Below are positions 1 to 64,000 of a DNA stretch of 64,000 nucleotides, one piece after another. The DNA is from an uncultured Chloroflexia bacterium. Its GTDB lineage: Bacteria; Chloroflexota; Limnocylindria; Limnocylindrales; CSP1-4. How positions within the stretch are numbered: the stretch's first letter is position 1; every line of letters begins with the position of its first letter. Under the pieces are notes generated by a model. That model did not search any database, was not told where the DNA came from, and saw only the letters and a program-made list of their open reading frames with translations. Location of the stretch: positions 791,962 through 855,961 of the forward strand of contig CAVZTK010000006.1 in assembly GCA_963778155.1 (NCBI GenBank), read 5' to 3'. The translations under genes and the position numbers were made by a program.

Positions 1-727
1 GGCGGCGGCCACGCGGAACCCGGCGAACAGGTACGGCACCGACGTCGGCAGGCGAAGCTGCCAGAGGATCTGTCGGCGCGAGGCGGCGTACGAGCGGAAC
101 AGCTCGATCGCACGCGGGTCGACCGCCCGCAGGCCGCGCAGCGACGCGATCGTGACCGGGAAGAAGGTCAGGTAGGCCGCGACGGCCATGACCGACAGCC
201 AATCGGCCTTGATGGCCACGACGACCAGCGGCGCGATGGCCAGGATCGGCACGGTCTGCGACGCGACGACGTACGGGACCAGCGCCCGCTCGGCCAGCCG
301 CGAGTGGACGAAGAAGACCCCGAGCCCCAGACCCAGCAGCCCGCCGAGGACGAACCCGGCGAACGCCTCGGCGAGGGTGAAGACCGCCTGGCCGAGCGAG
401 GACGACCGCCAGCGGTGGCCCGCCGCGCTGCGCCGGATCGACGAACGCGCGCGCGATGTCCCAGACGTGCGGCAGCGACAGGTCGTCGGCGATCCGCCAG
501 GCGAACGGCGGGACGTGCTCGTAGTCGATCTGCAGCCCGGCGATGGTGGCGTGGATCCGCCAGGGATCGCCGCCCAGCCACTTGGCGGCCTCCCACAGGA
601 CGAGCAGGGCGACGAAGACGACGATCAGGCCGGTGATCCGCTGTCGGCGCGAGCGGGCGGGGCGCGGCGTCGGACGCCGCGATCGGCCGGCCGGACGCCC
701 GGCGCAGGGAGCCGCTGGCGGTCGTCA
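1..727 (-). pseudogene. ABC transporter permease (NitT/TauT/SsuC-type), frame-disrupted, runs off the window start
   Basis: The minus-strand translation needs three frames. The ATG at 727 gives MTTASGSLRR. The next frame gives SRRQRITGLIVVFVALLVLWEAAKWLGGDPW. The third gives SLGQAVFTLAEAFAGFVLGGLLGLGLGVFFVHSRLAERALVPYVVASQTVPILAIAPLVVV...LFRSYAASRRQILWQLRLPTSVPYLFAGFRVAAA, a typical binding-protein-dependent permease. Breaks lie near 640-725 and 400-425. Confidence 0.7.
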
Positions 728-757
728 TGGTGGCGCTCGACGGCTCGGCGCCCGGGC

Positions 758-2093
758 TCAGACGACCGCTGCGTCGGCGATCTCGAGCGCGCGATCGATG
801 ACCTCGAAGCCCTCGGCCAGCTGGGCGTCGGTGATGCACAGCGGCGGGTTGGTATGGATCGAATTGTTGGCGAGCATCGTGTACAGGTGGTTCTCGCGCA
901 GGAACTTGCCGATCGCCTTCATCTCGTCCGAGGTCCCGTTGAACGGCGTCAGCGGCGTCCACGGGTCGTGCGACCGGACCAGGTCGATGATCCCGAACAG
1001 CCCGAGGTTGCGAGTCGCGCCGACGCTCGGGTGCCTGGCCGCGAGCCGGCGATGGTGCTCGCGCATGACCGAGTCGAGCCGGGCGGCGTTCTCGATCAGG
1101 CCGTCCTCCTCGTAGACCGAGATCGTGGCCAGCGACGCGGCCAGGCTGACCGGATGGCTGCTGTAGGTCAGTCCGCCGTAGAACATCTGGCTCTCGAACT
1201 TCTCGGCGATGCCGTGCCGCATCGCGACCGCGCCGAGCGGCAGGTACGAGCTGGTCAGGCCCTTGGCCATCGTCATCAGGTCCGGCGTGACGCCCCAGTG
1301 GTCGATGGCGAACCAGCGGCCCGGTCCGGCCGAAGCCGGCCATGACCTCGTCGGCGACCATCAGGATGTCGTGCCGGTCGCAGATCTCGCGCACGCCCTG
1401 GATGTAGCCGTCGGGCGGGATGAGGATGCCGTTCGTGCCGACGATGGTCTCGAGGAAGACCGCGGCGATGCTCTTGGCGCCCTCGTAGCGGATGACGTCC
1501 TCGAGGCCCTGCAGGCTCTCGGCCACGGGTCGGGGTTCGGCCTCTCCCCAACGGTGCGTGTCCGGGTAGCGGACGACGCCGACGATGCCCGGCTCGTTCG
1601 CCCAGCGGCGCGGGTCGCCGGTCAGGGTCATCGCGCCCATCGTCGCACCGTGATAGGCCCGATAGCGGGCCAGGATCTTGTGCCGGCCGGTCACGTGACG
1701 GGCCAGCTTGATGGCGTTCTCGATGGCCTCGGCGCCACCGAGCGTGAAGAAGACCTTGTCCATGTCGCCCGGCAGGATCTCGGCCAGCTTCGCGCCGAGC
1801 CGAGCCCGGATCTCGGTCGTGAACGCCGGCTGGACGAACTGGAGCTTGGTCGCCTGGGCGGTGATCGCGTCGACCACGCGCCGATCGCCGTGGCCGATGT
1901 TGACCGACATCAGCTGGCTGTTGAAGTCGAGGATCCGGTCGCCTTCGGGCGTGTACAGGTAGACCCCTTCGGCGTGATCGATGGCGATCGGGTCGAGGGC
2001 GCCCTGGACCGACCACGAGAAGAACGTGTGCTGCCGCGACAGCGCGACGATCTCCTCGCTGGTCATGGAGCCTGGAGCGGTGGTGATGGCCAT
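758..2093 (-). pseudogene. Class-III (omega-amino acid / beta-alanine:pyruvate type) aminotransferase, one frame break
   Basis: The N-terminal 260 aa of track ORF 168..2093 (SVNIGHGDRRVV, GGAEAIENAIKLAR, ADEVMAGFGRTG) join ORF 758..1276 (MTMAKGLTSSYLPLGAV with the PLP lysine). Deleting one G from the GGG (CCC on the plus strand at 1320-1322) restores [26 protein letters not shown]. Confidence 0.85.
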
Positions 2094-2223
2094 CGGTGTA
2101 CCTCGAGGGGGTGGAGCGAGCGTGTCGGGCGGATGGGTTGTCCGGCTGGATCGGCAGCGACGGCCACCGTCATCGTGTGGTGATTACAGCACAACCGAGA
2201 CGTCGCGGCGCCGTCCGGGACCG

Positions 2224-4105
2224 TCAGCGCAGGAAGCGCCGGCGGACCTCGCCCAGGCTGTCGAAGACGAGCAGGACTCCGAGCGCGAGCAGCCCGGCCA
2301 GGAACAGCTCGCGCAGGTACTCGATGGCCAGGATGAGCGTCGAGATAAGCGCCAGCACGATGGTGATCCGCAGCACCAGCTCCATGATGTTGCGGTCGAA
2401 GAACGATTCGATCACGAGATAGGAGCCGAGCAGCACGACGATCGCGGTCGGCGGAGGCAGGATCCGGAACCAGACGATGACCGCCAGAACGGCGATGAGC
2501 AACCCGACGCTGACCGCGGCCCACGCTTCGCCGAAGGCCCGGCGGCGGGCGACCGCCGGCGGCTCGGGCTCCGAGGCGTGATGGAGGTGGAGCCTCGGAT
2601 CGTCGAGCTGCCCGGCCCGCAGCGCAGCGAGGCGGTCGTGACCGGCGGCGATGGCGGTACCCAACTCGACCGCCTCGGCGCGGATCGCGCCCAGCCGCTC
2701 CTCGCCGGTCCGCAGCTCCTCGGCGCGTTCGGTCCGGTAGCCGGTCAACCCTGCCGTCTGGCGCACCGCGCCAAGCTCGGCATCGAGCTCAGGAAGAGAG
2801 ACGGCAAGGGTGTCCGCCTCGGCCACCAGTGCGGCCCGGGCCGCCGTCAGCTCGGCCAGCCGTGTCTCGAGGACCGCAACCGCTCGTGATGGCGGTGCGA
2901 CCTTCGCGAGGCCCGCGAACCCCAGTGGGTCGTACCACGACTGCCGGACGGAGCCGGTGCGGGTGTACTTCGGGTCCGGCCGGCGCACGTTCGCCTGCGA
3001 ACCGGTCGCCGGTGTCGAGCCCCCACAGCCCGCGGTATCGATCGACCCAGCCGACGTCGTCCCCGATGAGGACCGGCGACCAGGCGACGTCGGCGCCGGG
3101 GCCGACGGTGAGGCCGTCGCCCCGGGCGTAGTCGACGAACGGGACGCTCAGCGCCCGCTTCGCGTTGGCGGCAAGGTCGCCCGGGTCAGGCTGGGCCAGC
3201 GTGTCGCGCCAGAAGTGCCGTACGAGATCGAGCACGCCACGGATCCGTTTCTCGCCGGGAAACGGCAGCAGCATGATGTACTCGCCACGCTCGAGGTAGG
3301 TCGCATGCGAGCCGGCGCCCGGGTAAACGATCGGGTGCCCGTCGATCGTCTCCATCCGTGGATCGTCCCACCGCCGCCGCAGGTCATCGCCCTTCTCGTC
3401 GTGGGCCGCGGCGCAGAACCACGCGGGGCGCAGACTGCCGTCCTCAAGCGTCTCGCACACGACGAAGCACTGCTCAAGATCGGCCTCGTGATCGTTGGCA
3501 CCCTCGAACGTCGAACGCCAGTCGTTCATCGCGTAGAAGAACATGTAGTGCAGCACGACCCACGAGCCCACGCGGACGACCCGGCCGTGGTAGACGACCC
3601 GCGGGTCCTTCTCGCGGATCCGGTCGTACTTCTCCGAGGCGGCCGCGGCCGTGCCGCCCGGAACCCGGCCGCGCAGCAGCAGAGAGGTGACAAGGCCGGC
3701 ATCGACGAGCCGGGCCGCCAGGCCGACCCGGGCGAGCCGGCCGGGTGCCGAGAACCGCTGGTGCTCGGGGCGGGATTGCCAGCGCCGGAGCTCGAGCGCG
3801 TTGAGCGGATGCGGGACGAAGCGGAGGAACTGCGCCTCGCCCGGGGCCGGGTCGCCAACAGCGGCGAGCCGTTCGAGATCGAGCTCGCCGGCTGGGATGG
3901 CCACGCGCGTCTCGCGCAGCGTCGGGCCGGTCAGCAGGTCGCATTCCTCGACATATGGTCCGGTCCCCATCGGGAAGAACAGCTCGCCGTCGGTGAAGCG
4001 CAGGATCGGCTCGTGCCGCGCGAGTAGCTCGAGGTCGGCCGCCGACGCGGCGTCGGTTGCATCGTTGATGCCGGTGGCATCGGGCGCGCCTGCCGTGGCG
4101 GTCAC
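2224..4105 (-). pseudogene. Large hypothetical protein: possible Vps62/DUF946-like N-domain, coiled coil and C-terminal TM helices; one frame break
   Basis: ORFs 2789..4105 and 2224..2988 join as ...DRFAGERAPAGP|KYTRTGSVRQSWYDPLGF once one C is removed from the CCC (plus-strand GGG at 2972-2974). The core reads VVLHYMFFYAMNDW...NDHEADLEQCFVV...HPIVYPGAGSHATY. An Ala/Glu/Leu-rich coiled coil and hydrophobic helices (VSVGLLIAVLAVIVWF, IVLALISTLILAIEYL) follow. The GTG start overlaps the upstream stop (GTGA). Confidence 0.65.
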
Positions 4106-4538
4106 GGTATGGCCTCGCCATGGAGCGCCATCCGGAGGTCACGCTGGTTCAGGTAGAAGACCGCGATGACGTTGAGCAGCATCGAGAGGTAGCGCGGCTT
4201 CGCCGCTCCACCACCAGCCGAGGTCGATGGCGAGGATCACGCCCGACGAGATGATTGCCAGGACCCAGGCCCACTCCTTCCACGCCAGCAGGCCCACGAT
4301 GGTCGCCAGGCTCGCGATGAGGATGCCGATCAGCACGGCGGTCACCACGACAGCGGCCGTCGTCCCCTCCGGGCTATCGGGCAACGGCGACGGTGTCGCG
4401 CAACCACTGGACAACGTCGCCGCCCTCGAACTTCGCGAGCGCGGCGATGATCGACAAGGCGCGGATGGCGCTGAGCACCACGATCACGAGGATCCCGAGC
4501 GGGTACCGCGATCGGACCGAGCGGGCGCCCTGGGTCAT
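4102..4538 (-). pseudogene. Small multi-pass membrane protein (hypothetical), two frame breaks
   Basis: ATG at 4538 gives MTQGARSVRSRYPLGILVIVVLSAIRALSIIAALAKF. The next frame (track ORF 4139..4414) gives TAAVVVTAVLIGILIASLATIVGLLAWKEWAWVLAIISSGVILAIDLGWWW. The third frame gives KPRYLSMLLNVIAVFYLNQRDLRMALHGEAIP, ending in a TGA that overlaps the next gene's GTG. Breaks lie at the GGG at 4379-4381 and near 4200-4206. Confidence 0.5.
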
Positions 4539-4588
4539 GTCCACAGGCTAGCAGGCGGCCACGGCGCCGACCTCGCCCCCCGACGCGC

Positions 4589-5566
4589 TCACCGGGGCAC
4601 GAGCACGGTGACCGCGCCCGGCACCACCTCGACCTCGAGGGTGCCGGCCCGGTGGTGGTCACCGTCGGTCTCGATCGGCTGCTCCGGATCGGCTTCGATC
4701 GTGACCCGGCTGATGGAGCGGCGGATGACGCCGCCCTGGAGCTCGCCGGTCCCGAGCAGCAGCCGGGCAGCGCCCTGCAGGGCGGCGAGTGGGTCCGTCC
4801 CACCGAGGACGATGAGCTCGAGCCGGCCGCTCGACGGATCGATCGGCTGTCGCGGCCCGATCCGCCCGGGGACCAGCTGCCCGGCGTTGGCGACCATCGC
4901 CAGGTAGCCGTCGATCTCCATCGCGTCGCCATCGGCGTCGATCCGGAACCGCGACGGCACGAGCCGCCCCATCTCGCGGATCGCCGCTCCCACATAGGCA
5001 CCGAAGCGGAGCCGGCGCTTCCACTCGGTCTCGGCGGCCGCCATGATCCGCGCGTCGAGCCCCATCCCGCAGGCGACGATGAAGATCCGCTCGGCGGCTT
5101 TGGAGGCCGCGTCCGAGGCCGAGTCCGTGCCGCCGGCCCCGGCCGCCGGCCCCCAGCGGGCACGACCGAGGTCGAGCCGACGCGGCGGGCCGGATCGGAT
5201 GGCGTCGAGCGCCGGGCCGATGCCGCGGATGCCGAGGCTTCCCGCCAGGACGTTCCCCGTCCCGGCCGGGACGATCGCCAGGGGCGCCGAGCCGTGCGCC
5301 ATGGTTTCCGCCGCTTCGCGGACACTGCCGTCACCGCCGATGGCGACGATCAGCGGAGCATCCCCGCCGGCGGCCACGTTCGCCAGTGTCGCGCGCATCG
5401 TCGCCAGCGAGCCGGCCTCGATCACTGGGACGCGACCCGTCCGACCGCGGACGGCAGCCGAGACGGCCGAGACGATCCGGTCGCGCCGGGCCGGATCGAT
5501 CATCCCCGAGGCTCTCGGATTGACCAGGATGAGTGGGTCGCCGGAGGCGATCGGGGTGGGGGTCAC
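4589..5566 (-). CDS. Diacylglycerol kinase catalytic-domain family lipid kinase (YegS/BmrU type)
   Basis: Intact 325-aa ORF with LILVNPRASG, the VAIGGDGSV nucleotide-binding motif and IVPAGTGNVLA. Confidence 0.9.
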   Translation of the reverse strand: MTPTPIASGDPLILVNPRASGMIDPARRDRIVSAVSAAVRGRTGRVPVIEAGSLATMRATLANVAAGGDAPLIVAIGGDGSVREAAETMAHGSAPLAIVPAGTGNVLAGSLGIRGIGPALDAIRSGPPRRLDLGRARWGPAAGAGGTDSASDAASKAAERIFIVACGMGLDARIMAAAETEWKRRLRFGAYVGAAIREMGRLVPSRFRIDADGDAMEIDGYLAMVANAGQLVPGRIGPRQPIDPSSGRLELIVLGGTDPLAALQGAARLLLGTGELQGGVIRRSISRVTIEADPEQPIETDGDHHRAGTLEVEVVPGAVTVLVPR

Positions 5567-5867
5567 GAGCCGATGCTACCGCGCTTCCGCGATGGGAAAT
5601 GGCGTCGCCGACACGATTCTGGCATCCCGTCTAGACTGGCGCTCGCCAACGACCCCCAGGACACACGGGAACCCGGACAACTCGAAAAGACCGCCCCGCT
5701 CGCACGGCTTTTTCCGAGCCCGCACTTTCCGACGATGTCCCAATGCGTCGTTCCTCCCCCCTGAAACCGGCCCAGCCGGTTCGCCATGTCCTTCCGTGCG
5801 CGCCCGACAGGGGCGGACACCGCCCGTCGCGCCCCCCAGCGCGACGCCCTGGCAGGAAGGAGCACCA

Positions 5868-6365
5868 TTGCGCACGCTACATCTGGGCGCACGAGCGTTC
5901 ATCCCGGTCGCCCTCGCGGGGGCCGTCCTCTTCAGCCTTGCACCGTCGACACCGACCGCGGCATCGACCGGAAGCGAGGCGCAGCAGATCATCCGGATCG
6001 CCGAGCGAGAGCTGGGCCATCCGTGGCACTACGGCTCGATGGGACCGTCCCGGTTCGATTGCTCAGGACTCGTCATCTATGCCTACCGGAAGGCCGGCGA
6101 CGGCGCCCGAATCCGAGCCCCCCACCTTCGCTCGGCACGCGCGCTGTACCGCTACTTCAAGGCCCGCGGTCTCGCGAGTCGGACCCACCCGAAGCCCGGT
6201 GATCTCGTGATCTGGGGCTACGGCAGCCATGTCGGGATCTACATCGGTCACGGCAAGGCCATCAGCACGCTGATGAACGGGGTCCGGATCCACGGCGTCC
6301 ACGCGGTCACCGCCCGGTTCACGGCATATCTCCACACGGGGATGTCGACCAAGCCGGCGAGCTGA
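5868..6365 (+). CDS. NlpC/P60 family cell-wall peptidase, secreted
   Basis: GGAAGGAG Shine-Dalgarno, then TTG at 5868, in frame with track ORF 5043..6365. Signal-like LRTLHLGARAFIPVALAGAVLFSLAP. The catalytic Cys context is FDCSGLVIYAYRKAG and the His context is GDLVIWGYGSHVGIYIGHG. Confidence 0.85.
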   Translation: MRTLHLGARAFIPVALAGAVLFSLAPSTPTAASTGSEAQQIIRIAERELGHPWHYGSMGPSRFDCSGLVIYAYRKAGDGARIRAPHLRSARALYRYFKARGLASRTHPKPGDLVIWGYGSHVGIYIGHGKAISTLMNGVRIHGVHAVTARFTAYLHTGMSTKPAS

Positions 6366-6440
6366 CCCAGCCGCGGCTCGCCAGGCGAGCTGCACGCCGC
6401 CTCAGGACCTCGGTCGCCAGCGGGCGGTCGGGGTCCGCGT

Positions 6441-7927
6441 TCACCCGTCGCGACGGGCGACCTTGTCGAGATAGGCGAGGATGGCGTCTGCCGAACGGTC
6501 GATGTCGGCCGGCGTCGTCTGCCAGCCGGACACGGAGATGCGCATCGCCGCCTGACCGGCCCACGTGGTCCCGCCAAGCCAGCACGTTCCGTCACGCTGG
6601 ACGGCGTCGATGACGGCCCTGGTCCTGGAGTCGCCGCGGGAGCCGTCCGCGTCCTCACCCGGTCCGTCGAAACGGACGAGGACCTGGTTGAGCACGACCT
6701 CGTTGAGGATCCTGACGCCGGGTCCCGCGGCGAGCCGATCGGCCATCTGACGGGCCAGCGCGCAGTCGCGCTCGACCAGGTCGATGAGACCCTGGCGCCC
6801 CAACGACCGGAGGGCGGCGAGGACCGTGAAGCCACGCGCTCGGCGGGACGATTCCGGGACCCAGTTGTAGGGATCGCGCTCGGCGCCCTCGGTCTCGACG
6901 TAATAGGCGGCGCCGAGCGTCATCGCCTGGCGATGCGCGGCAGCGTCGCGAACGAAGACGAGACCGGAGTCGTACGGCACGTTGAGCCACTTGTGGGCGT
7001 CGGTCGACCACGAATCCGCGGTCGTCGTGGCCGCGCATGAGGTGGCGCAGCGAGGGGACAGCGGCAGCCCAGATCCCGAACGCCCCGTCGACATGGACCC
7101 AGGCGCCGCGCTCGTGGGCGATCGACACGATCTCGTCGAGCGGATCGAATGCACCGGTGTTCACGTTCCCGGCCTGGGCACAGACGATGACCGGCCCGTC
7201 GATCCCCGCCAGCTCGGCGCGCAGGGCATCGGGGCGCATCCGGCCCTGCTCGTCGGACGCGATCCGCCGGACGCGGTCGCCCTCGCGGCCGAGACCGAGC
7301 ATGCCCAGCGAGGCGGCGATCGTGACGTGGCTGCCCGCGTGCGTGATGACGGTGACCAGCGGCGCGCCCTGCAGACCAAGGCGATCGACGTCCCAGCCGG
7401 CCCGCGCGAGGACCGCCTGGCGGGCTGCCGCGATGGCCGTGAAGTTGGCCATCGTCGCGCCGGTCAGGAACCCGACGCTCGTCCCGGCGGGCAGGCCGAG
7501 CAGGTCGACCAGCCAGCCGGCCGCCACCTCCTCCGCGACCGCGGCGGCCGGCGACGAGACGAACAGCGACGGCGTTCTGGTCCCACGTGCTCGCCAGCCA
7601 GTCGGCGGCCAGGGCGGCCGGCAAGCCCGCCGCCGATGACGAACCCGAAGTAGCGCGGACCGGCGCTCGCGACGAGCCCGGGATCGACCGCGGCGGCCAG
7701 GTCCTCGATGACCGTCGAGCGGATCGGTCGGCTCGTCCGGGAAGCGGTCCGCCGAGCGCCGCACGAAGCGCAGCCAGGTCCGCCGGACGACCGACCGGAC
7801 GCGTCGCGAGCGAGGCGCGATAGGCGATGGCGATCTCGGCCGTGCGGTCGAGCAAGCCGCGGTTCGTCGGGTCATGTCGGGCCTCCCCGACGTGGCGGGC
7901 GGCCGGGAGCGCGACCGCGATGAGCAC
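6441..7927 (-). pseudogene. Group-II PLP-dependent amino-acid decarboxylase, about five frame breaks
   Basis: Pieces are spread over three frames: RTAEIAIAYRASL; DEPTDP; STVIEDLAAAVDPGLVASAGPRYFGFVIGGG; LPAALAADWLASTWDQNA; SLFVSSPAAAVAEEVAAGWLVDLLGLPAG...VHVDGAFGIWAAA; DSWSTDAHKWLNVPYDSGLVFV (PLP-Lys motif). Breaks lie near 7739-7741, about 7700, 7626-7628, about 7570 and 7019-7022. Confidence 0.8.
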
Positions 7928-7955
7928 CTGATGCTACCGTGACCCTGGGCTCGCG

Positions 7956-8363
7956 ATGAGGAGGCTCCCGATGGACCACGCCGCGTTCCGTTCATGGCTC
8001 GATCGCTACGTCGATGCCTGGCGCCTGCTCGACCCGGTTGCCATCGGCGACCTGTTCAGCCCCGACGTCCGCTACGCATTCGATCCGTTCAGCGAGGCCG
8101 TCGTCGGGCGGGCGGGCGTCGTCGCAGCCTGGCTCGCCGACCCCGATGAGCCCGGCTCCTGGGAGGCCGACTACGAGGTGCTCGCGGTCGACGGCGACAC
8201 GTTCGTCGCGCACGGTCGGACGCGCTACCTGACCGACGACCGGTCCGGCATCGATCGCGAGTTCGCCAACATCTTCGTGTGCCGTTTCGACGCCGACGAC
8301 CGCTGCCGCGAGTTCACCGAGTGGTTCATGCGGAGACGCCCCGAGGCGCTGCCCGACGAATAG
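7956..8363 (+). CDS. SnoaL-like / NTF2-fold family protein
   Basis: Intact 135-aa ORF. FRSWLDRYVDAWRLLDPVAIGDLFSPDVRY and the later FVCRFDADDRCREFTEWF are typical of NTF2-like small enzymes. Confidence 0.65.
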   Translation: MRRLPMDHAAFRSWLDRYVDAWRLLDPVAIGDLFSPDVRYAFDPFSEAVVGRAGVVAAWLADPDEPGSWEADYEVLAVDGDTFVAHGRTRYLTDDRSGIDREFANIFVCRFDADDRCREFTEWFMRRRPEALPDE

Positions 8364-8468
8364 CCGCGCGCCGACCGGACGTTCCCTGAGCACACGCGAC
8401 GGCCGCGCCCGCGGTGTACCCTCGCCCTCCTTCGACCCACGCACGTCCCGATGGAGGTCACGCGCGAT

Positions 8469-9321
8469 ATGGCCCGAACCGTCCGTGGCGCGCTCGTCCA
8501 GGCGACCTGGACCGGCGACAAGGAATCGATGATCCAGAAGCACGAGGGCTACGCCCACGAGGCTGCCAAGCAGGGCGCCCAGTTCATCCTCTTCCAGGAG
8601 CTGTTCTACGGGCCGTACTTCTGCCAGGTCCAGGACGCCCAGTACTACAGCTACACCGAGCTCATCCCGGACGGCCCGACCACCAAGCGGATGCAGGACC
8701 TCGCCAGGCAGACCGGCATGGTGATCGTCGCCCCGATGTACGAGGAGGACGACAAGGCCAGCGGGATCTACTACAACACCGCGGCCGTCATCGACCCCGA
8801 CGGCACGTACCTCGGCAAGTACCGCAAGACGCACATCCCCCACGTCAAGGGCTTCTGGGAGAAGTTCTACTTCCGCCCCGGGAACCTCGGCTATCCCGTC
8901 TTCGAGACGGCCGTCGGCAAGATCGGCGTCTACATCTGCTATGACCGGCACTTCCCCGAGGGCGCCCGGGCGCTCGGGCCTCAACGGCGCCGAGATCGTG
9001 CTGATCCCGAGCGCGACCTCGCGCGGCCTGTCCGAGTACCTGTGGCGCATCGAGCAGGTCAGCCACGCCGTCGCCAACGGCTACTACGTCGGCACCATCA
9101 ACCGCGTCGGCATCGAGGCCGACATCGGCGACGACGACTTCTACGGCCAGAGCTACTTCGTCGACCCGCGCGGCCAGTTCGTCGGCGACCTCGGCAGCGC
9201 CCACGACGAGGAGCTGCTGGTGCGCGATCTCGATCTCGATCGGATCCTCGAGGTCCGCAACACCTGGCAGTTCTTCCGGGACCGCCGGCCGGACGCGTAC
9301 GCGGACCTCACGCGACCCTAG
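8469..9321 (+). pseudogene. Beta-ureidopropionase / N-carbamoyl-amide hydrolase (nitrilase superfamily), one frame break
   Basis: The catalytic Glu (ILFQELF), Lys (YRKTHIP) and Cys (VYICYDRHFPEG) lie in ORF 8451..9464. The C-terminal part (GLNGAEIVLIPSATS...FFRDRRPDAY) lies in ORF 8941..9321. Removing one G from the GGG at 8976-8978 joins them as ARALGLNGAEIV. Confidence 0.85.
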
Positions 9322-9406
9322 GACACGCGCTACCATCCCCCCGGCTCGGCCGTCTGGAGGAGGACGGCCGAGCCGCCTCGATTCGATGGGGCGGGAGGCA
9401 AGACCC

Positions 9407-10414
9407 ATGCAGTTCGGCTTCACGCTCAAGCCCGACCACACGCCGGAACGCACGCTGGCGCTGACCCGCCGAGCCGAGGCCGCCGGGTTCGACTACGGCT
9501 GGCTGTTCGACTCGCACGTGCTGTGGCGCGACCCCTATCCGCTGCTGACGCTGATGGCCGGCGTGACCGAACGGATGCGGCTCGGGACGTGCGTCACCAA
9601 CCCCGGTACCCGCGAGCCGACGGTCACGGCGTCGCTGCTCGCCACGCTCGACGAGATCAGCGGCGGACGGATGGACCTCGGCATCGGCCGCGGCGATTCG
9701 GCCAGGCGCGTCCTGGGCAAGCCGCCGATCACGATGGCGAACACCGAGGAGGCGATCGGCGTCATCAGGGCCCTCGTCGCCGGCGAGCAGATCACCTACG
9801 AGGGGACAGAGCTCGTCTTCCCGTGGACGACCGGGTGGACGCTCCCCGTCTGGGTCGCCGGCTACGGCCCGATGGCGCTGGCGATGACCGGTCGCGTCGC
9901 CGACGGCCTGATCCTCCAGCTGGCCGATCCCGACCTCATCCGCTGGTTCGTCGGCCAGGCGCGCGAGGCCGCGACCGCTGCCGGACGCGATCCGGCATCG
10001 ATCAGGGTCCAGGCCGCGGCGGCCGCGTACGTCGGTCCGCGCGAGCTCGGGCGTGAGCGGGCGCGCTGGTTCCCGGCGCTCGTCTCGAACCACGTCGTGG
10101 ACCTGGTCAACAAGTACCCGCGCGAGCAGCTCCCGGCCAGCCTGACCGGCTACGTCCGCGACCGCGAGGGCTATGACTACCACCACCACGCCGAGGTCGG
10201 CTCCTCGAATGCGGCCTTCGTCGAGGACGAGGTGACCGACCGGTTCTGCGTCCTCGGACCGGCCGAGGAGCACGTCACCAAGCTCCAGGAGCTCGCAGCG
10301 GCCGGTGTGGACCAGTTCAACGTCTACCTCATGAACGGCGACGAAGAGGACCAGCTCGATGCGTACGGCCGCGACGTGATCCCGGTCCTGCGCGATGTCG
10401 CCGCGACGTCCTAG
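9407..10414 (+). CDS. Luciferase-like monooxygenase (LLM) class oxidoreductase, probably F420-dependent
   Basis: GGGAGG SD before the ATG at 9407. MQFGFTLKP...AEAAGFDYGWLFDSHVLWRDPYPLL...CVTNPGTREPTVTASLLATLDEISGGRMDLGIGRGDS is the LLM TIM-barrel signature. It sits between the beta-ureidopropionase and the dihydropyrimidinase. Confidence 0.8.
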   Translation: MQFGFTLKPDHTPERTLALTRRAEAAGFDYGWLFDSHVLWRDPYPLLTLMAGVTERMRLGTCVTNPGTREPTVTASLLATLDEISGGRMDLGIGRGDSARRVLGKPPITMANTEEAIGVIRALVAGEQITYEGTELVFPWTTGWTLPVWVAGYGPMALAMTGRVADGLILQLADPDLIRWFVGQAREAATAAGRDPASIRVQAAAAAYVGPRELGRERARWFPALVSNHVVDLVNKYPREQLPASLTGYVRDREGYDYHHHAEVGSSNAAFVEDEVTDRFCVLGPAEEHVTKLQELAAAGVDQFNVYLMNGDEEDQLDAYGRDVIPVLRDVAATS

Positions 10415-10529
10415 GCCCAAGGTCAGGCTGGTCAAGCGACCCACACGTCGCGCGATGCTGCCGTTGACGGCGCTGCGGCGCCCGCGACGCGGTCGAGCGC
10501 GAGAGACCGCCCAGCCAGGAGGACCGACG

Positions 10530-10712
10530 ATGAGGCTGTTCCGATATGGGCGCGATCCGTTCTGGGATGACGGAGTCGGCGCGCGCCAGGCCCATCATCG
10601 GGAACGTATCGAGGGCCTCATCGCCTTCGCCCTCGCCATCGGCGCCTGCGGCCTGACGATCGCGCTCTGGCTGCGGACCCTCGCCATGTCGATCGGGTTC
10701 GGGCCGGGCTGA
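10530..10712 (+). CDS. Small hypothetical membrane protein (60 aa)
   Basis: AGGAGG lies 6 nt before the ATG at 10530. There is one hydrophobic helix, LIAFALAIGACGLTIALWL. No homology was recognised. Confidence 0.35.
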   Translation: MRLFRYGRDPFWDDGVGARQAHHRERIEGLIAFALAIGACGLTIALWLRTLAMSIGFGPG

Positions 10713-10845
10713 CCGATCCGTCGCTCGCGGGCTGACCTCGGGCCGCGAGCACCCCGCATCCCTCCCCGGCCCTGCGCTCGCGACGGCCCATCGCCTACGA
10801 TGGCCGTCCTGACCGGTTCGTGGCCGACCGCGCGAGGAGGGACCG

Positions 10846-12243
10846 ATGCGCACGCTCATCACCAACGGGACGATCGTCACCGCCGACGGGAGCTACGGCG
10901 CCGACGTCCTGATCGACGGCGAGACCATCGCCCTGCTCGGCCGCGACCTGGCCGCGGGTGGCGTGGAGGCCGACGAGACCATCGACGCGTCGGGCAGGTA
11001 CGTGATCCCCGGCGGCATCGACGTCCACACCCACATGGAGCTGCCGTTCGGCGGCACGTTCGCCAAGGACACCTTCGAGACGGGGACGCGCGCGGCAGCG
11101 TTCGGCGGGACGACGTCGATCGTCGACTTCGCGGTCCAGTCGAAGGGCCAGACGCTGCGCCAGGGCCTCGACGCCTGGCACGCCAAGGCCGAGGGCAACG
11201 CCGTCACCGACTACGGCTTCCACATGATCATGAGCGACGTCAACGACGGCACGCTGGCCGAGATGGATGGCCTGGTCGCCGAGGGCGTGCCCGACTTCAA
11301 GCTGTTCACCGCGTACCCGGGCGTCTTCTACAGCGACGACGGCGCGATCTTCCGGGCGATGCAGCAGACCGCCAGGAACGGCGGGCTGATCATGATGCAC
11401 GCCGAGAACGGGATGGCCATCGACGTCGTCGCGGCCCAGACCATCGAGGCCGGCATGACCGACCCGATCGGCCATGGGATCGCCCGCAAGCCGATCTTCG
11501 AAGGCGAGGCGACCAACCGGGTGATCCGCCTGGCGGAGGCGGCCGAGGCACCGGTCTACATCGTCCACCTCTCGGCGCGGGACGCGCTCGAGACCGTGCG
11601 CGACGCCCGCGATCGCGGCGGCCGGGTGTTCGCGGAGACCTGCCCGCAGTACCTGTTCCTGTCGCTCGATGACCTGGGCCACGGGTTCGAGGGCGCCAAG
11701 TTCGTGTGCTCGCCACCGTTGCGCACGAAGGACCACTGGGACGAGCTGTGGGCGGGGCTGGTCAAGGACGACCTGCAGGTCGTCTCGACCGACCACTGCC
11801 CGTTCGACTTCCACGGCCAGAAGGAGCTCGGCGAGGGCGACTTCCGCAAGATCCCGAACGGTCTTCCCGGCGTCGAGGACCGGCTCGACCTGCTCCACGA
11901 CGGCGGTGTCGTGGCCGGCCGGATCACGAAGGAGCGCTGGGTGGAGCTCGCGTCGACGGCGCCCGCGAAGCTGTTCGGGATGTATCCGCAGAAGGGCGCC
12001 ATCGCGATCGGCTCCGACGCCGACCTGGTGATCTACGACCCGAACCGCTCGCACACGATCTCGGCAGCGACCCATCACATGGACGTCGACTATTCGTGCT
12101 ACGAGGGTCGGGCCGTCCGGGGCGGCAGCGACATCGTCTTCTCGCGCGGCTCGGTGGTCGTGCGCGACGGGCAGTTCACCGGGCGCAAGGGCGCCGGACG
12201 GTTCCTCAAGCGCGCTCCGGCCGATTTCGCCCGGATGGCCTGA
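10846..12243 (+). CDS. hydA: Dihydropyrimidinase (D-hydantoinase)
   Basis: Intact 465 aa with GGIDVHTHMELPFGGT metal ligands, the FKLFTAYPG carboxylated-Lys region, IMMHAENG, VYIVHLS and VVSTDHCPF. Confidence 0.92.
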   Translation: MRTLITNGTIVTADGSYGADVLIDGETIALLGRDLAAGGVEADETIDASGRYVIPGGIDVHTHMELPFGGTFAKDTFETGTRAAAFGGTTSIVDFAVQSKGQTLRQGLDAWHAKAEGNAVTDYGFHMIMSDVNDGTLAEMDGLVAEGVPDFKLFTAYPGVFYSDDGAIFRAMQQTARNGGLIMMHAENGMAIDVVAAQTIEAGMTDPIGHGIARKPIFEGEATNRVIRLAEAAEAPVYIVHLSARDALETVRDARDRGGRVFAETCPQYLFLSLDDLGHGFEGAKFVCSPPLRTKDHWDELWAGLVKDDLQVVSTDHCPFDFHGQKELGEGDFRKIPNGLPGVEDRLDLLHDGGVVAGRITKERWVELASTAPAKLFGMYPQKGAIAIGSDADLVIYDPNRSHTISAATHHMDVDYSCYEGRAVRGGSDIVFSRGSVVVRDGQFTGRKGAGRFLKRAPADFARMA

Positions 12244-12562
12244 CCGCGGCCGCGCCGATGCGGTCCAACGGCGCCGGATCCGTGGTGGTCCTCGACGGCG
12301 GCCTCGCGACCAGAGTCGTGCGTGCGGCATCACCGCCGGTCGAGACCGCGACCGGACTTCGCTTGCAATGACGTGTCACCCGGCGCCACCGTTTCGCAAC
12401 GGTTCCGGTGCACCCCGGCACCACACGTCGCCCCGGGCGCACATCCTCGAATTGACCTCACCCGGTCGCGGCAGGTACGTTCCATGTATTCCCAGAGGCC
12501 GCCCAAGAGCGCCACCCCGACCTTGGCAGCGCTCGGCCTCGACATCGGAGGAGGAGCGCCCG

Positions 12563-15500
12563 TGAGACGGACCCCCGTCGCCCTTGCCACTCTCTGCCTG
12601 TTGCTCGGGCAGACGATCTTCGCCGGAGCCGTGTCCGGTGCAGATCCGTCGAAGTTCACGGCCACCCAGCTGAACCCGGTGTCCACGTTCAGCACGCCCA
12701 AGTCAACGTCCGGCGCGATCGCCAAGAGCGACCCCAAGCTGCTCGGTCGCCATGACGCGACGCCGGTCAACGTGGTCATCAAGTACGACTTCGACGCCTC
12801 GGCGACCTACACGGGTGGCGTTAATGGCCTCGCGGCGACCAGCCCGCGGGTGACCGGCAAGTCGCTCAAGGCGAACGCGGCCGCGGTCAAGGCATATGAC
12901 GCCTATACCGCCAAGCTGACCAAGGGCATCACCGCGGCCGCCCAGAAGGCCGCGCCGTCGCTCAAGGTCAACGAGTCCTTCGGGACCGCGTATGGTGGCG
13001 TCTCCGGACGCGTCACCGCCAACCAGATCGCCGCCCTGCTCAAGGTGCCCGGCGTCGTGGCGGTCCAGTCGGACACGCTCGAGCAGCCGCTCGACGACAA
13101 CACCGGGTTCATCGGCGCAACGGCCGTGTGGCCGTCGCTCGGCGGCTCGGCCACGGCCGGCAGCAACGTGATCTTCGGCGACATCGACACCGGTGTCTGG
13201 CCCGAGCATCCCATGCTTGCCCCGGGCAGCCTGAGCGCACCCGCGGGTGGGCTGAAGGCGTGCCAGTTCGGCGACGGCACCGACACCGCCGATCTCGGTC
13301 CGACCTTCACCTGCAACAACAAGCTCATCGGCGCCTACGCCAAGATGGCCAACTACATGGCCAATACCGGGGCCGGCGCGAACGAGTTCTGCAACAACAC
13401 CAGCAAGCAGTGCTCCGCCCGCGACCCCGAGGGCCACGGCACCCACACCACCACCACGGCCGCAGGTGACTGCGTCACCACGGCAATGCTGTACGGCGTC
13501 GAGCGCGGTCCCGTGTGCGGCATCGCCCCGGGCGCCCACGTCATCGAATATCGCGTCTGCGCCGCGGCAGGCTGCTTCGGCTCCGACTCCGTGTCGGCGG
13601 TCAACCAGGCCATCGCCGACGGCGTCAACGTCATCAACTACTCGATCTCCGGTGGCGGCAGCCCGTACACCGACGCAGTCGAGCTCGCGTTCCTCGACGC
13701 GGTCCACGCCGGGATCTCGGTCAACGCCTCGGCCGGCAACAGCGGCCCGACCGCCGGCACCTCCGATCATGGCGGCCCGTGGGTGACCACGGTCGGCGCC
13801 TCGACCGGCCCGCGCAGCTTCTCCTCGACCCTGCATCTCACCGCCGACGGCGGCGCGACACTGGACATCGCCGGCGTCACGCTGACCAACGGCATCACCA
13901 CGGCGACACCCGTCGTCATGGCGGCGACCCTCGCCGGTGAGGACGCACTCTGCCAATCGACGCTCGCTGCGGGCACGGCGGCCGGCAAGATCGTCGTCTG
14001 CAACCGCGGCGTCAACGGCCGGATCGACAAGGGCCGTCGAGTCGCCGCGGGCGGAGCCGCGGGGATGATCCTCACCAACAACTCGGCCGCGGTCACCGAC
14101 CTCGAGTCCGACAACCACTACCTGCCGGCGATCCAGGTGCAGTTCAACTCGAACGCCGTGGCCACCTTCGTGACCAGCCACAGCAACGTGATGGCCACAT
14201 GGGCGCAGGGCACCGCGCAGCCGGCCCAGGCCGACGTCATGGCCTCGTTCTCGTCGCGCGGACCGACCGGCGACTGGATCAAGCCGGACGTGACCGCGCC
14301 CGGCGTGCAGGTCCTCGCGGGCACGACGCCGCAGCCTGATCAGACGACGGCGGACAACGGTCCGACCGGCAACCTGTACATGGCCATCGCCGGGACATCG
14401 ATGTCCAGCCCACACTCGGCCGGCGTGTCGATCCTCGTGAAGGCCGCCCATCCGAGCTGGACCCCGGAGGAGATCAAGTCCGCCCTCATGACGTCGTCGG
14501 TCCAGGCGGTCGTCAAGGAGGACGGGGTCACCCCCGCCGACCCGTTCGACATGGGCGCCGGCTCGATCCGGGCCGACCGCGCGGTCGACCCGACCCTGGT
14601 GTTCGACGAGAACTTCGCCGACTTCAACGCGGCCGGGGCTGACCCGCTCAACCGGATCAACCTGAACATCCCGAGCATCGATGCGACGACGATGACCGGC
14701 GAGGTCACCACGACCCGCACCGCGATCAACGTGTCCGGCAAGGCCCAGGACCTCAAGGTCTCGGTCCAGTCCCCGGACAACACCCAGATCATCGTGTCGG
14801 GCCAGAAGCCGAACGGCAAGGGTGTCCTGAGCGCTGACACCAAGCTCCACGCGGACAAGAACAAGCCCCTCACCTTCTGGGTGCGGATCAGCGCTCCGAC
14901 GGCCGACCCCGGTCAGTACTTCGGCCGGATCACCCTCACCCCGAAGAACGGCACGCCGGTCACCATCCCGGTGGCCTTCGTCAAGAAGCAGGGCGCGGTC
15001 GCGTTGACCAACACCTGCGCGCCATCGAGCATCACCGCGAAGACCGGCCTCAGTCACTGCACGGTGACGGCGACCAACTTCGCCCAGACGGCCGCGAACG
15101 TGGACGTCAAGGTGGCCAACCTTGACAACGTCAAGGGCCTCAAGTACTCGAACATCGCAGCCCCGGCGACCTCGATCGGACATGGCGATGGCGTCACGTG
15201 GAGCGGAGCGCTCTCCGGTGCCATCCCGCCCCAGATCAACGGCTTCACCGCCACCGAGGGACCGGCTGGTGGCTATCTGCCACTGTCCGCCTTGGGAGTC
15301 ACCCCGGCTCACCGGTATCGGCGATGACACGATGACCAACTTCGGCGTCCCGACGCCGTTCTTCTACGGCGGGGAGTCGTACACATCGATCGGCGTCGGC
15401 TCGAACGGCTTCGTCGTTCTTGGCGGTGGTACCGCGGCCGATGCGACCCCCACGCCACAGTCCTTCCCGAACGTCAATCGCCCGAACAACGTGATCGCCC

Positions 15501-16009
15501 TGTTCTGGACCGATCTGAACCCGGCCGCGGGCGGAGCGATCCGGGTCGCGACCTTGTCCGATGGCCCTCCCGGTCCGACGACGACGAGCTGGCTGGTCGT
15601 CGACTACGGGGCGGTCAAGAACTTCAGCAACGCCATCACCCATACCGGCGAGCTCTGGTTCCAACTCGCTTCGGGGGCAGCCGGTACCGATGCCTCGAGT
15701 GAGCAGACCACCATGACCTTCGGCGCCGCCAACGCGTCCGCCGGCGATCCTGGTATCCCGGGTGCGTTGAAGGTCAACTGGGGTGCCGAGAACCGCGACG
15801 GCACCAGTGGCAAGAACTTTGCATCCGCCCCGGCCGACAACACCGAATGGTCGGTCGACACGTCGCCGCCCGCCCCCGGCGGATCAGCGACTCTGCACTT
15901 CGATGTCTCCGCCAACAAGGCCGGCACGTACAGCTCGGTGGCCTCGATGACCTCCGATGTCACGCCCGGCACGACCCAGGTCGTCAAGACGATCACGGTC
16001 AGACCCTGA
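12563..16009 (+). pseudogene. Secreted subtilisin-family (S8) serine peptidase with PA-like insert and long C-terminal extension, one frame break
   Basis: GGAGGAGGAG SD, then GTG at 12563 and the signal VRRTPVALATLCLLLGQTIFAGAVSG. The catalytic residues are Asp (FGDIDTGVWPEHP), His (HGTHTTTTAAG) and Ser (GTSMSSPHSAG). Track ORFs 12322..15327 and 15122..16009 join as LSALGVTP|LTGIGDDTMTNFG after removing one base in the CCCCGG at 15302-15307. Confidence 0.85.
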
Positions 16010-16032
16010 CCGTCGTCCCGATCGGGAATCAC

Positions 16033-16060
16033 GAAGGGCCGCCCGCAAGGGCGGCCCTTC
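16033..16060. terminator. GC-rich hairpin between convergent genes (bidirectional terminator candidate)
   Basis: GAAGGGCCGCCC-GCAA-GGGCGGCCCTTC forms a perfect 12-bp stem with a GNRA-like loop. It lies between the protease stop (16009) and the mmsA stop (16116). Confidence 0.6.
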
Positions 16061-16115
16061 CGTTCGTCCGCGTGCCTGTGTCTGCCGGCCGGATGCCGGT
16101 CGCCAGGCCCCGGGC

Positions 16116-17654
16116 TTACCGTGTGCGCGGGAACCCCAGGTCGATCTTGGAGGTCCCCGGATCCGGCCAGCGCGAGGTCACGATCTTGGCCCGCGTGTAG
16201 AACTGGACGCCCTCGGGGCCGTACATGTGCAGGTCGCCGAACAGCGAGTTCTTCCAGCCACCGAAGCTGTAATACGCGACCGGGACCGGGATCGGCACGT
16301 TGATGCCGACCATCCCGGCGTTGACCTCGAACTGGAACTGCCGGGCGGCACCACCGTCGCGTGTGAAGATGGCCGTCCCGTTGCCGTACGGGTTGTCGTT
16401 CACGAGGCGAACCGCCTCGTCGTAGGTCTTGACCCGCATCACGGTCAGGACCGGGCCGAAGATCTCGTCGCGATACGCGTCCATCGCCGGCGTGACGTGG
16501 TCGATCAGCGACACGCCGAGGAAGAAGCCGTCCGACTCGTCGTAGAGCGGGTGGTCGCGGCCGTCGGTCACGAGCGTGGCTCCCTGGGCCGGGCCACTGT
16601 CGAGGTACGAGGCGACCTTGTCGCGGTGCTGCTTCGTGACGAGTGGCCCCATCTCGGACGACGGGTCGCTGCCGGGTCCGACCGTGATCTTGGGCAGCCG
16701 TGCCTTGATCGCCTCGACCAGCGGGTCGGCCACGTCGCCGACCGCCACGACCGTCGCGATCGCCATGCACCGCTCGCCGGCCGAGCCGTAGCCGGCCGAC
16801 ACGGCGGCGTCGGCGGCCATGTCGATGTCGGCGTCGGGCAGCACGATCATGTGGTTCTTCGCGCCGCCGAGCGCCTGTACGCGCTTGCCGGCCTTGGTCC
16901 CGGTCTCGTAGATGTAGCGGGCGATCGGCGTCGAGCCCACGAACGAGACGGCCTCGATGTCCGGGTGCTCGAGGATCGCGTCGACCGCCACCTTGTCGCC
17001 GTGGACGACGTTGAAGACGCCATCCGGGACGCCCGCGTCGCGCAGGAGCTCGGCCAGGAAGTTGGCCGCCGACGGATCCTTCTCCGAGGGCTTGAGCACG
17101 AACGTGTTGCCCGCCGCGATCGCCGTCGCGAACATCCACATCGGCACCATCGCCGGGAAGTTGAACGGGGTGATGCCGGCGACCACGCCGAGCGGCTGGC
17201 GGATCTGGTAGACGTCCACGCCGCCCGAGACCTGCTCGGAGAAGCCGCCCTTGAGCAGGCTCGGGATGCCGCACGCGAACTCGAGGTTCTCGAGGCCGCG
17301 GGCGATCTCGCCGAGCGCGTCCGACGGGACCTTGCCGTGCTCCGCGGTCAGCAGCGCGGCGATCTCCGTACGATGCGCCTCGACGCCGTTCCGGATGCGG
17401 AACATGACGTCGGTCCGCTTCGAGATCGACGTCGCCCGCCAGGCCGGGAAGGCTGCCTTCGCCGCCGCGACCGCCGCATCGACCTCGGCGACCGAGGCGA
17501 AGTCCACGTGCCTGGTGAGCTGGCCCGTCGCCGGATCGAACACGGGGCCTTCGCGCCCCGACGTCCCGGCGACCAGATGACCGCCGATCCAGTGGCTGAC
17601 GCGAGCCGGCGCCGGGCTCTCGGTTCGGGCGTTGGGTTCTGCGACCTGTGTCAT
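16116..17654 (-). CDS. mmsA: CoA-acylating methylmalonate/malonate-semialdehyde dehydrogenase
   Basis: Intact 512 aa with FNFPAMVPMWMF, VLKPSEKDP, the catalytic Cys in SAGERCMA, and PIPVPVAYYSFGGWKNSLFGD, which is typical of the MmsA subfamily. Confidence 0.92.
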   Translation of the reverse strand: MTQVAEPNARTESPAPARVSHWIGGHLVAGTSGREGPVFDPATGQLTRHVDFASVAEVDAAVAAAKAAFPAWRATSISKRTDVMFRIRNGVEAHRTEIAALLTAEHGKVPSDALGEIARGLENLEFACGIPSLLKGGFSEQVSGGVDVYQIRQPLGVVAGITPFNFPAMVPMWMFATAIAAGNTFVLKPSEKDPSAANFLAELLRDAGVPDGVFNVVHGDKVAVDAILEHPDIEAVSFVGSTPIARYIYETGTKAGKRVQALGGAKNHMIVLPDADIDMAADAAVSAGYGSAGERCMAIATVVAVGDVADPLVEAIKARLPKITVGPGSDPSSEMGPLVTKQHRDKVASYLDSGPAQGATLVTDGRDHPLYDESDGFFLGVSLIDHVTPAMDAYRDEIFGPVLTVMRVKTYDEAVRLVNDNPYGNGTAIFTRDGGAARQFQFEVNAGMVGINVPIPVPVAYYSFGGWKNSLFGDLHMYGPEGVQFYTRAKIVTSRWPDPGTSKIDLGFPRTR

Positions 17655-17721
17655 CGGATCGACCTCTGCGTGGAGGTCTCACGATACTCGCTCACCGCGA
17701 GGGCCGGGGTCGGATGGCTGG

Positions 17722-18666
17722 TCAATACCGCACGCGCGACTCCGGATCGGGCCATGCGACATCGACGCGCGGGTCGGCCGTGTCGGCCGGATCGACGGGG
17801 TCGGCATCGGGCGCCCGGCCGTGGTTGCGGATCGTCAGGACCACGACCGCAACGGCGCAGCCGATGGCGATCCCCACCGAAATGAGCCCCGCCACATTCA
17901 TGCCCCCGGCAACGACCGGATCGCGCCAGGTGGTCGACACGAGCGCCCGCGCCACGGCCCACAGTCCGATCGCGACATAGAACGCTCGGCCGTCACGGCC
18001 CCGGAAGGCACCGGCCATCAGGGCCACGGTCAGGACGGCCAGGATCGAGAGCGTGGCCGCGCCCTCGAGCGCCTGCGACGGGACCGACGGGAGCGCCGGC
18101 AGGAGGGACCCCCACGGTCCGGGTCCGAGATACGCTGTGGCCGGGTCGGTGACGCTCGGCACACCCTGTCCTGCGCCGGCCAGCACCATCGTGAGCTTGC
18201 CGGCACCAAGCGCGAACAGGACCGGTGCCGCCGCCAGGTGGAGCCAGCGACCCAGTGGCGCTCCGAGGAGGCTGGCCACGTAGCAGCCGGTCACGAGGCC
18301 GCCGACGACCGCGAGGCCGAGGTCCATCCCGCCGATCGACGGGTCGAGCAGGCGCTCGGGGGCGGAGCCGTAGTAGGTCGAGTGGACGAGGAAGTAGCCG
18401 AGCCGCCCACCGATCACGGCGCCGGGCACGATCCCGACCGCGACGAAGGCCACGTCGTCGGGCCGGACCCCGCCGGCACGAGCCAGGATGCCGGCCAGCA
18501 CGAGGGACGCGACGATCACGGCGACCAGTGCGATGACCGCCCATCGCACGGTCAGGTCGCCCGGCAGATGGGCGAACGGGTCGAACTGGAAGAACACGAC
18601 GGCGATCGGCACGGTGGCGTGAGTGTATCGAAGCGCCCCGCTCGACCCTGCCGGTCCGGGAACCAC
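17722..18666 (-). CDS. Divergent prolipoprotein diacylglyceryl transferase (Lgt) family paralog
   Basis: Polytopic membrane protein with the Lgt-like motif GAVIGGRLGYFLVH. It lacks a canonical HP..LYE block (it has PSQALEGAAT instead). The true start may be the GTG at 18612. Confidence 0.6.
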   Translation of the reverse strand: MVPGPAGSSGALRYTHATVPIAVVFFQFDPFAHLPGDLTVRWAVIALVAVIVASLVLAGILARAGGVRPDDVAFVAVGIVPGAVIGGRLGYFLVHSTYYGSAPERLLDPSIGGMDLGLAVVGGLVTGCYVASLLGAPLGRWLHLAAAPVLFALGAGKLTMVLAGAGQGVPSVTDPATAYLGPGPWGSLLPALPSVPSQALEGAATLSILAVLTVALMAGAFRGRDGRAFYVAIGLWAVARALVSTTWRDPVVAGGMNVAGLISVGIAIGCAVAVVVLTIRNHGRAPDADPVDPADTADPRVDVAWPDPESRVRY

Positions 18667-18737
18667 CCGGCGCGACCGCGCGTCGAACGTCCGGCTGGCC
18701 CGACATCGCCGGCCTCACGCACGAGGACATCGATCAC

Positions 18738-19172
18738 ATGGCCTACCATCGCCCGGACATGCTCGTCCGCATCGCCCTGCTGGCCGCCGCCGTCGTCGTG
18801 GCGGGCTGCTCGTCCGCGGCGGCGCCAAGCGCTGCGGCACCGTCGCCGACACCGGCCGGTGCAGCCTTCTCCGCCGCTCCCGTGGGAGACGCGTCCATGA
18901 GTCCAGGCACGATCGACCTGTCCGCCTCGGTGATCGATCCCGTGGTCGCCGACATCGCCAAGACCGCCGGCGTCCCGGTCGACCAGGTCGAGGTCATCTC
19001 GGCCCAGTCCGTCACGTTTCCAGACGGGAGCCTGGGCTGCCCGCAACCGGGCCTGGCCTACACGCAGATCGTCGTCGACGGCTACCAGATCGTGGCCAAG
19101 GCCGGCGGCACCGTGTACGACTACCGCGGGACCGGGTCGACGTTCAAGCGCTGCACGACGGGCGCCAGCTAG
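18738..19172 (+). CDS. Putative lipoprotein
   Basis: Signal peptide with the lipobox LLAAAVVVAGC followed by an Ala/Pro/Ser linker. It is transcribed divergently from the Lgt-like gene. Confidence 0.7.
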   Translation: MAYHRPDMLVRIALLAAAVVVAGCSSAAAPSAAAPSPTPAGAAFSAAPVGDASMSPGTIDLSASVIDPVVADIAKTAGVPVDQVEVISAQSVTFPDGSLGCPQPGLAYTQIVVDGYQIVAKAGGTVYDYRGTGSTFKRCTTGAS

Positions 19173-19317
19173 GCAGGCACGTCGTTCGACGGTGCCCTGG
19201 TGGACGCTCGTCGATGGTCAGTCGCCGGCCGTCCAGGCAGGATCGGTCCATCGAAGAGTCGTGCGCCCCACGCGTTCGCCGGGTGCGCGGCCAGCCCGAA
19301 TGACAAGGAGCCCGACC

Positions 19318-19485
19318 GTGTCGCTCACGCCAGGCCTGACCCTGCTGGGTCTGCTGCTCGTCCTCGTCGCCATCCCGCTCGGCCTCGCGTTCGCGCCGCT
19401 CGTGATCGGCGCGATCGTCCTCACGTATGCCGCCCGGCGGGCGCATGAGGATCTGGCCGAGAGGCCGGCTGCCGTCTCCCTGTAG
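19318..19485 (+). CDS. Small hypothetical membrane protein (55 aa)
   Basis: AAGGAG lies 7 nt before the GTG at 19318. Hydrophobic core LTLLGLLLVLVAIPLGLAFAPLVIGAIVL. Confidence 0.3.
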   Translation: MSLTPGLTLLGLLLVLVAIPLGLAFAPLVIGAIVLTYAARRAHEDLAERPAAVSL

Positions 19486-19503
19486 GGCGCCCGGCCGCCG
19501 GCG

Positions 19504-22042
<2,539 letters not shown>

Positions 22043-22250
22043 CGGTGGTCAGGCTCCTGGTGCGCAGGCGATCACGGTCGATCGACCGGCCGCGCGTGAC
22101 GCGTCCCTCGAGGAGGGTCGCAGGAGTCGGCTTCCGCAGTCGTTAGTAGGCGGATGCTACCACGTTGCGGGATGGTGTCGAAATGGTTGCCGTGCGGGAT
22201 CGGAACCCCGTCACCGGCGGCCGCCCAATGGCAGGTCCGGCCCGGACTCG

Positions 22251-22280
22251 TTGACAGGTCAACCCCGCCGCCCGTAGCAT
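22251..22280 (+). promoter_or_regulatory. Candidate sigma-70-type promoter for the riboswitch-led operon
   Basis: TTGACA (22251-22256), an 18-nt spacer, then TAGCAT (22275-22280), about 15 nt before the riboswitch P1 helix. Confidence 0.4.
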
Positions 22281-22295
22281 CCGCACACAACCGAA

Positions 22296-22404
22296 GAGCT
22301 CTTATCAAGAGTGGCAGAGGGACCGGCCCGTTGAAGCCACGACAACCTACCGACGAATCGGCAAGGTGCCAAGCCCGGGCAGGTCATCCTGCACGATAAG
22401 GGAA
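22296..22404 (+). promoter_or_regulatory. SAM-I (S-box) riboswitch
   Basis: GAGCTCTTATCAAGAGTGGCAGAGGGACCGGCCCGTTGAAGCCACGACAACC...GGCAAGGTGCCAAGCCCGGGCAGG...CCTGCACGATAAGGG carries the conserved S-box blocks: the P1 pair CTTATC/GATAAG, GAGGGA, GGCCC, TGAAGCC, CAACC and GGTGCCAA. It ends 88 nt before the ThrC-like start. Confidence 0.85.
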
Positions 22405-22491
22405 CCTCCCTTCGGAGCCCCCCTATCCGACCAGACGGTCGCCCGTACCCGGTCCCGAGGCGCACTTTCCCCAGGCCTCCCGGAGACGACC

Positions 22492-23791
22492 ATGGCGATC
22501 GAGATCCTTCCGTCAGCCACCCACGCCGACCGCATCGTCGGGCTCCGCTGTCGCAATTGCGGCGCGAGCCAGCCGATCGGCATGTCGTATGTCTGTCCGG
22601 CCTGTTTCGGTCCGCTCGACGTCGCCTATGACTACGCCGTCATCGGGGCGACCCTGACCCGCGAGGCGATCGCGTCGCGCGCACCGGGGATCTGGCGCTA
22701 CGCCGAGCTCCTGCCGGTGGACAAGCCGCCGACGCGCGGGCTGCCGGTCGGGTCGACGCCGCTGCTCGCGGCCGATCGTCTGGCGCCGGTCCTCGGGCTC
22801 GATCGGCTGTGGCTGAAGGACGACACGCGGAACCCGTCGCTGTCGTTCAAGGACCGCGCCGTGGCCGTCGCCGCAGCGCGTGCGGTCGAGTTCGGGGTCG
22901 AGGCGCTGGCCTGCGCATCGACCGGGAACCTGGCGGGCGCAACAGCTGCCGCTGCGGCCGCGCTGGGGCTGCCGGCCTACGTGTTCATCCCGGCCGACCT
23001 CGAGCCGGCCAAGGTCGATCACGCGCTGGCCTACGGCGCGACAGTGGTCCCCATCGAGGGCACGTACGACGACGTCAACCGGTTGTGCCTCGAGGTCGCG
23101 GACGAGACGGGCTGGGGCTTCGTCAACATCAACCTGCGGCCGTTCTACGCCGAGGGCTCCAAGACCCTCGCCTACGAGATCGCCGAGTCGCTCGGCTGGC
23201 GGTCGCCCGATGTCGTCGTCGCGCCGGTGGCATCCGGTGCGATGTTCACCCACGTCGCGCGCGGGTTCGAGGAGCTCGTCGAGCTCGGATTGATCGCGAG
23301 CCGGCCGATCCGGTTCGTCGGCGGCCAGGCCGCCGGCTGCGCACCGATCGCGACCGCGTGGGCGACCGGCAGCGACGTCATCGTCCCGGTCCGCGAACCC
23401 GACACGATCGTGCGCTCGCTCGCCATCGGAAGCCCGGCCGACGGCCGCGATTCGGCGGCCCTGGCGAACGCGTCGGGCGGCTCGATCGAGGCGATCGAGG
23501 ACGCCGTGACGGCGGCTTCGATCCGCGACGTGGCTCGGCTCGAAGGGATCTACCCGGAGACGGCTGGTGGCGTGACTCTCGCAGCGGCCGCCGCCGCCCG
23601 ACGTCGCGGCGTCATCCGGCCCGGCGACGAGGTCGTGGCACTCCTCACCGGGAACGGGCTCAAGACACCCGACGCGCGGACGCTGGGCGGGGGCGACGGT
23701 GTCGCGCGGCCGGGTCAGCCCGGTCTCGCGCCCGTCGATCCGCCCGAGCCTTGCCGCATTCGAGCGCTGGCTGGACGGCGGCGCGTCGTGA
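22492..23791 (+). pseudogene. Threonine-synthase-like PLP enzyme with N-terminal zinc ribbon (MetM-like, predicted homocysteine-forming), one frame break near the C-terminus
   Basis: GGAG SD and ATG at 22492. CRNCG...CPACFG zinc ribbon. PLP lysine in NPSLSFKDRAV. ASTGNLAGA and LLTGNGLKTPDA are also present. Removing one C from the CCC at 23731-23733 gives ...GLAPSIRPSLAAFERWLDGGAS, whose TGA overlaps the next GTG (GTGA). Confidence 0.85.
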
Positions 23792-24061
23792 GCACGGTCC
23801 GCATCCCGCCGACCCTGCGTGTGGCCACCGGCGGCGCCAAGCAGGTCCAGGTCCCGGGCGGGACCGTTCGGGAGGTCGTCACCGGCCTCGTCGCGCTGCA
23901 TCCCGGACTCGAGGCCCAGCTCATCGCGCCCGATGGCGACCTCAACCGGTTCGTCAACGCGTTCCTCAACGACACGGACGTGCGCCACCTCGAGGACCTC
24001 GATACGCCCGTCGGGCGACGGCGACACCCTGGTCCTGCTCCCGGCGATGGCCGGCGGCTGA
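23788..24061 (+). pseudogene. MoaD/ThiS-type ubiquitin-like sulfur-carrier protein (MetO-like), one frame break
   Basis: VSTVRIPPTLRVATGGAKQVQVPGGTVREVVTGLVALHPGLEAQL...FLNDTDVRHLEDLDTPVG. Removing one G from the GGG at 24013-24015 continues the protein as DGDTLVLLPAMAGG-stop, the diagnostic C-terminal Gly-Gly. Confidence 0.8.
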
Positions 24062-24094
24062 AGCGGGCTCCACCGGGCGGCGCGGTGCGCCGGC

Positions 24095-25269
24095 TCAGGC
24101 TTCGTCGAGGGCGCGTGCGAGGTCCGCGATGAGGTCGCCCGGGTCCTCGATGCCGACCGACAGGCGGACGAGCGCCGCCGACACCTCGAGCGGCGACCCG
24201 GCCACGGACATGTGGGTCATCGCCGCCGGCAGCTCGATGAGCGACTCGACCCCACCCAGCGACTCGGCCAGGGTGAACAGCCGCGTCCCCTCGGCGACGG
24301 CGACCGCCCGCTCCGCGGCGCTGCGGCCGTGCCGTCCGCCATCGGTCGGCAGGAACGACACCATCCCGCCCATCGCCCGGGTAGTGGACCTCGGCCACGT
24401 CCGGCCGGCCGTCGAGGAAGTCGGACACCATCACGGCGTTCGCGCCGTGCCGTTCCATCCGCAGGTGGAGCGTGCGCAGCCCGCGCAGGACGAGGAAGCA
24501 GTCGAGCGGTCCCGGCACGGCGCCCATCGCGTTCTGCAGGAACCGCAGCCGCTCGGCGATCGCCGGATCCGAGGTGACGGCCACGCCCAGGACGGTGTCG
24601 GAGTGGCCGGCGAGGTACTTCGTCGCGGAGTGGAAGACGATGTCGGCCCCCTCGCGCAGTGGCCGCTGGAGAGCGGGAGAAGCGAACGTGTTGTCGACGA
24701 CGACCAGCGGACGGCGGCCGCCTTCCTCGGCGCGGCGGGCGACGGTGGCCACGGTCGCCCCGATGTCGACGACCTTGAGATGCGGGTTCGACGGTGTCTC
24801 GAACCAGACGAGCCGGGTCCGCTCTGTGAGCGCCTCCCAGAGCGCGTCCTGGCCGCCGGCGAGATCGATGTAGCGGGCGTCGACGCCGGCGCCCCGCCGG
24901 ACCCGTTCGAGGTAGCGATACGTGCCGCCGTACACATCGTCGCCGACCACGATCTCGTCACCCGGCGCCGCCAGCTCGGCGATGGCCGCCGTGACCGCCG
25001 ACCCCGACGCGAACGCGATCCCGTGCTCCGCCGCCTTCGAGCGCAGCGACGGCCCGTTCGAGCCGTTCGCGGGTCGGGTTCTGCGAGCGAGCGTATTCGT
25101 ACCCGCGTCGCGGCCGACCGACGCCGTCCTGGGCGAACGTCGAGGTCTGGTAGATCGGTGGCGAGACCGCGCCGGTCAGCTCGTCCGGCTCGGCGCCTGC
25201 GTGGACGGCCAGCGTGTCGAAGGCGTACGGCTCGGTGACGTCGGGGCGCGGGTCGGGCATCAAGGCCAT
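24095..25269 (-). pseudogene. Cystathionine gamma-lyase/gamma-synthase family (Cys/Met-metabolism PLP enzyme), frame-disrupted
   Basis: The N-terminus reads FDTLAVHAGAEPDELTGAVSPPIYQTSTF...NPTRERLE. The middle reads EHGIAFASGSAVTAAI...DDVYGGTYRYL...VVDNTFASP...HSATKYLAGHSD (PLP Lys). The C-terminus reads GGMVSF...[19 protein letters not shown]...VRLSVGIED. Breaks lie near 25027-25036 and 24361-24385. At the second junction the usual roughly 17 residues between YPG and GGMVSF appear to be missing. Confidence 0.85.
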
Positions 25270-25282
25270 GGTAGCGGGCCGG

Positions 25283-25846
25283 TCAGGCGGCGGGCGGCCA
25301 CCCATCGAGATGGAAGACGAGCTCCTCGCCGTCGATGTCGTCGATCTGGACGCCGACCTGCTCGAAGCCGAGACCGCGGACGATCGCCAGCGAGCCGACG
25401 TTGTCGGGCGAGACCGACGCTCGGAAGCGGTCGACGCCCTGCGCGTGCGCCCAATCGAACAGCGCGCGGACGACCTCGGTCGCGACACCTTGGCGGCGGT
25501 ACTCGGGCTGGACCTTGTAGCCGACCTCGACGCGACCATCGGCGTCGGGCGGAGCATGGAACCCGCACGAGCCGATCGCCCGTCGCGTGCCGTCGTCTTC
25601 GGTCAGAACGATCGCCCGGCCGAGCCACGGCTGAGCGGCCGGGTCCTCGGTCAGGTCCGCGATGCGGTACTGGAGGAAGTTGTCGAGGTCGTCCGGAAAG
25701 CTCTCCGGGACCGTGGCTCCGAGCTCGGCCTCCGCGGCGACCAGGTGGCGGGCGACCAGGTGGCGCATGAACGGCAGCGACATCGACTCGAGCTCGAAGC
25801 GTCGCGTCCGGATGGGCGGCACGGACATGTCCTCAGCCTCGGCCAT
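25283..25846 (-). CDS. GNAT family N-acetyltransferase
   Basis: Intact 187 aa. Acetyl-CoA-binding motif EYRRQGVATEVVRALFDWA and C-terminal NVGSLAIVRGLGFEQVG. The start may instead be the internal Met at 25828. Confidence 0.85.
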   Translation of the reverse strand: MAEAEDMSVPPIRTRRFELESMSLPFMRHLVARHLVAAEAELGATVPESFPDDLDNFLQYRIADLTEDPAAQPWLGRAIVLTEDDGTRRAIGSCGFHAPPDADGRVEVGYKVQPEYRRQGVATEVVRALFDWAHAQGVDRFRASVSPDNVGSLAIVRGLGFEQVGVQIDDIDGEELVFHLDGWPPAA

Positions 25847-27269
25847 TCGGTCGATGGGTCAGGTACTCGAGGACATCGAGCTTGGTGACGACGCCCACCG
25901 GGCGCCCGGCACGCGTCGCGATGACCGCCGACGCCCCGCCGGCGGTCAACAGGCTGAACGCGTCGTCGAGGCTGTCGGCAAGGTCCACCAGGGGCAACGG
26001 CCGGTCCATCACCTCGCCGACGGTCCGGTCCACCGTCGACGGGTCGCGGAAGGCACGGTCGAGCAGGCCCTTCTCCGTGATCGAGCCGACGATGCCCTCG
26101 ACCGCGTCGCCCTCCGGTTGCTCGGACACCGGGAGCTGGCTGATCCCGAACTCCTGGAAGATCTCGATCGCCTCGCCGACCCGCTGGGTCGTCCGCGCCA
26201 GCACGAGGTCGGGTCGCGGTCCGGCGTGACGACGGTCGTCGAGCAGGTCGCCGACGCGAACGATGGCACCGGTCGTCGGGAGCAGCCCGTTGACCCGCAT
26301 CCACTCGTCGTTATAGACCTTGGACAGGTAGTTCCGGCCGCTGTCGGGCAGAAGGACGACCACCACCGCGGCTGCGCCGCGCTCGGACTGCGTCAGGTCC
26401 CGGACGACCTCGCGCGCCGCGACCATGGCCGTGCCGCACGAGCCACCCGACAGGATCCCCTCCTCACGCGTCAACCGCCGCGCCATGGCGAACGCGTCGC
26501 GGTCGCTGACCCGGATCCAGCGGTCCACGACGGCCGGGTCGTACGTGCCAGGCAGGAAATCCTCCCCGACGCCCTCGGTCAGGTACGGACGCGCGACGTC
26601 GCCCGACAGGACGCTCCCCTCGGGGTCCGCACCGATCACCTGGATCGTCGGGTCGTGGGCCTTCAACGCCCGGGCGGCGCCGCTGATCGTGCCGCCCGTC
26701 CCGACACTGGCCACGAAGTGGGTGACCCGCCCGTCGGTCTGCTCCAGGATCTCGGGACCGGTCGTGCGCTCGTGAGCGGCCGGGTTCTCCGGGTTCCAGT
26801 ACTGGTCGGGCTTGAACGCGCCCGGGATGTCGCGCGCGAGCCGTGCGGCGACCGAGTAGTAGCTCTCGGGCGATTCGGGGGTGACGTTGGTGGGACACAG
26901 GACGACCTCCGCGCCATACGCCCGCAGGAGCTGTTGCTTCTCCGCCGACTGCTTGTCGGCCATCACGAAGATGCAGCGGTAGCCCTTGAGCGCCGCAGCG
27001 ATCGCGAGACCGTGTCCGGTGTTGCCCGATGTCGGCTCGATGATGGTGCCGCCCGGACGCAGGAGCCCGGCCCGTTCGGCAGCCTCGATCATCGGCAGGC
27101 CGATCCGATCCTTGACGGAGCCGCCCGGATTGAGCATCTCGAGCTTGGCCAGTAGCAGCGGCTGGCGGTCGGCTGGGCCGAGGTCGCGAGTCAACCTGCT
27201 GATCCGAACGAGCGGCGTGCCGCCGACCAGGTCGAGGATCGACTCCGCGTACTGCATCGGCCGGAGCAT
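25833..27269 (-). CDS. Cystathionine beta-synthase (PLP domain plus tandem CBS domains)
   Basis: Intact 478 aa. LNPGGSVKDRIG (PLP Lys), EPTSGNTGHGLA and SVGTGGTISG are followed by two CBS-pair-like segments (VGDLL...ISQLPV, VGEVM...VVTKLDVL). Confidence 0.9.
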   Translation of the reverse strand: MLRPMQYAESILDLVGGTPLVRISRLTRDLGPADRQPLLLAKLEMLNPGGSVKDRIGLPMIEAAERAGLLRPGGTIIEPTSGNTGHGLAIAAALKGYRCIFVMADKQSAEKQQLLRAYGAEVVLCPTNVTPESPESYYSVAARLARDIPGAFKPDQYWNPENPAAHERTTGPEILEQTDGRVTHFVASVGTGGTISGAARALKAHDPTIQVIGADPEGSVLSGDVARPYLTEGVGEDFLPGTYDPAVVDRWIRVSDRDAFAMARRLTREEGILSGGSCGTAMVAAREVVRDLTQSERGAAAVVVVLLPDSGRNYLSKVYNDEWMRVNGLLPTTGAIVRVGDLLDDRRHAGPRPDLVLARTTQRVGEAIEIFQEFGISQLPVSEQPEGDAVEGIVGSITEKGLLDRAFRDPSTVDRTVGEVMDRPLPLVDLADSLDDAFSLLTAGGASAVIATRAGRPVGVVTKLDVLEYLTHRPNGRG

Positions 27270-27297
27270 AGCGTGCGCCGGACGGCCCGGCCCCCGT

Positions 27298-28233
27298 TCA
27301 GCCGTCGCGATCGAGGGGACCGGGGCGCAGCAGCAGGAAGGTCAGCCGTCGCCGCAGGCGACGCGGGCGGCCCGCCGGATCGACGGTCCGCGGATAGAGA
27401 GCTTCGACCGCTGGCCCGAGGATGTCGGCCAGTGCGTCGCTCATCCGGTGGGCGATCGCGAGCTCCTCGCGCGTCCCCTCGGGCGGGAAGGCCGCATCGG
27501 GCGCCAGGCTCGCCAGGGCACGAGCCGAGGTGGGCGGCAGGACCCGCGAGGCGAGCCGGCGTCCGATGTACAGCTCCTCGGTCCCGGCGATGGCGAGCGG
27601 CACGATCGGTGCGTCGGTCCGCATGGCGATGACCGCCCAGCCGGTCCGGAACGCGCCGATGCGGCCTGGCGGCCCGCTCACCGTCCCTTCGGGCATCTGG
27701 GCGAACACCGCACCGTTGGCGATGACGGCCCGTGCCGCCGCCACGTGCTGCTCGATCCCGACCCCTCCACGCCAGACCGGCAGCAGGCCGCCGATCCGAT
27801 GGATGAGCTTCTCGCGCCAGGGCGACGTGAACGTCGAGGGTGCGCTGCCCAGGAACCAGGCGCGCGGCTCGGGTGGGATGGCGTGCATCACCACGAACGG
27901 ATCCATCCAGCCTCGATGCGCGGCGGCCACCAGCAGGTATCCCCCACGCGGCAGATGCTCCTGGCCCGTGGTCCGGATGCGGAACCGGAAGACCACGAAG
28001 ATCACGAACCGGGCCACCAGCCGCAGGACCCGATAGAGGACCGAGGCTCGTGCCTCCGGCTGCCGGCCGAGCCAGGCGAGGCCCTCGATGGCGCCACCCC
28101 GCTGGGAGGCCAGGGCCTCGGGCGAGATCCGGCCGGGCGGGGGCCGACGTCGGCCGGTGGCCGGACCAGGATCAGGCTGGGCCACGTCAGGCGGGGGGTT
28201 CGTCGGCCGCCGATCCGTCGGCCGCGGGTCCAT
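27298..28233 (-). CDS. 1-acyl-sn-glycerol-3-phosphate acyltransferase family (PlsC-like)
   Basis: HX4D motif AAAHRGWMDPF, then FAQMPEGTVSG and IVPLAIAGTEE. The N-terminal Pro/Arg-rich 60 aa overlaps the tail of lgt, so the true start may lie further downstream. Confidence 0.8.
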   Translation of the reverse strand: MDPRPTDRRPTNPPPDVAQPDPGPATGRRRPPPGRISPEALASQRGGAIEGLAWLGRQPEARASVLYRVLRLVARFVIFVVFRFRIRTTGQEHLPRGGYLLVAAAHRGWMDPFVVMHAIPPEPRAWFLGSAPSTFTSPWREKLIHRIGGLLPVWRGGVGIEQHVAAARAVIANGAVFAQMPEGTVSGPPGRIGAFRTGWAVIAMRTDAPIVPLAIAGTEELYIGRRLASRVLPPTSARALASLAPDAAFPPEGTREELAIAHRMSDALADILGPAVEALYPRTVDPAGRPRRLRRRLTFLLLRPGPLDRDG

Positions 28234-29387
28234 GTCCCGGCTTGCCTACCTCGTCCGCGCCATCGGTGACGGTCGCGCTGTCGGTGACGGTCGCGCTGTC
28301 GCCCTCGTCGCCGTCGCCCTCGTCGCCGTCGCCCTCGTCGCCGTCGCCCTCGTCGCCGTCGCTCGTCGCCGTCGTCCACTTCCCCATCCTCGTCCTCGTC
28401 GTCTGTCGTCCTCTTCGTCGTCGTCTCGTCCTCTTCGTCGTCGTAGTCGTCATCGTCGTCCTCTTCGTCGTCGAGCTCGGCCTGCCGATCGAGCGCTTCG
28501 ATCTCCTCATCTGTCAGCGGCCGCCCGATGGCGCCCCAGGTCGCCAGCCTCGGTCGCGTCGCAGGCTCGTCGAGCGGATGGCCGGGCCGGTGCCGCCAGG
28601 CCAGGACCACCAGCGATGGGAGGACGATGACCGCCGAGACGATCATCGCCACCGGAACCCCGAAGAACGTCCAGTTGTCCGCGCGCAGGGTCTCCAGCAC
28701 GAACCGGACGGTGCCATACCAGACGAAGAAGACCAGGATCAGGTCGCCCGTGCGCAGCCGCTTGCGAAGGTGGAAGCCGATCCAGACGAGCGTCAGGGCG
28801 CCGAGCACGCCCGAGATGGACTCGTACAGGAACAGTGGGTGGAAGAACTGGCCGAGGGTGTCCGTCGGAGCGGAGCCAGGGGGGCAGACATACGCCGCCA
28901 CGCGATGCGCGCAGTCGATCGGGATGCCCCACGGCAGGGTCGTCGGCGGGCCGTACAGCTCCTGGTTGAAGAAGTTGCCCCAGCGGGCGATGGCCTCCAT
29001 CGTGAACAGGCCCGGCGCGACGATGTCGGCCCAGCGCAGGAAATCCTGGCGATTGGCGCGCACGTACAGGTAGGCCGCCGCGGTCCCGAAGATGATCCCG
29101 CCGTACACACCGAGTCCCGAGTAGGGCGGCAGGAAGATCTTGATCGGGTCGTCCTTGTACAACGCCCACTGGTCGATGACGTGGTACAGCCGGCCGCCGA
29201 TGAGCGCCGCGACCGCGACGATGATCATCCCGTTGCCGACGAGATCGGGGTCCTCGCCAGCTCGGCGCGCCAGCCAGACGATGACGAAATAGGCCGCGGC
29301 GAGACCCAGTGCGTAGCCGATGCCGTACCAGTAGACGGGGATCGGGCCGAGCTGGATCGCGATCGGGCTGGGCGTGAAGTCGAGCAT
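28187..29387 (-). pseudogene. lgt: Prolipoprotein diacylglyceryl transferase with long acidic repeat tail, one frame break in the tail
   Basis: Canonical Lgt: VYWYGIGYALG, LIGGRLYHV, GLGVYGGIIFG, IARWGNFFNQELYG, FFHPLFLYESI and FFVWYGTVRFVLETLR. The tail reads ELDDEEDDDDDYDDEEDE...DDGDE. It then continues in another frame (break near 28362-28375) as SDGDEGDGDEGDGDEGDGDEGDSATVTDSATVTDGADE..., with the stop at 28187. Confidence 0.88.
28263..28360. repeat. In-frame tandem repeats inside the lgt tail (2 x 18 bp, 4 x 15 bp)
   Basis: TCGGTGACGGTCGCGCTG occurs twice (28263-28298). GCCCTCGTCGCCGTC occurs four times (28301-28360), all copies perfect. On the minus strand these encode (DSATVT)2 and (GDGDE)4. 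Confidence 0.9.
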
Positions 29388-29428
29388 CCGCGGAAGTGTA
29401 ACGGCGCGGCTCCCTATACTTCCCGCGG

Positions 29429-29725
29429 GTGAATGCCGAGTTCAACGTATGGCTGCTCATCGTCGGGCTCGTCCTTGGAGCCGGGCTGGTCTGGCTCGTC
29501 GTGATGGACTCGCGCCGGCGCGATGCCGAGATCGACGCGGTGGAGCGGCCACGCGAGGCGGCCTGGCTGTCGGCCGCGCTGCGCGAGGACGGGTACGACG
29601 TCAGCCCCGAGGCAGCCGACCGCCTCCTGCTCCTGCACCGTGAGTATCTCGACGCGCCGCCGCCCGACGAGGAGACCGATGTCGTGGCGGCCGAGGAGCG
29701 ACCGCCGGGGCCGCTGGCTAGCTGA
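29429..29725 (+). CDS. Hypothetical protein with N-terminal TM helix
   Basis: 98-aa ORF. NVWLLIVGLVLGAGLVWLVVM is followed by a charged soluble tail. It is transcribed divergently from lgt. Confidence 0.45.
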   Translation: MNAEFNVWLLIVGLVLGAGLVWLVVMDSRRRDAEIDAVERPREAAWLSAALREDGYDVSPEAADRLLLLHREYLDAPPPDEETDVVAAEERPPGPLAS

Positions 29726-30597
29726 GCGTGCCGACCATGACCGGGTCGGCCGACACCGGGGTTCCGTCGGGCCCGACCAGCGATAGCCCGAAGGTGGCCC
29801 CGCTCGGCAGGCTGGACACGGCATCGGTCTCGCCCGCCCAGTAGGCGAGATCATTGCCAAAGAACATCTTCCCGATCCGCTGGCGGGTCCCACCGGATTC
29901 CACCCAACAGCGGTACTCGTAGCCCGCAGGAGGCGGCGTCAGCCCGCTGGCGAGCCACACGAGCTCGGTGGTCGACGGGAGAGAAGGCAAGGCTTCCGGC
30001 GGCGGTCGGGTCCGACACCCCGGTCAGGGCGACGTGCTGCTCGTCGGGCTGGGCGTTGACCGCCAACGCGGTCGTGCTGACCTCTTCGAGGGCATCGATC
30101 GTCTGTTCATGGGCCGCGATCTGCGTGTCCGCCCGATTGCCGACCACCAGCGCGGTCCCGGCGATCGACAGCAGGACCGCCGCGGCGATGGTGGCGACCC
30201 AGCCGATGACCGGCACGACCCGTCGCCGGCTGGCGATGGGCGTCGGCGGGGCCATCGGTGTGGCGACGAGCGACGGCTGGGCCAAGACCGTGGTCGTCGG
30301 GCTCGCGGTCGCCGCGACACCGGCCGTCGCTGCCACCAGCGGCCGGATCACGCCTTCGGAACGGATCGCCGCCAGGGTCCGGGCCTTCAGGTCCGGCGAC
30401 GGCATCTCGCGAACGACTGCGCCGATGAGCGGCGCGGCACGCCCCAGTCGAGCGAGCTCGTCCGCGCACGCCGGGCAGCCCGCGACATGAGCGGCGACCG
30501 CCTGGGCCGTCGCGGTGTCGCCGGCCATCAGCCGGTCGAGCCCACCCGGCTCGACCGCCGCCAGCTCCAGCTGTTCGCGGGTTTCCTCGTGATCCAT
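29718..30597 (-). pseudogene. Anti-sigma factor (zf-HC2 N-domain, one TM helix, RskA-like extracytoplasmic domain), one frame break
   Basis: The N-terminus has HVAGCPACADEL and the TM helix is VIGWVATIAAAVLLSIAGTALVV. ORFs 29851..30597 and 29718..29990 join as GSLAFSP|STTELVWLASGLTPPPAGYEYRCWV after removing one C from the CCC (plus-strand GGG at 29977-29979). It lies directly downstream of the ECF sigma gene. Confidence 0.8.
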
Positions 30598-30605
30598 CGT
30601 CTTCC

Positions 30606-31280
30606 TTATCGTTCTTCGCCGGCCGGGACCGGCACGTCATCGAATGCGCTCGCCGGCCCGAACTCCCCGCCGAGCCCCTCGCGCAACCGCAGCAGCGCCC
30701 GCCGTGTCCGGGTCTTGACCGTGCCGAGCGGCCATCCCAGACGATCGGCGATCTCCGCCTGTGACAGCTCCTCCTGGTAGGCCAGCAGGATGACCGTGCG
30801 CTCGACCTCAGGAAGTCCGGCGACCGTCACCCGGATCGCCTCGCGGCGATCCTCGGCGGCGAAGGCGTCCTCCGGGCTGGCCGGCGCCTGTGCCCCGGCG
30901 ACCACCTGGCCGCCCGACACCAGCCGTTCGAGCGCCTGGGTCGGATCCTCGTCGGATGCCGCCGCCGACGACAACGCGACCAGCGGCGGACGACGGCCTG
31001 CCGCCCGCAGCCGATCGATCGCCCGGTTGCGGGCGATCGTGTGCAGCCACGCGGCGAGCGAGCCGGCGTTCTCGTCGTACGACTCTGCCCTGTTCCACAA
31101 GGCGAGGAATGTCTCTTGCACGACCTCCTCGGCCGTCCCTCGATCCGATGTCAGCCGGTACGCCGCTGCGAAGATCGCCGGTCCGTATCGGTCATAGATG
31201 GTCTCGAGCGCGGCCTCGGACCCCGCGGCCATCCGTCGGACGACCTCGGCGTCGTCGGTCGGACCCCCTCGACCATTCAT
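30606..31280 (-). CDS. ECF (sigma-70 group 4) RNA polymerase sigma factor
   Basis: ATG at 31280. Region 2 reads AEEVVQETFLALWNR...WLHTIARNRAIDRLR. Region 4 reads LPEVERTVILLAYQEELSQAEIADRLGWPLGTVKTRTRRAL. Confidence 0.9.
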   Translation of the reverse strand: MNGRGGPTDDAEVVRRMAAGSEAALETIYDRYGPAIFAAAYRLTSDRGTAEEVVQETFLALWNRAESYDENAGSLAAWLHTIARNRAIDRLRAAGRRPPLVALSSAAASDEDPTQALERLVSGGQVVAGAQAPASPEDAFAAEDRREAIRVTVAGLPEVERTVILLAYQEELSQAEIADRLGWPLGTVKTRTRRALLRLREGLGGEFGPASAFDDVPVPAGEER

Positions 31281-31365
31281 GCCCCGATACGTCCCGTTGC
31301 GCTCATCGGTTTTTGCAGCCCCTCCGGCAGGCCGATAGCCTACCCCGAGAGCCTCCTGGCCGCGA

Positions 31366-31680
31366 TCACCACGATCCCGCGGGGCGGTGACGGACCTCCG
31401 CGAGCCTGCCCGCCGGGAGGTGCGCCTCGAGACATGCCACGCCCGACGGGCCGACCACGGCGTCGTGGGTCGTCCCGGCCGGAAGCTCGAGGCGATCGCC
31501 GGCGTCAAGGTCGATCATGGCTGAGCTCGCCGGCAGACCGAACCGGATCGATCCGCGCTCGACAGCGATGACCTTGTCGTAGCCGTGGTCGTGGGCGGCG
31601 TACCGGTCGCCCGGTCCGTTCGACCAGGGCGTGGCGTCGAGGCCCTCGTCGTGGAGGCGGCGGCCGACATCGTCGGGCAT
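31366..31680 (-). CDS. Cupin domain protein
   Basis: ATG at 31680, 104 aa. The cupin motifs are DRYAAHDHGYDKVIAVERGSIRF and DRLELPAGTTHDA. It lies immediately downstream of the VIT1 gene. Confidence 0.7.
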   Translation of the reverse strand: MPDDVGRRLHDEGLDATPWSNGPGDRYAAHDHGYDKVIAVERGSIRFGLPASSAMIDLDAGDRLELPAGTTHDAVVGPSGVACLEAHLPAGRLAEVRHRPAGSW

Positions 31681-31690
31681 CGTCGATCGC

Positions 31691-32887
31691 TCAGGCTGCG
31701 GTGACGCCGATGATCGACCCGATCGCGAACGTGACCAGGGCGGCCGCGAGGCCGATCCCGAGCTGGCGGAAGCCCGAGAACAGCAACCCACGTCCGGTCA
31801 GCAGGCTGACCCCGGCGCCGACCATGAACAACGCGATGAGGCTCAGGCCGAGACTGACCATGAGCGCCGCCGACCCGCCGCCGAACAGCCACGGGATGAC
31901 GGGGATCGAGGCGCCGATGGCGAATGCGACGAACGAGCCGGCCGCCGCTCCCCAGGGCGACCCGAGCTGGTCGGGGTCGAGGCCGAGCTCTTCGCGGACC
32001 AGCATATCGAGGGCGGCGTCGGGATCGGCGAAGATCCGGTGGGCGATCCGCGCCGCTTCATCGGCGGTGAACCCTTTCGCCCGGTACGAGGCGGCAAGCT
32101 CGGCCTCCTCCTCGTCGGGCATCGCCTCCATCTCCGCCCGCTCGAGCGCGATCTGACGCTCGAACAGCTCGCGCTGGCTCTGCATCGAGATGTACTCGCC
32201 GGCCGCCATGCTGAACGATCCCGCGAGCAGGCCAGCGACACCGGCGAGAAGGATGAAGCTGGGATTGCTCGACGCGGCCCCGGCGACGCCCATCACCAGC
32301 GACAGGTTGCTGACCAGGCCGTCACTGACGCCGAAGATGACCGCCCGCAGCGTGCCGGACCGGCCGCCCGCGCGGTGCCAGGTCTCGCGCTGACCGACTT
32401 CGGCGGCACTCCGCGCCCGTCGCGCGATGGCGACCCCGTCGCGGGCCGGGTCGCGCATCTCGGCCGATCGCTCACCGGCCGTGAGGCGGTCCCAGATGAT
32501 GGCGTGCTCACGCTCGTCGGCGGCGATCGAGGCGACCTCGGGCGAGTCCTGGGACTCGTACGCCGCCTCCTCGTCGCCTTCGAGCGCCTTGACCAGCTCC
32601 GAGACCGCCGATGTCCCGAGCAGGCGGGCGACGATGATGATCAGCCGCACGCGCAGCCGTGGACCGCCGGCCGGCGGGACGTCCACGCCGAGGTCGCGCA
32701 GCTTGCCGGCCCAGATCTCGGCGTGGCGCCGCTCGTTGCCGGCGATGCGGGTGAACGCCTCGGCGCGTCGCGGGTCCTTCTCGATCCCGGCCAGGGCGTC
32801 GTACAGGACGATCGCGTCGCGTTCCAGCTTCAGGTTATCGAGGCTCAGCTCGACGTCGATCGGGGACACGACGGCATCGTAGGACAT
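31691..32887 (-). CDS. VIT1/CCC1-family iron/manganese transporter with N-terminal ferritin-like domain
   Basis: Intact 398 aa. Ferritin-like ERDAIVLYDALAG...NERRHAEIW...ADEREHAIIW. The VIT1 membrane domain follows: AVIFGVSDGLVSNLSLVMGVAG...SMAAGEYISMQSQRE. Confidence 0.85.
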   Translation of the reverse strand: MSYDAVVSPIDVELSLDNLKLERDAIVLYDALAGIEKDPRRAEAFTRIAGNERRHAEIWAGKLRDLGVDVPPAGGPRLRVRLIIIVARLLGTSAVSELVKALEGDEEAAYESQDSPEVASIAADEREHAIIWDRLTAGERSAEMRDPARDGVAIARRARSAAEVGQRETWHRAGGRSGTLRAVIFGVSDGLVSNLSLVMGVAGAASSNPSFILLAGVAGLLAGSFSMAAGEYISMQSQRELFERQIALERAEMEAMPDEEEAELAASYRAKGFTADEAARIAHRIFADPDAALDMLVREELGLDPDQLGSPWGAAAGSFVAFAIGASIPVIPWLFGGGSAALMVSLGLSLIALFMVGAGVSLLTGRGLLFSGFRQLGIGLAAALVTFAIGSIIGVTAA

Positions 32888-32911
32888 CGACGCCGCGTAG
32901 ACTCCGGGGTC

Positions 32912-33916
32912 ATGGCGTCAGCCGATCGCCCCCCACTCCGCTACCTCGACGCGGCCGATGTCCTCGCCGCCATGCCGGACCTCGACGACCGCCTGGCCCT
33001 GGCCGAGCGGACGCTGACGGCGCTGGTCGCGGATGCCGAGCTGCCGGCCAAGATCGGCGTCCATCCGCGCCCCGCGGGCTCGTTCGCGCATGCCATGCCC
33101 GCGTACCTGCGCGGCGCCGACGCGGCCGGCCGCGACGACCGGCTCGGGATGAAATGGGTGGCCGGCTTCGCCGCCAACAACGCGCTGGGGTTGCCGGCGA
33201 TCCACGCGGTGGTGATCCTGAACGATGCCGAGACCGGCGCACCGGTCGCGTTCCTCGACGGCGGCCCGATCACGGCGCTTCGGACCGCCGCGGTGTCCGG
33301 CGTGGCCATCCGCCGGTTCGCACCGGTGGTCACCGGCCGAGCGCCCCGCGCCGCGCTCGTCGGTGCCGGGGTCCAGGGCCGGAGCCACCTGGCCGTGCTC
33401 GGCGGGCTGCTCCCCGGGGTGTCGCTGACGCTGTTCGACCGCCACCCGGAGCGGGCCGGTGCCCTGGCCGATGCCGCGCGAGCGACCACGGGCATCGGCG
33501 AGGTCGCGGTCGCGCCGGACGCGCGGTCGGCCGTGCGCGACGCGGACGTGGTCGTCACCGCGGCGTCATTCGGCCCGGTCCGCCAGGTGATGACCAGCGA
33601 CTGGCTCGCTCCGGACGCCCTGGTGGTCCCGGTCGACTACGCGACGTACTGCGCCGCCGAGGTCGCCGCGACCGCCGCCCTGTTCCTCGTCGACGAGCGT
33701 GGCCAGTTCCTGGCCAACCGTGACGCCGGGCAATTCGACGGGTATCCCGACCCGACCGCCACGATCGGCGAGGCGATCCTGGATGGCACGGCGCGGCCGG
33801 CGGCGGGACGGGTCGTGGCGACCCATCTGGGGGTCGGGCTCGCGGACGTGATCTTCGGCACGGCGATCCTCGCGCGCGCCGAGGCGCTCGGTCTCGGGAC
33901 CGTCCTGCCGCGCTGA
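32912..33916 (+). CDS. Ornithine cyclodeaminase / mu-crystallin family protein
   Basis: ATG at 32912, in frame with track ORF 31631..33916. LDGGPITALRTAAVSGVA, the Rossmann motif ALVGAGVQGRSHL, and DVVVTAAS are present. Confidence 0.85.
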   Translation: MASADRPPLRYLDAADVLAAMPDLDDRLALAERTLTALVADAELPAKIGVHPRPAGSFAHAMPAYLRGADAAGRDDRLGMKWVAGFAANNALGLPAIHAVVILNDAETGAPVAFLDGGPITALRTAAVSGVAIRRFAPVVTGRAPRAALVGAGVQGRSHLAVLGGLLPGVSLTLFDRHPERAGALADAARATTGIGEVAVAPDARSAVRDADVVVTAASFGPVRQVMTSDWLAPDALVVPVDYATYCAAEVAATAALFLVDERGQFLANRDAGQFDGYPDPTATIGEAILDGTARPAAGRVVATHLGVGLADVIFGTAILARAEALGLGTVLPR

Positions 33917-33921
33917 GCCGG

Positions 33922-34479
33922 CTAGACCGCCGTCGTCCCCGAGAAGTCCTTGAGCATCGTCTTGGGGAAGGGAGTGCGGACCGGGACGTCCGGGAAGAGC
34001 GTCGCCGCCTCCGTCGTCGGCGAGATCCAGTCGACGAGCAGCCGGTTGACGATGATCGTCGGGATGTCCCGGGCGACGATCGTGCCGGCGACCTCGTAGG
34101 CGATCGTCGCATTGGTCAGCGGGACCATCGGGTCGCGCTGCATGACGCTGGCGACGGCGTCCGCCCCGGGCTTCGCGTGGATCCGGCCGAGGATGAGATA
34201 CGGCCCGATCGACACATGGAGCCGGCTCGTCTGCAGCGAGACGCGCTGCTTCTCGTTGCCGCGCGGCCCCGTGCCGACGACCGCGAGCAGATCGTTCCGC
34301 TCGAGCGACAGGCTGTCGACGGCGGCTCGGTGGCCGTCGGCCAGGCTCTCGCACTCGAGGTGGTGGACGCGGAACCGCTCCTGGCCGTTGAGGAAGTCGG
34401 TCAGGCGCTCGCCGAACATGGTCATCTTGCCGGTGACCGTGCAGTCGCCGGCGAACGCCAGGAACTCGATCGGTTGCAT
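33922..34479 (-). CDS. Hypothetical protein (185 aa), last gene of the suf-Rieske transcription unit
   Basis: Intact ORF with normal amino-acid composition (MQPIEFLAFAGDCTVTGKMTMFGERLTDFLNG...). It lies 66 nt downstream of the Rieske gene. I recognised no family. Confidence 0.55.
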   Translation of the reverse strand: MQPIEFLAFAGDCTVTGKMTMFGERLTDFLNGQERFRVHHLECESLADGHRAAVDSLSLERNDLLAVVGTGPRGNEKQRVSLQTSRLHVSIGPYLILGRIHAKPGADAVASVMQRDPMVPLTNATIAYEVAGTIVARDIPTIIVNRLLVDWISPTTEAATLFPDVPVRTPFPKTMLKDFSGTTAV

Positions 34480-34545
34480 GGTGCGGCCACGGTAGGCGGC
34501 TGATCCGCGCGCCCGTCATCCACCGTTGGTACCGGTGGGTTGGGA

Positions 34546-34881
34546 CTACTCGTTGACCTCGAGCGGTCCGTCGGGGACCTCGATGAGGATCCGGCCCGCC
34601 TCCACGACGACCGGATAGACGGCCAGCGGCAGCTCGGCCGGCGGGTCGAGCGGCTCGCCGCTGTCGAGGTCGAAGCGCGACAGGTGGAGCGCGCAGGTGA
34701 GCGTGCCCGCCGTCAGGAACCCCTTGTCGAGCTCGAAATACTCGTGGCTGCAGATGCCCTGGGTCGCGAACAACCGGCCGTTGGTGTTGACCACGAGGAC
34801 CTGGTCGGTGCCGTCGACCCAGGCCATCTTCATCGTGCCGTCGGGGACCTCGCCGACATCCAGCAGGTCGATCCGTCTCAC
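34546..34881 (-). CDS. Rieske [2Fe-2S] ferredoxin-like protein
   Basis: The GTG at 34881 overlaps the sufD stop (GTGA). The Rieske ligand boxes are CSHEYFEL and CALHLSRF. Confidence 0.85.
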   Translation of the reverse strand: MRRIDLLDVGEVPDGTMKMAWVDGTDQVLVVNTNGRLFATQGICSHEYFELDKGFLTAGTLTCALHLSRFDLDSGEPLDPPAELPLAVYPVVVEAGRILIEVPDGPLEVNE

Positions 34882-36250
34882 GCGGCGGCGGCTGCCCCCG
34901 CCTCGATACCCGCGTCCCACTTGGCCTCGAGCAGCGCCCGCAGGCGATCTTGCGCGTCGACCAGCGGCACGCGCGCGACGACCGGCTCGAGGAAGCCCAT
35001 GACGATGAACTTGCGCGCCTCGTCGGGCGGGATGCCGCGGCTCTCGAGGTAGAACAGCTGCGTCTCGTCGATCGGACCGACCGAGCTGGCGTGGGCGGCC
35101 CGGCGGCAGTCGGGCTGGTCGATCTCGAGGCTGGGGATGGCGACCGAGCGTGTCGCCTTCGAGAGGTTCATCCCGAACTCACCCAGGAAGCTGTCCGTCC
35201 CGACCGCGCTGCGGTCGATGACGATCATCCCCTTCATGAACGAGCGCGCCCGATCGAGCAACGCGCCCTTCGACAGCAGGTTGCCGGTGGTGTCGCGACC
35301 GGCGTGGTGCGTGTAGGACGTCAGGTCGAACAGCTGGTCCGTTCCGCCGAACACGATCTCGACCTGCTCGACGGAGCTCCGGTCGCCGATCAGGTGGTTA
35401 TCCACCCGGCTGCGCACGAGGCGCGAGCCGAGCTGTGCGAGCGCCCAGTGGAGCGTCGCCCCCTCGCCGACCTGGGCAGTCCGATGCTGGAAGGCGACGG
35501 CCGTGACCGGCAGCTCCTGGAGGCTCGAGACCTCGAGCCTCGAGCCGCGGCCGAGGTGCACCTCGAGCGTGCCGGCCAGGAACGACTGGGCGGCGTCGGG
35601 CGCTGCCGCATCGGACGCGACGAGCTCCTCGAGCACGGTCGCGGACGCGTCGTCCCCCAGCGCGATGACGGTCCGCGACAGGAGCGCGCGGTCGGGGGCG
35701 CCGGCCCGCCAACGGACGATGATCGGCCGTGCAAGGCGGACGCCATCGGGGATGTCGAGCACGACCCCCTGCGACCACAGTGCGCGGGTCAGCTGCGCGA
35801 ATCGGTCGTCGACGGGCAGATGCGCGCCGCCGTCGAGCAGCGCGCGGACGCGGCCCGGCGCGCGGGGTGCGAGATCGGCGATGGTCGTGAGCTCCACCCC
35901 GGCCGCGATCGCCTCGGGCGACAGGGCGGCCTCGGTGACGTCACCCTCGTCGACGACCAGCAGGCCATCGGTATCGGGCGGCAGCGCGGTGACGACGCGG
36001 GTGGTGCGGGGCCGGCGGACGAGCGCCGCGGTCTCGAGCGCGACCGCGCGCAGGTCGATGTAGGTCGTGTACAGCAGGTTCGACTCGGCCGGCAGCGACT
36101 CGAATGCGTCGAAGGCGGCGCGGCGGTCCTCCGCGAGCCAGTCAGCCGTTCCCTCGATCGTCCCGATGTCGTCGAGATCGTCGCGCGTCACCGGGAGGGA
36201 GAAGTCGGTGAGCCCCCGTCGAGCAGGGCGCGGCCGCGGTGACGCGACCG

Positions 36251-36254
<4 letters not shown>
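34878..36254 (-). CDS. sufD: Fe-S cluster assembly protein SufD
   Basis: The ATG at 36254 overlaps the sufB stop (ATGA). The C-terminus reads GRDTTGNLLSKGALLDRARSFMKGMIVI...AHASSVGPIDETQLFYLESRGIPPDEARKFIVMGF. The 946-aa track ORF is a chimera that extends out of frame over sufB. Confidence 0.9.
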
Positions 36255-37654
<1,400 letters not shown>

Positions 37655-37719
37655 CTGGTCTCCGGTCGTTCGTGCGGCGCCCGGCGCCGCGGCTGGCCCG
37701 TTCGTCGGGCTCGGTCATC

Positions 37720-37746
37720 TAATTCCGAGTCAGATTATCGGGATTA
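37720..37746. promoter_or_regulatory. AT-rich imperfect inverted repeat upstream of sufB (candidate operator)
   Basis: TAATTCCGA-N9-TCGGGATTA, with one mismatch between the arms. It lies 66-92 nt upstream of the sufB start, in an otherwise very GC-rich spacer. Confidence 0.3.
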
Positions 37747-37999
37747 GCGGCGCGGGCGTCAACGAGGGGCGGAATGATCACCCCAGATGAGCGACGACGC
37801 GTCGCGATGGCCCGACAGTAGGACCCCGATGAAATCGGCACGACGGGAGCGCATACTGTCGTTTGGCCCCGGCGATCCCCGCAACTCGCGGGTCCGACGC
37901 CCGGGTCCATCCCCAGCCTCGGGATCGGGTCGACATCGTGGAGGACTTGCCCCCCAATTGAGGTGGGTCAAGGTCGTCCAACGAAAGGGGATCACCACG

Positions 38000-38281
38000 A
38001 TGATGCGTCGCCGAGGCGGCATCGTCCGCATGGCCGCCACCACCGCCGTCGTTGCCGGTACGGCTGGAGCCGTCAGTCACCATCAGCAACAGAAGTACGC
38101 GAACCAGGACGCCCAGCAGCAGGCCGCCGCGGAGCAGGCCGCGGCTCCTGCCGAGGCCGCCCCGGCCGCAGCGGAAGACCCGCAGACCGCGCAGCTCGAG
38201 AAGCTCGCCCAGCTGCATGCCCAGGGCATCCTCACCGACGCGGAGTACTCGTCGGCCAAAGCGAAGGCGCTCGGCATCTAG
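38000..38281 (+). CDS. SHOCT-domain small protein (paralog 1)
   Basis: GAAAGGGGA SD and ATGATG at 38000. The N-terminus reads MMRRRGGIVRMAATTAVVAGTAGAVSHHQQQKYANQ. The C-terminal SHOCT motif is LEKLAQLHAQGILTDAEYSSAKAKALGI. Confidence 0.8.
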   Translation: MMRRRGGIVRMAATTAVVAGTAGAVSHHQQQKYANQDAQQQAAAEQAAAPAEAAPAAAEDPQTAQLEKLAQLHAQGILTDAEYSSAKAKALGI

Positions 38282-38393
38282 CGCGCTGGCACACTCGAGG
38301 CGAGCGTGCCCGAAACTCGGGCGCGGCTTCTAGCCGAGCCCGAGCACAGCCGAGATCATGTCGCGAGACAAGTCGAGTCAGAAGGAGCTTGAA

Positions 38394-38606
38394 ATGCCGC
38401 TCAGGAAAGCAGTCGTCGCCGCCGCGGTCGTCAAGCCGGGACCGTCGCCCGTCGCCAAGGCCGCAGTCGTCGGCGCCGCCGTCAAGCCGGGTCCGTCGCC
38501 CGTCGCCAAGGCCGCCGTCGTCGGCGCCGCGGTCAAGCCGGGTCCGTCGCCCGTCGCCAAGGCGGCCGTCGTCGGCGCAGTCGTCAGGCCGGGTCGCCGC
38601 CGCTAG
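38394..38606 (+). CDS. Small repeat protein (70 aa) built from 17-aa VKPGPSPVAKAAVVGAA units
   Basis: AAGGAG lies 7 nt before the ATG at 38394. Four of the five differences between the repeat copies fall at third codon positions of this frame, which supports plus-strand coding. Confidence 0.6.
   Translation: MPLRKAVVAAAVVKPGPSPVAKAAVVGAAVKPGPSPVAKAAVVGAAVKPGPSPVAKAAVVGAVVRPGRRR
38430..38582 (+). repeat. Three tandem 51-bp repeats, followed by a degenerate partial copy
   Basis: GTCAAGCCGGG(A/T)CCGTCGCCCGTCGCCAAGGC(C/G)GC(A/C)GTCGTCGGCGC... is repeated at 38430, 38481 and 38532. Confidence 0.9.
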
Positions 38607-38792
38607 GCGTCTGCGAGGAGAGTCGGCTCGAGCTGATCAGACGCACCTCTGCCTTGCGGGTGCGTCTGATCCATCGCCGCGCGACCTGTGTTGGCGTGAC
38701 CCCCGCTGAGTGCCGGGTGTGCGACCCTTCGTCTCGGTAGCGGTCGGCCCCGCCCCGCTCGGTTGAGCCAGGCGCAGCACGCTGGAGGCGAC

Positions 38793-39158
38793 ATGGATTT
38801 CGAGCAGGGTCTTGACGGGGCGGTGCGACTGTTCGAGGTCGCCGGCGTCGGGATCCTGGTCGCGGGTGGCATCGTCAGTGCCGTTGCCTATGCTCGCCAG
38901 CTGACGAGCGGGGTGCCGCGGCAGGCCGCCTACACGGCCTTGCGCCACAACCTCGGCCGGACGATCCTGCTCGGCCTGGAGATCCTGATCGTGGCCGACA
39001 TCATCCTGACCGTCACGATCGATCAGACGCTCGAAAGCGCCGCGACACTCGGTCTCATCGTCCTCGTCCGGACGTTCCTGAGCTTCTCGCTCGACATCGA
39101 GATGGACGGCGTCGTGCCCTGGCGACGCCGCGCCTCGGAGGCCCCGCCAGGGCCGTGA
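38793..39158 (+). CDS. DUF1622-like membrane protein
   Basis: GGAGG lies 5 nt before the ATG at 38793. LGRTILLGLEILIVADIILTV and LGLIVLVRTFLSFSLDIE are typical of this family. Confidence 0.7.
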   Translation: MDFEQGLDGAVRLFEVAGVGILVAGGIVSAVAYARQLTSGVPRQAAYTALRHNLGRTILLGLEILIVADIILTVTIDQTLESAATLGLIVLVRTFLSFSLDIEMDGVVPWRRRASEAPPGP

Positions 39159-39177
39159 CCGACGGGCGCCGTCGGTC
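39157..39177. terminator. Hairpin between convergent genes
   Basis: GACCGACGG-GCG-CCGTCGGTC forms a perfect 9-bp stem that overlaps the stop of the DUF1622-like gene. Confidence 0.45.
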
Positions 39178-39197
39178 GGGCCCAGGCGGTCGCCCGA

Positions 39198-39848
39198 TCA
39201 GCTGCCGCTGGGTGTCGTCGCCTCGGCTTCCGTCGCAGCCTCCTTGATCGCGGTCGCCGTCGTCTCGTCGACGGACACCGTCTTGACCTCCTGGGCGTCA
39301 GGCATCTTGGCCGTGACGGCCGGCACGTCGGCCGCGGTCACCAGGGCCATGACCCCGGAGGTACCCGGCGTGATGACGCCCTTGAGCTCCTCCTCGACGT
39401 CGAGCCGGTGCGACAGGTTGCGCGCCTTGCCGGCGGCAGCCCCGGCCACCCCGAGCGCGACCGCGCCGGCCACGATGGTCGCCGGCAGGAAGACGGCCGC
39501 GACCACGCCGCCGACGATCCCCCACTTGAGCCCGGTCCGGGTGCTGTGGTCGGTCATCTTCTCGACGTGGATCCGACCGTCGTCGTCTGCCTTGACCACG
39601 AGAACGCTGTCGATGTGGACGGTCCCGTCGATCTCGGCCATCAGCAGGTTCTCGTAGATCGCCCGCGCTGACGTCGTGTCGGCGAACCTGGCCACCACCA
39701 GGGCGTGGTCGCCCTGGATCGCGACTGCACCCTCGGCAAGGACCCCTTCCTCGTCGGCCACGGTGCCGCCGACCACCACGATGTCATCGGAGTAGGCGCC
39801 GTGCGTGGTCGTGCTGTCTGCGGGCGTCGGCTTGGTCTCATCGGACAT
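39198..39848 (-). CDS. DUF1269-like membrane protein (general-stress type)
   Basis: AGGAGGA SD and ATG at 39848. A soluble N-domain (ALVVARFADTTSARAIYENLL...VLVVKADDDGRIHVEK) precedes the Gly-rich TM pair GLKWGIVGGVVAAVFLPATIVAGAVALGVAGAAAGK. Confidence 0.75.
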   Translation of the reverse strand: MSDETKPTPADSTTTHGAYSDDIVVVGGTVADEEGVLAEGAVAIQGDHALVVARFADTTSARAIYENLLMAEIDGTVHIDSVLVVKADDDGRIHVEKMTDHSTRTGLKWGIVGGVVAAVFLPATIVAGAVALGVAGAAAGKARNLSHRLDVEEELKGVITPGTSGVMALVTAADVPAVTAKMPDAQEVKTVSVDETTATAIKEAATEAEATTPSGS

Positions 39849-40068
39849 GTCGGTCCTCCTTCTTCCCGCTCCCCCGAGCAGGTCCCCGTGTTCGTGCGTC
39901 GTCGATCGGTCGAGCGAGAGTGCCCGGGGCGGCGATCGAGCGGCAGCGGAGGTGTCATCGTAGCCCCCGGAGCGCCGGACGTTTTCGTCCGTTGCGGACG
40001 AGCCCGCCCGCCTATCCTTGCCGGACAGTGAGGGCTGGACTGGCGGCGACCGAGGGAGGCACACGACG

Positions 40069-42238
40069 ATGAGCCGATTGATCGGCTTCTACGGGACCCA
40101 GCTGCGCGTGCTCTGGGAGTGGCGCGGTGGTCCGTGGGCGCTCGTGCGCCGGCTGATCCTGACGTTCGCGGTCGCGATCGTCTCGTTCCTGGTGACCGCC
40201 TGGCTGATGCCGCGTTTCACCGTCGACGGCTTCTCGAGCGCCGCGCTGGCCGTCGTCCTTCTCTCGCTGTTCAACGCAGCCGTCCGCCCGGTCGTCCTGG
40301 CGCTCGCCGCGCCGGTCTCGCTCATCCTGGTCGGGGTCCTGGTCCTCGTGCTCCAGGTCGTCTCGTTCGTCGTCGTCGTCCAGTGGGCGCCGGGCGTCCA
40401 CGTCGACGGGTTCGGGACCGCCCTCGTCGCCTCGTTCGTCTACGCCATCGTCAACACGATCCTGACCGCGGTCCTCGGCGTCGACCGCGGCGGCTCGTAC
40501 TACGGACTCCTCGTCCAGCGATTGCTGGTCCAGCGCTCGCAGGGCCACACCGACAAGCCGGGCCTCGTGATCGTCCAGATCGACGGCCTCGCGCATCCGA
40601 TCCTGGCCGGTCGGATGCGCGCCGGATCGGTCAACACGATGGCCGGCATGGTCCGCGACGGCAGCCACAAGCTGTCGAAGTGGGAGGCGATCCTGCCGTC
40701 GATGACGTCGGGCAGCCAGGCCGGCATCCTCCACGGCAACAACGACGGCATCCCGGCCTTCCGCTGGTACGAACGCGACCGCGAGCACCTGATGGCGTCG
40801 AGCAACCCGGCCGACGCGACGCTGATCGTGTCGCGCATCTCGAATGGCGAAGGGCCTGCTGTCGAACAACGGCGCCAGCATCTGCAACCTGCTGACCGGC
40901 GACGCGACGCGGTCGTACCTGACGACCGCGGCGATCAAGGCCGAGGGTGGCGGGATCGGCGACAGCCAGGCGTTCATGTCGTTCTTCTTCAGCCCGACCG
41001 GCTATCTCCGCTCGTTCACGCTGTTCCTCGGCGAGGTCATCAAGGAGCAGTACCAGGCCTTCCGGACCCGGCGAGCCGGTGTGCGCCCGCAGATGCATCG
41101 TGGCCTCAAGTACGCCGGGATGCGGGCAGCCAGCAACGTCATCCTGCGCGACGTCAATGTCGCGCTGATCATCGAGGAGATGTATCGCGGCACGAACGTC
41201 ATCTACGCCGACTTCACCGACTACGACGAGCTCGCCCATCACTGCGGGCCCGAGCGGGTCGAATCGTTCGAGGCGCTCGACGGCGTCGACAAGGCCATCG
41301 CCTCGCTCGTCAAGGCGACCGAAGAGGCGCCCCGACCGTACAGGTTCATCATCCTGTCGGACCACGGCCAGAGCCTCGGCGAGACGTTCCTGCAGCGCTA
41401 CGGGGTCAGCCTCGGCGAGCTCGTCCGCAGCCTGATGAGCGGGCGAGCGACGCTGATCCAGACCAAGACCAAGGCCGAGGGCTCGGTGTTCGTGAACTCG
41501 TTCCTGTCCGAGATCACACGGAGCAAGGGCGTCGGCCCGACGGTCGCGCGGGCGGCCTTCGCCAGCAAGACGACCGACGGCGTGGTCGATCTCGACAGCG
41601 ACGACGAGCCGGCGGAGGCCGCGGTCGCCGATGCCAGCTCGATCGCGGTCGTCGGCTCCGGCAACCTCGGGCTCGTCTACTTCACCGGCCACGACCATCG
41701 CCTGACGGTCGAGGAGCTCGAGACGCTCCACCCCGGGCTCGTCGCGTCGGTCGCGGCCCATCCCGGCGTGGGGCTGCTGATGGTCCGCTCGTCGGAGTTC
41801 GGCGCGATCGTGTTCGGGCCGCGGGGGACGCGCTTCCTCGACACCGACAAGGTCGAGGGCGAGGACCCCACGACATTGTTCGGGCCGCACACGGTGATGA
41901 GCCTCAAGCGCGAGGACGCGATGACGCACGCTCCGGACCTGCTGCTCCTCAGCCAGTACGACCCGGAGCTCGGCGAGGTGGCGGCGTTCGAGGAGCTGAT
42001 CGGCTCTCACGGTGGGCTCGGCGGCCCGCAGACCGAGCCGTTCATCCTCCACCCGGTCGAGTGGCAGCTCGACGAGGAGATCCCGCTCGGGGCGCCGGCT
42101 ATCTATCGCAATATCCGGCGGTGGCTCAGCTCGGCAGGCATCGAGCTCGGCAAGCCGACAGCTGGGGGTACGGTCGCGGCCGGCGCCGCGACACGCACCG
42201 CGGACACGGCGGGCACGGAGCCCGCATCGGCCGGCTGA
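40069..42238 (+). pseudogene. Fusion of a holin-like 4-TM domain and an alkaline-phosphatase/nucleotide-pyrophosphatase-superfamily domain, one frame break
   Basis: GAGGGAGG SD and ATG at 40069. N-terminal TM bundle. Then VIVQIDGLAHPIL...ILPSMTSGSQAGILHGNNDGIPAFRW, and in the second frame ADFTDYDELAHHCGP...ILSDHGQS...ELIGSHGGLGG. Track ORFs 40018..42306 and 40844..42238 join as SNGEG|LLSNNGAS after removing one G from the GGG at 40851-40853. Confidence 0.8.
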
Positions 42239-42242
42239 GTCC

Positions 42243-42725
42243 GTGGCCAAGATCCACTACGAGGCGGATGGCGCGATCCCGGCCGCGCGGTTCATCGCCG
42301 CGCTGACCGATTTCGGGCCGCGCCGACCGGAGCTCTGGCCGGGACTCGACACGAAGTTCTACACGGTGCACGAAGTCGGCGACACGTGGGCCGACGTCAC
42401 CGAGGGGACCGACGTCCTGGGCGGCGTCTGGGCGCGCGAGCACTACGACTGGTCGGAGCCGGGCCTCGTCCGGCTTCGACTGATGGATTCGAACGACTTC
42501 CGGTCGGGGACGGTCATCGACTACCACGTGACCGACCGCCAGGGCGGCGGCTGCCACGTGGCGGTCGACTTCCAGCGTGTGGCCACGAGCGCCCGCGGCA
42601 AGTTCGTCGGGTTCGCTGTCCAGCTGACCGGCTCCCGCCGGTTTGCCGCTGAGCTGCGCCAGGCGCTCGATCGACTCGCGAAGGCGCCGATCGAACCGCC
42701 GGCCGATCCGCCGAGCGCGGGCTAG
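42243..42725 (+). CDS. SRPBCC (START/polyketide-cyclase-like) family protein
   Basis: The GTG at 42243 lies 4 nt after the previous stop. The 160-aa product has a pattern typical of SRPBCC ligand-binding proteins (FIAALTDFGPRRPELWP...VAVDFQRV). Confidence 0.6.
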   Translation: MAKIHYEADGAIPAARFIAALTDFGPRRPELWPGLDTKFYTVHEVGDTWADVTEGTDVLGGVWAREHYDWSEPGLVRLRLMDSNDFRSGTVIDYHVTDRQGGGCHVAVDFQRVATSARGKFVGFAVQLTGSRRFAAELRQALDRLAKAPIEPPADPPSAG

Positions 42726-42755
42726 CGGGACGGCCGACCGATCCTCAGCCCGCGA

Positions 42756-43307
42756 TCAGTCGCGGGCGTGCGCCTCTTCGCGGGCCTGGTTACCGTTCTG
42801 GTCGGCGCCCAGTCCGGCGGGATAGCCGGTCGCTTCGATCGGCGTCGCGTCGGTGAACGGCGATGCCTCGATCTCGGCGGTCGGGGCCGCGTCGAACGCG
42901 ACCGCGTCATCAGGCCCGACGTCGAGCGAGTCGTCGGCCGCAGCCCGCATCGTGGTCACGCGCTCTCGGACGGCTGCCGCGCCGGCGGACAGCCGGGCAC
43001 GGACGGCCTCGTTGGACAGGACCGCGACCGCGATACCGGCAACGACCAGGCCGCCGATCGCGAGCGGCCAGCGGGGCCGCCTGGCGCGCGGCACCAGGTG
43101 GAGCGCGACGGCCGCTGCGGTCGCCAGCCGGCCGAGCGACTGCGTCGCCTGATCGACGTTCGGGCGCTCGATCCTGCTGAGGTCGACCTCCGGCATCTTG
43201 ACGTCGGGCATCCTGATGTCAGACAGGGCGCGGACGATGTCCTCGCGCTTGATCTCGGGGAGATGGAGCTCCGGCGGGCGGACCTCCTTGACGGGGAGCT
43301 CAGGCAT
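42756..43307 (-). CDS. Hypothetical single-pass membrane protein
   Basis: AAGGAGGAG SD before the ATG at 43307. The N-terminus has repeated P-E/D-V/I-K motifs. The TM helix is WPLAIGGLVVAGIAVAVL. Confidence 0.55.
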   Translation of the reverse strand: MPELPVKEVRPPELHLPEIKREDIVRALSDIRMPDVKMPEVDLSRIERPNVDQATQSLGRLATAAAVALHLVPRARRPRWPLAIGGLVVAGIAVAVLSNEAVRARLSAGAAAVRERVTTMRAAADDSLDVGPDDAVAFDAAPTAEIEASPFTDATPIEATGYPAGLGADQNGNQAREEAHARD

Positions 43308-43496
43308 CTGACTCCTCCTTCGTGCGGGGTCTGCGTGGACCCCAAGGATACGCCCGGTGTCCGCCCGGGAGACCGGGCGGCGCGTTACAGTATCGGCTCA
43401 CGACCTTGCGAATACGGGTTTCCGCCACCCGATGTGGTGGCTGCCGAGGGGGCGGCGATCGATGCACCAGACGACGTCCTATGGGGCGGATCCACG

Positions 43497-44825
43497 ATGA
43501 GCCGACGACGGACGCTGGCCGTGGGGGCCGGGATCGCGGCCACGACGGCGGCCATGCGCCGGCGCAAGACACGCGTGCCGACCGACCCGTTCGACCCGGA
43601 CGCGGTCAGGGCCGAGACGGCCGCGGTGCGCACCGCCGAGCTCGTCGCCCGCCCGCAGGTCCGTCGCGCGGACCTGGCCCTCACGTTCGCGCCGGCGATC
43701 GCGACCGCGGTCGACCCCCTGCTCCACGGCCATCGCTACTTCCCGCGCATCCTCGAGGACATCGCGTCCGCCAAGGACCACGTCCACCTGCTCATCTATG
43801 GCTACAAGCCGGGCGACATCGGGACCACGTTCCTCGAAGCGCTATCGGCCAAGGTGGCGGAGGGCGTCGAGGTCCGGCTGGCGGTCGACGCCATCGGCAG
43901 CGAGGTCGACCTCGGCAGCAAGGACCTGTTCCGCCAGCTGCGCGAGGCAGGCATCGAGGTCATCGCTCACGACGGCATCGTGGTACTGCGCAAGGGCGAG
44001 CTCGGGGCGCAGCATTTCCAGCCGCATGCCGAGGACCTTCTCCATTTCGACCACCGCAAGATGGTCGTGGTCGACGGCCGGGTCGGCTACGTCGGCGGCA
44101 GCGGCATCGAGGACCATTACAACGACGAGCGGTTCTACGACGTCATGTGCCGGGTCGAGGGGCCGATCGTCGCGCAGCTGGCCGCCGTCTTCCTGATCAG
44201 CTGGCGCAACAACGGCGGCGCCGCCCCCGGGGACCCGGCGCTCCTGCGCTACTTCCCGCCGGCGATGCTGGCCGTCGCCCCGGACGCCCCGTTCCACGCC
44301 CCGACGACGGTCCTGTGGAACGTGCCGGGTACCGGCCACCATCCGATCAGCGACACGATCGAGCGGGCGCTGGAGGATGCCGCCACCGAGATCCACATCG
44401 TCAACCCGTACATCTCCAACCGGGCGATCCTCGAACGGATCCTCGAGGCGGCTCTTCGGGGCGTGCGGGTCCGCCTGATCGCCCCGGGCAAACCGACCCC
44501 GCCCTACCCTGCCGCGGCCTTCCGGCACTGGTACGGCCGGCTGATGGACGCCGGCGTGGAGATCCTGCTCCACCCCGAGATGGCACACGCCAAGGTGCTG
44601 CGCATCGACGAGCAGGTCCTCATCGGGGGCTGCAACCTTGACGACCTGTCGCTCTTCCGCAACGACGAGCTCGACCTGCTGTTCGCGGACCCGGCCGTGG
44701 CCGATCTGACCGAACGCCAGATCTTCGATGAGCTCGTCGGGATGTCCACCCCTGCCAGCGCAACGACGGCGGCGCGGCAGCGGGTCTGGAACGCCGCGAT
44801 GGACCGCGTGTCGCGGTTCCTCTGA
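43497..44825 (+). CDS. Phospholipase D family protein (cardiolipin-synthase-like)
   Basis: ATG at 43497, in frame with track ORF 42768..44825. There are two HKD motifs: HFDHRKMVVVDGRVGYVGGSGI and MAHAKVLRIDEQVLIGGCNL. Confidence 0.85.
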   Translation: MSRRRTLAVGAGIAATTAAMRRRKTRVPTDPFDPDAVRAETAAVRTAELVARPQVRRADLALTFAPAIATAVDPLLHGHRYFPRILEDIASAKDHVHLLIYGYKPGDIGTTFLEALSAKVAEGVEVRLAVDAIGSEVDLGSKDLFRQLREAGIEVIAHDGIVVLRKGELGAQHFQPHAEDLLHFDHRKMVVVDGRVGYVGGSGIEDHYNDERFYDVMCRVEGPIVAQLAAVFLISWRNNGGAAPGDPALLRYFPPAMLAVAPDAPFHAPTTVLWNVPGTGHHPISDTIERALEDAATEIHIVNPYISNRAILERILEAALRGVRVRLIAPGKPTPPYPAAAFRHWYGRLMDAGVEILLHPEMAHAKVLRIDEQVLIGGCNLDDLSLFRNDELDLLFADPAVADLTERQIFDELVGMSTPASATTAARQRVWNAAMDRVSRFL

Positions 44826-44890
44826 CCGAGCGTGCAGCACGAACCGTGCAGGCGCATCATGGACGACCGTCAAAGCGAAAGGGAGTCGAA

Positions 44891-45313
44891 ATGACCGTGG
44901 GTCCCGTTGATTACATCGCGATCGCGTTTCCGGGAAACAAGTTCTCCGGCGCGATCATCCCCGAGATCAAGCGGCTGCAGGATTCGGGGACGATCCGCAT
45001 CCTCGACATGGTGATCATCACGAAGGACGGCGACGGGAACGTCGCCGCCGTCGAGATGCAGGATGCCGGTCCGGAAGAAGCCGCCGCGCTGGCATCCCTC
45101 GGGATCGAGGGCCAGAACCTGCTCGGCCAGGAGGACTTCGAGGACTTCGGCGAAGCGCTGGATCCGAACTCGACGTGTGGGCTCCTCGTCTGGGAGAACG
45201 CCTGGGCGGCTCCCTTCGTCGAGGCGGTCCGTGGTGCCGACGGCATCCTGCTCGCCTCCGGCCGGATCCCGGCGGATGTCATCGAAGACACGATGGCCTC
45301 CGCCGTCTCCTGA
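44891..45313 (+). CDS. DUF6325-like small soluble protein
   Basis: GGGAG SD and ATG at 44891. MTVGPVDYIAIAFPGNKFSGAIIPEIKRLQDSGTIRILDMVIITKDGDG. From my memory of such loci, this family is typically followed by a SHOCT gene, as it is here. Confidence 0.65.
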   Translation: MTVGPVDYIAIAFPGNKFSGAIIPEIKRLQDSGTIRILDMVIITKDGDGNVAAVEMQDAGPEEAAALASLGIEGQNLLGQEDFEDFGEALDPNSTCGLLVWENAWAAPFVEAVRGADGILLASGRIPADVIEDTMASAVS

Positions 45314-45355
45314 CCCGACCCTCGACACGATCGCTGAGCGAAAGGAGATCACACG

Positions 45356-45643
45356 ATGATGCGACGCAGAGGCGGCCTCGTTCGGATGGCCGCGACCACC
45401 GCCGTCGTGGCCGGGACGGCCGGGGCCGTCAGCCACCATCAGCAGCAGAAGTACGCAAATCAGGCGGCTGAGCAGCAGACGGCTGCCGAAGCCGCGGCGC
45501 CGCCGCAGTACGCGCGCTCCGGCTCGGCCGCAGCGGAGGACCCGCAGACGGCGCAGCTCGAGAAGCTCGCCCAGCTCCATGCCCAGGGCATCCTGACCGA
45601 CGACGAATACGCGTCGGCCAAGGCGAAGGCCCTCGGGATCTGA
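45356..45643 (+). CDS. SHOCT-domain small protein (paralog 2)
   Basis: GAAAGGAGA SD and ATGATG at 45356. The N-terminus (MMRRRGGLVRMAATTAVVAGTAGAVSHHQQQKYANQ) and C-terminus (EDPQTAQLEKLAQLHAQGILTDDEYASAKAKALGI) are nearly identical to the protein at 38000. Confidence 0.8.
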   Translation: MMRRRGGLVRMAATTAVVAGTAGAVSHHQQQKYANQAAEQQTAAEAAAPPQYARSGSAAAEDPQTAQLEKLAQLHAQGILTDDEYASAKAKALGI

Positions 45644-45733
45644 CCTTCGCGCCGGGTTTGCCGGCGCCTTCCAGGACCAGTCTGACGACGCGGTCGGGCT
45701 CGGCTTCGGCCGGCTCGTCCGCGTCGTTCGGTG

Positions 45734-46833
45734 TCAGCCTCCGGTCGGCGCCGCGTTCGCGACCAGGTCGGCGGATTCGGCGGCGGGAGGGGTCGGATCG
45801 ACGATCTCGACCGGCCCCGTGTCAAGGACGCGCAGGACCGTCCGCCAGACCGCCGCGACGACGCCGAGGAACGGGACCACGAGGAACATCCCGATGACCC
45901 CGGCGACCTCGTTCCCCGCCGGGATGGCCACCAGGACGACGGCCGGGTGGATGCTCACGACCCGGCTGTAGACGATCGGCGCCACGATGTTGCCCTGGAC
46001 GATGTTGAACACGATGGTGAAGATCGCCATGATCGCGATGTCCTGCGGCGATCCCGGTCGCGACGGTCACGAGGAACGCCAGGGCGGTCGTGAAGAGCGA
46101 GCCGATGTACGGGATGAACCCGCCGAAGACCGCCAGGACCGCGAGCGGCAGGGCGAACGGGATGCCGAGGATGACCATGATCAGGAACTGGGTGGCAGCC
46201 CCGAAGATCGAGATGGCCCCGGTCCCCAGCATGTAGCCGCCGAGCACATCGAACGCCCGCTGGCCGGCCACCGCCACATGCGATCGTCGGCCCGGCTCGA
46301 CACGGCGCGAGGAACGCCTGCCAGAAGGCGCCGCCGTCGCGCATGAAGTAGAACGTCAGGAGCGTCGCCAGGAGCAGGATCACGGCGATCCCCGCCAGCG
46401 TCGACAGCACCCCCGCGATGGTGACCAGGACGCCGGTCCCGAACGTCTGGACGAGCGTGACCAGGATCCCGGCCTGGCCGCCCGTGCTGCCGTCGGCTGA
46501 GCTGGAGCCGGCGATCGCGCTGTTGATCATGTCGCTGATCGGTGGCGCGAGCGAGACCAGCGTCAGTCCGACGATGACGATGATCCCGACGGCCGCCCCG
46601 AGCGTCGCGCCGATGGCGGCTCGATCGTGGCTCCAGCCGCGCCGCTCGAGTGTTTCGGCGAGAGGCGCGAGGGTGGCTGCCAGCACGACCCCGAGGACCA
46701 CCGGGATGACGACGATCGGCACCTGCACGACGGCGTCGATGAAGACCCCGAGCAGGCCGATCGAGACGAGCAGACGCCAGCTCCACTGGCCGAGCCGATC
46801 GAGCCAGACCGGCACCATCGGGTTGCTCGACAT
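45734..46833 (-). pseudogene. AI-2E (PerM/YhhT) family transporter, downstream paralog, two frame breaks
   Basis: ATG at 46833 (MSSNPMVPVWLDRLGQWSWRLLVSIGLLG...). It continues ...FYFMRDGGAFWQAFLA|RVEPGRRSHVAVAGQRAFDVLGGYMLG...GGFIPYIGSLFTTALAFLVTVATG|SPQDIAIMAIFTIVFNIVQGNIVAPIVY. Breaks lie at 46304-46305 and 46053-46055. Confidence 0.8.
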
Positions 46834-47909
46834 CGCCTGCGTCTCAGGTCCGAGACCCAGGACGGACACGAGGGCACCGGCGATGGCGAGCGCGAAGGCG
46901 ACGACCGGGATGGCCACGAACAGGCCGATGATGCCGGCCAGGGCCGCGCCGGCCGGCAGCGCGATGAGCACGAGCGCCGGATGGATGTGGACGGTCCGGT
47001 GGTACACGATCGGCGCAAGGAACTTGCCCTGGATCACGTTCAGGATGGTGATCAGGACGAGCAGCACGATGGCCGCGGTCTGACCGGCGCTGGACAGCGT
47101 CGCGAACAGCAGGATGATCGTCGTGACCAGGCCGCCGATGTACGGGATGAACCGGCCGAAGAAGACGATGACGCCGAGCGCCGGAGCATTGGGGACCCCG
47201 AGGAGGAACAGGAACAGCGCCTCGAAGAACCCGTCGACGGCGGCGATCACGGCGGTGCCGCGCAGGTAGCCACCGACCCGCTCGAGGGCGACGTCGCCGG
47301 CGGTCTCGATCGCTCTCGCGCCGCCAGCTCTTGGCCGAGGACATCACCCAGCCCCACGCCTTGTCCCCGTCCATCATGAAGAAGAACGTCAGGAAGGTGG
47401 CCAGGATCGCCACGGTCGCGACCGTGGCGACGGTGCTGGCCAGCCCGGAGATCTCGCTCGGAGATCCAGTCCTGGAGCCCCTTCGTCGCGTGGTCGATGG
47501 CGGCGCCGACCTCGGGCGGGAGGTCCAGGCTCGCGAGCACGTCCTTGAGGCGCGCGACGCCGCCGGTGATGCCATCGATGACGCTGGTGATGGCCGGCAG
47601 GAAGGCGATCACGATGATCACGATCGTGGCGATGATCACGGCCATGGCCCCGACGAAGACCGCCGCCGCGGCCTTGATCCTCGACCAGCCGCGATCGCGC
47701 AGAGCCAGCACGAATGGCGCGAAGGTCGCGGCCACGATGGCCGCCACCAGGACCGACGCCGTCACCGTCCCGAGAAGGACGGCGATGTAGATGAGCACGA
47801 GACCCAGCGCGATCGTGGCGAGCAGCCGCCACCCGACGGCGGCGAGTCGCTGCAGCCAGCCGGGGACGAGCCCGTTGTCCCCGGGCATCGCCGGTGAGAT
47901 CTCGGTCAT
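46834..47909 (-). pseudogene. AI-2E (PerM/YhhT) family transporter, upstream paralog, two frame breaks and no stop before the next gene
   Basis: ATG at 47909 (MTEISPAMPGDNGLVPGWLQRLAAVGWRLLATIALG...). The middle reads ILATFLTFFFMMDGDKAWGWV. The C-terminal part reads GYLRGTAVIAAVDGFFEAL...FFGRFIPYIGGLV...NVIQGKFLAPIVYHR. Breaks lie near 47447-47462 and 47305-47325. As given, the frame runs straight into the ATG at 46833. Confidence 0.75.
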
Positions 47910-48102
47910 GTCCCCTCACCGCTCCTGGTGACGCCACCCGGCGGGCGGCGAGAGGAGTCTACCTGACCGGATTGCCGACCTTCGGGGGTCGGGCGCCCGG
48001 GATGAGGGGCTGTGCCAGACTCGTCGCGGACACTCGGCGGCGCATATGGGACGATGGGAACCACCCATCCGCACCCCGCCCAGTTCGCCATGGAGGATCC
48101 AG

Positions 48103-48546
48103 ATGTCAGCTATCCGACGCGCCGAGGCGGCCTGGTCCGGCCCCCTCACGACCGGGTCCGGCACCGTCAGTGCCGTGTCGTCGGGATCGTTCACGGATCT
48201 GCCCGTGTCCTGGGCGGCCCGCACCGAGGCGCCCGGTGGCAAGACGAGCCCCGAGGAGCTCCTGGCGGCCGCCCACGCGGCCTGCTTCGAGATGGCGCTG
48301 TCGGGGGCGCTCGGCCGGGCGGGGACCCCGCCGGACCGGCTCGACGTCACGGCCGAGGTGACGTTCGACAAGCTCGACGCCGGCTGGCGCGTCGTGTCGA
48401 GCGCGCTCACCGTGCGTGGCGTGGTCCCGGGCATGTCCGCGGCGGACTTCATCGCCGCCGCCGAGGCCAACAAGGACGGCTGCCCGATCAGCGTCGCGCT
48501 GGGCGGCAACGTCGCGCTCAGCGTCGAGGCGACGCTCGAAAGCTGA
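48103..48546 (+). CDS. OsmC/Ohr family peroxiredoxin-like protein
   Basis: GGAGGA SD and ATG at 48103. KTSPEELLAAAHAACFEMAL and EANKDGCPISVAL carry the two conserved Cys. Confidence 0.85.
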   Translation: MSAIRRAEAAWSGPLTTGSGTVSAVSSGSFTDLPVSWAARTEAPGGKTSPEELLAAAHAACFEMALSGALGRAGTPPDRLDVTAEVTFDKLDAGWRVVSSALTVRGVVPGMSAADFIAAAEANKDGCPISVALGGNVALSVEATLES

Positions 48547-48559
48547 CCAGGCCGTCCGT

Positions 48560-48578
48560 CGCCGGGCGTGGCCCGGCG
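48560..48578. terminator. Short GC hairpin between convergent genes
   Basis: CGCCGGGC-GTG-GCCCGGCG forms a perfect 8-bp stem between the stops at 48546 and 48586. Confidence 0.4.
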
Positions 48579-48585
48579 GCGGAGG

Positions 48586-50178
48586 TCATGAGGACGGGAT
48601 GACGCCCACGTTGAACCACCGGTCGTCGCCGAGGACCTGGCGCATGACGAACATCGAGGCGAACGGCGCGTCCTGGCGCGACTGGAGCGCACCGCTCGCG
48701 TCGTAGGTCTCCTCGGTCCTGGTGCCCGTCGCCTGGAACGCCATGCCCAGACCCGTCTGCGACTTCAGCAGCTTGACCGTGAGGAAGAGGCTGTCGAAGT
48801 GGTAGCGCTCGATCGTCGTCCGGCCGGTCGTCCTGGCCTGGTCGAGGTCGGTCTGCAGCTCCTTGAGCCGATCGCCGTGGTCGATCGCGGGCAGGAGGCT
48901 CGCATCGCCGTGCAGGAGCGCTTCGTTCTCGGCGGCCAGGTTGCGCGCGAGGGTGAGCGCCAGCGCAGGCGCCTGCTCGCGAACGCGGTCGGCGTTCCAT
49001 GACGTGACCGACGGGTCGATCGAGACGGCCGGGATCGAGGCCGCCTCGACCCGGAGTGACGGGTCGAGGTAGACGACGCCCTCCGTCGCGCCGGCGATGG
49101 TCCGCGCGGGCGATCCGGCGAGGACGATCCCGGCACCGAACGCGATGAGCACCCCGACGGTGAGGCCGCCCAGAGCCACCTTCCGGAGCGGACTCCCTCC
49201 GGTCGCCCCGATCCCCGCGAGGTGACGCGCGTACGGGACCAGCCGGTCGAGCTCGGAGCGAGGGGCCGGCAGGAACCGGTCGAAGACCGGTCGGAGCGCG
49301 CACATCGCCACGAGGCTCGCGAGGAGGCCGACCTTGGCCCCGAATTCAGTCGTCTGGGGGGCGATGAACAACGTGCTCGTGATCCCGACCGAGGCCGCGA
49401 ACAGGATCCGCCCGACGTTCCCGGCCGGGATGGTCTTGGGGTCCGTGAGCATGAAGAACAGGAAGATCAGCACCTCCGGGGAGGTCAGGATCGTCCGCCA
49501 GAAATCGGCCCCGCAGACCGGCCCGAACGCCCAGTCCGTGGTCATGCAGTGACCGGAAGCGGCCAGGCCGCCGATCCCGATCGCGAGGGTCAGCCAGTAG
49601 GTCGCAGCCATCGCGAGGAGGTGAAGCCGGCGGGTGATGAGCGTCCCGCCGACGATGATGATCGCGTAGGCGAGGACCAGCCAGCCATCGAGCGGACCCC
49701 ACCAGAAATCGAGCGGCTGCACCCGCTCGACGCCGAGCAGCAGGAACGCGGCGACCAGGCCGAGGTTCGACGGGTTGAACACATGCGAGCCGCGGTACTG
49801 GATGACGTACTTGGTGAGCAGCGCTGCCCCGGCGACGATGGCGAAGATGTACAAGTCGTTGGTGCCCCACGGGTCGCCGACCTTCGTGTCGGTCGTTCGG
49901 AGGATCAGGGCCACGCCGCTGCCGGTCAGCATCGCGCTCGCCGGCCACACCAACGCCCCCTTCGAGCGCAGGGTGAGCGCGACCTCGATGACCGCGCAGG
50001 TCAGGATGGCGGCCAGGATCTGCGGGATCGTGACCCGGAACTGGAGCCCGAGCTGCCCCAGGATGTGGATCGAGATGATGCAGGCTGCGACGTGGAGGCG
50101 CGGGTCCCGGATGCTCGGCAGGACGACCGGATACCGCCGCGCGCCGAGCGTGAGCGCCCGGCTCGTCGCAGCGGTCAA
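48586..50178 (-). CDS. RnfD/NqrB-like polytopic membrane protein with large C-terminal non-membrane domain (orphan)
   Basis: Intact 530 aa. The TTG start overlaps the upstream stop (TTGA). HVFNPSNLGLV and LIFLFFMLTDPKTIP resemble the NqrB/RnfD family. The last roughly 210 aa are hydrophilic. Confidence 0.65.
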   Translation of the reverse strand: MTAATSRALTLGARRYPVVLPSIRDPRLHVAACIISIHILGQLGLQFRVTIPQILAAILTCAVIEVALTLRSKGALVWPASAMLTGSGVALILRTTDTKVGDPWGTNDLYIFAIVAGAALLTKYVIQYRGSHVFNPSNLGLVAAFLLLGVERVQPLDFWWGPLDGWLVLAYAIIIVGGTLITRRLHLLAMAATYWLTLAIGIGGLAASGHCMTTDWAFGPVCGADFWRTILTSPEVLIFLFFMLTDPKTIPAGNVGRILFAASVGITSTLFIAPQTTEFGAKVGLLASLVAMCALRPVFDRFLPAPRSELDRLVPYARHLAGIGATGGSPLRKVALGGLTVGVLIAFGAGIVLAGSPARTIAGATEGVVYLDPSLRVEAASIPAVSIDPSVTSWNADRVREQAPALALTLARNLAAENEALLHGDASLLPAIDHGDRLKELQTDLDQARTTGRTTIERYHFDSLFLTVKLLKSQTGLGMAFQATGTRTEETYDASGALQSRQDAPFASMFVMRQVLGDDRWFNVGVIPSS

Positions 50179-50792
50179 CGCGGAACGGAGGTGACCGCGG
50201 GGGAGCTGTAGCCGAAGTCGGCGATCTCGGCCGCTCGCGGGCGGTAGGCCTCGGCACTCGGCGCGGTCCTGGCCCGGAAGCCATCGACCATCCGGTTGTA
50301 CATCGAGAATGCCGCGGCGATCAGGACCGCGAGCTGGACGTCGGCGTCGGTCGCACCCGCGTCGAGGGCCGTGTCCACGTCGCCTCGGGTCAGGTCACGA
50401 GGCTCTCGCCGGACGGTCCGCGAGATATGCAGCAAGGCCTGCATCTTCGGATCGAAGCCCTCCGACGATCCGATCTTGATCTGGTCGATCAGTGCCAGTC
50501 GATCCTGCTCGCCGGTCTTCTCGAGCAGGGCACTCGCGAATGCCCCGTGGGAGTCCATGCAGTAAAAGCAGTCGTTGGCGGCCGACACCGCGGTCGCGAG
50601 CATCTCGCGCTCCGCCCGGACGAGCGTGGTCCCGGGGAAGTCGTTGACCAGGAGCTCGTCGGCCAGGCCGCGGAGGTGGACCCCGAGGCCGGGTGTCAGC
50701 CGGATCGCGGCAAGGATGCCCGGAACGTCCGGCAGGCTGCCGACGATCGGATCCTCCTGTGAGCGCGAGAGTCGTTCGTCGTCGCGAGCCAT
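50175..50792 (-). CDS. Carboxymuconolactone decarboxylase / AhpD-like peroxidase-related protein
   Basis: ATG at 50792 after a GAAGGGGG SD. VSAANDCFYCMDSHG carries the CxxC motif typical of AhpD-like proteins. Confidence 0.8.
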   Translation of the reverse strand: MARDDERLSRSQEDPIVGSLPDVPGILAAIRLTPGLGVHLRGLADELLVNDFPGTTLVRAEREMLATAVSAANDCFYCMDSHGAFASALLEKTGEQDRLALIDQIKIGSSEGFDPKMQALLHISRTVRREPRDLTRGDVDTALDAGATDADVQLAVLIAAAFSMYNRMVDGFRARTAPSAEAYRPRAAEIADFGYSSPAVTSVPR

Positions 50793-50889
50793 GGAGCCCC
50801 CTTCAAGGTGTCCGGTGAGTCGGTCGAGGAAGGATGATACGGAGGCCGGCCGGTTCACGCACGTGGCGCCGCTCCGTTGGCCCGCGATG

Positions 50890-51549
50890 CTACGCGGTCG
50901 CGACGCCTCCCGGTACGGCACGGGACGGCGACGGCAACGACGCTGCGCCGAGGAGGAGCTCGACGATCGCCGATGCCCGGCGCTCGAGATCGGCCGGCCG
51001 GTAGGCGTCGCCGGCCTCGATCCGCTGGAGCAGGAGTCCGTCCAGGAGCGCCAGGAAGCCCCTGGTCACCGCGTCGACATCGAGCCACGCGGGCAGCTCA
51101 CCGCTGATCACGCCCTGGCGCAGGAGGAGCTGGCCGGCGCCGGCCAGGCGTTCCCGCCGACCGGCCAGCATCTCGCGGACGCCGGGCTCGCGGTCAGCCT
51201 CGGCCCAGGCCTGGACGAGCGAGACCTGGCCCGGGTCGCCGTCGTAGTCGTCGATGGTTTCGACATAGAGACGGATGGCGATGGCCAGCCGCTCGGCGGT
51301 GGTGGTCGCGTGCGCGAGCCGGCCGGCCAGCTCGTCGAGACCCCGGGCCGCGATCCCATCACAGGCGAGCCGGATCAGCTCGTCCTTGCCGCTGAAGTAG
51401 GTGTAGATGGCGCCCACCGACAGTCCGCTCTCGCGGACGACGTCGGCGATGGTCGAGCTGTGATAGCCCTTCTCGGCGAAGACCCGCGCGGCAGCGGCGA
51501 GGATCCGATCGCGAACCTCCTGCTCATGGGCGGCACTGACACGCGGCAC
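50890..51549 (-). CDS. TetR/AcrR family transcriptional regulator
   Basis: Intact 219 aa. The N-terminal helix-turn-helix reads RDRILAAAARVFAEKGYHSSTIADVVRESGLSVGAIYTYFSGKDEL. Confidence 0.9.
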   Translation of the reverse strand: MPRVSAAHEQEVRDRILAAAARVFAEKGYHSSTIADVVRESGLSVGAIYTYFSGKDELIRLACDGIAARGLDELAGRLAHATTTAERLAIAIRLYVETIDDYDGDPGQVSLVQAWAEADREPGVREMLAGRRERLAGAGQLLLRQGVISGELPAWLDVDAVTRGFLALLDGLLLQRIEAGDAYRPADLERRASAIVELLLGAASLPSPSRAVPGGVATA

Positions 51550-51620
51550 GTCGACTCCTAAAACGAATGCTCCTTCTTCGCAATGTATCCCACTCTCGTG
51601 CTGTTCGCAACCGTCCTAGC

Positions 51621-51650
51621 TTGACAAAAAGAATGACCATTCTCTATATT
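51621..51650 (+). promoter_or_regulatory. Candidate MMPL promoter with embedded palindromic operator
   Basis: TTGACA (51621-51626), an 18-nt spacer, then TATATT (51645-51650). The spacer contains the perfect inverted repeat AGAATG-AC-CATTCT (51630-51643). This is a strikingly AT-rich stretch between the divergent TetR and MMPL genes. Confidence 0.45.
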
Positions 51651-51684
51651 CCCACCCTGAAGACCCGTCCCGAGAGAGGATCCG

Positions 51685-54039
51685 ATGTTCAGCCGCTGGG
51701 GTGCATTCGTCTACCGGTTCCGTCGCCCGATCGTCCTCATCGCGATCGTCGCGGCCCTCGCCAGCACGACCCTGGCGTCGCAGGCGTCCTCCGCCCTGTC
51801 AGCGGGCGGCTGGCTCGATGCCAACTCGGAATCGGCCGCGGTCGCCAACCGCCTCGACACGGAGTTCGGGGCCGGCAAGAGCTCGATCATCGTGTTGTTC
51901 CGATCGGACACGCCCGGCGTGGACGCGACCTCGGCCGAGTTCCAGGCTGCGATCAAGACAGCCACCGCACCCCTTGCCTCGAGCCCTCACGTCGACGGCG
52001 TGGTCGGCTATGCCGAGACCGGCGACAAGACCTTCATCAGCACGGCGGGAGACGCTGCTTACGTCGTCGTCCAGCTGAACGTCACTGACGAGGAGTCGGT
52101 CGCGATCGTCGACGACATCCGGGCCGCCATGGTCACACCGGCCGGCTACACGACCCAGCTCACGGGCTATGGGCCGATCACCCAGGATTCGGCCGAGCAG
52201 TCCGAGAAGGACCTGCAGAAGGCCGAGCTCGTCTCACTGCCCGTCGTCGCGGTCGTCCTCGTCCTCGTCTTCGCGTCGATCGTGGCGGCGGGGATGCCGC
52301 TGCTGGTCGCCGGCCTGGCCATCCCGTTCAGCCTGGCCCTCGTCTACATCGTCGCCCAGCAGGTCCAGATGAGCATCTTCGTGCTCAACATCGCGACGAT
52401 GCTCGGGCTTGCCCTGGCCATCGACTACTCGCTGTTCATCGTCAGCCGCTATCGCGAGGAGCTCCGTCGCGGGCGCACGGTCGCCGAAGCCGTCGAGCGC
52501 GCCGTGGCCACCGCCGGCAAGGCCGTCGCCTTCAGCGGTATCGCGGTGGCCATCGGCCTGTCGGGCCTCCTCCTGTTCGCGGCTCCGGCCATCCGCTCGA
52601 TCGGCATCGCCGGCGCCCTCGTGGTGCTGTCGTCGGTCGTGTTCGCCCTGACATTCCTGCCGGCCCTTCTCGGGATGCTCGGCCACCGCGTCAACGCGCT
52701 GTCGATCCGCGGCCTGCGCCACCGGTTCCGCCCCGTCTCGCGACGGCGTCGAGGTGGCGCGCACGAGTCGCTGGGAGCGGGTCGCGAACGCCGTCATGCG
52801 CCGACCGATCACGGTCCTCATCCCGACCCTGGCGATCCTGCTCATCGCCGGCATCCCGTTCCTGCACATGGAGCAGGGCGTTCCCGGGGCCGAGATCTAC
52901 CCGCCCGGCGTCGAGAGCCGCGATGCGTACGTCGCGCTCCAGACCGAGTTCGCGCCCGGCGAGACGACCCCGATCGTGATCCTCGCCGACGTGAACGGCT
53001 CGCCGACCGACCTCGCCAACATCCAGGCGCTCGACGCCTACGCCGCTCGGGTCGAGGCACTCGAGGGGATCGACCGGGTCGAGAGCCCGTTCGTCATCCA
53101 CGACCCGACGACCGGCGCGCTCCTGACGCCCGAACAAGTCGCGGCCCTGTATGCGCTCCCGGCCGACCAGCAGCCGGCAGGACTCGACCAGCTGCTCGCA
53201 CGCTACGTCCGCGGCTCGACCGTCCGGCTCGACGCCATCAGCCCCATGTCGCCGTCGAAGCCCGAGGCGACCGACCTGATCCCGCAGATCCGCGCCATCT
53301 CGGCGGGTCAGGGCATCACAACCCAGGTCGGCGGGAGCGCGGCCAGCGGCCACGACTTCCTGGTCTCCCAGGCGCAGCGCGCGCCGTACGCGGTCGGGCT
53401 GACGCTGCTGGCCAGCGGCCTGATCCTGTTCCTGCTGTTCGGCTCCGTGGTGCTGCCGCTCAAGGCCGTCGTCATGACCCTGCTGTCGATCACCGCGTCG
53501 TTCGGCGCGATGGTCTGGATCTTCCAGGACGGCAACCTCTCCAACCTGCTCAACTTCGTGCCGCTCGGCTACACCATCGCGGGCAACCCGATCATCATGT
53601 TCTCGGTCATCTTCGGGCTGTCGATGGACTACGAGGTCCTGCTGCTGTCGCGGATCCAGGAGTCCTACCGGCGGACCGGCGACAACACCGCGGCGGTCGC
53701 CGACGGCCTGTCGAAGACGGCCGGGGTCATCACCGGTGCCGCCGCTGATCATGGTCTCGGTCTTCGCCGCGTTCTCGCTGGCCGACGTCATCACCATCAA
53801 GTCGATCGGCGTTGGCATGGCGATCGCGGTCGCGGTCGACGCCACCATCGTCCGGGTCCTGCTCGTGCCGGCCACGATGCGGCTGCATGGGCAAGTGGAA
53901 CTGGTGGGCGCCGGGCATCCTGGGCCGGTTCGTGGATCGGCTCGGCTTCAGCCACGTCGAGGACGGGGTCGACGAGGCCGGAGACGCCGGCGAGCCCGGG
54001 ACCAAACCCGCGACCACGCCGGGGCTCGCCGGGTCCTGA
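51685..54039 (+). pseudogene. MMPL-family (RND superfamily) membrane transporter, three frame breaks
   Basis: MFSRWGAFVYRFRRPIVLIAIV...LALAIDYSLFIVSRYREEL is followed by ...RWERVANAVMRRPITVLIP...FGLSMDYEVLLLSRIQE, then LIMVSVFAAFSLAD...ATMRL, then MGKWNWWAPGILGRFVDRL. Breaks lie at 52731-52734, about 53738-53745 and about 53886. Confidence 0.85.
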
Positions 54040-54071
54040 CCGGCTCGGCGCCGATGCCCTATCGTCGGGCG

Positions 54072-55058
54072 ATGCGCCTCATCCTCGATGCCCGGATCCG
54101 ACCCGAGACCGTCGACCGCCTGCGGGCGATGGATGGTCTCGAGGTCGTCGACCTCAGCGCCGACGACGGGTTCGATCCACGCGCGCTCGCCGACCCCGAG
54201 GTCGAGATCCTCGTCGCCGGCTGGCCGCCCGACGACCTCGTCCGCGTACCGCGGCTGCGCTGGCTGCAGGTGCCGTCGGCCGGCGTGGACCACCTCGCCG
54301 CCGACCCTCCGTGGCGCAAGGGGCTGCTCGTCACCAACGCCAAGGGCGTCTATGCCGTCCCGATCGCCGAATACGTGACCGGGATGGTCCTGCGGGTCAA
54401 CCAGCCGGCCGCGACCTGGAGCGCGGACCAGGCCGCCCATCGCTGGCCCGACGGCACGCCGCAGCTCGTCTCGATGGTCCGGGGCCGGACCGCGGTGGTG
54501 GCCGGCTACGGGTCGATCGGGCGCGAGGTGGCGCGACAGCTGGCGGCTCTCGGGATGCGGATCCTGGCCGTCAAGCATCGGCCGGGCGAGCGGGTGGACA
54601 CCGCGTACCGCGTTCCTGGGACCGGCGATCCTGATGGCACGGTCCCCGAGCGCATCGTGGACGACGCGGCGCTCGCCGAGGTCGCCCGCGAAGCGGACGT
54701 GCTGATCGTGACGATGCCGCTGACCGACTCCTCGCGCGGGATCGTCGGGCGCGACGTGCTGGCTGCGCTGCCATCGCGGGCCTGGCTGATCAACATCTCG
54801 CGCGGTCCGCTCGTCGACGAACCTGCCCTCCTCGAGGCGCTCCGTGCTGGGCGGCTGGCCGGCGCCGTCCTCGACGTGTTCTGGGAGGAGCCGCTGCCGG
54901 CCGACAGCCCGTGGTGGGACGCTCCCAACGTCATCGTCACGCCGCACGCGTCGGGCCATACCCTGCGCTTCTTCGATGAGCTGGTCGTCGAGAACGTCCG
55001 CCGCTACATCGCCGGTGAGCCACTCCTGAACCCGGTCGACCCCGAGCGCGGATACTAA
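54072..55058 (+). CDS. D-isomer-specific 2-hydroxyacid dehydrogenase family protein
   Basis: NAD motif VVAGYGSIGREVARQL, then LINISRGPLVDEPAL and VIVTPHASG (catalytic His). An alternative ATG lies at 54054. Confidence 0.85.
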   Translation: MRLILDARIRPETVDRLRAMDGLEVVDLSADDGFDPRALADPEVEILVAGWPPDDLVRVPRLRWLQVPSAGVDHLAADPPWRKGLLVTNAKGVYAVPIAEYVTGMVLRVNQPAATWSADQAAHRWPDGTPQLVSMVRGRTAVVAGYGSIGREVARQLAALGMRILAVKHRPGERVDTAYRVPGTGDPDGTVPERIVDDAALAEVAREADVLIVTMPLTDSSRGIVGRDVLAALPSRAWLINISRGPLVDEPALLEALRAGRLAGAVLDVFWEEPLPADSPWWDAPNVIVTPHASGHTLRFFDELVVENVRRYIAGEPLLNPVDPERGY

Positions 55059-55077
55059 GGGCGCAGGAGGCGCGGCG

Positions 55078-55671
55078 ATGGGCGACCAGAAGGAACCGGT
55101 GACCCGGCTCGGCCCCGACAGCGGCGGCCGGGCGCCCGGCGAGCCCGCGGTCCGGGTCTACCACTGGGAGTGGGGACCCGACGGCGCGCGCCGGCCGGGT
55201 CTGCCGTGGATCGGCATCTTCCTGCTCGTGTTCGGCGCGCTGCTGCTGCTCCAGCAGGCATTCCCGCAGTTCCGCGGCGTGGGCTCGGTGGTGGTCCTCG
55301 CGGTCGGGGTCGCGTTCCTGATCAAGTGGGCCATCGATCGCGGCACCGGCTCGCTCTACGCCGGCGCCATCATCACGGCCCTGGCCGTGCCGGGGTTGCT
55401 CGACGCGGCCGGCGTCGAAGCCGATGGACTAAGCACGTTCAGCTTCGGGATCGCCTTCCTGTTCATCGCGCTCGTCCGCGCGGCGTCGGGCGGCGGCTGG
55501 GGCTGGCAGCTGTGGTTCGGCGGCCTGCTGACGCTCGTCGGGGCGGTCAACATCGCGGGAGGATCGTTCGGCGGGTACGTCCTTCCGCTGCTGCTGGTGG
55601 CGCTCGGCGTGCTCCTCATCATGCGCGGCTCGGGGGACCGGTTCGGCGGGACCGGCCGCCGGCCCGGCTGA
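55078..55671 (+). CDS. Hypothetical polytopic membrane protein
   Basis: Intact 197 aa with about five hydrophobic helices. No family was recognised. Confidence 0.55.
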   Translation: MGDQKEPVTRLGPDSGGRAPGEPAVRVYHWEWGPDGARRPGLPWIGIFLLVFGALLLLQQAFPQFRGVGSVVVLAVGVAFLIKWAIDRGTGSLYAGAIITALAVPGLLDAAGVEADGLSTFSFGIAFLFIALVRAASGGGWGWQLWFGGLLTLVGAVNIAGGSFGGYVLPLLLVALGVLLIMRGSGDRFGGTGRRPG

Positions 55672-55694
55672 GGTCCGGGTCCGGCGTCTTCTGC

Positions 55695-57062
55695 CTAGGG
55701 CAGGGCGGGGTCGCGGACCACGGCAACGTCGATCGACTCGGCCAGGACGGTCGCGATCCGCTGGAGCTCGGCGTCGGTGACCACGAACGGCGGTCCGAGC
55801 AGGATCGTGTCGCCATCGATGCCGTTGGCGTTGCCCGTTCCCGAGTAGACGAGGACACCGCGGTCACGCGCAGCGGCGACGACCGCCTCGGTCACGCGAG
55901 CGGCACGTGGGAACGGCGCCCGGGTCTCGCGGTCCGCGACGAGCTCGACGCCGACCATCAGGCCGCGCCCCCGGATCTCGCCGACGGCCGGGTGGTCGCC
56001 GAACGCATCGCGGGCGAGCCCGCGCAGCCGCTCCCCCTTGACCGCACTCGCCTCGATGAGCGATTCGCGCTCGAGGATGGCGAGGACCTCGGACGCGACC
56101 GCGGCGGCGACCGGCGAATGCGAATAGGTGAAGCCGTGGACGAAGCCCGCCGACGCGCCGGTGATCGTCGTGTACACCGCGTCCGAGACGGCGACGAACC
56201 CGAACGGCCAGTAGCCCGACGTGGCGCCCTTGGCCGCGACCAGCAGGTCCGGCCTGACGTTCCAGTGATCGAGCCCGAACCAGCGGCCCGTCCGCCCGAA
56301 CCCGGTCATCACCTCGTCGGCGATGAGCAGGACACCGTGACGGGCACAGACCGCGGCGATGGCCGGCCAATAGCCGGCGGGCGGCTCGACGGCCGCGAGG
56401 GTCGCGCCGACGATGGGCTCGGCCACGAACGCGGCGACCGTTCGCGGTTCGGCGGCCGAGAAGGCGGCGTCGAGCTCCGCCGCGAGCTCCTCGGCCGAGC
56501 CGAGGGCGTTCGCGCCGGGCAGGTCGGCCCGGTACGGGTAGGCAGCCGACACGTGACGGAACCGGCCGAGCCAGCCCTCGTACGGCCGGCGCAGCGGCTT
56601 GCGACCGGACAGGTCGAGCGCTCCGAGGGTGTTGCCGTGGTAGCTCCCCCACCGCGAGTAGACGATCCAGCGATCCGGCTCGCCGCGGGCGATGTGGTAG
56701 GCACGGGCGAGCTTGAGCGCGGTCTCGATCGCCTCCGACCCGCCGGACACCGGGTAGATCGCCGGGTCGTCGACCGGCAGGTGCGGCGCGACGGCTCGCG
56801 CGTAGGCCTCGAGCGGCTCGGTCGTGAACGCGCTGCCGTGCGCGTAGGCGAGGCGGCCGGCCTGGTCGGCCATGACGTCGGCGATCTCGCGCCGGCCGTG
56901 CCCGACGTTGACGACGATCGCCCCGCCGGCCGCGTCGAGGTACTCGCGACCCTCGGCATCGCGGATCGTCGAGCCGAACGCCTCCACCGCGACGGGTGGA
57001 TCGGCGGCGCTCGAGCGGCGGAAGACGCGGCCCCTCTGCATCGCGGCATCGTAGAGCCGCAC
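55695..57062 (-). CDS. Class-III aminotransferase (omega-transaminase type)
   Basis: Intact 455 aa with [42 protein letters not shown] and [14 protein letters not shown] (PLP Lys). Confidence 0.9.
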   Translation of the reverse strand: [455 protein letters not shown]

Positions 57063-57109
57063 GCGATGCGCGATGCTACGCGCGTCGCATCTTGCAGCGA
57101 GACGATGCC

Positions 57110-58171
57110 GTGGGCGATCTCCCGAGTCCGGCCCTCATCGCGATCTTCATCGCGGCCGCGGTCGTCACCTGGATCGCGGGGATCCTGCTGTCACGGACGA
57201 CCGACGCGCTCGACCTTCGTTTGGGCCTGGGCGAGGCGCTCGGCGGGGTCGTCCTGCTGGCGATCTCGGGCAGCCTGCCAGAGCTGGCGATCACCGTATC
57301 GGCGGTCCTGCAGGGCCATCTCGACGTGGCCGCCGGCAACCTGATCGGCGGGATCGCGATCCAGACGATGGTCCTCGTGCTGTGCGACCGAGCGGTCGGT
57401 GGTGACAAGCCGTTGACCTATCTCGTCGGCTCCCTGATCCCGGTCCTCGAAGGCGCGATGGTCGTGATCATCGTCGCGGTGATGCTGATGGGCACGATCC
57501 TGCCCGAGTCGACGGCGATCGGCGGCGTCAGCCCGGCGTCGATCGGCATCGTCGCGACGTGGCTGGTCGGGATCTACCTCATCGACAGGATCCGACGGCA
57601 CCAGCCGTGGCAGGTGACGATGCCCGGGAGCCAGCGCGGGCGACCCCATCGACGGATAGCGCATCCGACAGCCCCGAAGCCGTTCGACAACGTGAGCACG
57701 CTCCAGATCGGCCTCCTTTTCGCGGCGGCAAGCGCCGCCATCCTGGTGGCAGGCGTCGCGCTCGAGACCAGCGGCAGCCTGCTGGCCGATCGATCGGGCA
57801 TCAACGGCGTCGTGTTCGGTGCGACGTTCCTGGCCGCGGCCAGCGCGCTGCCCGAGATCAGCACCGGGATCGAGGCGGTCCGGCTCGGCGACAACGAGCT
57901 GGCGATCGGTGACATCTTCGGCGGCAACGCCTTCCAGCTGTGCCTGTTCGTCCTCGCCGACTTCCTGGCCGGGAAGCCCCTCCTGCCGACGGCCGGTCGC
58001 GAGAACGCGTGGCTGGGGGCACTCGGCATCGTCCTGACCGGGATCTACATGACCGCGATCATCGTCCGAGGGGAGCGCCGCCACGCGGGGCTCGGGGTCG
58101 ATTCGATGACGGCCGTGGTCGTGTTCGCGCTCGGGTTGTGGGGTCTCACGATCATCGCGGGCTCGGGCTAG
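57110..58171 (+). CDS. Ca2+/Na+(H+) antiporter family (CaCA, sodium/calcium-exchanger membrane repeats)
   Basis: In-frame GTG at 57110. The two alpha-repeat motifs are AISGSLPELAITV and AAASALPEISTGI, each followed by GNLIGG / GDIFGGNAF. Confidence 0.8.
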   Translation: MGDLPSPALIAIFIAAAVVTWIAGILLSRTTDALDLRLGLGEALGGVVLLAISGSLPELAITVSAVLQGHLDVAAGNLIGGIAIQTMVLVLCDRAVGGDKPLTYLVGSLIPVLEGAMVVIIVAVMLMGTILPESTAIGGVSPASIGIVATWLVGIYLIDRIRRHQPWQVTMPGSQRGRPHRRIAHPTAPKPFDNVSTLQIGLLFAAASAAILVAGVALETSGSLLADRSGINGVVFGATFLAAASALPEISTGIEAVRLGDNELAIGDIFGGNAFQLCLFVLADFLAGKPLLPTAGRENAWLGALGIVLTGIYMTAIIVRGERRHAGLGVDSMTAVVVFALGLWGLTIIAGSG

Positions 58172-58873
58172 CTAGCGGAGCGTCGCGCGCGCGATCTCAC
58201 CCGGCTCCACGCTCGCCTGCGCGACGACCGACCCATCGGCGGCCCAGATCCCGGAGCCGCCGGCCGCCGGGTCGTACTCCCCTCCATTCGGGCCCGCGCC
58301 GCTGGCGACCGCGACCCAGATCCCGTGCCCGGTGGCGACCCGCCGGGCGCGCTCGTCTTGGATCTCTGTCTCATCGGGTGACTTGACGCTGCCCGCGACG
58401 TAGGCATCGATGCCGAGCGCGGCCGTGTCGGCCCAGTGCTGCGGGACGCCGGCGTCCTTGCAGATCGCGAGACCCAGCCGCCAGCCGTCAAGCTCGAGCA
58501 CGGCCGGCTCCGTGCCGGCGGTGAAGCGCCCGGTCTCGGTCGAGCCGAGCCACATCTTGCGATACGCGACGCGGGCACCGGTCCCGTCGATGGCCAGCAT
58601 CGCGATGGTGTCCCCATCCGCGCCGTCCGCGGGCGCGCCCACGAGGGCCACCGAAGACATCTCCCCGCAGGCGTCGATGATCGGCGCCAGACGCGCGTCA
58701 TCGGGCGGAACCGCGGCAGCGTCGAGCTCGTACCCGGTCAGAGACAGCTCCGGGAAGACCACGAGACGCACGCCGGCGGCACGGATCGTGTCGGCGTGCG
58801 CCAGGGCGTTCGCGGCGACGTCACCCGGATGGCAGACGGGCTGGGCCACCGCGATGGTCAGCGGCTCACGCAT
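58172..58873 (-). CDS. Carbon-nitrogen hydrolase (nitrilase-superfamily) protein
   Basis: Intact 233 aa. Glu in VVFPELSLTGY, Lys in AYRKMWLG, Cys in LAICKDAG. Confidence 0.85.
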   Translation of the reverse strand: MREPLTIAVAQPVCHPGDVAANALAHADTIRAAGVRLVVFPELSLTGYELDAAAVPPDDARLAPIIDACGEMSSVALVGAPADGADGDTIAMLAIDGTGARVAYRKMWLGSTETGRFTAGTEPAVLELDGWRLGLAICKDAGVPQHWADTAALGIDAYVAGSVKSPDETEIQDERARRVATGHGIWVAVASGAGPNGGEYDPAAGGSGIWAADGSVVAQASVEPGEIARATLR

Positions 58874-59006
58874 CGGATCCCTTCCTCCCGTGTCAGCCTC
58901 ATCACCGGCCGACGACCGATCATACCGGCCGGTCGGCGCGGTGGGGAGGTCCGAGACCCCCGGCCCGGGGAAGGGAGCCGGGTCGAGGGTCCGATGTGGT
59001 CCAGGG

Positions 59007-60164
59007 TCAGACGCGACCCTTCGGCACGGTGTGCCAGTACGTCTTGTTGAAGACGATCTTGCCCAGGTGCCACAGGTGGTTCGGCTTTGGCGGGCGTGGC
59101 GGGTGGTCGTAGTCGAACTGGAGGAGAGTCCCCTTCCCGTCGCCGATCTCGAAGAAGCACATCACCCGGCCGTGGTAGTCGACATGCTTGCCGGCCGGGG
59201 CGCGACCCTCGACCGCGGCCGCGATCCGCTCGGCCACGACCGGAGCCTCGAAGTGCGCGGTCGAGCCCGCCTTCGAGAGAGGCAGGTCCGTCGCGTCGCC
59301 GAGCGCGTAGATGTCGTCGTATCCGGCGACGCGAAGCGTCCGTCGGTCGGTCGGGAGCCAGCCGCCGGGCGCCGGAGCGAGACCGGAGTCCATCAGGAAC
59401 TGCTGCCCCTTGTGCGGCGGCACCAGGATGAGGAGGTCGTAGCCGAGCTCCTCGCCTTCGAGGCTGAGGACGACCTTCCGCTCCGGGTCGATGGCCTCGA
59501 CGTTGAAGAAGGTGTGGAGCTCGATGTGCTTTGCCTCGAGGATCGGGGTGGCCATCTCGGACACGCTCTCGATCATGAATGCGCGGCCGATCGGCGAGCA
59601 GAAGTCGATCGAGGTGCGGCCGCGCATGTCGCGGTCGCGGAGCTCAGCCTCGAGCAGGAACGCGACCTCGAGCGGGGCCGGCGGGCACTTGTAGGGCATC
59701 CCCGCGATGCCGATGAGGATCCGACCGCCGTCGAACCGGTCGAGCGCGGCGCGCAGCCGGCCGGCCGCTTCGGCGGAGTAGAAGTGGTGGGCTTCGGCGT
59801 CGAAGTGCTCGATCAATTCGGGCACGATCCGCGACCCCGTCGCCAGCACCAGCTGGTCGTAGCCAAGGGGCAGCCCATCCGTGAGCGTGACGACCCGAGC
59901 CGTGGTGTCGACCCGCTCGACCTCGCCGACGATCAGGGTGACCCGCTTGTCGAGCAGCCCGCGCTCCGGACGATGCAGGTTGGCCGCCCGTTCGTGGCCC
60001 ATGGCGATGTACATGAAGCCCGGCTGGTAGGTGTGCTCGCCGCTGGCATCGACGACGATGATCCCGACCTCGCCACGGTCGATCCGACGGCGCAGCTTCT
60101 TGACGAGGAGGTTGGCGGTGAGGGTGCCTCCGACACCGCCGCCGAGGATGAGGATCCGTTGCAT
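59007..60164 (-). CDS. Sulfide:quinone-oxidoreductase-like FAD-dependent oxidoreductase
   Basis: Intact 385 aa. FAD motif ILILGGGVGGT. GMPYKCPPAPLE is the Cys-containing motif also seen in SQR-type enzymes. YALGDATDLPLSKAGSTAHFEA is the second FAD-proximal block; here it carries Ala where, as I recall, many SQRs carry Cys. Confidence 0.75.
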   Translation of the reverse strand: MQRILILGGGVGGTLTANLLVKKLRRRIDRGEVGIIVVDASGEHTYQPGFMYIAMGHERAANLHRPERGLLDKRVTLIVGEVERVDTTARVVTLTDGLPLGYDQLVLATGSRIVPELIEHFDAEAHHFYSAEAAGRLRAALDRFDGGRILIGIAGMPYKCPPAPLEVAFLLEAELRDRDMRGRTSIDFCSPIGRAFMIESVSEMATPILEAKHIELHTFFNVEAIDPERKVVLSLEGEELGYDLLILVPPHKGQQFLMDSGLAPAPGGWLPTDRRTLRVAGYDDIYALGDATDLPLSKAGSTAHFEAPVVAERIAAAVEGRAPAGKHVDYHGRVMCFFEIGDGKGTLLQFDYDHPPRPPKPNHLWHLGKIVFNKTYWHTVPKGRV

Positions 60165-60170
60165 GGCCGG

Positions 60171-60416
60171 CTACCGTCGCTTCTCGACGACGATCTCGTC
60201 GTAGCCGTCGCGCGCGTCGAGGGCGACGAGTCGGTGGCCCGCCTTCTCGACCCATTTCGGGATGTCGGTCCTGGAGCCCCGGTCCGAGGAATAGACAGCG
60301 ATGATGTCCCCGACCCGGCCTTCGCGAATGGCGCGGATGAGCTCCATCAAGGGGCCCGGGCAGAAGCTGCCTCGGGCGTCGACGACGCGGGTGATGGCGA
60401 TGGCGGTATCGGTCAT
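60171..60416 (-). CDS. TusA/SirA-family sulfurtransferase (copy 2)
   Basis: ATG at 60416, 81 aa. VDARGSFCPGPLMEL carries the CPxP active-site motif. Confidence 0.85.
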   Translation of the reverse strand: MTDTAIAITRVVDARGSFCPGPLMELIRAIREGRVGDIIAVYSSDRGSRTDIPKWVEKAGHRLVALDARDGYDEIVVEKRR

Positions 60417-60451
60417 GGCGGTCACGCCCTTCCTGGGGTCGGCTGTTTCGT

Positions 60452-61060
60452 CTAGATGAACAGCGGGACCGAGTTCGTCGTCATGAGCTCGATGACGGTC
60501 GCGGCTCCCACCGGCTCGCCCATGCCCTCGATCATGTCCTCGGGCTTGAGGCCGAACATGTCCATCGTCATCTGGCACGGCATGAACTCGACGCCCATCG
60601 CCTGGGCGATCTCGAGCAGCTCCTTGGGGCTGGACACGCCGTACTGCTTGGCGAGCTTGCGCATCATCCAGGGACCCATGCCGAAGAAGTCCATCTTCGA
60701 GAGGTGCCGGTGACTGATGCCCGGACGTTGCATCGTCGACATCATCTTCTGCATCCAGTTCTCGCCGGTGATCCGCTTCGAATCCCTGACGAAGACCGGG
60801 AGACCCCAGAACGTCACGAAGACCCGAGTCTTGACACCCATCGCGGCGCTCGTCGAGGCGAGGATCATCGTGGCCCAGACCTTCTCGAGGTCGCCGCTGT
60901 AGTCGATGATGAGGAAGTCCTTCGTCGCGACTGCCCCGTCATCCGCCGGAGCCGGGACGGGTTCGGGGGTGGCGGTCGGGTCGCTCGCGTCGGGCCAGCC
61001 TTCGACGGCAGCGATCGCCTCGGCAAGTGGATCGAGGGTAGGCACTGTGCCGGTGGTCAT
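60452..61060 (-). CDS. DsrE/DsrF/DrsH-like family protein with 45-aa Pro/Ala-rich N-extension (copy 2)
   Basis: Intact 202 aa. FLIIDYSGDLEKVWATMILASTSAAMGVKTRVFVTFWG and the conserved Cys in VEFMPCQMTMDMFG. Confidence 0.75.
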   Translation of the reverse strand: MTTGTVPTLDPLAEAIAAVEGWPDASDPTATPEPVPAPADDGAVATKDFLIIDYSGDLEKVWATMILASTSAAMGVKTRVFVTFWGLPVFVRDSKRITGENWMQKMMSTMQRPGISHRHLSKMDFFGMGPWMMRKLAKQYGVSSPKELLEIAQAMGVEFMPCQMTMDMFGLKPEDMIEGMGEPVGAATVIELMTTNSVPLFI

Positions 61061-61067
61061 GGCGGCC

Positions 61068-61304
61068 TCACTTCCTGCGGATGACGAAGCGGTACATCGC
61101 GCCGTCGGAGGTCTGCTCGATCAGCTCGTTGCCGGTCACGCGACACCACGCCGCAACGTCCTTGATCGAACCCACATCCGTCGCCACGAGCTCGACGACG
61201 GCTCCGGACGGAAGGGCTTTGCACGCCTGGGCGGTCTTCACGATGGGCATCGGACACGACAATCCGCGCGCATCGACGGTCTGGCTGATCTCGACGACCG
61301 GCAT
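61068..61304 (-). CDS. TusA/SirA-family sulfurtransferase (copy 1)
   Basis: AAAGGAG SD and ATG at 61304, 78 aa. VDARGLSCPMPIVKT carries the CPxP motif. Confidence 0.85.
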   Translation of the reverse strand: MPVVEISQTVDARGLSCPMPIVKTAQACKALPSGAVVELVATDVGSIKDVAAWCRVTGNELIEQTSDGAMYRFVIRRK

Positions 61305-61327
61305 GGTCGGGCTCCTTTCGTTCCTGG

Positions 61328-61741
61328 TCAGATGAAGACGACCTGCCCCTCGCCGGCGTTGAGGTAGAACGCAGTCACGCCCTCCACCCCATCGACCAAC
61401 GGGTCGAGATCGCTCGATTCGAGATGGAGAAGGTCCATCGACAGCGAGCACGCCTGGATGTCGACCGACCCGAGATCCTTCGCCTGACGCATGGTCTCGG
61501 ACCATGGCGCCTGACCGGCGCGAGCGAGCGCGGCGACCGCTGCCTTGCCCTCGGGACCGGCCTCCGGTGCGAGCCCGTGGTCGAGGGCGATGCGGTCTGC
61601 CCTGAACGCATCGAGCGCCCAGTACTGCAGGAAGATGTTGACGGGCTTGCCGAGCGCGGCAGCGCCGGCGGCGAGGACCGCGGCGGCCTGGAGCTTGTCG
61701 TCGGTGCCGGAGAAGAGGACGAGGTTCAGCGGTTCGTCCAT
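61328..61741 (-). CDS. DsrE/DsrF/DrsH-like family protein (copy 1)
   Basis: ATG at 61741, 137 aa. LNLVLFSGTDDKLQAAAVLAAGAAALGKPVNIFLQYWAL and the conserved Cys in DIQACSLSMDLL. Confidence 0.75.
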   Translation of the reverse strand: MDEPLNLVLFSGTDDKLQAAAVLAAGAAALGKPVNIFLQYWALDAFRADRIALDHGLAPEAGPEGKAAVAALARAGQAPWSETMRQAKDLGSVDIQACSLSMDLLHLESSDLDPLVDGVEGVTAFYLNAGEGQVVFI

Positions 61742-62005
61742 CGGGTCACCTCGCGTGCCAGTCGGCGGGTCATGGCCGAAGCATCGGTCCACCCACATCT
61801 GCGCATCAGTGCCGACGGTCACCGACTCGGGGGCCGATCCGCCCCCGACTCGCCGGCCGCGTCGGAGTGCCCAGGGGACGGCGATCCGGCCCGTGCGTCT
61901 CGTGACATTCGGCACATGGTCGGGGTGGCTCGACGGTGGCAGGATGGCTTCCACGGTGGACGTCGGTGGGGACGCCCGGCGCCCACCGCGAACCCCTTTC
62001 CTCCC

Positions 62006-63274
62006 TCAGTCGAGATGCAGCGCGCGTACCTCGGCCGCCAGTGCGTCCCGCACGTCCGGGTGGGCGATCCGGATCAGCTCCGCCGCCCGCTCCCGAAGGC
62101 TCATGCCGAACAGTTCGGCGACTCCCCACTCGGTGACGACCGTGCGCACGTGCGCGCGCGTGGTCACGACACCCGCACCCTCCCGCAGCGAGGCGACGAT
62201 CCGCGACGAGCCGTCTCGCGCAGTGGAGGGGAGAGCGATGATGGCGCGCCCCTCTTCGGCCAGGCCGGCTCCCCGGATGAAGTCCATCTGGCCGCCGACT
62301 CCGCTGTACAGCCGATGCCCGATCGAGTCGGCCACCACCTGCCCGGACAGGTCGACCTCGATCGCCGAGTTGATAGCGACCATCCGGCTGAACGAGCGGA
62401 TGACATGCGTGTCGTTGGTGAAGTCGACCGGTCGCATCTCGACCATCGGGTTGTCGTCCACGAAGTCGTACAGCCGCTTGCTTCCCAGCAGGAAGGCTGT
62501 CACCAGCTTGCCCCGGTTGCGCTCCTTGCGGGCACCGGTGACGACTCCGGCCTCGACCAGGTCGACGATCGAGTCGGTGAACATCTCGGTGTGCACGCCG
62601 AGGTCGCGCTTGTCGCGGAGGGCGAGTGCCGTCGCCGCCGGGATCGCGCCGATGCCAAGCTGGAGGGTCGCCCCGTCAGGGACCAGCTCGGCGACATGCT
62701 CGCCGATCCGTCGCTCGATCTCGCCGAACGTCCCGACCGGGCTCTCGTACGGTGGGACATCGCATTCGACGGCGAGGTCGATCTGCGAGACGTGGATGAA
62801 GCTGTCGCCGAGCGTTCGCGGCATGGCCGCGTTGAACTGGACGATGACCATGCGTGCGGCGCGGATGGCCGCGTGCATGGCCTCGACCGAGGTCCCGAGC
62901 GAGCAGAACCCGTGTCCGTCGGGCGGGGTCGCATTCACGAACACCGCGTCGAGCGGCAGACGGCCGCTCTCGAACAGGCGCGGGACATCGGACAGAAAGG
63001 TCGGCACGTAGTCCGCCCGGCCCTCGGCGATGGCCTGGCGTGCGTTCGGACCGATGAACAGCGCCCGGTGCCGGAAATGCGGCGCCATGTCGGGCGCCAG
63101 GTGCGGACCGGGCCCCTCGCAATGGAGGTGGACGACGCTGACGTCCGACAGGTCGTCCGCCCGCGCGACGAGCGCGTCGAGCAGGACCGACGGCGTGGCC
63201 GCGGCACACTGCAGGTAGAGTTGCTGACCTGAGGCGATCCCGGAGACGGCCTCGGCGGCCGTGACGATGCGCAT
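62006..63274 (-). CDS. Acetyl-CoA hydrolase/transferase family protein (4-hydroxybutyrate CoA-transferase-like)
   Basis: Intact 422 aa with LQLGIGAIPAA, GVHTEMFTD, INSAIEVDLSGQV and YSGVGGQMDFIRGA. Confidence 0.9.
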   Translation of the reverse strand: MRIVTAAEAVSGIASGQQLYLQCAAATPSVLLDALVARADDLSDVSVVHLHCEGPGPHLAPDMAPHFRHRALFIGPNARQAIAEGRADYVPTFLSDVPRLFESGRLPLDAVFVNATPPDGHGFCSLGTSVEAMHAAIRAARMVIVQFNAAMPRTLGDSFIHVSQIDLAVECDVPPYESPVGTFGEIERRIGEHVAELVPDGATLQLGIGAIPAATALALRDKRDLGVHTEMFTDSIVDLVEAGVVTGARKERNRGKLVTAFLLGSKRLYDFVDDNPMVEMRPVDFTNDTHVIRSFSRMVAINSAIEVDLSGQVVADSIGHRLYSGVGGQMDFIRGAGLAEEGRAIIALPSTARDGSSRIVASLREGAGVVTTRAHVRTVVTEWGVAELFGMSLRERAAELIRIAHPDVRDALAAEVRALHLD

Positions 63275-63410
63275 GGACCGCGAGTCTACGCGGCCGTGCG
63301 GATGGGCACCCGGTCCATCTCGCGATGGTGCGCTCTCAGGCGCTTCTCATCGACGGCGGCCACCGTCCACCTCGGCGGACAGCGTGTCCGTCCACCGATC
63401 GGAGCGTCCC

Positions 63411-64000
63411 ATGTCCAGATCCCGCCTCCTCATCGCCATCGTCGCCGTGGTCGTGGCGATCGGCATCGGCGGGTACGTCCTGTACGACCAGGTCCTGCGC
63501 GGCGACAGCGCGACCGCCCTGGGCCTGCCAGCGGCCTCGAACGACCCGGCCGCCAGCGGGGCCCCGGCCGCGAGCTTCGACGGCACGGTCGCCGGGACCT
63601 GGAACGTGGGGAGCGGGAGCGTCGCCGGCTATCGCGTCCGCGAGCAGCTCGCCGGGCTGTCAGCCGAGAGCGACGCCGTCGGTCGCACCGATGCGGTGAC
63701 CGGCTCGATCACGATCGAGACGTCCGGCGCGACCAACACGCTGACGGCCGGCACGCTGACTGTGGACACCACCTCGATCACGTCGGACAAGCCGCAGCGC
63801 GACGACCGTCTCCGCAGCCAGGGCCTGCAGACCGACACCTACCCGACGGCCACGTTCACCCTGACCAAGCCTGTCGAGATCCCCGCCGCGGCCCTGACGG
63901 GGACGGCATCGGACGTGACCCTGACCGGTGACTTGACCATCCACGGCGTGAAGAAGTCGGTCGACATCCCGGCCAAGGTCCAGCTCGTGAACGGCACCAT
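63411..64000 (+). CDS. YceI-like (polyisoprenoid-binding) family protein, partial; runs off the window end
   Basis: GGAG SD and ATG at 63411. N-terminal TM/signal LLIAIVAVVVAIGIGGYVL. Then GYRVREQLAG...AVGRTDAVTGSITIE...TVDTTSITSDKPQRDDRLRSQGLQTDTYPTATF...LTIHGVKK. It is not in the ORF track because no stop lies inside the window. Confidence 0.75.
   Translation, partial: MSRSRLLIAIVAVVVAIGIGGYVLYDQVLRGDSATALGLPAASNDPAASGAPAASFDGTVAGTWNVGSGSVAGYRVREQLAGLSAESDAVGRTDAVTGSITIETSGATNTLTAGTLTVDTTSITSDKPQRDDRLRSQGLQTDTYPTATFTLTKPVEIPAAALTGTASDVTLTGDLTIHGVKKSVDIPAKVQLVNGT

What the first reader, a model, noticed from the sequence alone, without database searches (positions are those of the whole stretch)
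758..17654. Reductive pyrimidine / beta-alanine catabolic cluster has an LLM-class oxidoreductase where dihydropyrimidine dehydrogenase would be expected
Dihydropyrimidinase (10846-12243) and beta-ureidopropionase (8469-9321) flank a luciferase-like oxidoreductase (9407-10414). Its sequence looks like the F420-dependent branch of that family. A beta-alanine-type class-III aminotransferase (758-2093) and a malonate/methylmalonate-semialdehyde dehydrogenase (mmsA, 16116-17654) would complete the route to acetyl- or propionyl-CoA. An ABC permease lies at the edge of the window. No PydA/PreTA-type dihydropyrimidine dehydrogenase is present in the window.
My inference is that the LLM enzyme supplies the missing first step, reducing uracil or thymine. 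That would be a non-canonical, possibly deazaflavin-dependent, entry into the pathway. Alternatively it acts on a different cyclic amide.
Basis: inference. Interest (0 to 1): 0.6.

Follow-up and report, generated by a model that had tools for sequence, protein, structure and literature searches.

The report
Candidate F420-dependent uracil reductase cluster
A gene cluster for breaking down uracil and thymine in an uncultured soil Chloroflexota genome lacks the usual first enzyme and carries a conserved coenzyme-F420 enzyme of unknown function in its place. The same pairing recurs in five bacterial lineages, so this enzyme very probably does that first step, but nobody has tested it.

Summary
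The window carries a beta-ureidopropionase-type CN-hydrolase (8469-9321), a luciferase-like oxidoreductase (9407-10414) and a dihydropyrimidinase (10846-12243) on one strand. A class-III aminotransferase (758-2093) and mmsA (16116-17654) lie nearby.

- **Family:** the oxidoreductase is a clear member of NCBIfam TIGR03842, an F420-dependent LLM family with no assigned function. Its closest solved relatives are the F420 enzyme Mer, then FGD and Adf.
- **Linkage:** it holds in Limnocylindria (47/47 full-flank loci) and, in other gene orders, in Acidimicrobiia, Streptomyces (68/70) and Gaiellales. In Gaiellales an M20 carbamoylase replaces the CN-hydrolase.
- **Leisingera plasmid:** the gene ends a cofGHDCE-fno operon that faces pntAB, an aminotransferase, a carbamoylase, hydA and an NCS1 nucleobase symporter.
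- **No canonical enzyme:** no PreA/PydA occurs in this genome or in 16 other genomes that carry the cluster.
- **F420 supply:** cofC, cofD and cofE are present, but FO synthase is absent, as in most relatives.
- **Frame breaks:** those in the hydrolase and aminotransferase genes are single extra bases, most likely assembly errors.

I found no paper describing this function.

The parts
9407..10414 (+). TIGR03842-family LLM-class F420-dependent oxidoreductase (335 aa, intact). Candidate F420H2:uracil/thymine reductase.
   Evidence: TIGR03842 432 bits against a cut-off of 295, over model positions 1-329; next best is Mer at 154 and 138 bits, below its cut-offs. PF00296 215 bits. AF2 model pLDDT 88.8; its top 30 PDB neighbours are all F420 enzymes, with Mer at TM 0.78-0.83.
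8469..9321 (+). CN-hydrolase, candidate N-carbamoyl-beta-alanine amidohydrolase (beta-ureidopropionase). Read in two frames because of one extra base at about 8975-8979.
   Evidence: PF00795 covers profile positions 3-159 and 162-255 in two frames. Illumina-MAG relatives and short-read soil contigs lack one base there. The intact orthologue from L011 best matches N-carbamoylputrescine amidohydrolase (205 bits) and then fly and human beta-ureidopropionase (176 and 169 bits). It scores below the aguB cut-off, 266 against 410.
10846..12243 (+). Dihydropyrimidinase (D-hydantoinase), 465 aa, intact.
   Evidence: TIGR02033 equivalog 582 bits against a cut-off of 393, over model positions 2-454 of 454.
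7947..8363 (+). SnoaL-like (NTF2-fold) protein just upstream of the CN-hydrolase gene. A lineage-specific companion of unknown role.
   Evidence: PF12680. A homologue is present in 42 of 80 Limnocylindria loci and in most of the positions printed lies directly upstream of bUP; it is absent from the Acidimicrobiia and Gaiellales loci.
758..2093 (-). Class-III (omega/beta-alanine-type) aminotransferase. Read in two frames because of one extra base at about 1319.
   Evidence: PF00202 and PRK06062 cover profile positions 14-269 and 267-453 in two frames. Relatives lack one base there. A homologue lies within the flanks of 43 of 47 full-flank Limnocylindria loci.
16116..17654 (-). CoA-acylating malonate/methylmalonate-semialdehyde dehydrogenase (MmsA), 512 aa, intact.
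   Evidence: TIGR01722 729 bits against a cut-off of 448. In Acidimicrobiia it sits inside the operon bUP-DHP-MmsA-LLM.
1..673 (-). ABC-transporter permease that runs off the window start. One frame break at about 395. Substrate unknown.
   Evidence: PF00528. Frame switch seen.

Best explanation
The LLM enzyme at 9407-10414 is a coenzyme-F420H2-dependent uracil/thymine reductase. It is not homologous to dihydropyrimidine dehydrogenase (PydA/PreTA) but does the same job, and it feeds the reductive pyrimidine pathway.

**Proposed pathway (inferred)**
1. F420H2 bound in the TIM barrel gives a hydride from its C5 to C6 of the pyrimidine ring, and a protein acid protonates C5. The product is 5,6-dihydrouracil or 5,6-dihydrothymine.
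2. Dihydropyrimidinase opens the ring.
3. The CN-hydrolase releases beta-alanine or beta-aminoisobutyrate, plus CO2 and NH3.
4. The class-III aminotransferase makes malonate or methylmalonate semialdehyde.
5. MmsA makes acetyl-CoA or propionyl-CoA.

**Shown here:** family membership, fold, conserved linkage, absence of PreA/PydA, and presence of cofC, cofD and cofE.

**Inferred:** the substrate, the direction of the reaction and the cofactor actually used. Because this organism lacks FO synthase, it would have to build F420 from FO taken up from outside.
For: **Family and fold**
- TIGR03842 432 bits.
- Every closest solved relative, by sequence and by fold, is an F420 enzyme (Mer, then FGD, Adf and FGD2), ranking ahead of any FMN luciferase.

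**Conserved linkage, counted in loci with full flanks on both sides of the LLM (at least 7 kb; Streptomyces at least 6 kb)**

| Lineage | Dihydropyrimidinase | Carbamoylase |
|---|---|---|
| Limnocylindria | 47/47 | CN-hydrolase 47/47 |
| Acidimicrobiia (45-48% identity; operon bUP-DHP-MmsA-LLM) | 19/22 | CN-hydrolase 22/22 |
| Streptomyces (operon bUP-AT-DHP-LLM) | 68/70 | CN-hydrolase 67/70 |
| Gaiellales (DHP facing M20 carbamoylase-LLM) | 38/49 | M20 44/49, no CN-hydrolase |

In Gaiellales step 3 has been swapped for an unrelated enzyme while the LLM stays.

**Link to F420**
- On the Leisingera caerulea plasmid the gene closes the operon cofG-cofH-cofD-cofC-cofE-npdG(Fno)-LLM. That operon is divergent from pntAB, an aminotransferase, a Zn-hydrolase, hydA and an NCS1 nucleobase symporter.
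- Paracoccus alcaliphilus has the same cof-fno-LLM operon.
- In 151 Chloroflexota genomes the LLM occurs in 26. All 26 have dihydropyrimidinase (Fisher p = 2e-12) and cofD (p = 8e-7), though these genomes are not phylogenetically independent.
- cofD lies 4-8 kb from the dihydropyrimidinase gene in two other Chloroflexota families.

**No canonical enzyme**
- No PreA above the cut-off in this genome or in 16 cluster-bearing genomes.
- In two Chloroflexota genomes without the LLM, a PreA gene sits beside the dihydropyrimidinase gene instead.

**Chemical precedent**
- An F420-type LLM replaces the PF01180 reductase UacX or YgfK in Chloroflexota uric-acid clusters (PMC12507026).
Against: - There are no biochemical or genetic data for any TIGR03842 member, here or in the papers I could search.
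- This genome lacks FO synthase, as do 24 of the 26 LLM-bearing Chloroflexota genomes, so F420 supply depends on an unproven FO uptake.
- PreA is rare in Chloroflexota in any case (3 of 151). Its absence is therefore weak evidence within this phylum.
- One genome, G072, has both the LLM cluster and a PreA.
- The CN-hydrolase is not assigned to beta-ureidopropionase by any curated model.
- In this window the cluster is interrupted by unrelated genes, and three of its genes carry frame breaks.
Confidence: 0.72

Rival explanations
1. The LLM belongs to the same catabolic module but catalyses another redox step or acts on another ring. Candidates are reduction of a related cyclic amide (a 5-substituted or unsaturated hydantoin, barbiturate, orotate or a modified pyrimidine) or reduction of malonate semialdehyde to 3-hydroxypropionate.
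For: - Dihydropyrimidinases are also D-hydantoinases, and the carbamoylase types found here also act in hydantoin utilisation.
- The CN-hydrolase is closest to N-carbamoylputrescine amidohydrolase.
Against: - The module also contains a beta-alanine-type aminotransferase and MmsA in several lineages, and an NCS1 nucleobase symporter in Leisingera. These fit uracil/thymine breakdown via beta-alanine or beta-aminoisobutyrate.
- The tightest partners of the LLM are the dihydropyrimidinase and the carbamoylase, not MmsA, which is absent from most Gaiellales and all Streptomyces flanks.
- The pathway would still lack its first enzyme.
Confidence: 0.13
2. The LLM works in the oxidative direction, as an F420-reducing dehydrogenase that oxidises a pathway intermediate or product. 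It would supply F420H2 and would not start the pathway.
For: The LLM superfamily holds both F420 reductases (Mer) and dehydrogenases (FGD, Adf). Both appear among the structural neighbours.
Against: - It is closest to Mer. Published classification groups Mer with the reductases fPKR and LxmJ (PMC8518648).
- In Rhodobacterales it is co-transcribed with Fno, an NADPH-dependent F420 reductase, and lies beside pntAB. That arrangement points to electron flow from NADPH through F420H2 to a substrate.
- This reading leaves the first pathway step unexplained.
Confidence: 0.06
3. It is an FMN- and O2-dependent monooxygenase of the RutA type that opens or hydroxylates the pyrimidine ring.
For: RutA is also an LLM-class enzyme that acts on uracil (own knowledge). 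Pfam recognises only the general Bac_luciferase domain.
Against: - All the leading NCBIfam matches, and most of the 25 shown, are F420 LLM families. RutA is not among the 25 shown; only weak hits to FMN families appear lower in the list.
- Structural neighbours 1-30 are F420 enzymes.
- The gene closes a cof-fno operon in Rhodobacterales.
- No flavin reductase or Rut genes were seen, and a dihydropyrimidinase would have no use after oxidative ring opening.
Confidence: 0.03
4. In this particular organism the cluster is decaying: the frame breaks are real and, without FO synthase, the LLM has no cofactor.
For: - Three genes of the region change frame.
- There is no cofH/fbiC in the assembly.
- CheckM completeness is only 65.6%.
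Against: - Each break is a single extra base next to a short G or C run.
- The extra bases in the hydrolase and aminotransferase genes are absent from Illumina-based relatives. The one in the hydrolase gene is also absent from a near-identical short-read contig (229 nt, 6 mismatches).
- Breaks also hit cofD and other housekeeping-type genes, as expected from long-read indel errors.
- The LLM, DHP and MmsA genes are intact and 80-95% identical to relatives.
- cofC, cofD and cofE are retained across the class.
Confidence: 0.06

Closest known systems
Dihydropyrimidine dehydrogenase: PydA, E. coli PreT/PreA, ferredoxin-dependent clostridial PydA (EC 1.3.1.1 / 1.3.1.2)
   Same: The predicted reaction (uracil or thymine to the 5,6-dihydro form) and the place in the pathway, upstream of dihydropyrimidinase and the carbamoylase. 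In two Chloroflexota genomes without the LLM, PreA occupies the spot beside the dihydropyrimidinase gene.
   Different: There is no homology. The known enzymes have a DHOD-like FMN barrel (PF01180) with Fe-S clusters and usually an FAD/NAD(P)H subunit. This one is a single LLM TIM barrel (PF00296), and its predicted donor is F420H2. No PF01180 protein of the PreA type occurs in this genome.
Mer, F420-dependent 5,10-methylenetetrahydromethanopterin reductase (PDB 1f07, 1z69, 8qpl)
   Same: The closest solved relative by sequence (129 bits, full length) and by fold (TM 0.78-0.83). It shares the VTNP and GIG.GD motifs and is an F420H2-dependent reductase.
   Different: It scores 138-154 bits against Mer cut-offs of 276 and 349. 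Mer residue Glu6, the residue mutated in PDB entry 8qq8, is Thr in this protein (alignment; entry title). The organism is a bacterium with a pyrimidine-catabolic gene context and no methanopterin pathway context.
SSGG-03002 / NpsU, putative F420/FMN-dependent oxidoreductases of uridyl-peptide antibiotic clusters (PMC10714638)
   Same: Genetic and NMR evidence shows they reduce the C5=C6 bond of a uracil ring. This is the same chemistry as proposed here.
   Different: They act on a uridyl-peptide in secondary metabolism, and the authors detected no activity in vitro. I did not test their homology to TIGR03842.
F420-type luciferase-family enzyme noted in Chloroflexota reductive uric-acid clusters (PMC12507026)
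   Same: A published observation that Chloroflexota lack YgfK and UacX (UacX is a PF01180 enzyme) and instead have an LLM (PF00296). This is the same kind of replacement as proposed here.
   Different: That case concerns the purine pathway (SsnA, HyuA, YgeW, YgeX), it is also untested, and the LLM subfamily is not stated. A dihydropyrimidinase-like gene in such a cluster, with no TIGR03842 gene nearby, was seen in G122.
RutA pyrimidine oxygenase (Rut pathway)
   Same: An LLM-superfamily enzyme that acts on uracil (own knowledge).
   Different: RutA is FMN- and O2-dependent and opens the ring oxidatively. It is not among the NCBIfam matches shown, and no Rut genes lie nearby.

Membership tests
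TIGR03842 (F420_CPS_4043) LLM-class F420-dependent oxidoreductase | Full-length HMM score above the curated cut-off (295.45 bits) | tested here: met
   432.1 bits over model positions 1-329 of 329. The six-frame genome search gives 431.7 bits.
TIGR03842 (F420_CPS_4043) LLM-class F420-dependent oxidoreductase | Occurs in genomes with F420 biosynthesis genes | tested here: met
   cofD, cofC and cofE are present in this genome, each above its cut-off. cofD occurs in 26 of 26 LLM-bearing Chloroflexota genomes against 67 of 125 others. Caveat: FO synthase (cofH/fbiC) is absent here and in 24 of the 26.
TIGR03842 (F420_CPS_4043) LLM-class F420-dependent oxidoreductase | Actual binding and use of F420 | not testable with these tools
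   Indirect evidence only: the cofGHDCE-fno-LLM operons and the fact that the nearest structures are all F420 enzymes.
Bacterial luciferase-like (LLM) superfamily, PF00296 | Pfam domain over the whole protein, and a TIM-barrel fold | tested here: met
   PF00296 215.5 bits over residues 8-303. AF2 model pLDDT 88.8, pTM 0.88, with alternating strands and helices.
Mer (TIGR03555 / NF002619) | Score above the equivalog cut-off (348.7 / 276 bits) | tested here: not met
   137.9 and 154.2 bits.
Mer (TIGR03555 / NF002619) | Conserved Glu6, the residue mutated in PDB 8qq8 | tested here: not met
   Mer begins MKFGIEF and the query begins MQFGFTL, so Thr stands at that position. In the 12-sequence family alignment Glu is absent at that column.
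Dihydropyrimidine dehydrogenase PreA/PydA (NF006183, PF01180) | DHO_dh domain, with or without a C-terminal Fe-S domain | tested here: not met
   The LLM has no PF01180 match. It could be an analogue of this family but is not a member.
Reductive pyrimidine catabolic (Pyd) pathway cluster | Dihydropyrimidinase present | tested here: met
   TIGR02033 582 bits.
Reductive pyrimidine catabolic (Pyd) pathway cluster | N-carbamoyl-beta-alanine amidohydrolase present | tested here: inconclusive
   It is a CN-hydrolase related to carbamoylputrescine amidase and to animal beta-ureidopropionase. No curated model assigns it, and the gene carries one probable sequencing frameshift.
Reductive pyrimidine catabolic (Pyd) pathway cluster | Canonical first enzyme (PydA/PreTA) present | tested here: not met
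   None in the window or the genome.
RutA (LLM-class pyrimidine oxygenase) | Match to the RutA model, and Rut operon context | tested here: not met
   RutA is not among the 25 best NCBIfam matches. No Rut-type neighbours were found.

The most novel reading that the evidence does not exclude
TIGR03842 enzymes are single-subunit, Fe-S-free F420H2:uracil/thymine oxidoreductases. They would be a new, unrelated class of dihydropyrimidine dehydrogenase.

Pyrimidine catabolism would then be a main physiological reason why Rhodobacterales carry a cofGHDCE-fno cassette, and why many Chloroflexota and Actinomycetota keep F420.

In Limnocylindria, which keep cofC, cofD and cofE but not FO synthase, the pathway would run on deazaflavin scavenged from neighbouring cells. 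That would make soil pyrimidine recycling depend on cross-feeding of a cofactor precursor.
Probability: 0.4. Interest if true: 0.8.

Novelty: new variant of a known kind. Interest (0 to 1): 0.7.

Why it matters
**An old pathway with a new first enzyme.** The reductive pyrimidine pathway is textbook biochemistry. Its first enzyme has so far always been a DHOD-like flavoenzyme, and in the PreT/PreA and DPD forms an iron-sulfur one. A deazaflavin-dependent, unrelated replacement would be a new enzyme for an old reaction.

**A function for a very large family.** At least 8,000 database clusters match at E <= 1e-30, and none has an assigned function.

**A job for F420 outside Actinobacteria.** A 2021 review states that no F420H2-dependent reductase has been studied outside Actinobacteria. 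It also lists why Proteobacteria and Chloroflexi make F420 as an open question (PMC8498797).

**It is directly testable.** Cultured Streptomyces, Leisingera and Paracoccus strains carry the genes.

**Annotation.** Metabolic reconstructions of abundant soil Chloroflexota and Actinomycetota currently score this pathway as incomplete.

Tried and rejected
**Literature**
- Nine full-text searches found no paper on an F420-dependent uracil reductase or dihydropyrimidine dehydrogenase. The terms combined TIGR03842, F420, F420H2 or deazaflavin with dihydropyrimidine dehydrogenase, dihydropyrimidinase, hydantoinase, uracil or pyrimidine degradation.
- The paper that defined the F420 LLM families (Selengut and Haft 2010) and Ney et al. 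2017 are not held. I could not check whether either already remarks on this gene context.

**Sequence features**
- The Rfam scan of 1-22000 found nothing.
- The promoter and terminator scan of 7600-12600 found nothing.
- The variable DNA between the LLM and DHP genes in relatives holds unrelated genes and no constant extra partner: a long membrane protein, a peroxiredoxin-like ORF, an aminotransferase and a VOC-like ORF.

**Other candidate reductases in this genome**
- The PRK07565 DHOD-like gene lies next to a PFOR gene, not next to pyrimidine genes, so I rejected it as a hidden DPD.
- The second dihydropyrimidinase-like gene (C21:888142-889551) lies in a purine-catabolism cluster with xanthine dehydrogenase and uricase-like genes. 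It is not a second pyrimidine locus.

**Possible counter-examples**
- I examined ten of the Chloroflexota genomes that have a dihydropyrimidinase homologue but no LLM. Their homologues have no carbamoylase, aminotransferase or MmsA nearby. One sits in a ygeW/ygeX-type cluster. These are not counter-examples.

**Reads**
- Public runs held only relatives (word share at most 0.25), so they bear on the hydrolase frameshift only through one near-identical contig.

Full report
**What the window is.** The window is C6:791962-855961 of a 3.55 Mb, 27-contig genome with about 70% G+C. Its closest relatives are uncultured Limnocylindria (Chloroflexota) MAGs. CheckM completeness is only 65.6%. However, genes all over the genome change frame once or several times, including cofD and pyrD. 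That pattern fits indel errors in a long-read assembly better than missing DNA.

**Checking the observation.** GC3 frame plots and six-frame translations, together with Pfam and NCBIfam scans, give this map:

| Coordinates | Strand | Gene |
|---|---|---|
| 1-673 | - | ABC permease |
| 758-2093 | - | class-III aminotransferase (PRK06062-like) |
| 2227-4108 | - | two unknown ORFs |
| 4592-5572 | - | DAG-kinase-family protein |
| ending at about 6362 | + | NlpC/P60 |
| 6456-7927 | - | PLP decarboxylase, several frame breaks |
| 7947-8363 | + | SnoaL-like |
| 8469-9321 | + | CN-hydrolase |
| 9407-10414 | + | LLM |
| 10846-12243 | + | dihydropyrimidinase (TIGR02033, 582 bits) |
| 12322-15327 | + | S8 protease, 1001 aa |
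| 16116-17654 | - | MmsA (TIGR01722, 729 bits) |

An lgt-like gene, malate dehydrogenase and PEP carboxykinase follow. The catabolic genes form a tight core, SnoaL-bUP-LLM-DHP, with looser satellites.

**The frame breaks.** The CN-hydrolase, the aminotransferase and the permease each need one frame switch.
- Against Illumina-based relatives, the window has one extra base at about 8975-8979 (GCTCGGGCC against GCT-GGGCC) and one at about 1319.
- Short-read soil contigs that cross 8976-8979 also lack the base. One of them is 229 nt long with only 6 mismatches.
- I read these as assembly errors, not pseudogenes.
- The LLM, dihydropyrimidinase and MmsA genes are intact.

**What the LLM is.**
- It scores 432 bits on TIGR03842 against a cut-off of 295. 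TIGR03842 is named "LLM class F420-dependent oxidoreductase" and is a hypothetical equivalog, meaning it has no assigned function.
- The next matches are Mer at 154 and 138 bits, below its cut-offs, followed mostly by other F420 LLM families.
- By sequence, the nearest solved structures are six Mer sequences, then the F420-dependent hydroxymycolic acid dehydrogenase, Adf and FGD.
- An AlphaFold model built from a 30-sequence alignment reached pLDDT 88.8 and pTM 0.88. Its first 30 Foldseek hits are all F420 enzymes, with Mer at TM 0.78-0.83, and FMN luciferases come only after them.
- It is not Mer. Besides the score, Mer residue Glu6, the residue mutated in PDB 8qq8, is Thr here.
- The family is very large and strongly conserved. 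All but four of the 8,000 candidates scored match at E <= 1e-30, and the best 120 are 82-95% identical.
- Family-invariant residues include VTNP..R (63-69), GIGRGDS (92-98), NH (228-229) and R253/Y256-D257-Y258/H261. The last group lies in the least confidently modelled segment, residues 230-270. By position this could be a substrate lid, but that is my inference.

**Conserved linkage.** For each lineage I fetched 80 loci around LLM homologues and searched them with the window's proteins. The counts below are for loci with full flanks on both sides of the LLM (at least 7 kb; Streptomyces at least 6 kb).

| Lineage | LLM identity to the window | Gene order | Dihydropyrimidinase | Carbamoylase | Other |
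|---|---|---|---|---|---|
| Limnocylindria | 77-94% | bUP-LLM, then DHP | 47/47 | CN-hydrolase 47/47 | aminotransferase 43/47, MmsA 26/47 |
| Acidimicrobiia | 45-48% | bUP-DHP-MmsA-LLM, one strand, tightly packed | 19/22 | CN-hydrolase 22/22 | MmsA 17/22 |
| Streptomyces (80 species, many cultured) | about 50% | bUP-aminotransferase-DHP-LLM | 68/70 | CN-hydrolase 67/70 | aminotransferase 63/70 |
| Gaiellales | 45-51% | DHP divergent from M20 carbamoylase-LLM-ABC transporter | 38/49 | M20 (TIGR01879) 44/49, CN-hydrolase 0/49 | - |

The partnership between LLM and dihydropyrimidinase therefore survives changes in gene order. It also survives replacement of the third enzyme by a non-homologous one. 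That is what one expects if all three serve one pathway.

**The Rhodobacterales cassette.** On a Leisingera caerulea plasmid the annotated order is cofG-cofH-cofD-cofC-cofE-npdG (NADPH-dependent F420 reductase)-TIGR03842. This operon is transcribed divergently from pntA-pntB, an aminotransferase, a Zn-dependent hydrolase, hydA (dihydropyrimidinase) and an NCS1 nucleobase:cation symporter. Paracoccus alcaliphilus has the same cof-fno-LLM operon, followed by an ABC transporter. This is the strongest evidence that the enzyme uses F420. It suggests an electron path from NADH to NADPH (PntAB), to F420H2 (Fno), to the LLM and its substrate. A nucleobase importer and the next three pathway enzymes lie beside it.

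**Phylum survey (151 Chloroflexota genomes).**
- TIGR03842 is present in 26 genomes.
- All 26 have a dihydropyrimidinase, often on the same contig within a few kb. Among the other 125 genomes, 36 have one (Fisher p = 2e-12).
- All 26 have cofD, against 67 of the other 125 (p = 8e-7). These p-values ignore relatedness and are only descriptive.
- In two other Chloroflexota families, cofD lies 4-8 kb from the dihydropyrimidinase gene.
- PreA above its cut-off occurs in only three genomes. In two of them (G070, G043), which lack the LLM, it sits beside the dihydropyrimidinase gene. One genome (G072) has both PreA and the LLM.
- I looked at ten genomes with a dihydropyrimidinase homologue but no LLM. 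In none is the homologue accompanied by a carbamoylase, aminotransferase or MmsA. One sits in a carbamate kinase-ygeW-amidohydrolase-hyuA-ygeX cluster, which is the reductive purine pathway (compare PMC12507026). These genomes do not weaken the association.

**Is a canonical enzyme hidden elsewhere?**
- In this genome PF01180 finds only a frameshifted PyrD and a PRK07565 "DHOD-like" gene, which lies beside a 1177-aa pyruvate:ferredoxin oxidoreductase gene.
- No PreA match reaches E <= 1e-40.
- In 16 other cluster-bearing genomes (5 Streptomyces, 4 Acidimicrobiia, 4 Gaiellales/Thermoleophilia, 3 Limnocylindria), the best PreA score is 123 bits against a cut-off of 335, which is PyrD-level.

**F420 supply in this organism.**
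- cofD, cofC and cofE lie together at C6:614185-616552, just after another F420-type LLM. Each scores above its cut-off.
- FO synthase (cofH/fbiC) is not in the assembly. It is also missing from the same-genus genome (94% complete) and from every class-level relative sampled.
- It was found in only 2 of the 26 LLM-bearing genomes, although the search does detect it elsewhere in the phylum.
The tail-building steps are present and the headgroup synthase is absent. This implies uptake of FO from other organisms, which is my inference and is untested.

**Mechanism proposed (inferred).**
- F420 is an obligate hydride carrier with a potential slightly below that of NADPH (own knowledge; reviewed in PMC8498797).
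- Hydride transfer from C5 of F420H2 to C6 of the enone-like C5=C6-C4=O system of uracil, followed by protonation at C5, parallels two known cases. One is what DPD and DHOD do with reduced FMN. The other is what F420H2-dependent reductases do with activated double bonds; LxmJ, for example, reduces dehydroalanine and groups with Mer in the reductase clade (PMC8518648).
- Genetic evidence already shows that a putative F420/FMN oxidoreductase saturates C5=C6 of a uracil ring in mureidomycin biosynthesis (PMC10714638).
- The possible gain over PreTA is a one-subunit enzyme without Fe-S clusters. That is speculation.

**Comparison with the literature.**
- I found no paper that assigns this function.
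- The 2021 F420 review lists no pyrimidine reductase.
- It states that no F420H2-dependent reductase has been studied outside Actinobacteria, and that the reason Proteobacteria and Chloroflexi make F420 is unknown.
- Two key papers are not held, so an earlier remark on this gene context cannot be excluded.
- Earlier notes of this scan reach the same reading in many other genomes. They are AI notes, I saw them only after my own evidence was in hand, and I do not count them as support.

**Verdict.** The pathway is known. The proposed first enzyme would be a new, unrelated variant of it.

Noticed in passing
window 6456-7927 (-); also 1-673, 758-2093 and 8469-9321; genome C6:614224-615133 and C6:965393-966220: Single-base frame breaks are scattered through many genes: the PLP decarboxylase (several), permease, aminotransferase, CN-hydrolase, cofD and pyrD. 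CheckM completeness is only 65.6% for a 3.55 Mb genome whose same-genus relative has 3.4 Mb. The assembly looks error-rich, not incomplete.
   Followed up: partly
genome C6:613338-616552, and the phylum survey: cofD, cofC and cofE are clustered behind an F420-type LLM (TIGR03560-like). FO synthase (cofG/cofH/fbiC) is absent from this genome and from all sampled class-level relatives. cofD occurs in 93 of 151 Chloroflexota genomes, but cofH above its cut-off occurs in only 18. Many Chloroflexota may depend on FO made by others.
   Followed up: partly
relatives G034, G090, G054, G009, G022, G045, G099, G135, G120: In two other Chloroflexota families, cofD lies 4-8 kb from the dihydropyrimidinase gene of the LLM cluster. 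There the F420 tail genes and the pyrimidine genes share a neighbourhood.
   Followed up: no
window 12322-15327 (+): A 1001-aa secreted-type subtilase (S8, PA and fn3 domains) sits between the dihydropyrimidinase gene and mmsA. It is present at that place in only 1 of the 80 related loci (L011), so it is a recent insertion into the region.
   Followed up: partly
window 7947-8363 (+): A SnoaL-like (NTF2-fold) gene has a homologue in 42 of 80 Limnocylindria loci, which in most of the positions printed lies directly upstream of the CN-hydrolase gene. It is not found in Acidimicrobiia or Gaiellales. Its role is unknown.
   Followed up: partly
genome C21:881231-889551: A second dihydropyrimidinase/allantoinase-like gene (TIGR02033, 421 bits) lies in a purine-catabolism cluster with xanthine dehydrogenase subunits, a uricase/OHCU-decarboxylase-like ORF and a malate synthase-like gene.
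   Followed up: partly
genome C6:357247-361871: A PRK07565 'dihydroorotate dehydrogenase-like protein' (413 bits) lies directly downstream of a 1177-aa pyruvate:ferredoxin oxidoreductase gene. The function of this DHOD-like family is unknown.
   Followed up: no
G072:C8:33596-34792; G072:C98 and G081:C65: One same-family relative has both the LLM cluster and a PreA gene (614 bits) in a 915-aa open frame. Two relatives have PreA-like genes of 288-308 bits that lack the C-terminal Fe-S part. These were not examined.
   Followed up: no
L345 (G122:C18), about 4522-10910: Carbamate kinase, a YgeW-like carbamoyltransferase, an amidohydrolase, a dihydropyrimidinase-like HyuA and a PLP enzyme lie in a row. 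This looks like the recently described reductive uric-acid pathway in a Chloroflexota genome.
   Followed up: no
L014 10929-13304, L024 11066-13294: In several relatives a gene of about 750-790 aa, apparently encoding a multi-pass membrane protein with a second C-terminal domain, is inserted between the LLM and dihydropyrimidinase genes. I read it by eye as UbiA-like plus glycosyltransferase-like and did not scan it.
   Followed up: no

Follow-up and report, generated by a model that had tools for sequence, protein, structure and literature searches.

In a 64,000-nt stretch of DNA from an uncultured Chloroflexota (CAVZTK010000006.1, positions 791,962-855,961, forward strand), hereafter called the window, we analysed a locus in which a promoter-like site and a SAM-I (S-box) riboswitch aptamer precede two overlapping genes. 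The first gene, referred to as metM-like, encodes a ThrC-family PLP enzyme, and the second, referred to as metO-like, encodes a small carrier protein with a ThiS/MoaD fold. The features of the locus and of the genes that converge on it are collected in Table 1. The comparison set consisted of 80 GTDB loci with a related gene, and individual loci are given by their numbers (L001 and so on) where they have to be told apart.

Table 1. Positions of the features in the window
Feature	Position	Strand	Description
Promoter-like site	22251-22280	+	-35 TTGACA 22251-22256, 18-nt spacer, -10 TAGCAT 22275-22280
SAM-I (S-box) aptamer	22299-22402	+	Rfam RF00162
Aptamer helix P1	22299-22306 paired with 22395-22402	+	Encloses P2, P3 and P4
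Leader/expression platform	22403-22491	+	89 nt
CUCC-CUUC-GGAG hairpin	22405-22416	+	Conserved; in the leader
C-rich strand CCCUAUC	22421-22427	+	Potential pairing partner of the 3' P1 strand
Shine-Dalgarno GGAG	22482-22485	+	6 nt 5' of AUG
metM-like gene	22492-23791	+	ThrC-family PLP enzyme; 432 aa once the inserted G near 23737 is deleted
Zn-ribbon-like CxxC...CxxC	22549-22605 (codons 20-38)	+	In the metM-like gene
PLP lysine K120 (SFKDR)	22849-22851	+	In the metM-like gene
metO-like gene	23788-24061	+	ThiS/MoaD-fold carrier; 90 aa after removal of one G at 24013-24015
Cystathionine gamma-lyase/synthase-family gene	24098-25269	-	Cys_Met_Meta_PP (Pfam); convergent with the operon
GNAT acetyltransferase gene	25283-25846	-	Acetyltransf_3, 66 bits; between the gamma-lyase and beta-synthase genes
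Cystathionine beta-synthase-like gene	25833-27269	-	PALP 255 bits, CBS 49 bits

The SAM-I element and its leader

The Rfam model RF00162 matched the aptamer over model positions 1-108 of 108 with a score of 74.7 bits (gathering score 44.4; E 1e-15), and this was the sole Rfam match within the 64-kb window. All four helices of the P1-P4 four-way junction could be drawn on the window sequence, and the consensus fold of six orthologous leaders contained 32 pairs, 9 of them with compensatory changes. The element lies on the same strand as the metM-like gene, 89 nt 5' of its ATG and downstream of the promoter-like site. The latter showed 10/12 matches, and a region of 2.4 kb contained two sites of this kind compared with 0.1 expected from shuffles. 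Both hexamers recurred at an equal distance from the aptamer in L001, L003 and L005, and nearly so in L002. These results suggested that the TTGACA-N18-TAGCAT site may function as a promoter. As all characterised SAM-I elements are switched OFF with SAM, the element at this locus is presumed to work in the same direction.

The route from the aptamer to gene expression was less evident. No intrinsic terminator was found after the aptamer by a terminator-site scan, a simple scan that missed the hairpin and U-run revealed by folding in L005. When the 5' strand of P1 was blocked in constrained folding, the anti-P1 pairing of the C-rich strand appeared in the MFE fold. The GGG...hairpin...CCC element was invariant in four close relatives, without covariation. 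Neither constrained folding nor the consensus fold of four close leaders gave a convincing helix that would sequester the Shine-Dalgarno sequence. Because an intrinsic terminator is absent, the coupling would be either translational or Rho-dependent. A more speculative and rather doubtful suggestion, prompted by the lack of a clear SD-sequestering helix as well, is that the SAM-I element acts here through Rho.

The enzyme and carrier genes

The product of the metM-like gene, read from its ATG, scored 227.9 bits on Pfam PALP and matched ThrC structures with an E of 5e-56. Among 20 diverse homologues, K120 in the SFKDR motif was invariant, as were C20, C35 and C38 of the C20-x2-C23...C35-x2-C38 module, with C23 being at least 90% conserved. 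The zinc ribbon was rejected as a clade marker, because a carrier-less Chlorohelix thrC has one too. The core identity of the window enzyme was 50-60% to 16 carrier- or riboswitch-linked homologues, in contrast to 34-39% to six canonical or unlinked ThrC proteins. In a neighbour-joining tree built without the characterised S. albulus MetM, the carrier-linked homologues and the canonical or unlinked ThrC proteins formed separate clades, and the window enzyme was placed in the carrier-linked clade. It fell outside the canonical ThrC clade, with core identities of 38.7% to 2zsj and 38.8% to 1uim. CysM as an identity for the enzyme, and SAMP1, were rejected on scores below the cut-offs. The carrier scored 44.6 bits on Pfam ThiS, and its best solved relatives were 4n6e_B (E 4e-20) and M. 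tuberculosis CysO (3dwg_C, E 2e-17), both of which end in AGG.

The raw sequence does not encode these two proteins as such. Frame 1 stays open from 22492 across the carrier gene until a stop at 24132, without a Gly-Gly end, and two inserted bases account for this reading: in the ThrC-like gene, one G too many follows GTC near 23737, and the carrier gene has GGG in place of GG. The relatives L001, L002 and L003 carry neither insertion. When both bases were removed, the enzyme ended in ...FERWLDGGAS with a TGA at 23789-23791, the GTG start of the carrier overlapped this stop (GTGA, 23788-23791), and the carrier ended in ...LLPAMAGG with a TGA at 24059-24061. The corrected ends were in line with intact enzyme homologues of 431-432 aa (95% identity at 100% coverage), which end in ...AFERWLDGGAA and ...AFERWLGGDA, and with the 90-aa carriers of L001-L003, which end in ...TLVLLPAMAGG. 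A natural enzyme-carrier fusion was rejected, as its linker and tail would be out-of-frame translations of conserved sequence.

The original prediction had described an S-box at 22296-22404, a TTGACA-N18-TAGCAT promoter, a ThrC-like PLP enzyme with an N-terminal CxxC...CxxC and a 90-aa MoaD/ThiS-fold protein, and each of these features was recovered by the searches above. Its account of the reading frames was correct in part. It had reported only one of the two inserted bases; the predicted GTGA overlap exists once the extra G near 23737 is removed, whereas the raw frame has no stop there. The ...LLPAMAGG end, proposed after a one-base correction, agreed with the orthologous carriers.

Conservation and the proposed route to homocysteine

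In about 70 of the 80 loci, covering at least six phyla, the homologous gene was directly followed by a MetO-like ORF in the same orientation, and most of these ORFs end exactly in GG. In 35 of the 80 loci, a SAM-I element directly preceded the homologous gene. The pair was found together with the riboswitch in Acidimicrobiia, Solirubrobacterales, Verrucomicrobiota and Kiritimatiellae, and without it in cyanobacteria, Nitrospirota and an Aquificaceae MAG. Nonomuraea gerenzanensis, whose locus was found by tblastn of the plasmid collection, served as the anchor among cultured actinomycetes; it showed the same architecture, with a SAM element of 68.7 bits, an enzyme 50% identical to that of the window and a carrier ending in ...IIPAVAGG. 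No Streptomyces sequence was returned by protein searches with the window enzyme and an Actinomycetes homologue, by a genome scan or by tblastn of the plasmid collection.

The neighbours of the pair in other genomes were informative. In two Nitrospirota loci (L061 and L072), the order was metM-like, metO-like, canonical thrC and a TIGR02535 gene (HomK, which makes O-phosphohomoserine). In L052, L057 and L067, the pair was followed by ThiF and Prok-JAB. Overall, ThiF followed the pair in 6/80 loci and Prok-JAB in 3/80; the latter were three Nitrospirota relatives, in one of which the carrier already ends in GG. In Nitrospirota and some other relatives, the pair was immediately preceded by a CysK/CysM-like PALP gene. 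In the 64-kb window, neither E1, rhodanese nor JAMM genes (Pfam, tblastn) nor a homoserine kinase/HomK gene were found, and a Pfam search near the pair gave no moaE, moaA or thiG. Among the relatives, only the closest ones, L001-L003, had a gene of the gamma-lyase family near the pair, and the order of the gamma-lyase, acetyltransferase and beta-synthase-like genes was the same in L001.

The same combination of parts has been described for the MetM/MetO system. MetM is a threonine-synthase homologue that converts O-phosphohomoserine to homocysteine using thiocarboxylated MetO (Hasebe et al. 2024, Appl Environ Microbiol 90:e01247-24, as cited in later papers), and GapMind (2026) gives MoeZ and Mec as partners of MetM/MetO and as steps of this route. 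The locus was grouped with MetM/MetO because it has the same three-part architecture and its enzyme groups with carrier-linked homologues. We consider it likely that the locus is a methionine-pathway operon of the MetM/MetO type, made up of a SAM-I switch, a ThrC-like enzyme and a small sulfur-carrier protein. The original prediction had named such a pair from Streptomyces, and this was borne out by papers citing Hasebe et al. (2024). Its proposed phylogenetic placement also came out as it had anticipated, with the ThrC-like protein grouping with carrier-linked homologues and away from canonical ThrC.

Based on these comparisons, the operon may work as follows. Transcription would start a few bases past the -10 element, and the leader would fold as a SAM-I aptamer; with plentiful SAM, P1 would be closed and operon expression would drop. 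The first gene product would be a ThrC-family PLP enzyme taking O-phospho-L-homoserine, and the carrier gene would be translationally coupled to it via the GTGA overlap. The Gly-Gly end of the carrier would be adenylated and converted to a thiocarboxylate by a MoeZ-type E1/rhodanese encoded elsewhere. The sulfur of this thiocarboxylate would then replace the phosphate at C-gamma, yielding homocysteine, the precursor of methionine and SAM. The substrate, the product and the MoeZ-type activating enzyme are thus predicted. The absence of an E1-like adenylyltransferase or rhodanese beside the pair, pointed out in the original prediction, extended to the whole window. The prediction had further argued that a carrier ending directly in GG needs no JAMM protease. 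This holds only for C-terminal maturation, but GapMind (2026) includes Mec among the steps of the MetM route, and Prok-JAB follows the pair in the three Nitrospirota relatives.

Three other explanations were weighed against the MetM/MetO assignment. The enzyme could be an ordinary threonine synthase that is a chance neighbour of a MoaD/ThiS protein, with the riboswitch regulating only loosely. It did pass NCBIfam TIGR00260 (thrC) with 234.3 bits, above the curated equivalog cut-off of 167.1, and every source name found for its close homologues in the databases searched was 'threonine synthase'. Furthermore, a Microcystis homologue, 51.6% identical to MetM, showed threonine synthase/deaminase behaviour in vitro in one study and did not raise methionine (PMC12172450). 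However, the two genes stay together across phyla in about 70 of 80 loci, with a SAM riboswitch ahead of them in 35. Canonical ThrC forms the separate clade described above, scores 320-328 bits on TIGR00260 where it adjoins MetM homologues, and stands beside the pair in L061 and L072. The genes moaE, moaA and thiG are absent nearby, and GapMind (2026) states that MetM is 'often misannotated' as threonine synthase. Taken together, this evidence makes an ordinary threonine synthase highly improbable. The conservation of the pair and of the riboswitch also speaks for the argument of the original prediction that SAM control places the product on the methionine pathway and not in threonine synthesis, as do the canonical thrC and HomK neighbours in the two Nitrospirota loci.

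A thiocarboxylate pair of the same family might instead act on another substrate, for example converting O-phosphoserine to cysteine in a CysM/CysO-like manner, or make a different sulfur amino acid. The closest solved relatives of the carrier are of the CysO type, the CysK/CysM-like gene precedes the pair in Nitrospirota and some others, and genes of the cystathionine beta-synthase and gamma-lyase types flank the pair in the window. Against this, the enzyme is ThrC-like: among the listed matches, the only cysteine-synthase model was PRK10717 (cysteine synthase A; E 4.8e-9, 35.7 bits versus a cut-off of 387), and cysteate synthase was rejected with 59 bits versus a cut-off of 325. Control is by SAM and not by a cysteine signal, the presence of HomK and thrC beside the pair in L061 and L072 speaks for O-phosphohomoserine, and the sole characterised member makes homocysteine (GapMind 2026). 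A different substrate was accordingly judged improbable. An equally small chance was given to a decaying pseudo-operon, in which both insertions are real and the locus yields no enzyme with a proper C-terminus and no carrier ending in GG. The single open frame of the raw sequence and the lack of both insertions in three relatives would fit decay. Leaving the two indels aside, however, the genes match intact orthologues at 90% identity in DNA and 95% in protein and carry neither stops nor other lesions, and one of the insertions lengthens a G homopolymer. The damage is also not confined to the operon. The next gene, the gamma-lyase, contains two further frameshifts within 1.2 kb (in tblastn, the match to the intact L001 orthologue was broken into three pieces, which lie in frames -1, -2 and -3 and show 90-92% identity), making four in 2.8 kb, two of them inside the operon. 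High-GC3 ORFs overlap in many pairs throughout the window, and many other genes look split, which is more easily explained by sequencing error than by selective decay. Long contigs of soil MAGs provide the closest relatives, and these are likewise fragmented by frameshifts. Because the next gene is also frameshifted twice, the most likely source of both operon insertions is error in an indel-prone consensus, not gene decay.

If the MetM/MetO assignment is right, the thiocarboxylate route to homocysteine with a SAM riboswitch extends from Streptomyces (2024) to uncultured soil Chloroflexota. As the names found were all 'threonine synthase', pathway reconstructions of these abundant soil lineages would overlook a methionine route and may assign too many threonine synthases. 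A more speculative and rather doubtful suggestion is that, in this Limnocylindria-like lineage, MetM/MetO is the main entry of reduced sulfur into amino acids and that the adjacent beta-synthase and gamma-lyase genes (24098-27269, kept in L001-L003) lead from there to cysteine by reverse transsulfuration. If true, cysteine would derive from methionine-pathway sulfur, and not vice versa. The practical lesson of the locus concerns sequence quality.

Comparison with known systems

As a regulatory element, the aptamer resembles other SAM-I/S-box riboswitches (RF00162) in its full-length match, its four-helix junction and its place in the leader of a methionine-pathway operon. It differs in the expression platform. 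The lineage of the window has no intrinsic terminator, whereas lower-GC relatives have a hairpin and a U-run 40-50 nt past the aptamer, where only the positions of the U-runs and the fold of L005 suggest termination. The start codon follows the aptamer directly in many Acidimicrobiia.

With canonical ThrC (TIGR00260; 2zsj, 1uim, 6cgq, 2d1f), the window enzyme shares the fold, the PLP lysine motif and presumably the substrate, O-phosphohomoserine. It differs from canonical ThrC in its separate clade and low core identity, in its coupling to a sulfur carrier under SAM control and in its extra N-terminal CxxC...CxxC module, which also occurs in the carrier-less Chlorohelix thrC. The identity of about 35% to canonical ThrC matches the value of only 33% between MetM and canonical B. 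subtilis ThrC, given in a paper citing Hasebe et al. (2024).

The CysM/CysO/MoeZ/Mec+ system of M. tuberculosis (3dwg) follows the same logic, in which a ThiS-fold carrier thiocarboxylate is the sulfur source of a PLP enzyme whose substrate is an O-phospho amino acid. In that system, the JAMM hydrolase Mec+ frees the product adduct. The window carrier is related to CysO (E 2e-17) and has the identical AGG end. Unlike CysM, however, the window enzyme belongs to the ThrC family and not to the CysK/CysM family; its presumed substrate is O-phosphohomoserine instead of O-phosphoserine, and its operon has SAM riboswitch control.

The closest counterpart is MetM/MetO of S. albulus. As described in papers citing Hasebe et al. 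(2024), this system and the window locus share a ThrC-homologous PLP enzyme followed by a ThiS/MoaD-type carrier, a SAM riboswitch upstream (reported for S. albulus metM in PMC12172450), and an activator and hydrolase (MoeZ, Mec) that are not necessarily adjacent. The likeness of the enzymes runs via intermediates, namely Nonomuraea and cyanobacterial homologues: proteins with about 50% identity to the window enzyme show, in turn, about 50% identity to MetM. The window locus differs in its host, an uncultured Limnocylindria-like Chloroflexota and not an actinomycete, in the 4-nt overlap of its genes, in a carrier that ends directly in GG and in the adjoining convergent genes of the reverse-transsulfuration type (gamma-lyase, beta-synthase). 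The system is already known from Streptomyces (2024), and the Chloroflexota locus adds another member to it, not a new system.

SAM-I element and leader of the operon

An Rfam scan of the whole 64-kb window returned RF00162, the SAM-I (S-box) aptamer, as its sole match (74.7 bits; gathering score, 44.4 bits). The well-formed S-box of the original prediction was thus recovered, as was the TTGACA-N18-TAGCAT site before it. These hexamers recurred at equal spacing to the aptamer in the orthologous leaders of L001 and L003, two of the closest relatives, and of the related locus L005; hexamers and spacing were nearly kept in L002, the other close relative. In the 2.4-kb region, two sigma-70-like sites were observed vs 0.1 expected from shuffles. 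The 450-bp intergenic region seems to hold divergent promoters, since a second promoter-like site faces the opposite way.

Features of the window around and beyond the metM/metO-like operon
Feature	Position	Strand	Remarks
ATP-dependent PEP carboxykinase gene	20462-22042	-	
Promoter-like site TCGACA-N16-TAGCAT with TG extension	22154-22181	-	faces PEP carboxykinase gene
Sigma-70-like promoter-like site TTGACA-N18-TAGCAT	22251-22280	+	ends 19 bases upstream of aptamer
SAM-I (S-box) aptamer, RF00162	22299-22402	+	full model length, E 1e-15
Cystathionine gamma-lyase/synthase-family gene	24098-25269	-	three frames, two frameshifts
GNAT acetyltransferase and cystathionine beta-synthase-like gene (PALP plus CBS domains)	25283-27269	-	after gamma-lyase gene
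Small ORF, three tandem copies of a proline-rich unit (AAVVGAAVKPGPSPVAK...)	38334-38606	+	
Pyr_redox_2 flavoprotein, then two DsrE/DsrF-like (DrsE_2) genes	59007-62005	-	second sulfur-related cluster

Because SAM-I elements are OFF switches, high SAM would be expected to close the basal helix P1 and to lower expression of both the enzyme and the carrier gene. A terminator-site scan found no terminator-like hairpin with a U-run after the aptamer in the window leader. When the 5' strand of P1 was blocked, its 3' strand GAUAAGGG (22395-22402) was predicted to pair with CCCUAUC (22421-22427), enclosing a small CUCC-CUUC-GGAG hairpin. This GGG...hairpin...CCC element was invariant in four close relatives, without covariation. 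In either state, constrained folding predicted base pairing of both the Shine-Dalgarno sequence and the AUG. We can only say that control by this leader is translational or Rho-dependent. The window has a GC content of 70%; lower-GC related loci carried a U-run 40-50 nt past the aptamer, and in L005 a hairpin was predicted to fold immediately before this U-run. The distance from the end of the aptamer to the coding match was 0-20 nt in many Acidimicrobiia, which suggests that the start site is directly occluded.

Enzyme gene, carrier gene and two frameshifts

The enzyme gene starts at ATG 22492, 89 bases past the aptamer and preceded by GGAG. Its product contained a Pfam PALP domain (227.9 bits) and the motif C20-x2-C23...C35-x2-C38, in agreement with the predicted ThrC-like PLP enzyme with an N-terminal CxxC...CxxC. 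An alignment of 20 diverse homologues revealed that the motif cysteines (C23 nearly so) and the PLP lysine K120 were invariant. A thrC-annotated gene on a Candidatus Chlorohelix allophototropha plasmid (L083, 2962-4200), 34% identical to the window enzyme and with no adjoining carrier gene, also encodes an N-terminal CxxC...CxxC, indicating that this zinc-ribbon-like module is not specific to the MetM clade. The ORF behind the enzyme gene had the ThiS fold (Pfam ThiS, 44.6 bits).

In the raw window sequence, frame 1 is open from 22492 through the carrier gene to 24132. Alignment with L001 (90.5% DNA identity), L002 and L003 revealed a G inserted after GTC near 23737, within the enzyme gene, and GG expanded to GGG at 24013-24015, within the carrier gene. 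With both insertions removed, the enzyme has 432 aa, ends in ...AFERWLDGGAS and stops at TGA 23789-23791, which overlaps the carrier GTG at 23788; the 90-aa carrier ends in ...LLPAMAGG before TGA 24059-24061. Public intact homologues of the enzyme (431-432 aa, 95% identity, 100% coverage) end in ...AFERWLDGGAA or ...AFERWLGGDA, and the L001-L003 carriers end in ...TLVLLPAMAGG. The one-base correction proposed for the carrier was therefore right, but the insertion near 23737 had been overlooked; the proposed overlap of enzyme stop and carrier GTG holds after both corrections, but not in the raw frame.

Both insertions are most likely consensus errors, for three reasons. The gamma-lyase-family gene that comes next is likewise broken across three frames; overlaps between same-strand high-GC3 ORFs are numerous along the window; and L001, the nearest relative (a 730-kb contig from an ENA metagenome assembly), is also broken up by frameshifts. 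The split gamma-lyase-family gene was 90-92% identical to its intact L001 orthologue. The window consensus seems indel-prone throughout, given four frameshifts in 2.8 kb (two in the operon and two in the gamma-lyase-family gene) and overlapping same-strand high-GC3 ORF pairs elsewhere (e.g. 2224-4138 and 48586-51615).

Related loci and placement of the enzyme

A genome scan (one genome per GTDB species, family alignment as query) returned 80 loci, among which uncultured Chloroflexia MAGs were the closest (86% identity); the source given for one close protein (85% identity) is Candidatus Limnocylindrales. With its GC content of 70%, the window is therefore most likely DNA of a Limnocylindria-like Chloroflexota, not of an actinomycete. 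A MetO-like ORF lay directly downstream on the same strand in about 70 of the 80, nearly all ending exactly in GG and eight bearing short extensions past it. Six orthologous leaders were used to build a covariance model, which detected a SAM-I element immediately before the enzyme gene in 35 of the 80; Rfam itself confirmed it in 9 of 13 loci tested. The SAM-I-bearing loci belonged to Chloroflexota, Acidimicrobiia, Solirubrobacterales, Actinomycetes, Verrucomicrobiota and Kiritimatiellae; no cyanobacterial or Nitrospirota locus had the element in this search. The cultured Nonomuraea gerenzanensis shares this layout: its SAM element scored 68.7 bits, its enzyme was 50% identical and its carrier ends in ...IIPAVAGG.

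Neighbour joining on catalytic-core sequences placed the window enzyme among carrier- or riboswitch-linked homologues (50-60% core identity); core identity was 70-89% to L004 and L002, the Chloroflexota relatives closest to it. The other clade (34-39% identity) comprised canonical ThrC, represented by two solved structures and two genomic neighbours, along with two thrC genes that lack a carrier. The threonine synthase model TIGR00260 scored the window enzyme at 234 bits, vs 320-328 bits for canonical ThrC adjoining MetM homologues. Such neighbours occur in two Nitrospirota loci (L061, 187-4500; L072, 6001-10140), where metM-like, metO-like and canonical thrC genes are followed by a TIGR02535 gene. 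This is the HomK family ('proposed homoserine kinase'), shown by GapMind to make O-phosphohomoserine. The gene order links the pair to O-phosphohomoserine as substrate, and the adjacent canonical thrC shows MetM to be a ThrC paralogue and not a replacement for it; both consumers of O-phosphohomoserine and its producer apparently share one cluster. The MetO-like proteins of these two loci extend past GG (GGAFIM and GGSC).

In two Chloroflexi/Dehalococcoidia MAGs (L044, ~6510-6750; L047, ~7275-7515), a stand-alone 80-aa NIL-domain protein (PF09383, 60-62 bits) followed the MetM homologue in MetO's usual place, and in an Omnitrophota locus (L078, 3032-3472) a MetO-like carrier continues past its GG into a fused NIL domain. 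Such domains are found in MetN and archaeal homocysteine-synthesis proteins, so this arrangement may be a variant of sulfur delivery. A CysK/CysM-like PALP gene, 40-43% identical to the cystathionine beta-synthase catalytic domain of the window, was observed just upstream of the metM-like gene in L010, L052, L057, L067 (~4180-5130, +), L046 (5029-5919) and L047 (1102-1959); in these lineages one carrier may be shared by CysM-type and MetM-type enzymes.

Partner genes, sulfur-related neighbours and the MetM/MetO system

Pfam searches of all high-GC3 ORFs and tblastn found no ThiF/MoeZ, rhodanese, JAMM, HomK or second ThrC in the 64-kb window, extending to its full length the predicted lack of an E1-like adenylyltransferase or rhodanese beside the pair. 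This absence is unremarkable, since the 97 same-strand downstream neighbours in related loci included just 6 ThiF and 3 JAB. ThiF and Prok-JAB genes followed the enzyme-carrier pair in L052, L057 and L067. Directly after the MetM homologue of L046 (7226-8290, +), a MetO-like ThiS domain (...IPAIAGG) was fused in frame to a full ThiF-family E1 domain, which is either a real carrier-activator fusion needing cleavage or a missed stop. In the homologous M. tuberculosis CysM/CysO system, a JAMM hydrolase frees the amino acid from the carrier adduct. The claim that a GG-ended carrier needs no JAMM protease holds for C-terminal maturation but not beyond it: L067 has a JAB gene downstream although its carrier is already GG-ended, and GapMind counts Mec among the steps of the MetM pathway.

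The gamma-lyase and beta-synthase genes form a reverse-transsulfuration-type cluster, convergent with the operon, in a neighbourhood shared with L001 and kept only in the closest relatives L001-L003. In a novel but rather improbable reading, these adjacent genes would make the locus the sulfur entry point for both methionine and cysteine. The second sulfur-related cluster lies 35 kb from the operon, and its flavoprotein is possibly sulfide:quinone-reductase-like. The proline-rich-repeat ORF adjoins a DUF1622 gene and SufB (36251-37714, -).

The MetM/MetO system was described in Streptomyces albulus (Hasebe et al. 2024, Appl Environ Microbiol 90:e01247-24) and is covered in three later papers. 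In GapMind 2026, its thiocarboxylate pathway leads from O-phosphohomoserine to homocysteine by way of the carrier MetO, Mec (hydrolase), MoeZ (ligase) and MetM (homocysteine synthase). MetM and canonical B. subtilis ThrC are 33% identical according to a 2026 preprint, and PMC12172450 describes a Microcystis homologue, encoded beside a MetO-like gene, as 51.6% identical to MetM. The original prediction was right about the Streptomyces pair that makes homocysteine from O-phosphohomoserine. Together with the carrier and riboswitch linkage and the clade placement, the published system supports a methionine-pathway reading. The window locus is supported as a MetM/MetO-type system, a further example, from another phylum, of a type known before. 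According to PMC12172450, a SAM riboswitch lies upstream of S. albulus metM, as it does upstream of the metM-like gene of the window.

Follow-up and report, generated by a model that had tools for sequence, protein, structure and literature searches.

The five genes at positions 59007-61741 of the window, by which we mean the whole stretch of 64,000 nt analysed here, probably constitute an operon for sulfide oxidation and sulfane-sulfur handling that is built on a type III-like sulfide:quinone oxidoreductase (SQR). Their most likely function is a cytoplasm-facing oxidation of sulfide in which the sulfane sulfur is caught on TusA- and DsrE-type carriers. The host is a soil bacterium of Candidatus Limnocylindria (Chloroflexota). 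The five ORFs lie in one run on the minus strand, with intergenic gaps of 23, 7, 35 and 6 nt. In the 5' to 3' direction of that strand they encode DsrEa (61328..61741; 137 aa, candidate active-site Cys98 in IQACSLSMD), TusA1 (61068..61304; 78 aa, Cys17 in SCPMP), DsrEb (60452..61060; 202 aa, Cys162 in MPCQMTMD), TusA2 (60171..60416; 81 aa, Cys19 in FCPGP), whose gene is directly upstream of that of the SQR, and the SQR-like flavoprotein itself (59007..60164; 385 aa, Cys160 in KCPPAP and Cys336 in VMCFFEIG). The Pfam hits in the same order are DrsE_2 (PF13686, 54 bits), TusA (PF01206, 79 bits), DrsE_2 (137 bits, full profile), TusA (69 bits), and Pyr_redox_2 with a weak FCSD_central match. The original prediction of five compact genes, 6-35 nt apart, for DsrE-like, TusA, DsrE-like, TusA and flavoprotein products is borne out by these coordinates and hits, and the cysteines of the motifs that it listed (IQACSLSMD, CPMP, MPCQMTMD, CPGP and KCPPAP) are invariant in 75-80 relatives.

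Profile, structural and alignment evidence places the flavoprotein in the SQR superfamily with both predicted catalytic cysteines present, in agreement with its earlier description as an SQR-resembling FAD enzyme. Its sole SQR-specific NCBIfam match is NF049943 (type III SQR, selenoprotein subtype), at 327 bits over the full length against a cut-off of 525. A PDB sequence search returned human SQOR first (1e-30), followed by FCSD and by type V and type I SQRs. The AlphaFold2 model (pLDDT 92.6) adopts the SQR fold according to Foldseek, with TM scores of 0.88 to human SQOR and 0.84-0.86 to the A. ferrooxidans and A. aeolicus SQRs. The FAD Rossmann motif GxGxxG reads GGGVGG at residues 8-13, and 51 homologues all keep G8, G10, G12 and G13. 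When the conserved cysteines were mapped onto human SQOR by HMMER alignment (chain numbering +40), both were found: Cys160 is opposite human Cys201, and human Cys379, which sits in TSCPLVTG, is opposite Cys336 of VMCFFEIG. The two residues are invariant in 51 diverse homologues (alignment A3) and in 80 of 80 relatives, and among 96 cluster representatives Cys160 is present in 78 and Cys336 in 70. The flavoprotein thus has the redox-active pair known as Cys201/Cys379 in the human enzyme, and the positions of its two cysteines agree with the canonical Cys159/Cys339 of type III SQRs (PMC13047784). The KCPPAP cysteine had been recognized correctly; however, the suggestion that Ala replaces the second redox Cys, which would make this a cysteine-deficient SQR, came from a mis-mapping, because it is Cys336 and not the GDA-position residue that aligns with human Cys379. 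In human SQOR the cysteine of GDC is a residue other than Cys379, and Ala291 is the family norm at the GDA position (49 of 96 representatives and 80 of 80 relatives).

The closest SQR class is type III (as defined by Marcia et al. 2010), an assignment that draws on one HMM match below its cut-off and on residue numbering from the literature rather than on a tree of reference sequences. Relatives at 40-44% identity come from archaea (Thermoplasmatota, Methanobacteriota, Asgard), in keeping with a type III class that has both bacterial and archaeal members. Metagenomic homologues of the flavoprotein number in the thousands, many at 80-97% identity. The protein carries a clade-specific Cys189 and a C-terminal helix (residues 363-379); hydropathy analysis detected neither a signal peptide nor a transmembrane segment. 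We also weighed a type II NADH dehydrogenase (NDH-2), or another flavoprotein with two dinucleotide-binding domains, beside which the carrier genes would lie by coincidence. The Pyr_redox_2 fold is common to both families and NDH-2 reaches a TM of 0.76, but the SQR structures fit better (0.84-0.88), the two SQR cysteines do not vary, the HMM match is to a type III SQR, and the linkage with TusA and DsrE spans phyla. An NDH-2 identity is therefore effectively refuted: the flavoprotein belongs with the SQRs, cysteines included, and not in a non-sulfide clade, which would have refuted the original prediction.

DsrEa and TusA2 are the predicted core partners of the SQR. DsrEa matches PDB 2QS7 (Sulfolobus DsrE2B-type) over its full length (E 8e-18), and in clades A, B, C, D and F its orthologues immediately precede TusA-SQR. 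TusA2 is orthologous to the TusA next upstream of SQR in all bacterial clades sampled (79-125 bits, versus 42-48 bits for TusA1-type proteins). No relative compared lacks the active-site Cys: it is kept in 75/75 for DsrEa and 77/77 for TusA2, and for the accessory pair in 76/76 (TusA1) and 77/77 (DsrEb). TusA1 scores 95-101 bits with the TusA downstream of SQR in an Actinomycetota-like clade, versus 42-64 bits with the upstream TusA type. DsrEb, with 3PNX (5.5e-14) and 2QS7 (1.2e-12) as its best PDB matches, has its orthologue in clades A and B in a DsrE of 172-182 aa (178-193 bits). A Met-rich stretch (NWMQKM...GMGPWMMRKL) is inserted in DsrEb, whose Pro/Ala-rich N-terminal extension is not conserved. 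Judged by bit scores, from which core and accessory orthology was assigned, the two DsrE/TusA pairs are anciently diverged, distinct orthologous groups rather than products of recent duplication, and to speak of a duplicated module, as was done at first, is misleading.

The five-gene order is kept in about 75 of 80 Limnocylindria loci, and in essentially all of the 80 with enough upstream DNA, while the flanks vary. The same order in related loci shows that the arrangement is not due to chance, and the possibility, raised at the outset, that no relative would share it can be set aside. In more distant clades, the DsrEa-TusA2-SQR triad occurs in 10 of 11 sampled gene neighbourhoods, as DsrE-TusA-SQR or DsrE-TusA-SQR-TusA-DsrE. 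The TusA1-DsrEb pair is present in only some clades, and in those other clades it is located downstream of SQR.

Both TusA proteins exceed the PF01206 cut-off (28.6 bits) and have the CPxP cysteine, with SCPMP and FCPGP invariant in relatives. Meanwhile, both DsrE proteins pass the cut-off (25 bits) of PF13686, a family covering DsrE2/3/4/5-like proteins, and their active-site cysteines line up with the Cys of 2QS7 and 3PNX. The narrower models were not reached: the TusA proteins score 49.6 and 37.2 bits with the E. coli-type TusA equivalog (NF001423, cut-off 78 bits), and DsrEb and DsrEa score 74.3 and 27.1 bits with the DsrE2 equivalog (NF047629, cut-off 210 bits). A profile search with DsrEa orthologues matched unnamed or Chloroflexota proteins throughout. 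Location next to an SQR gene, the gene-context mark of DsrE4 (PMC4175335), was found in the window and across clades. No transmembrane segments were predicted in the carriers, and all four are, by prediction, cytoplasmic and co-transcribed with the SQR.

These family assignments bear on whether the carriers might handle another sulfur species or work in the other direction, through thiosulfonate (-S-SO3-) transfer or through reduction of carrier-bound persulfide or polysulfide by the flavoprotein with quinol. DsrE3A and TusA of M. cuprina bear thiosulfonate, not persulfide (PMC4175335), substrate specificity is least studied in type III among the six SQR types (PMC10205796), and in other clades the cassette repeatedly has thiol-peroxidase-like genes (OsmC, AhpC/Redoxin) as neighbours, with OsmC or AhpC genes in loci L082, L087, L090 and L092. 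However, the Cys-X7-Cys motif that marks DsrE3A (PMC4175335) is absent from both DsrE proteins, with no second Cys at +8 in ACSLSMDLLHLE or PCQMTMDMFGLK. Both are closer to DsrE2B-type structures than to the DsrE3A structure 3MC3, which is a weak match for DsrEb and no match for DsrEa. In addition, the type III SQRs assayed to date, as cited in PMC10205796, oxidise sulfide with quinone. We consider such a role improbable.

As the original prediction had noticed, the usual partners are lacking: a scan of 50 predicted ORFs across the 64 kb, all but a few short ones, detected no domain of the persulfide dioxygenase, rhodanese, Hdr, Dsr or TauE type, and no Sox genes were found in the 64-kb window. 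The locus is therefore not a cst-type operon, in which persulfide dioxygenase, a rhodanese domain and TauE accompany the SQR, and since a persulfide dioxygenase, a rhodanese and a sulfite exporter are missing, a complete detoxification route cannot be drawn from it. Only certain distant relatives have persulfide dioxygenase- or rhodanese-type genes close to the cassette: a Lactamase_B-rhodanese fusion lies 6 kb away in locus L088, and locus L092 encodes an ArsR-rhodanese fusion and a Lactamase_B protein, with a cysteine-desulfurase-like gene next after SQR.

A dissimilatory, energy-yielding sulfur oxidation, in which the relay would feed an Hdr-like, sHdr or rDsr complex encoded elsewhere to give sulfite or sulfate, would make Limnocylindria lithoheterotrophic sulfide oxidisers. 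TusA/DsrE cascades do supply sulfur to sHdr and rDsr systems (PMC11094781, PMC3397948), and in locus L005 a second cluster 2 kb from the cassette encodes ArsR, DrsE_2, DsrE (PF02635), TusA, MvhD/FlpD and two HdrA-like flavo-FeS proteins. However, only one of 80 loci has such a cluster beside the cassette, the 64-kb window has none, no recognisable HdrB, HdrC or LbpA genes were found in the L005 DNA examined, and neither Dsr nor Sox genes accompany the cassette in the window. We thus regard this alternative as unlikely.

Biosynthetic supply, with sulfide-derived sulfane sulfur passing to cofactor, tRNA or thiocarboxylate-carrier (MetO/ThiS-like) pathways, is very unlikely. E. coli TusA proteins do work in biosynthetic thiolation, a ThrS-like gene with a ThiS/MoaD-like gene lies in the window, as do CBS, a CGL-like gene and SufB, and the cysteine-desulfurase-like gene of L092 is immediately behind SQR. 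However, both TusA proteins of the window stay under the E. coli TusA equivalog cut-off, and the constant partner is a respiratory-type SQR. The MetO-like gene (~23788), earlier suggested as a speculative recipient of the relayed sulfur, is 35 kb from the cassette behind its own SAM riboswitch; in the 80 relatives, none of the window genes just named comes closer to the cassette than 10 kb, except SufB in two. The suggested link to the MetO-like carrier is accordingly not supported.

In most relatives the operon begins with a regulator. In 60 of 73 relatives the first gene, on the same strand and immediately before the five, is of the ArsR family, and its product passes the general ArsR/SmtB model (89 bits, cut-off 55). 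It is not a BigR/SqrR-type protein, because it scores 61 bits with the equivalog NF040642 (cut-off 155) and has one invariant Cys (55/55) rather than two sensing cysteines, a second Cys being present in only 8 of 55. In the window, an internal deletion of ~347 nt removed the regulator coding sequence, and the flanks are collinear with loci L001 and L002 (BLASTN, MAFFT). The 28 nt at 61746..61773 (minus strand), comprising the start codon and the last ~22 nt with the stop codon, are read from this alignment as the scar of the deletion. The earlier statement that no CstR/SqrR-type regulator lies nearby therefore holds for the window, but it holds because an ArsR-family gene, present in most relatives, was deleted here. 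Upstream of the remnant, at 61791..61814 (minus strand), lies a conserved element in which CGGCACT is followed by ATGCGCA-GA-TGTGGGT. In an alignment of the 140 nt upstream of the ArsR start from 54 relatives and the window, the second of these parts is a 7-2-7 inverted repeat, ATGCGCA-GA-TGCGCAT, in the relatives; the TGCGCAT arm is >90% conserved in them and is degenerate, as TGTGGGT, in the window. The repeat is a candidate ArsR operator or promoter. Neither a sigma-70 consensus promoter nor an intrinsic terminator was found.

The SQR identity, the invariant carrier cysteines and the strong conservation of the cassette make a persulfide-producing and persulfide-trafficking system, as originally predicted, the best reading. 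The SQR would act on the cytoplasmic face of the membrane, because it has no signal peptide, and, as a member of its family, would oxidise H2S at Cys160/Cys336 beside FAD and pass the electrons to the quinone pool. Because of the conserved gene linkage and the invariant cysteines, we infer that the SQR-bound persulfide would not leave as free polysulfide but would pass, in the form of protein Cys-persulfides, to the cytoplasmic carriers encoded with the enzyme; no demonstration of transfer from SQR to TusA or DsrE was found in the literature. TusA2 and DsrEa, which accompany SQR in nearly all bacterial clades sampled, would be the core carriers, and TusA1 and DsrEb, the second, older and distinct pair, may extend or branch the relay to an acceptor encoded outside the operon. 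Relatives suggest as candidate acceptors a persulfide dioxygenase with a rhodanese, OsmC/AhpC-type thiol-dependent reductases, or an Hdr-like complex. The one-Cys ArsR-family protein leading most of the operons is presumably a sulfane-sulfur-responsive autorepressor; in the window genome, where the regulator is gone and the putative operator is decaying, the operon is probably expressed constitutively or by read-through from the CoA-transferase gene upstream of it. In an aerobic soil heterotroph, the system may serve the homeostasis of sulfide and reactive sulfur and bring some gain of electrons for respiration. More tentatively, type III SQRs may be protein-persulfide synthases whose acceptor is the co-evolving TusA2/DsrEa and not a small thiol, sulfite or free polysulfide, with TusA1/DsrEb making an ordered four-protein relay in Limnocylindria and some Actinomycetota-like lineages, under control of a new one-cysteine ArsR-type sensor.

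Linkage of sqr to tusA and dsrE has already been published (PMC4175335, PMC10205796), so that the novelty of the cassette is less than first supposed; it extends known sulfur-relay biology and gene linkage and is not a new principle. In Methylacidiphilum fumariolicum SolV, a type III sqr-tusA-dsrE2 operon (MFUM_v2_0219-0221) is up under H2S, about 1.7-fold (PMC10205796). It likewise joins a type III-like SQR with a co-transcribed TusA and a DrsE_2-type DsrE, and it is likewise proposed to oxidise H2S and pass electrons to the respiratory chain. However, by its published description it has one TusA and one DsrE, after sqr, whereas the window has two non-redundant pairs, all before the SQR. Metallosphaera cuprina has tusA-sqr-dsrE4 (Mcup_1722-1724), where the DsrE4 group is 'encoded downstream of SQR' with tusA adjacent (PMC4175335), and DsrE4 has been proposed to detoxify reactive sulfur species (PMC11094781). 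DsrEa resembles DsrE4 in accompanying SQR, a likeness of gene context and not of sequence comparison with the prototype Mcup_1724; in contrast to the window, M. cuprina is an archaeal sulfur oxidiser with a single pair, in a 'sulfur island' with TQO. The Staphylococcus aureus cst and Bacillus licheniformis yrk-sqr-pdo systems, as outlined in PMC9918477 and the papers that it cites, also combine an SQR with TusA-/DsrE-type sulfurtransferase modules (CstA is a Rhd-TusA-DsrE fusion) for sulfide/sulfane-sulfur detoxification under a persulfide-sensing repressor. They use a type II SQR, a rhodanese domain, the persulfide dioxygenase CstB, TauE and the CsoR-family CstR, whereas rhodanese, persulfide dioxygenase and TauE are all missing from the window and the regulator of its relatives is of the ArsR family. 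Several DsrE paralogues in one relay are also known from the rhd-tusA-dsrE2 and TusA/DsrE3 cascades of Allochromatium vinosum and Hyphomicrobium denitrificans, in which Cys-persulfides pass sequentially between TusA and DsrE-family trimers (PMC3397948, PMC11094781). Those relays end in co-encoded DsrC/DsrAB or LbpA/sHdr, whereas the enzyme co-encoded here is an SQR at the start of the pathway, and a terminal oxidising complex is linked only in L005.

The core DsrE-TusA-SQR triad with an optional second pair provides a concrete, testable scheme for a linkage that earlier papers mention only in passing, and this genome, having lost its regulator naturally, is a ready comparison for studies of regulation. 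Candidatus Limnocylindria are widespread Chloroflexota of soil and freshwater, and we know of no well-studied isolates. If the cassette works as proposed, these bacteria would oxidise sulfide on the cytoplasmic side and keep the reactive product on dedicated proteins. Should type III SQRs indeed prove to be protein-persulfide synthases, the missing acceptor of the least understood SQR type would be known, and with it the way in which abundant soil Chloroflexota deal with reactive sulfur in the cytoplasm.

The five genes of the cassette lie on the minus strand exactly where the original prediction had placed them, and all the motifs that it had quoted were found in the encoded proteins. DsrEa (61328-61741; 137 aa; Pfam DrsE_2, 54 bits) is followed by TusA1 (61068-61304; 78 aa; Pfam TusA, 79 bits), DsrEb (60452-61060; 202 aa; DrsE_2, 137 bits), TusA2 (60171-60416; 81 aa; TusA, 69 bits) and a flavoprotein resembling sulfide:quinone oxidoreductase, SQR (59007-60164; 385 aa; Pfam Pyr_redox_2 and, weakly, FCSD_central), and the intergenic gaps along this order are 23, 7, 35 and 6 nt. 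No transmembrane segments were predicted in any of the five proteins, and the flavoprotein has no signal peptide, because its N-terminus opens directly with the Rossmann motif. Neither a sigma-70 promoter nor an intrinsic terminator was found around the operon, which is uninformative at a G+C content of about 70%.

A scan of GTDB species genomes yielded 347 relatives, and the best 80 (76-93% identity), nearly all of them MAGs of Chloroflexota that carry the label Candidatus Limnocylindria or Limnocylindrales, were examined; an actinobacterial origin of the window is thereby rejected. According to tblastn with the five proteins, the order DsrEa-TusA1-DsrEb-TusA2-SQR is identical in essentially all of these 80 loci that have sufficient upstream DNA. 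Among the same best 80, the mean identities are 85% for DsrEa, 74% for TusA1, 76% for DsrEb, 80% for TusA2 and 81% for SQR, and the candidate active-site cysteines of the cassette proteins are all invariant. The recognition of an SQR with a sulfur relay was correct, and the feature is genuine and highly conserved. The flanks of the cassette are variable in the best 80 loci: the downstream CN-hydrolase is common to two loci only, and the conserved neighbours besides an ArsR gene, each present in at most about 36% of the loci, are genes for a class III aminotransferase (in 29 loci), a hemerythrin-domain protein (22), a membrane protein of 197 aa (17) and a CoA transferase (14). The hemerythrin-domain gene (for example at 11232-11789 of L005, and in L006, L022 and L038) is absent in the window; in L006, L022 and L038, which lack ArsR, it lies upstream of the cassette and is divergently transcribed. 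The acetyl-CoA hydrolase/transferase-family gene, found at 62006-63274 (minus strand) in the window and at 7646-8917 in the more distant locus L081, varies in position and orientation.

When all ORFs of the 80 loci were clustered, a sixth conserved gene emerged, which the window lacks. It encodes a regulator of the ArsR/SmtB family and immediately precedes DsrEa in the same orientation; by tblastn it is present in 60 of 73 loci. L001 and L002 are the closest relatives, and an alignment with these two showed that the window retains the start codon and the last ~22 nt of this gene, including the stop codon, while the ~347 nt between them are gone, leaving a deletion scar at 61746-61773. The earlier statement that no regulator is nearby therefore holds for this genome only. 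The regulator matches the general ArsR/SmtB model and falls below the cut-off of the BigR equivalog (61 versus 155 bits). Whereas BigR and SqrR use a pair of cysteines, the regulator of the relatives (8049-8423 in L001, and 54 other loci) has a single invariant cysteine, located in the C-terminal helix at alignment position 83 (55/55), and only 8 of the 55 have a second one; this one-cysteine regulator may represent a different sensing chemistry. Upstream of the regulator start there is a conserved element, which in L011 is an inverted repeat with perfectly matching arms (7-2-7, ATGCGCA-GA-TGCGCAT). The right arm, highly conserved in the relatives, reads TGTGGGT in the window, and this degeneration may reflect a constraint that was relaxed once the repressor had been lost.

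The sole SQR-specific NCBIfam match of the flavoprotein is NF049943 ("type III SQR, selenoprotein subtype"), which covers the full length with 327 bits, below the cut-off of 525. Against PDB sequences, the best match is human type II SQOR (1e-30), followed by FCSD, a related flavoprotein family (2e-22), the type V enzyme of A. ambivalens (5e-20) and type I (~1e-13), and type II NADH dehydrogenase (NDH-2) is a marginal match. The AlphaFold2 model (pLDDT 92.6) superposes with a TM-score of 0.88 on human SQOR, 0.84-0.86 on bacterial SQRs and 0.76 on NDH-2. In the PDB sequence alignment, in which the human SQOR chain is offset by 40 from the precursor numbering, Cys160 (KCPPAP) corresponds to human Cys201 (chain Cys161, VKCAGAP) and Cys336 (VMCFFEIG) to human Cys379 (chain Cys339, TSCPLVTG). 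No other cysteine is widely conserved in the family: Cys160 is present in 78 and Cys336 in 70 of 96 full-length 50%-cluster representatives, and both are invariant in 51 of 51 diverse homologues and in all of the best 80 of the 347 relatives. The numbering agrees with the "canonical catalytic Cys159/Cys339 of type III SQRs" (PMC13047784). It had been proposed that an alanine occupies the site of the second redox cysteine, in the GDA(T) motif; that site was mis-mapped, as the second redox cysteine is Cys336, while the human counterpart of the GDA(T) position, the GDC cysteine, is not the redox cysteine. Ala291 is the norm in the family, and Cys189 is confined to the Limnocylindria clade. An SQR without one redox cysteine is ruled out by the mapping and conservation of Cys160 and Cys336, and we regard it as extremely improbable that the flavoprotein is not a sulfide enzyme.

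The comparison was extended to the surroundings of SQR homologues that are more distant (42-74% identity). Clade A (L081, 72% identical to the window SQR) has the same five-gene order, followed on the same strand by a CBS-domain gene and the CoA transferase gene, the latter without obvious connection to sulfur. Clade B (L082, L087 and L091, Actinomycetota-labelled or similar; 51-54%) has the order DsrE (134-138 aa)-TusA (80)-SQR-TusA (76-77)-DsrE (171-181), clades C, D and F together with L092 (L083/84, L088, L090, L089 and L092; about 48-53%) have only DsrE (138-140)-TusA (79-82)-SQR, and in Thermoprotei (L085/86; 42%) the SQR stands without carriers. TusA2 is orthologous to the TusA immediately before SQR in all TusA-bearing clades (79-125 bits) and TusA1 to the clade B TusA downstream of SQR (95-101 bits); likewise, DsrEa corresponds to the short DsrE upstream of SQR (92-199 bits), DsrEb to the long one downstream (178-193 bits), and cross-type scores reach only 30-72 bits. 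Since bit-score orthology separates the carrier types, the system is composed of a core triad (DsrEa, TusA2 and SQR) and an accessory pair, TusA1-DsrEb, whose internal order is kept and which in the lineage of the window is located between DsrEa and TusA2. The module had been described as duplicated, but recent tandem duplication is ruled out, because DsrEa and DsrEb share only 37 bits and TusA1 and TusA2 42 bits, against 95-199 bits for orthologues in other phyla; these are two ancient, distinct pairs.

DsrEa matches 2QS7, a DsrE2B-type trimer according to the literature, over its full length (8e-18), and DsrEb matches 3PNX (5.5e-14) and 2QS7 (1.2e-12). Matches of the two to the DsrE3A structure 3MC3 are weak or absent, and neither has the Cys-X7-Cys motif of DsrE3A; both also score below the cut-off of the NCBIfam DsrE2 equivalog. 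When seven DsrEa orthologues were used for a profile search, the only matches were 137-aa proteins, unnamed or from Chloroflexota. By gene context only, the DsrE proteins fit the "DsrE4" of Liu et al. (PMC4175335).

Genes of the ArsR family are again found near the cassette of L092 and near those of clades B2, C and F. Thiol- or sulfur-related genes flank distant triads at 3252-9931 in L092, 4053-5136 in L087, 2735-3208 in L090 and 8349-9459 in L082. OsmC or AhpC-type genes recur in these four loci, OsmC three times (once with an extra TusA), and an AhpC/Redoxin gene accompanied by a MauE/DoxX gene also occurs. L092 additionally carries genes for a cysteine-desulfurase-like protein, an ArsR-rhodanese fusion and a Lactamase_B protein resembling persulfide dioxygenases, and in L088 a fusion of Lactamase_B and rhodanese is encoded 6 kb from the cassette.

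In the window itself, Pfam was run on 50 predicted ORFs across the 64 kb, all but a few short ones, and detected no domains of the persulfide dioxygenase, rhodanese, Hdr, Dsr, Sox or TauE types. Sulfane sulfur might be fed to a dissimilatory Hdr-like oxidiser, as suggested by a second cluster in L005 (13278-19724), 2 kb downstream of its SQR cassette, which comprises ArsR, a DrsE_2 protein 59% identical to DsrEa, a DsrE (PF02635), TusA, MvhD/FlpD and two HdrA-like flavo-FeS proteins and is a candidate downstream acceptor system. However, such a cluster occurs neither in the window nor within 10 kb in the other 79 loci, and we consider this route unlikely.

Other sulfur-related genes of the window lie 33-37 kb from the cassette: a CBS-domain cystathionine-beta-synthase-like gene, a frameshifted Cys/Met PLP-enzyme gene, and a threonine-synthase-like PALP ORF (22366-24132, plus strand) continuing, possibly through a frameshift, into the ThiS/MoaD-like beta-grasp carrier that had been called MetO-like. 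A SAM riboswitch (22299-22402, plus strand; Rfam RF00162, 74.7 bits) stands directly before this ORF, and the two look like a SAM-regulated methionine-biosynthesis operon. SufB is at a distance of ~21 kb. In none of the 80 relatives does any of these methionine/cysteine genes lie 10 kb or less from the cassette, and SufB is that close in two loci only. On the basis of this survey and the riboswitch, a link of the cassette to the methionine/cysteine genes was rejected, leaving the speculated sulfur supply to the MetO-like protein without support, and a biosynthetic sulfur supply in general seems very unlikely. Several genes of the window seem to be split or truncated (24095-25557 on the minus strand, and 45955-47909, 758-1276, 6441-7154 and 8941-9321): the Cys/Met-metabolism PLP enzyme is spread over at least three frames and an AI-2E transporter over two ORFs, while an aminotransferase, a PLP decarboxylase and a CN-hydrolase are represented by C-terminal fragments. 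These are either pseudogenes or assembly indel errors, and they bear on the trust in small features, but can not account for the 347-nt ArsR deletion.

The basic SQR-tusA-dsrE linkage is already published. Liu et al. (2014) described tusA (Mcup_1722), sqr (1723) and dsrE4 (1724), defining DsrE4 by its position beside SQR, "encoded downstream of SQR" (PMC4175335), and Tanabe et al. (2024) mention that DsrE4 has been proposed to detoxify reactive sulfur species (PMC11094781). In M. fumariolicum, a type III sqr-tusA-dsrE2 operon is upregulated in sulfide-adapted cells (Schmitz et al. 2023; PMC10205796), and in the cst and yrk clusters of Firmicutes, SQR is combined with a persulfide dioxygenase and with modules of the TusA, DsrE and rhodanese types (PMC9918477). 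In our incomplete search base, no description was found of the Limnocylindria cassette, of an architecture with two pairs or of sulfur being passed biochemically from SQR to TusA or DsrE. A different sulfur species on the carriers, or transfer in the reverse direction, is improbable in our view. On balance, the cassette probably encodes a type III-like SQR that would act on the cytoplasmic side of the membrane, and its persulfide product would be captured by the dedicated carriers, in a direction and order that we infer, and passed to a presumed final acceptor, while in the relatives an ArsR-type sensor, responding to a putative ligand, would control the operon.
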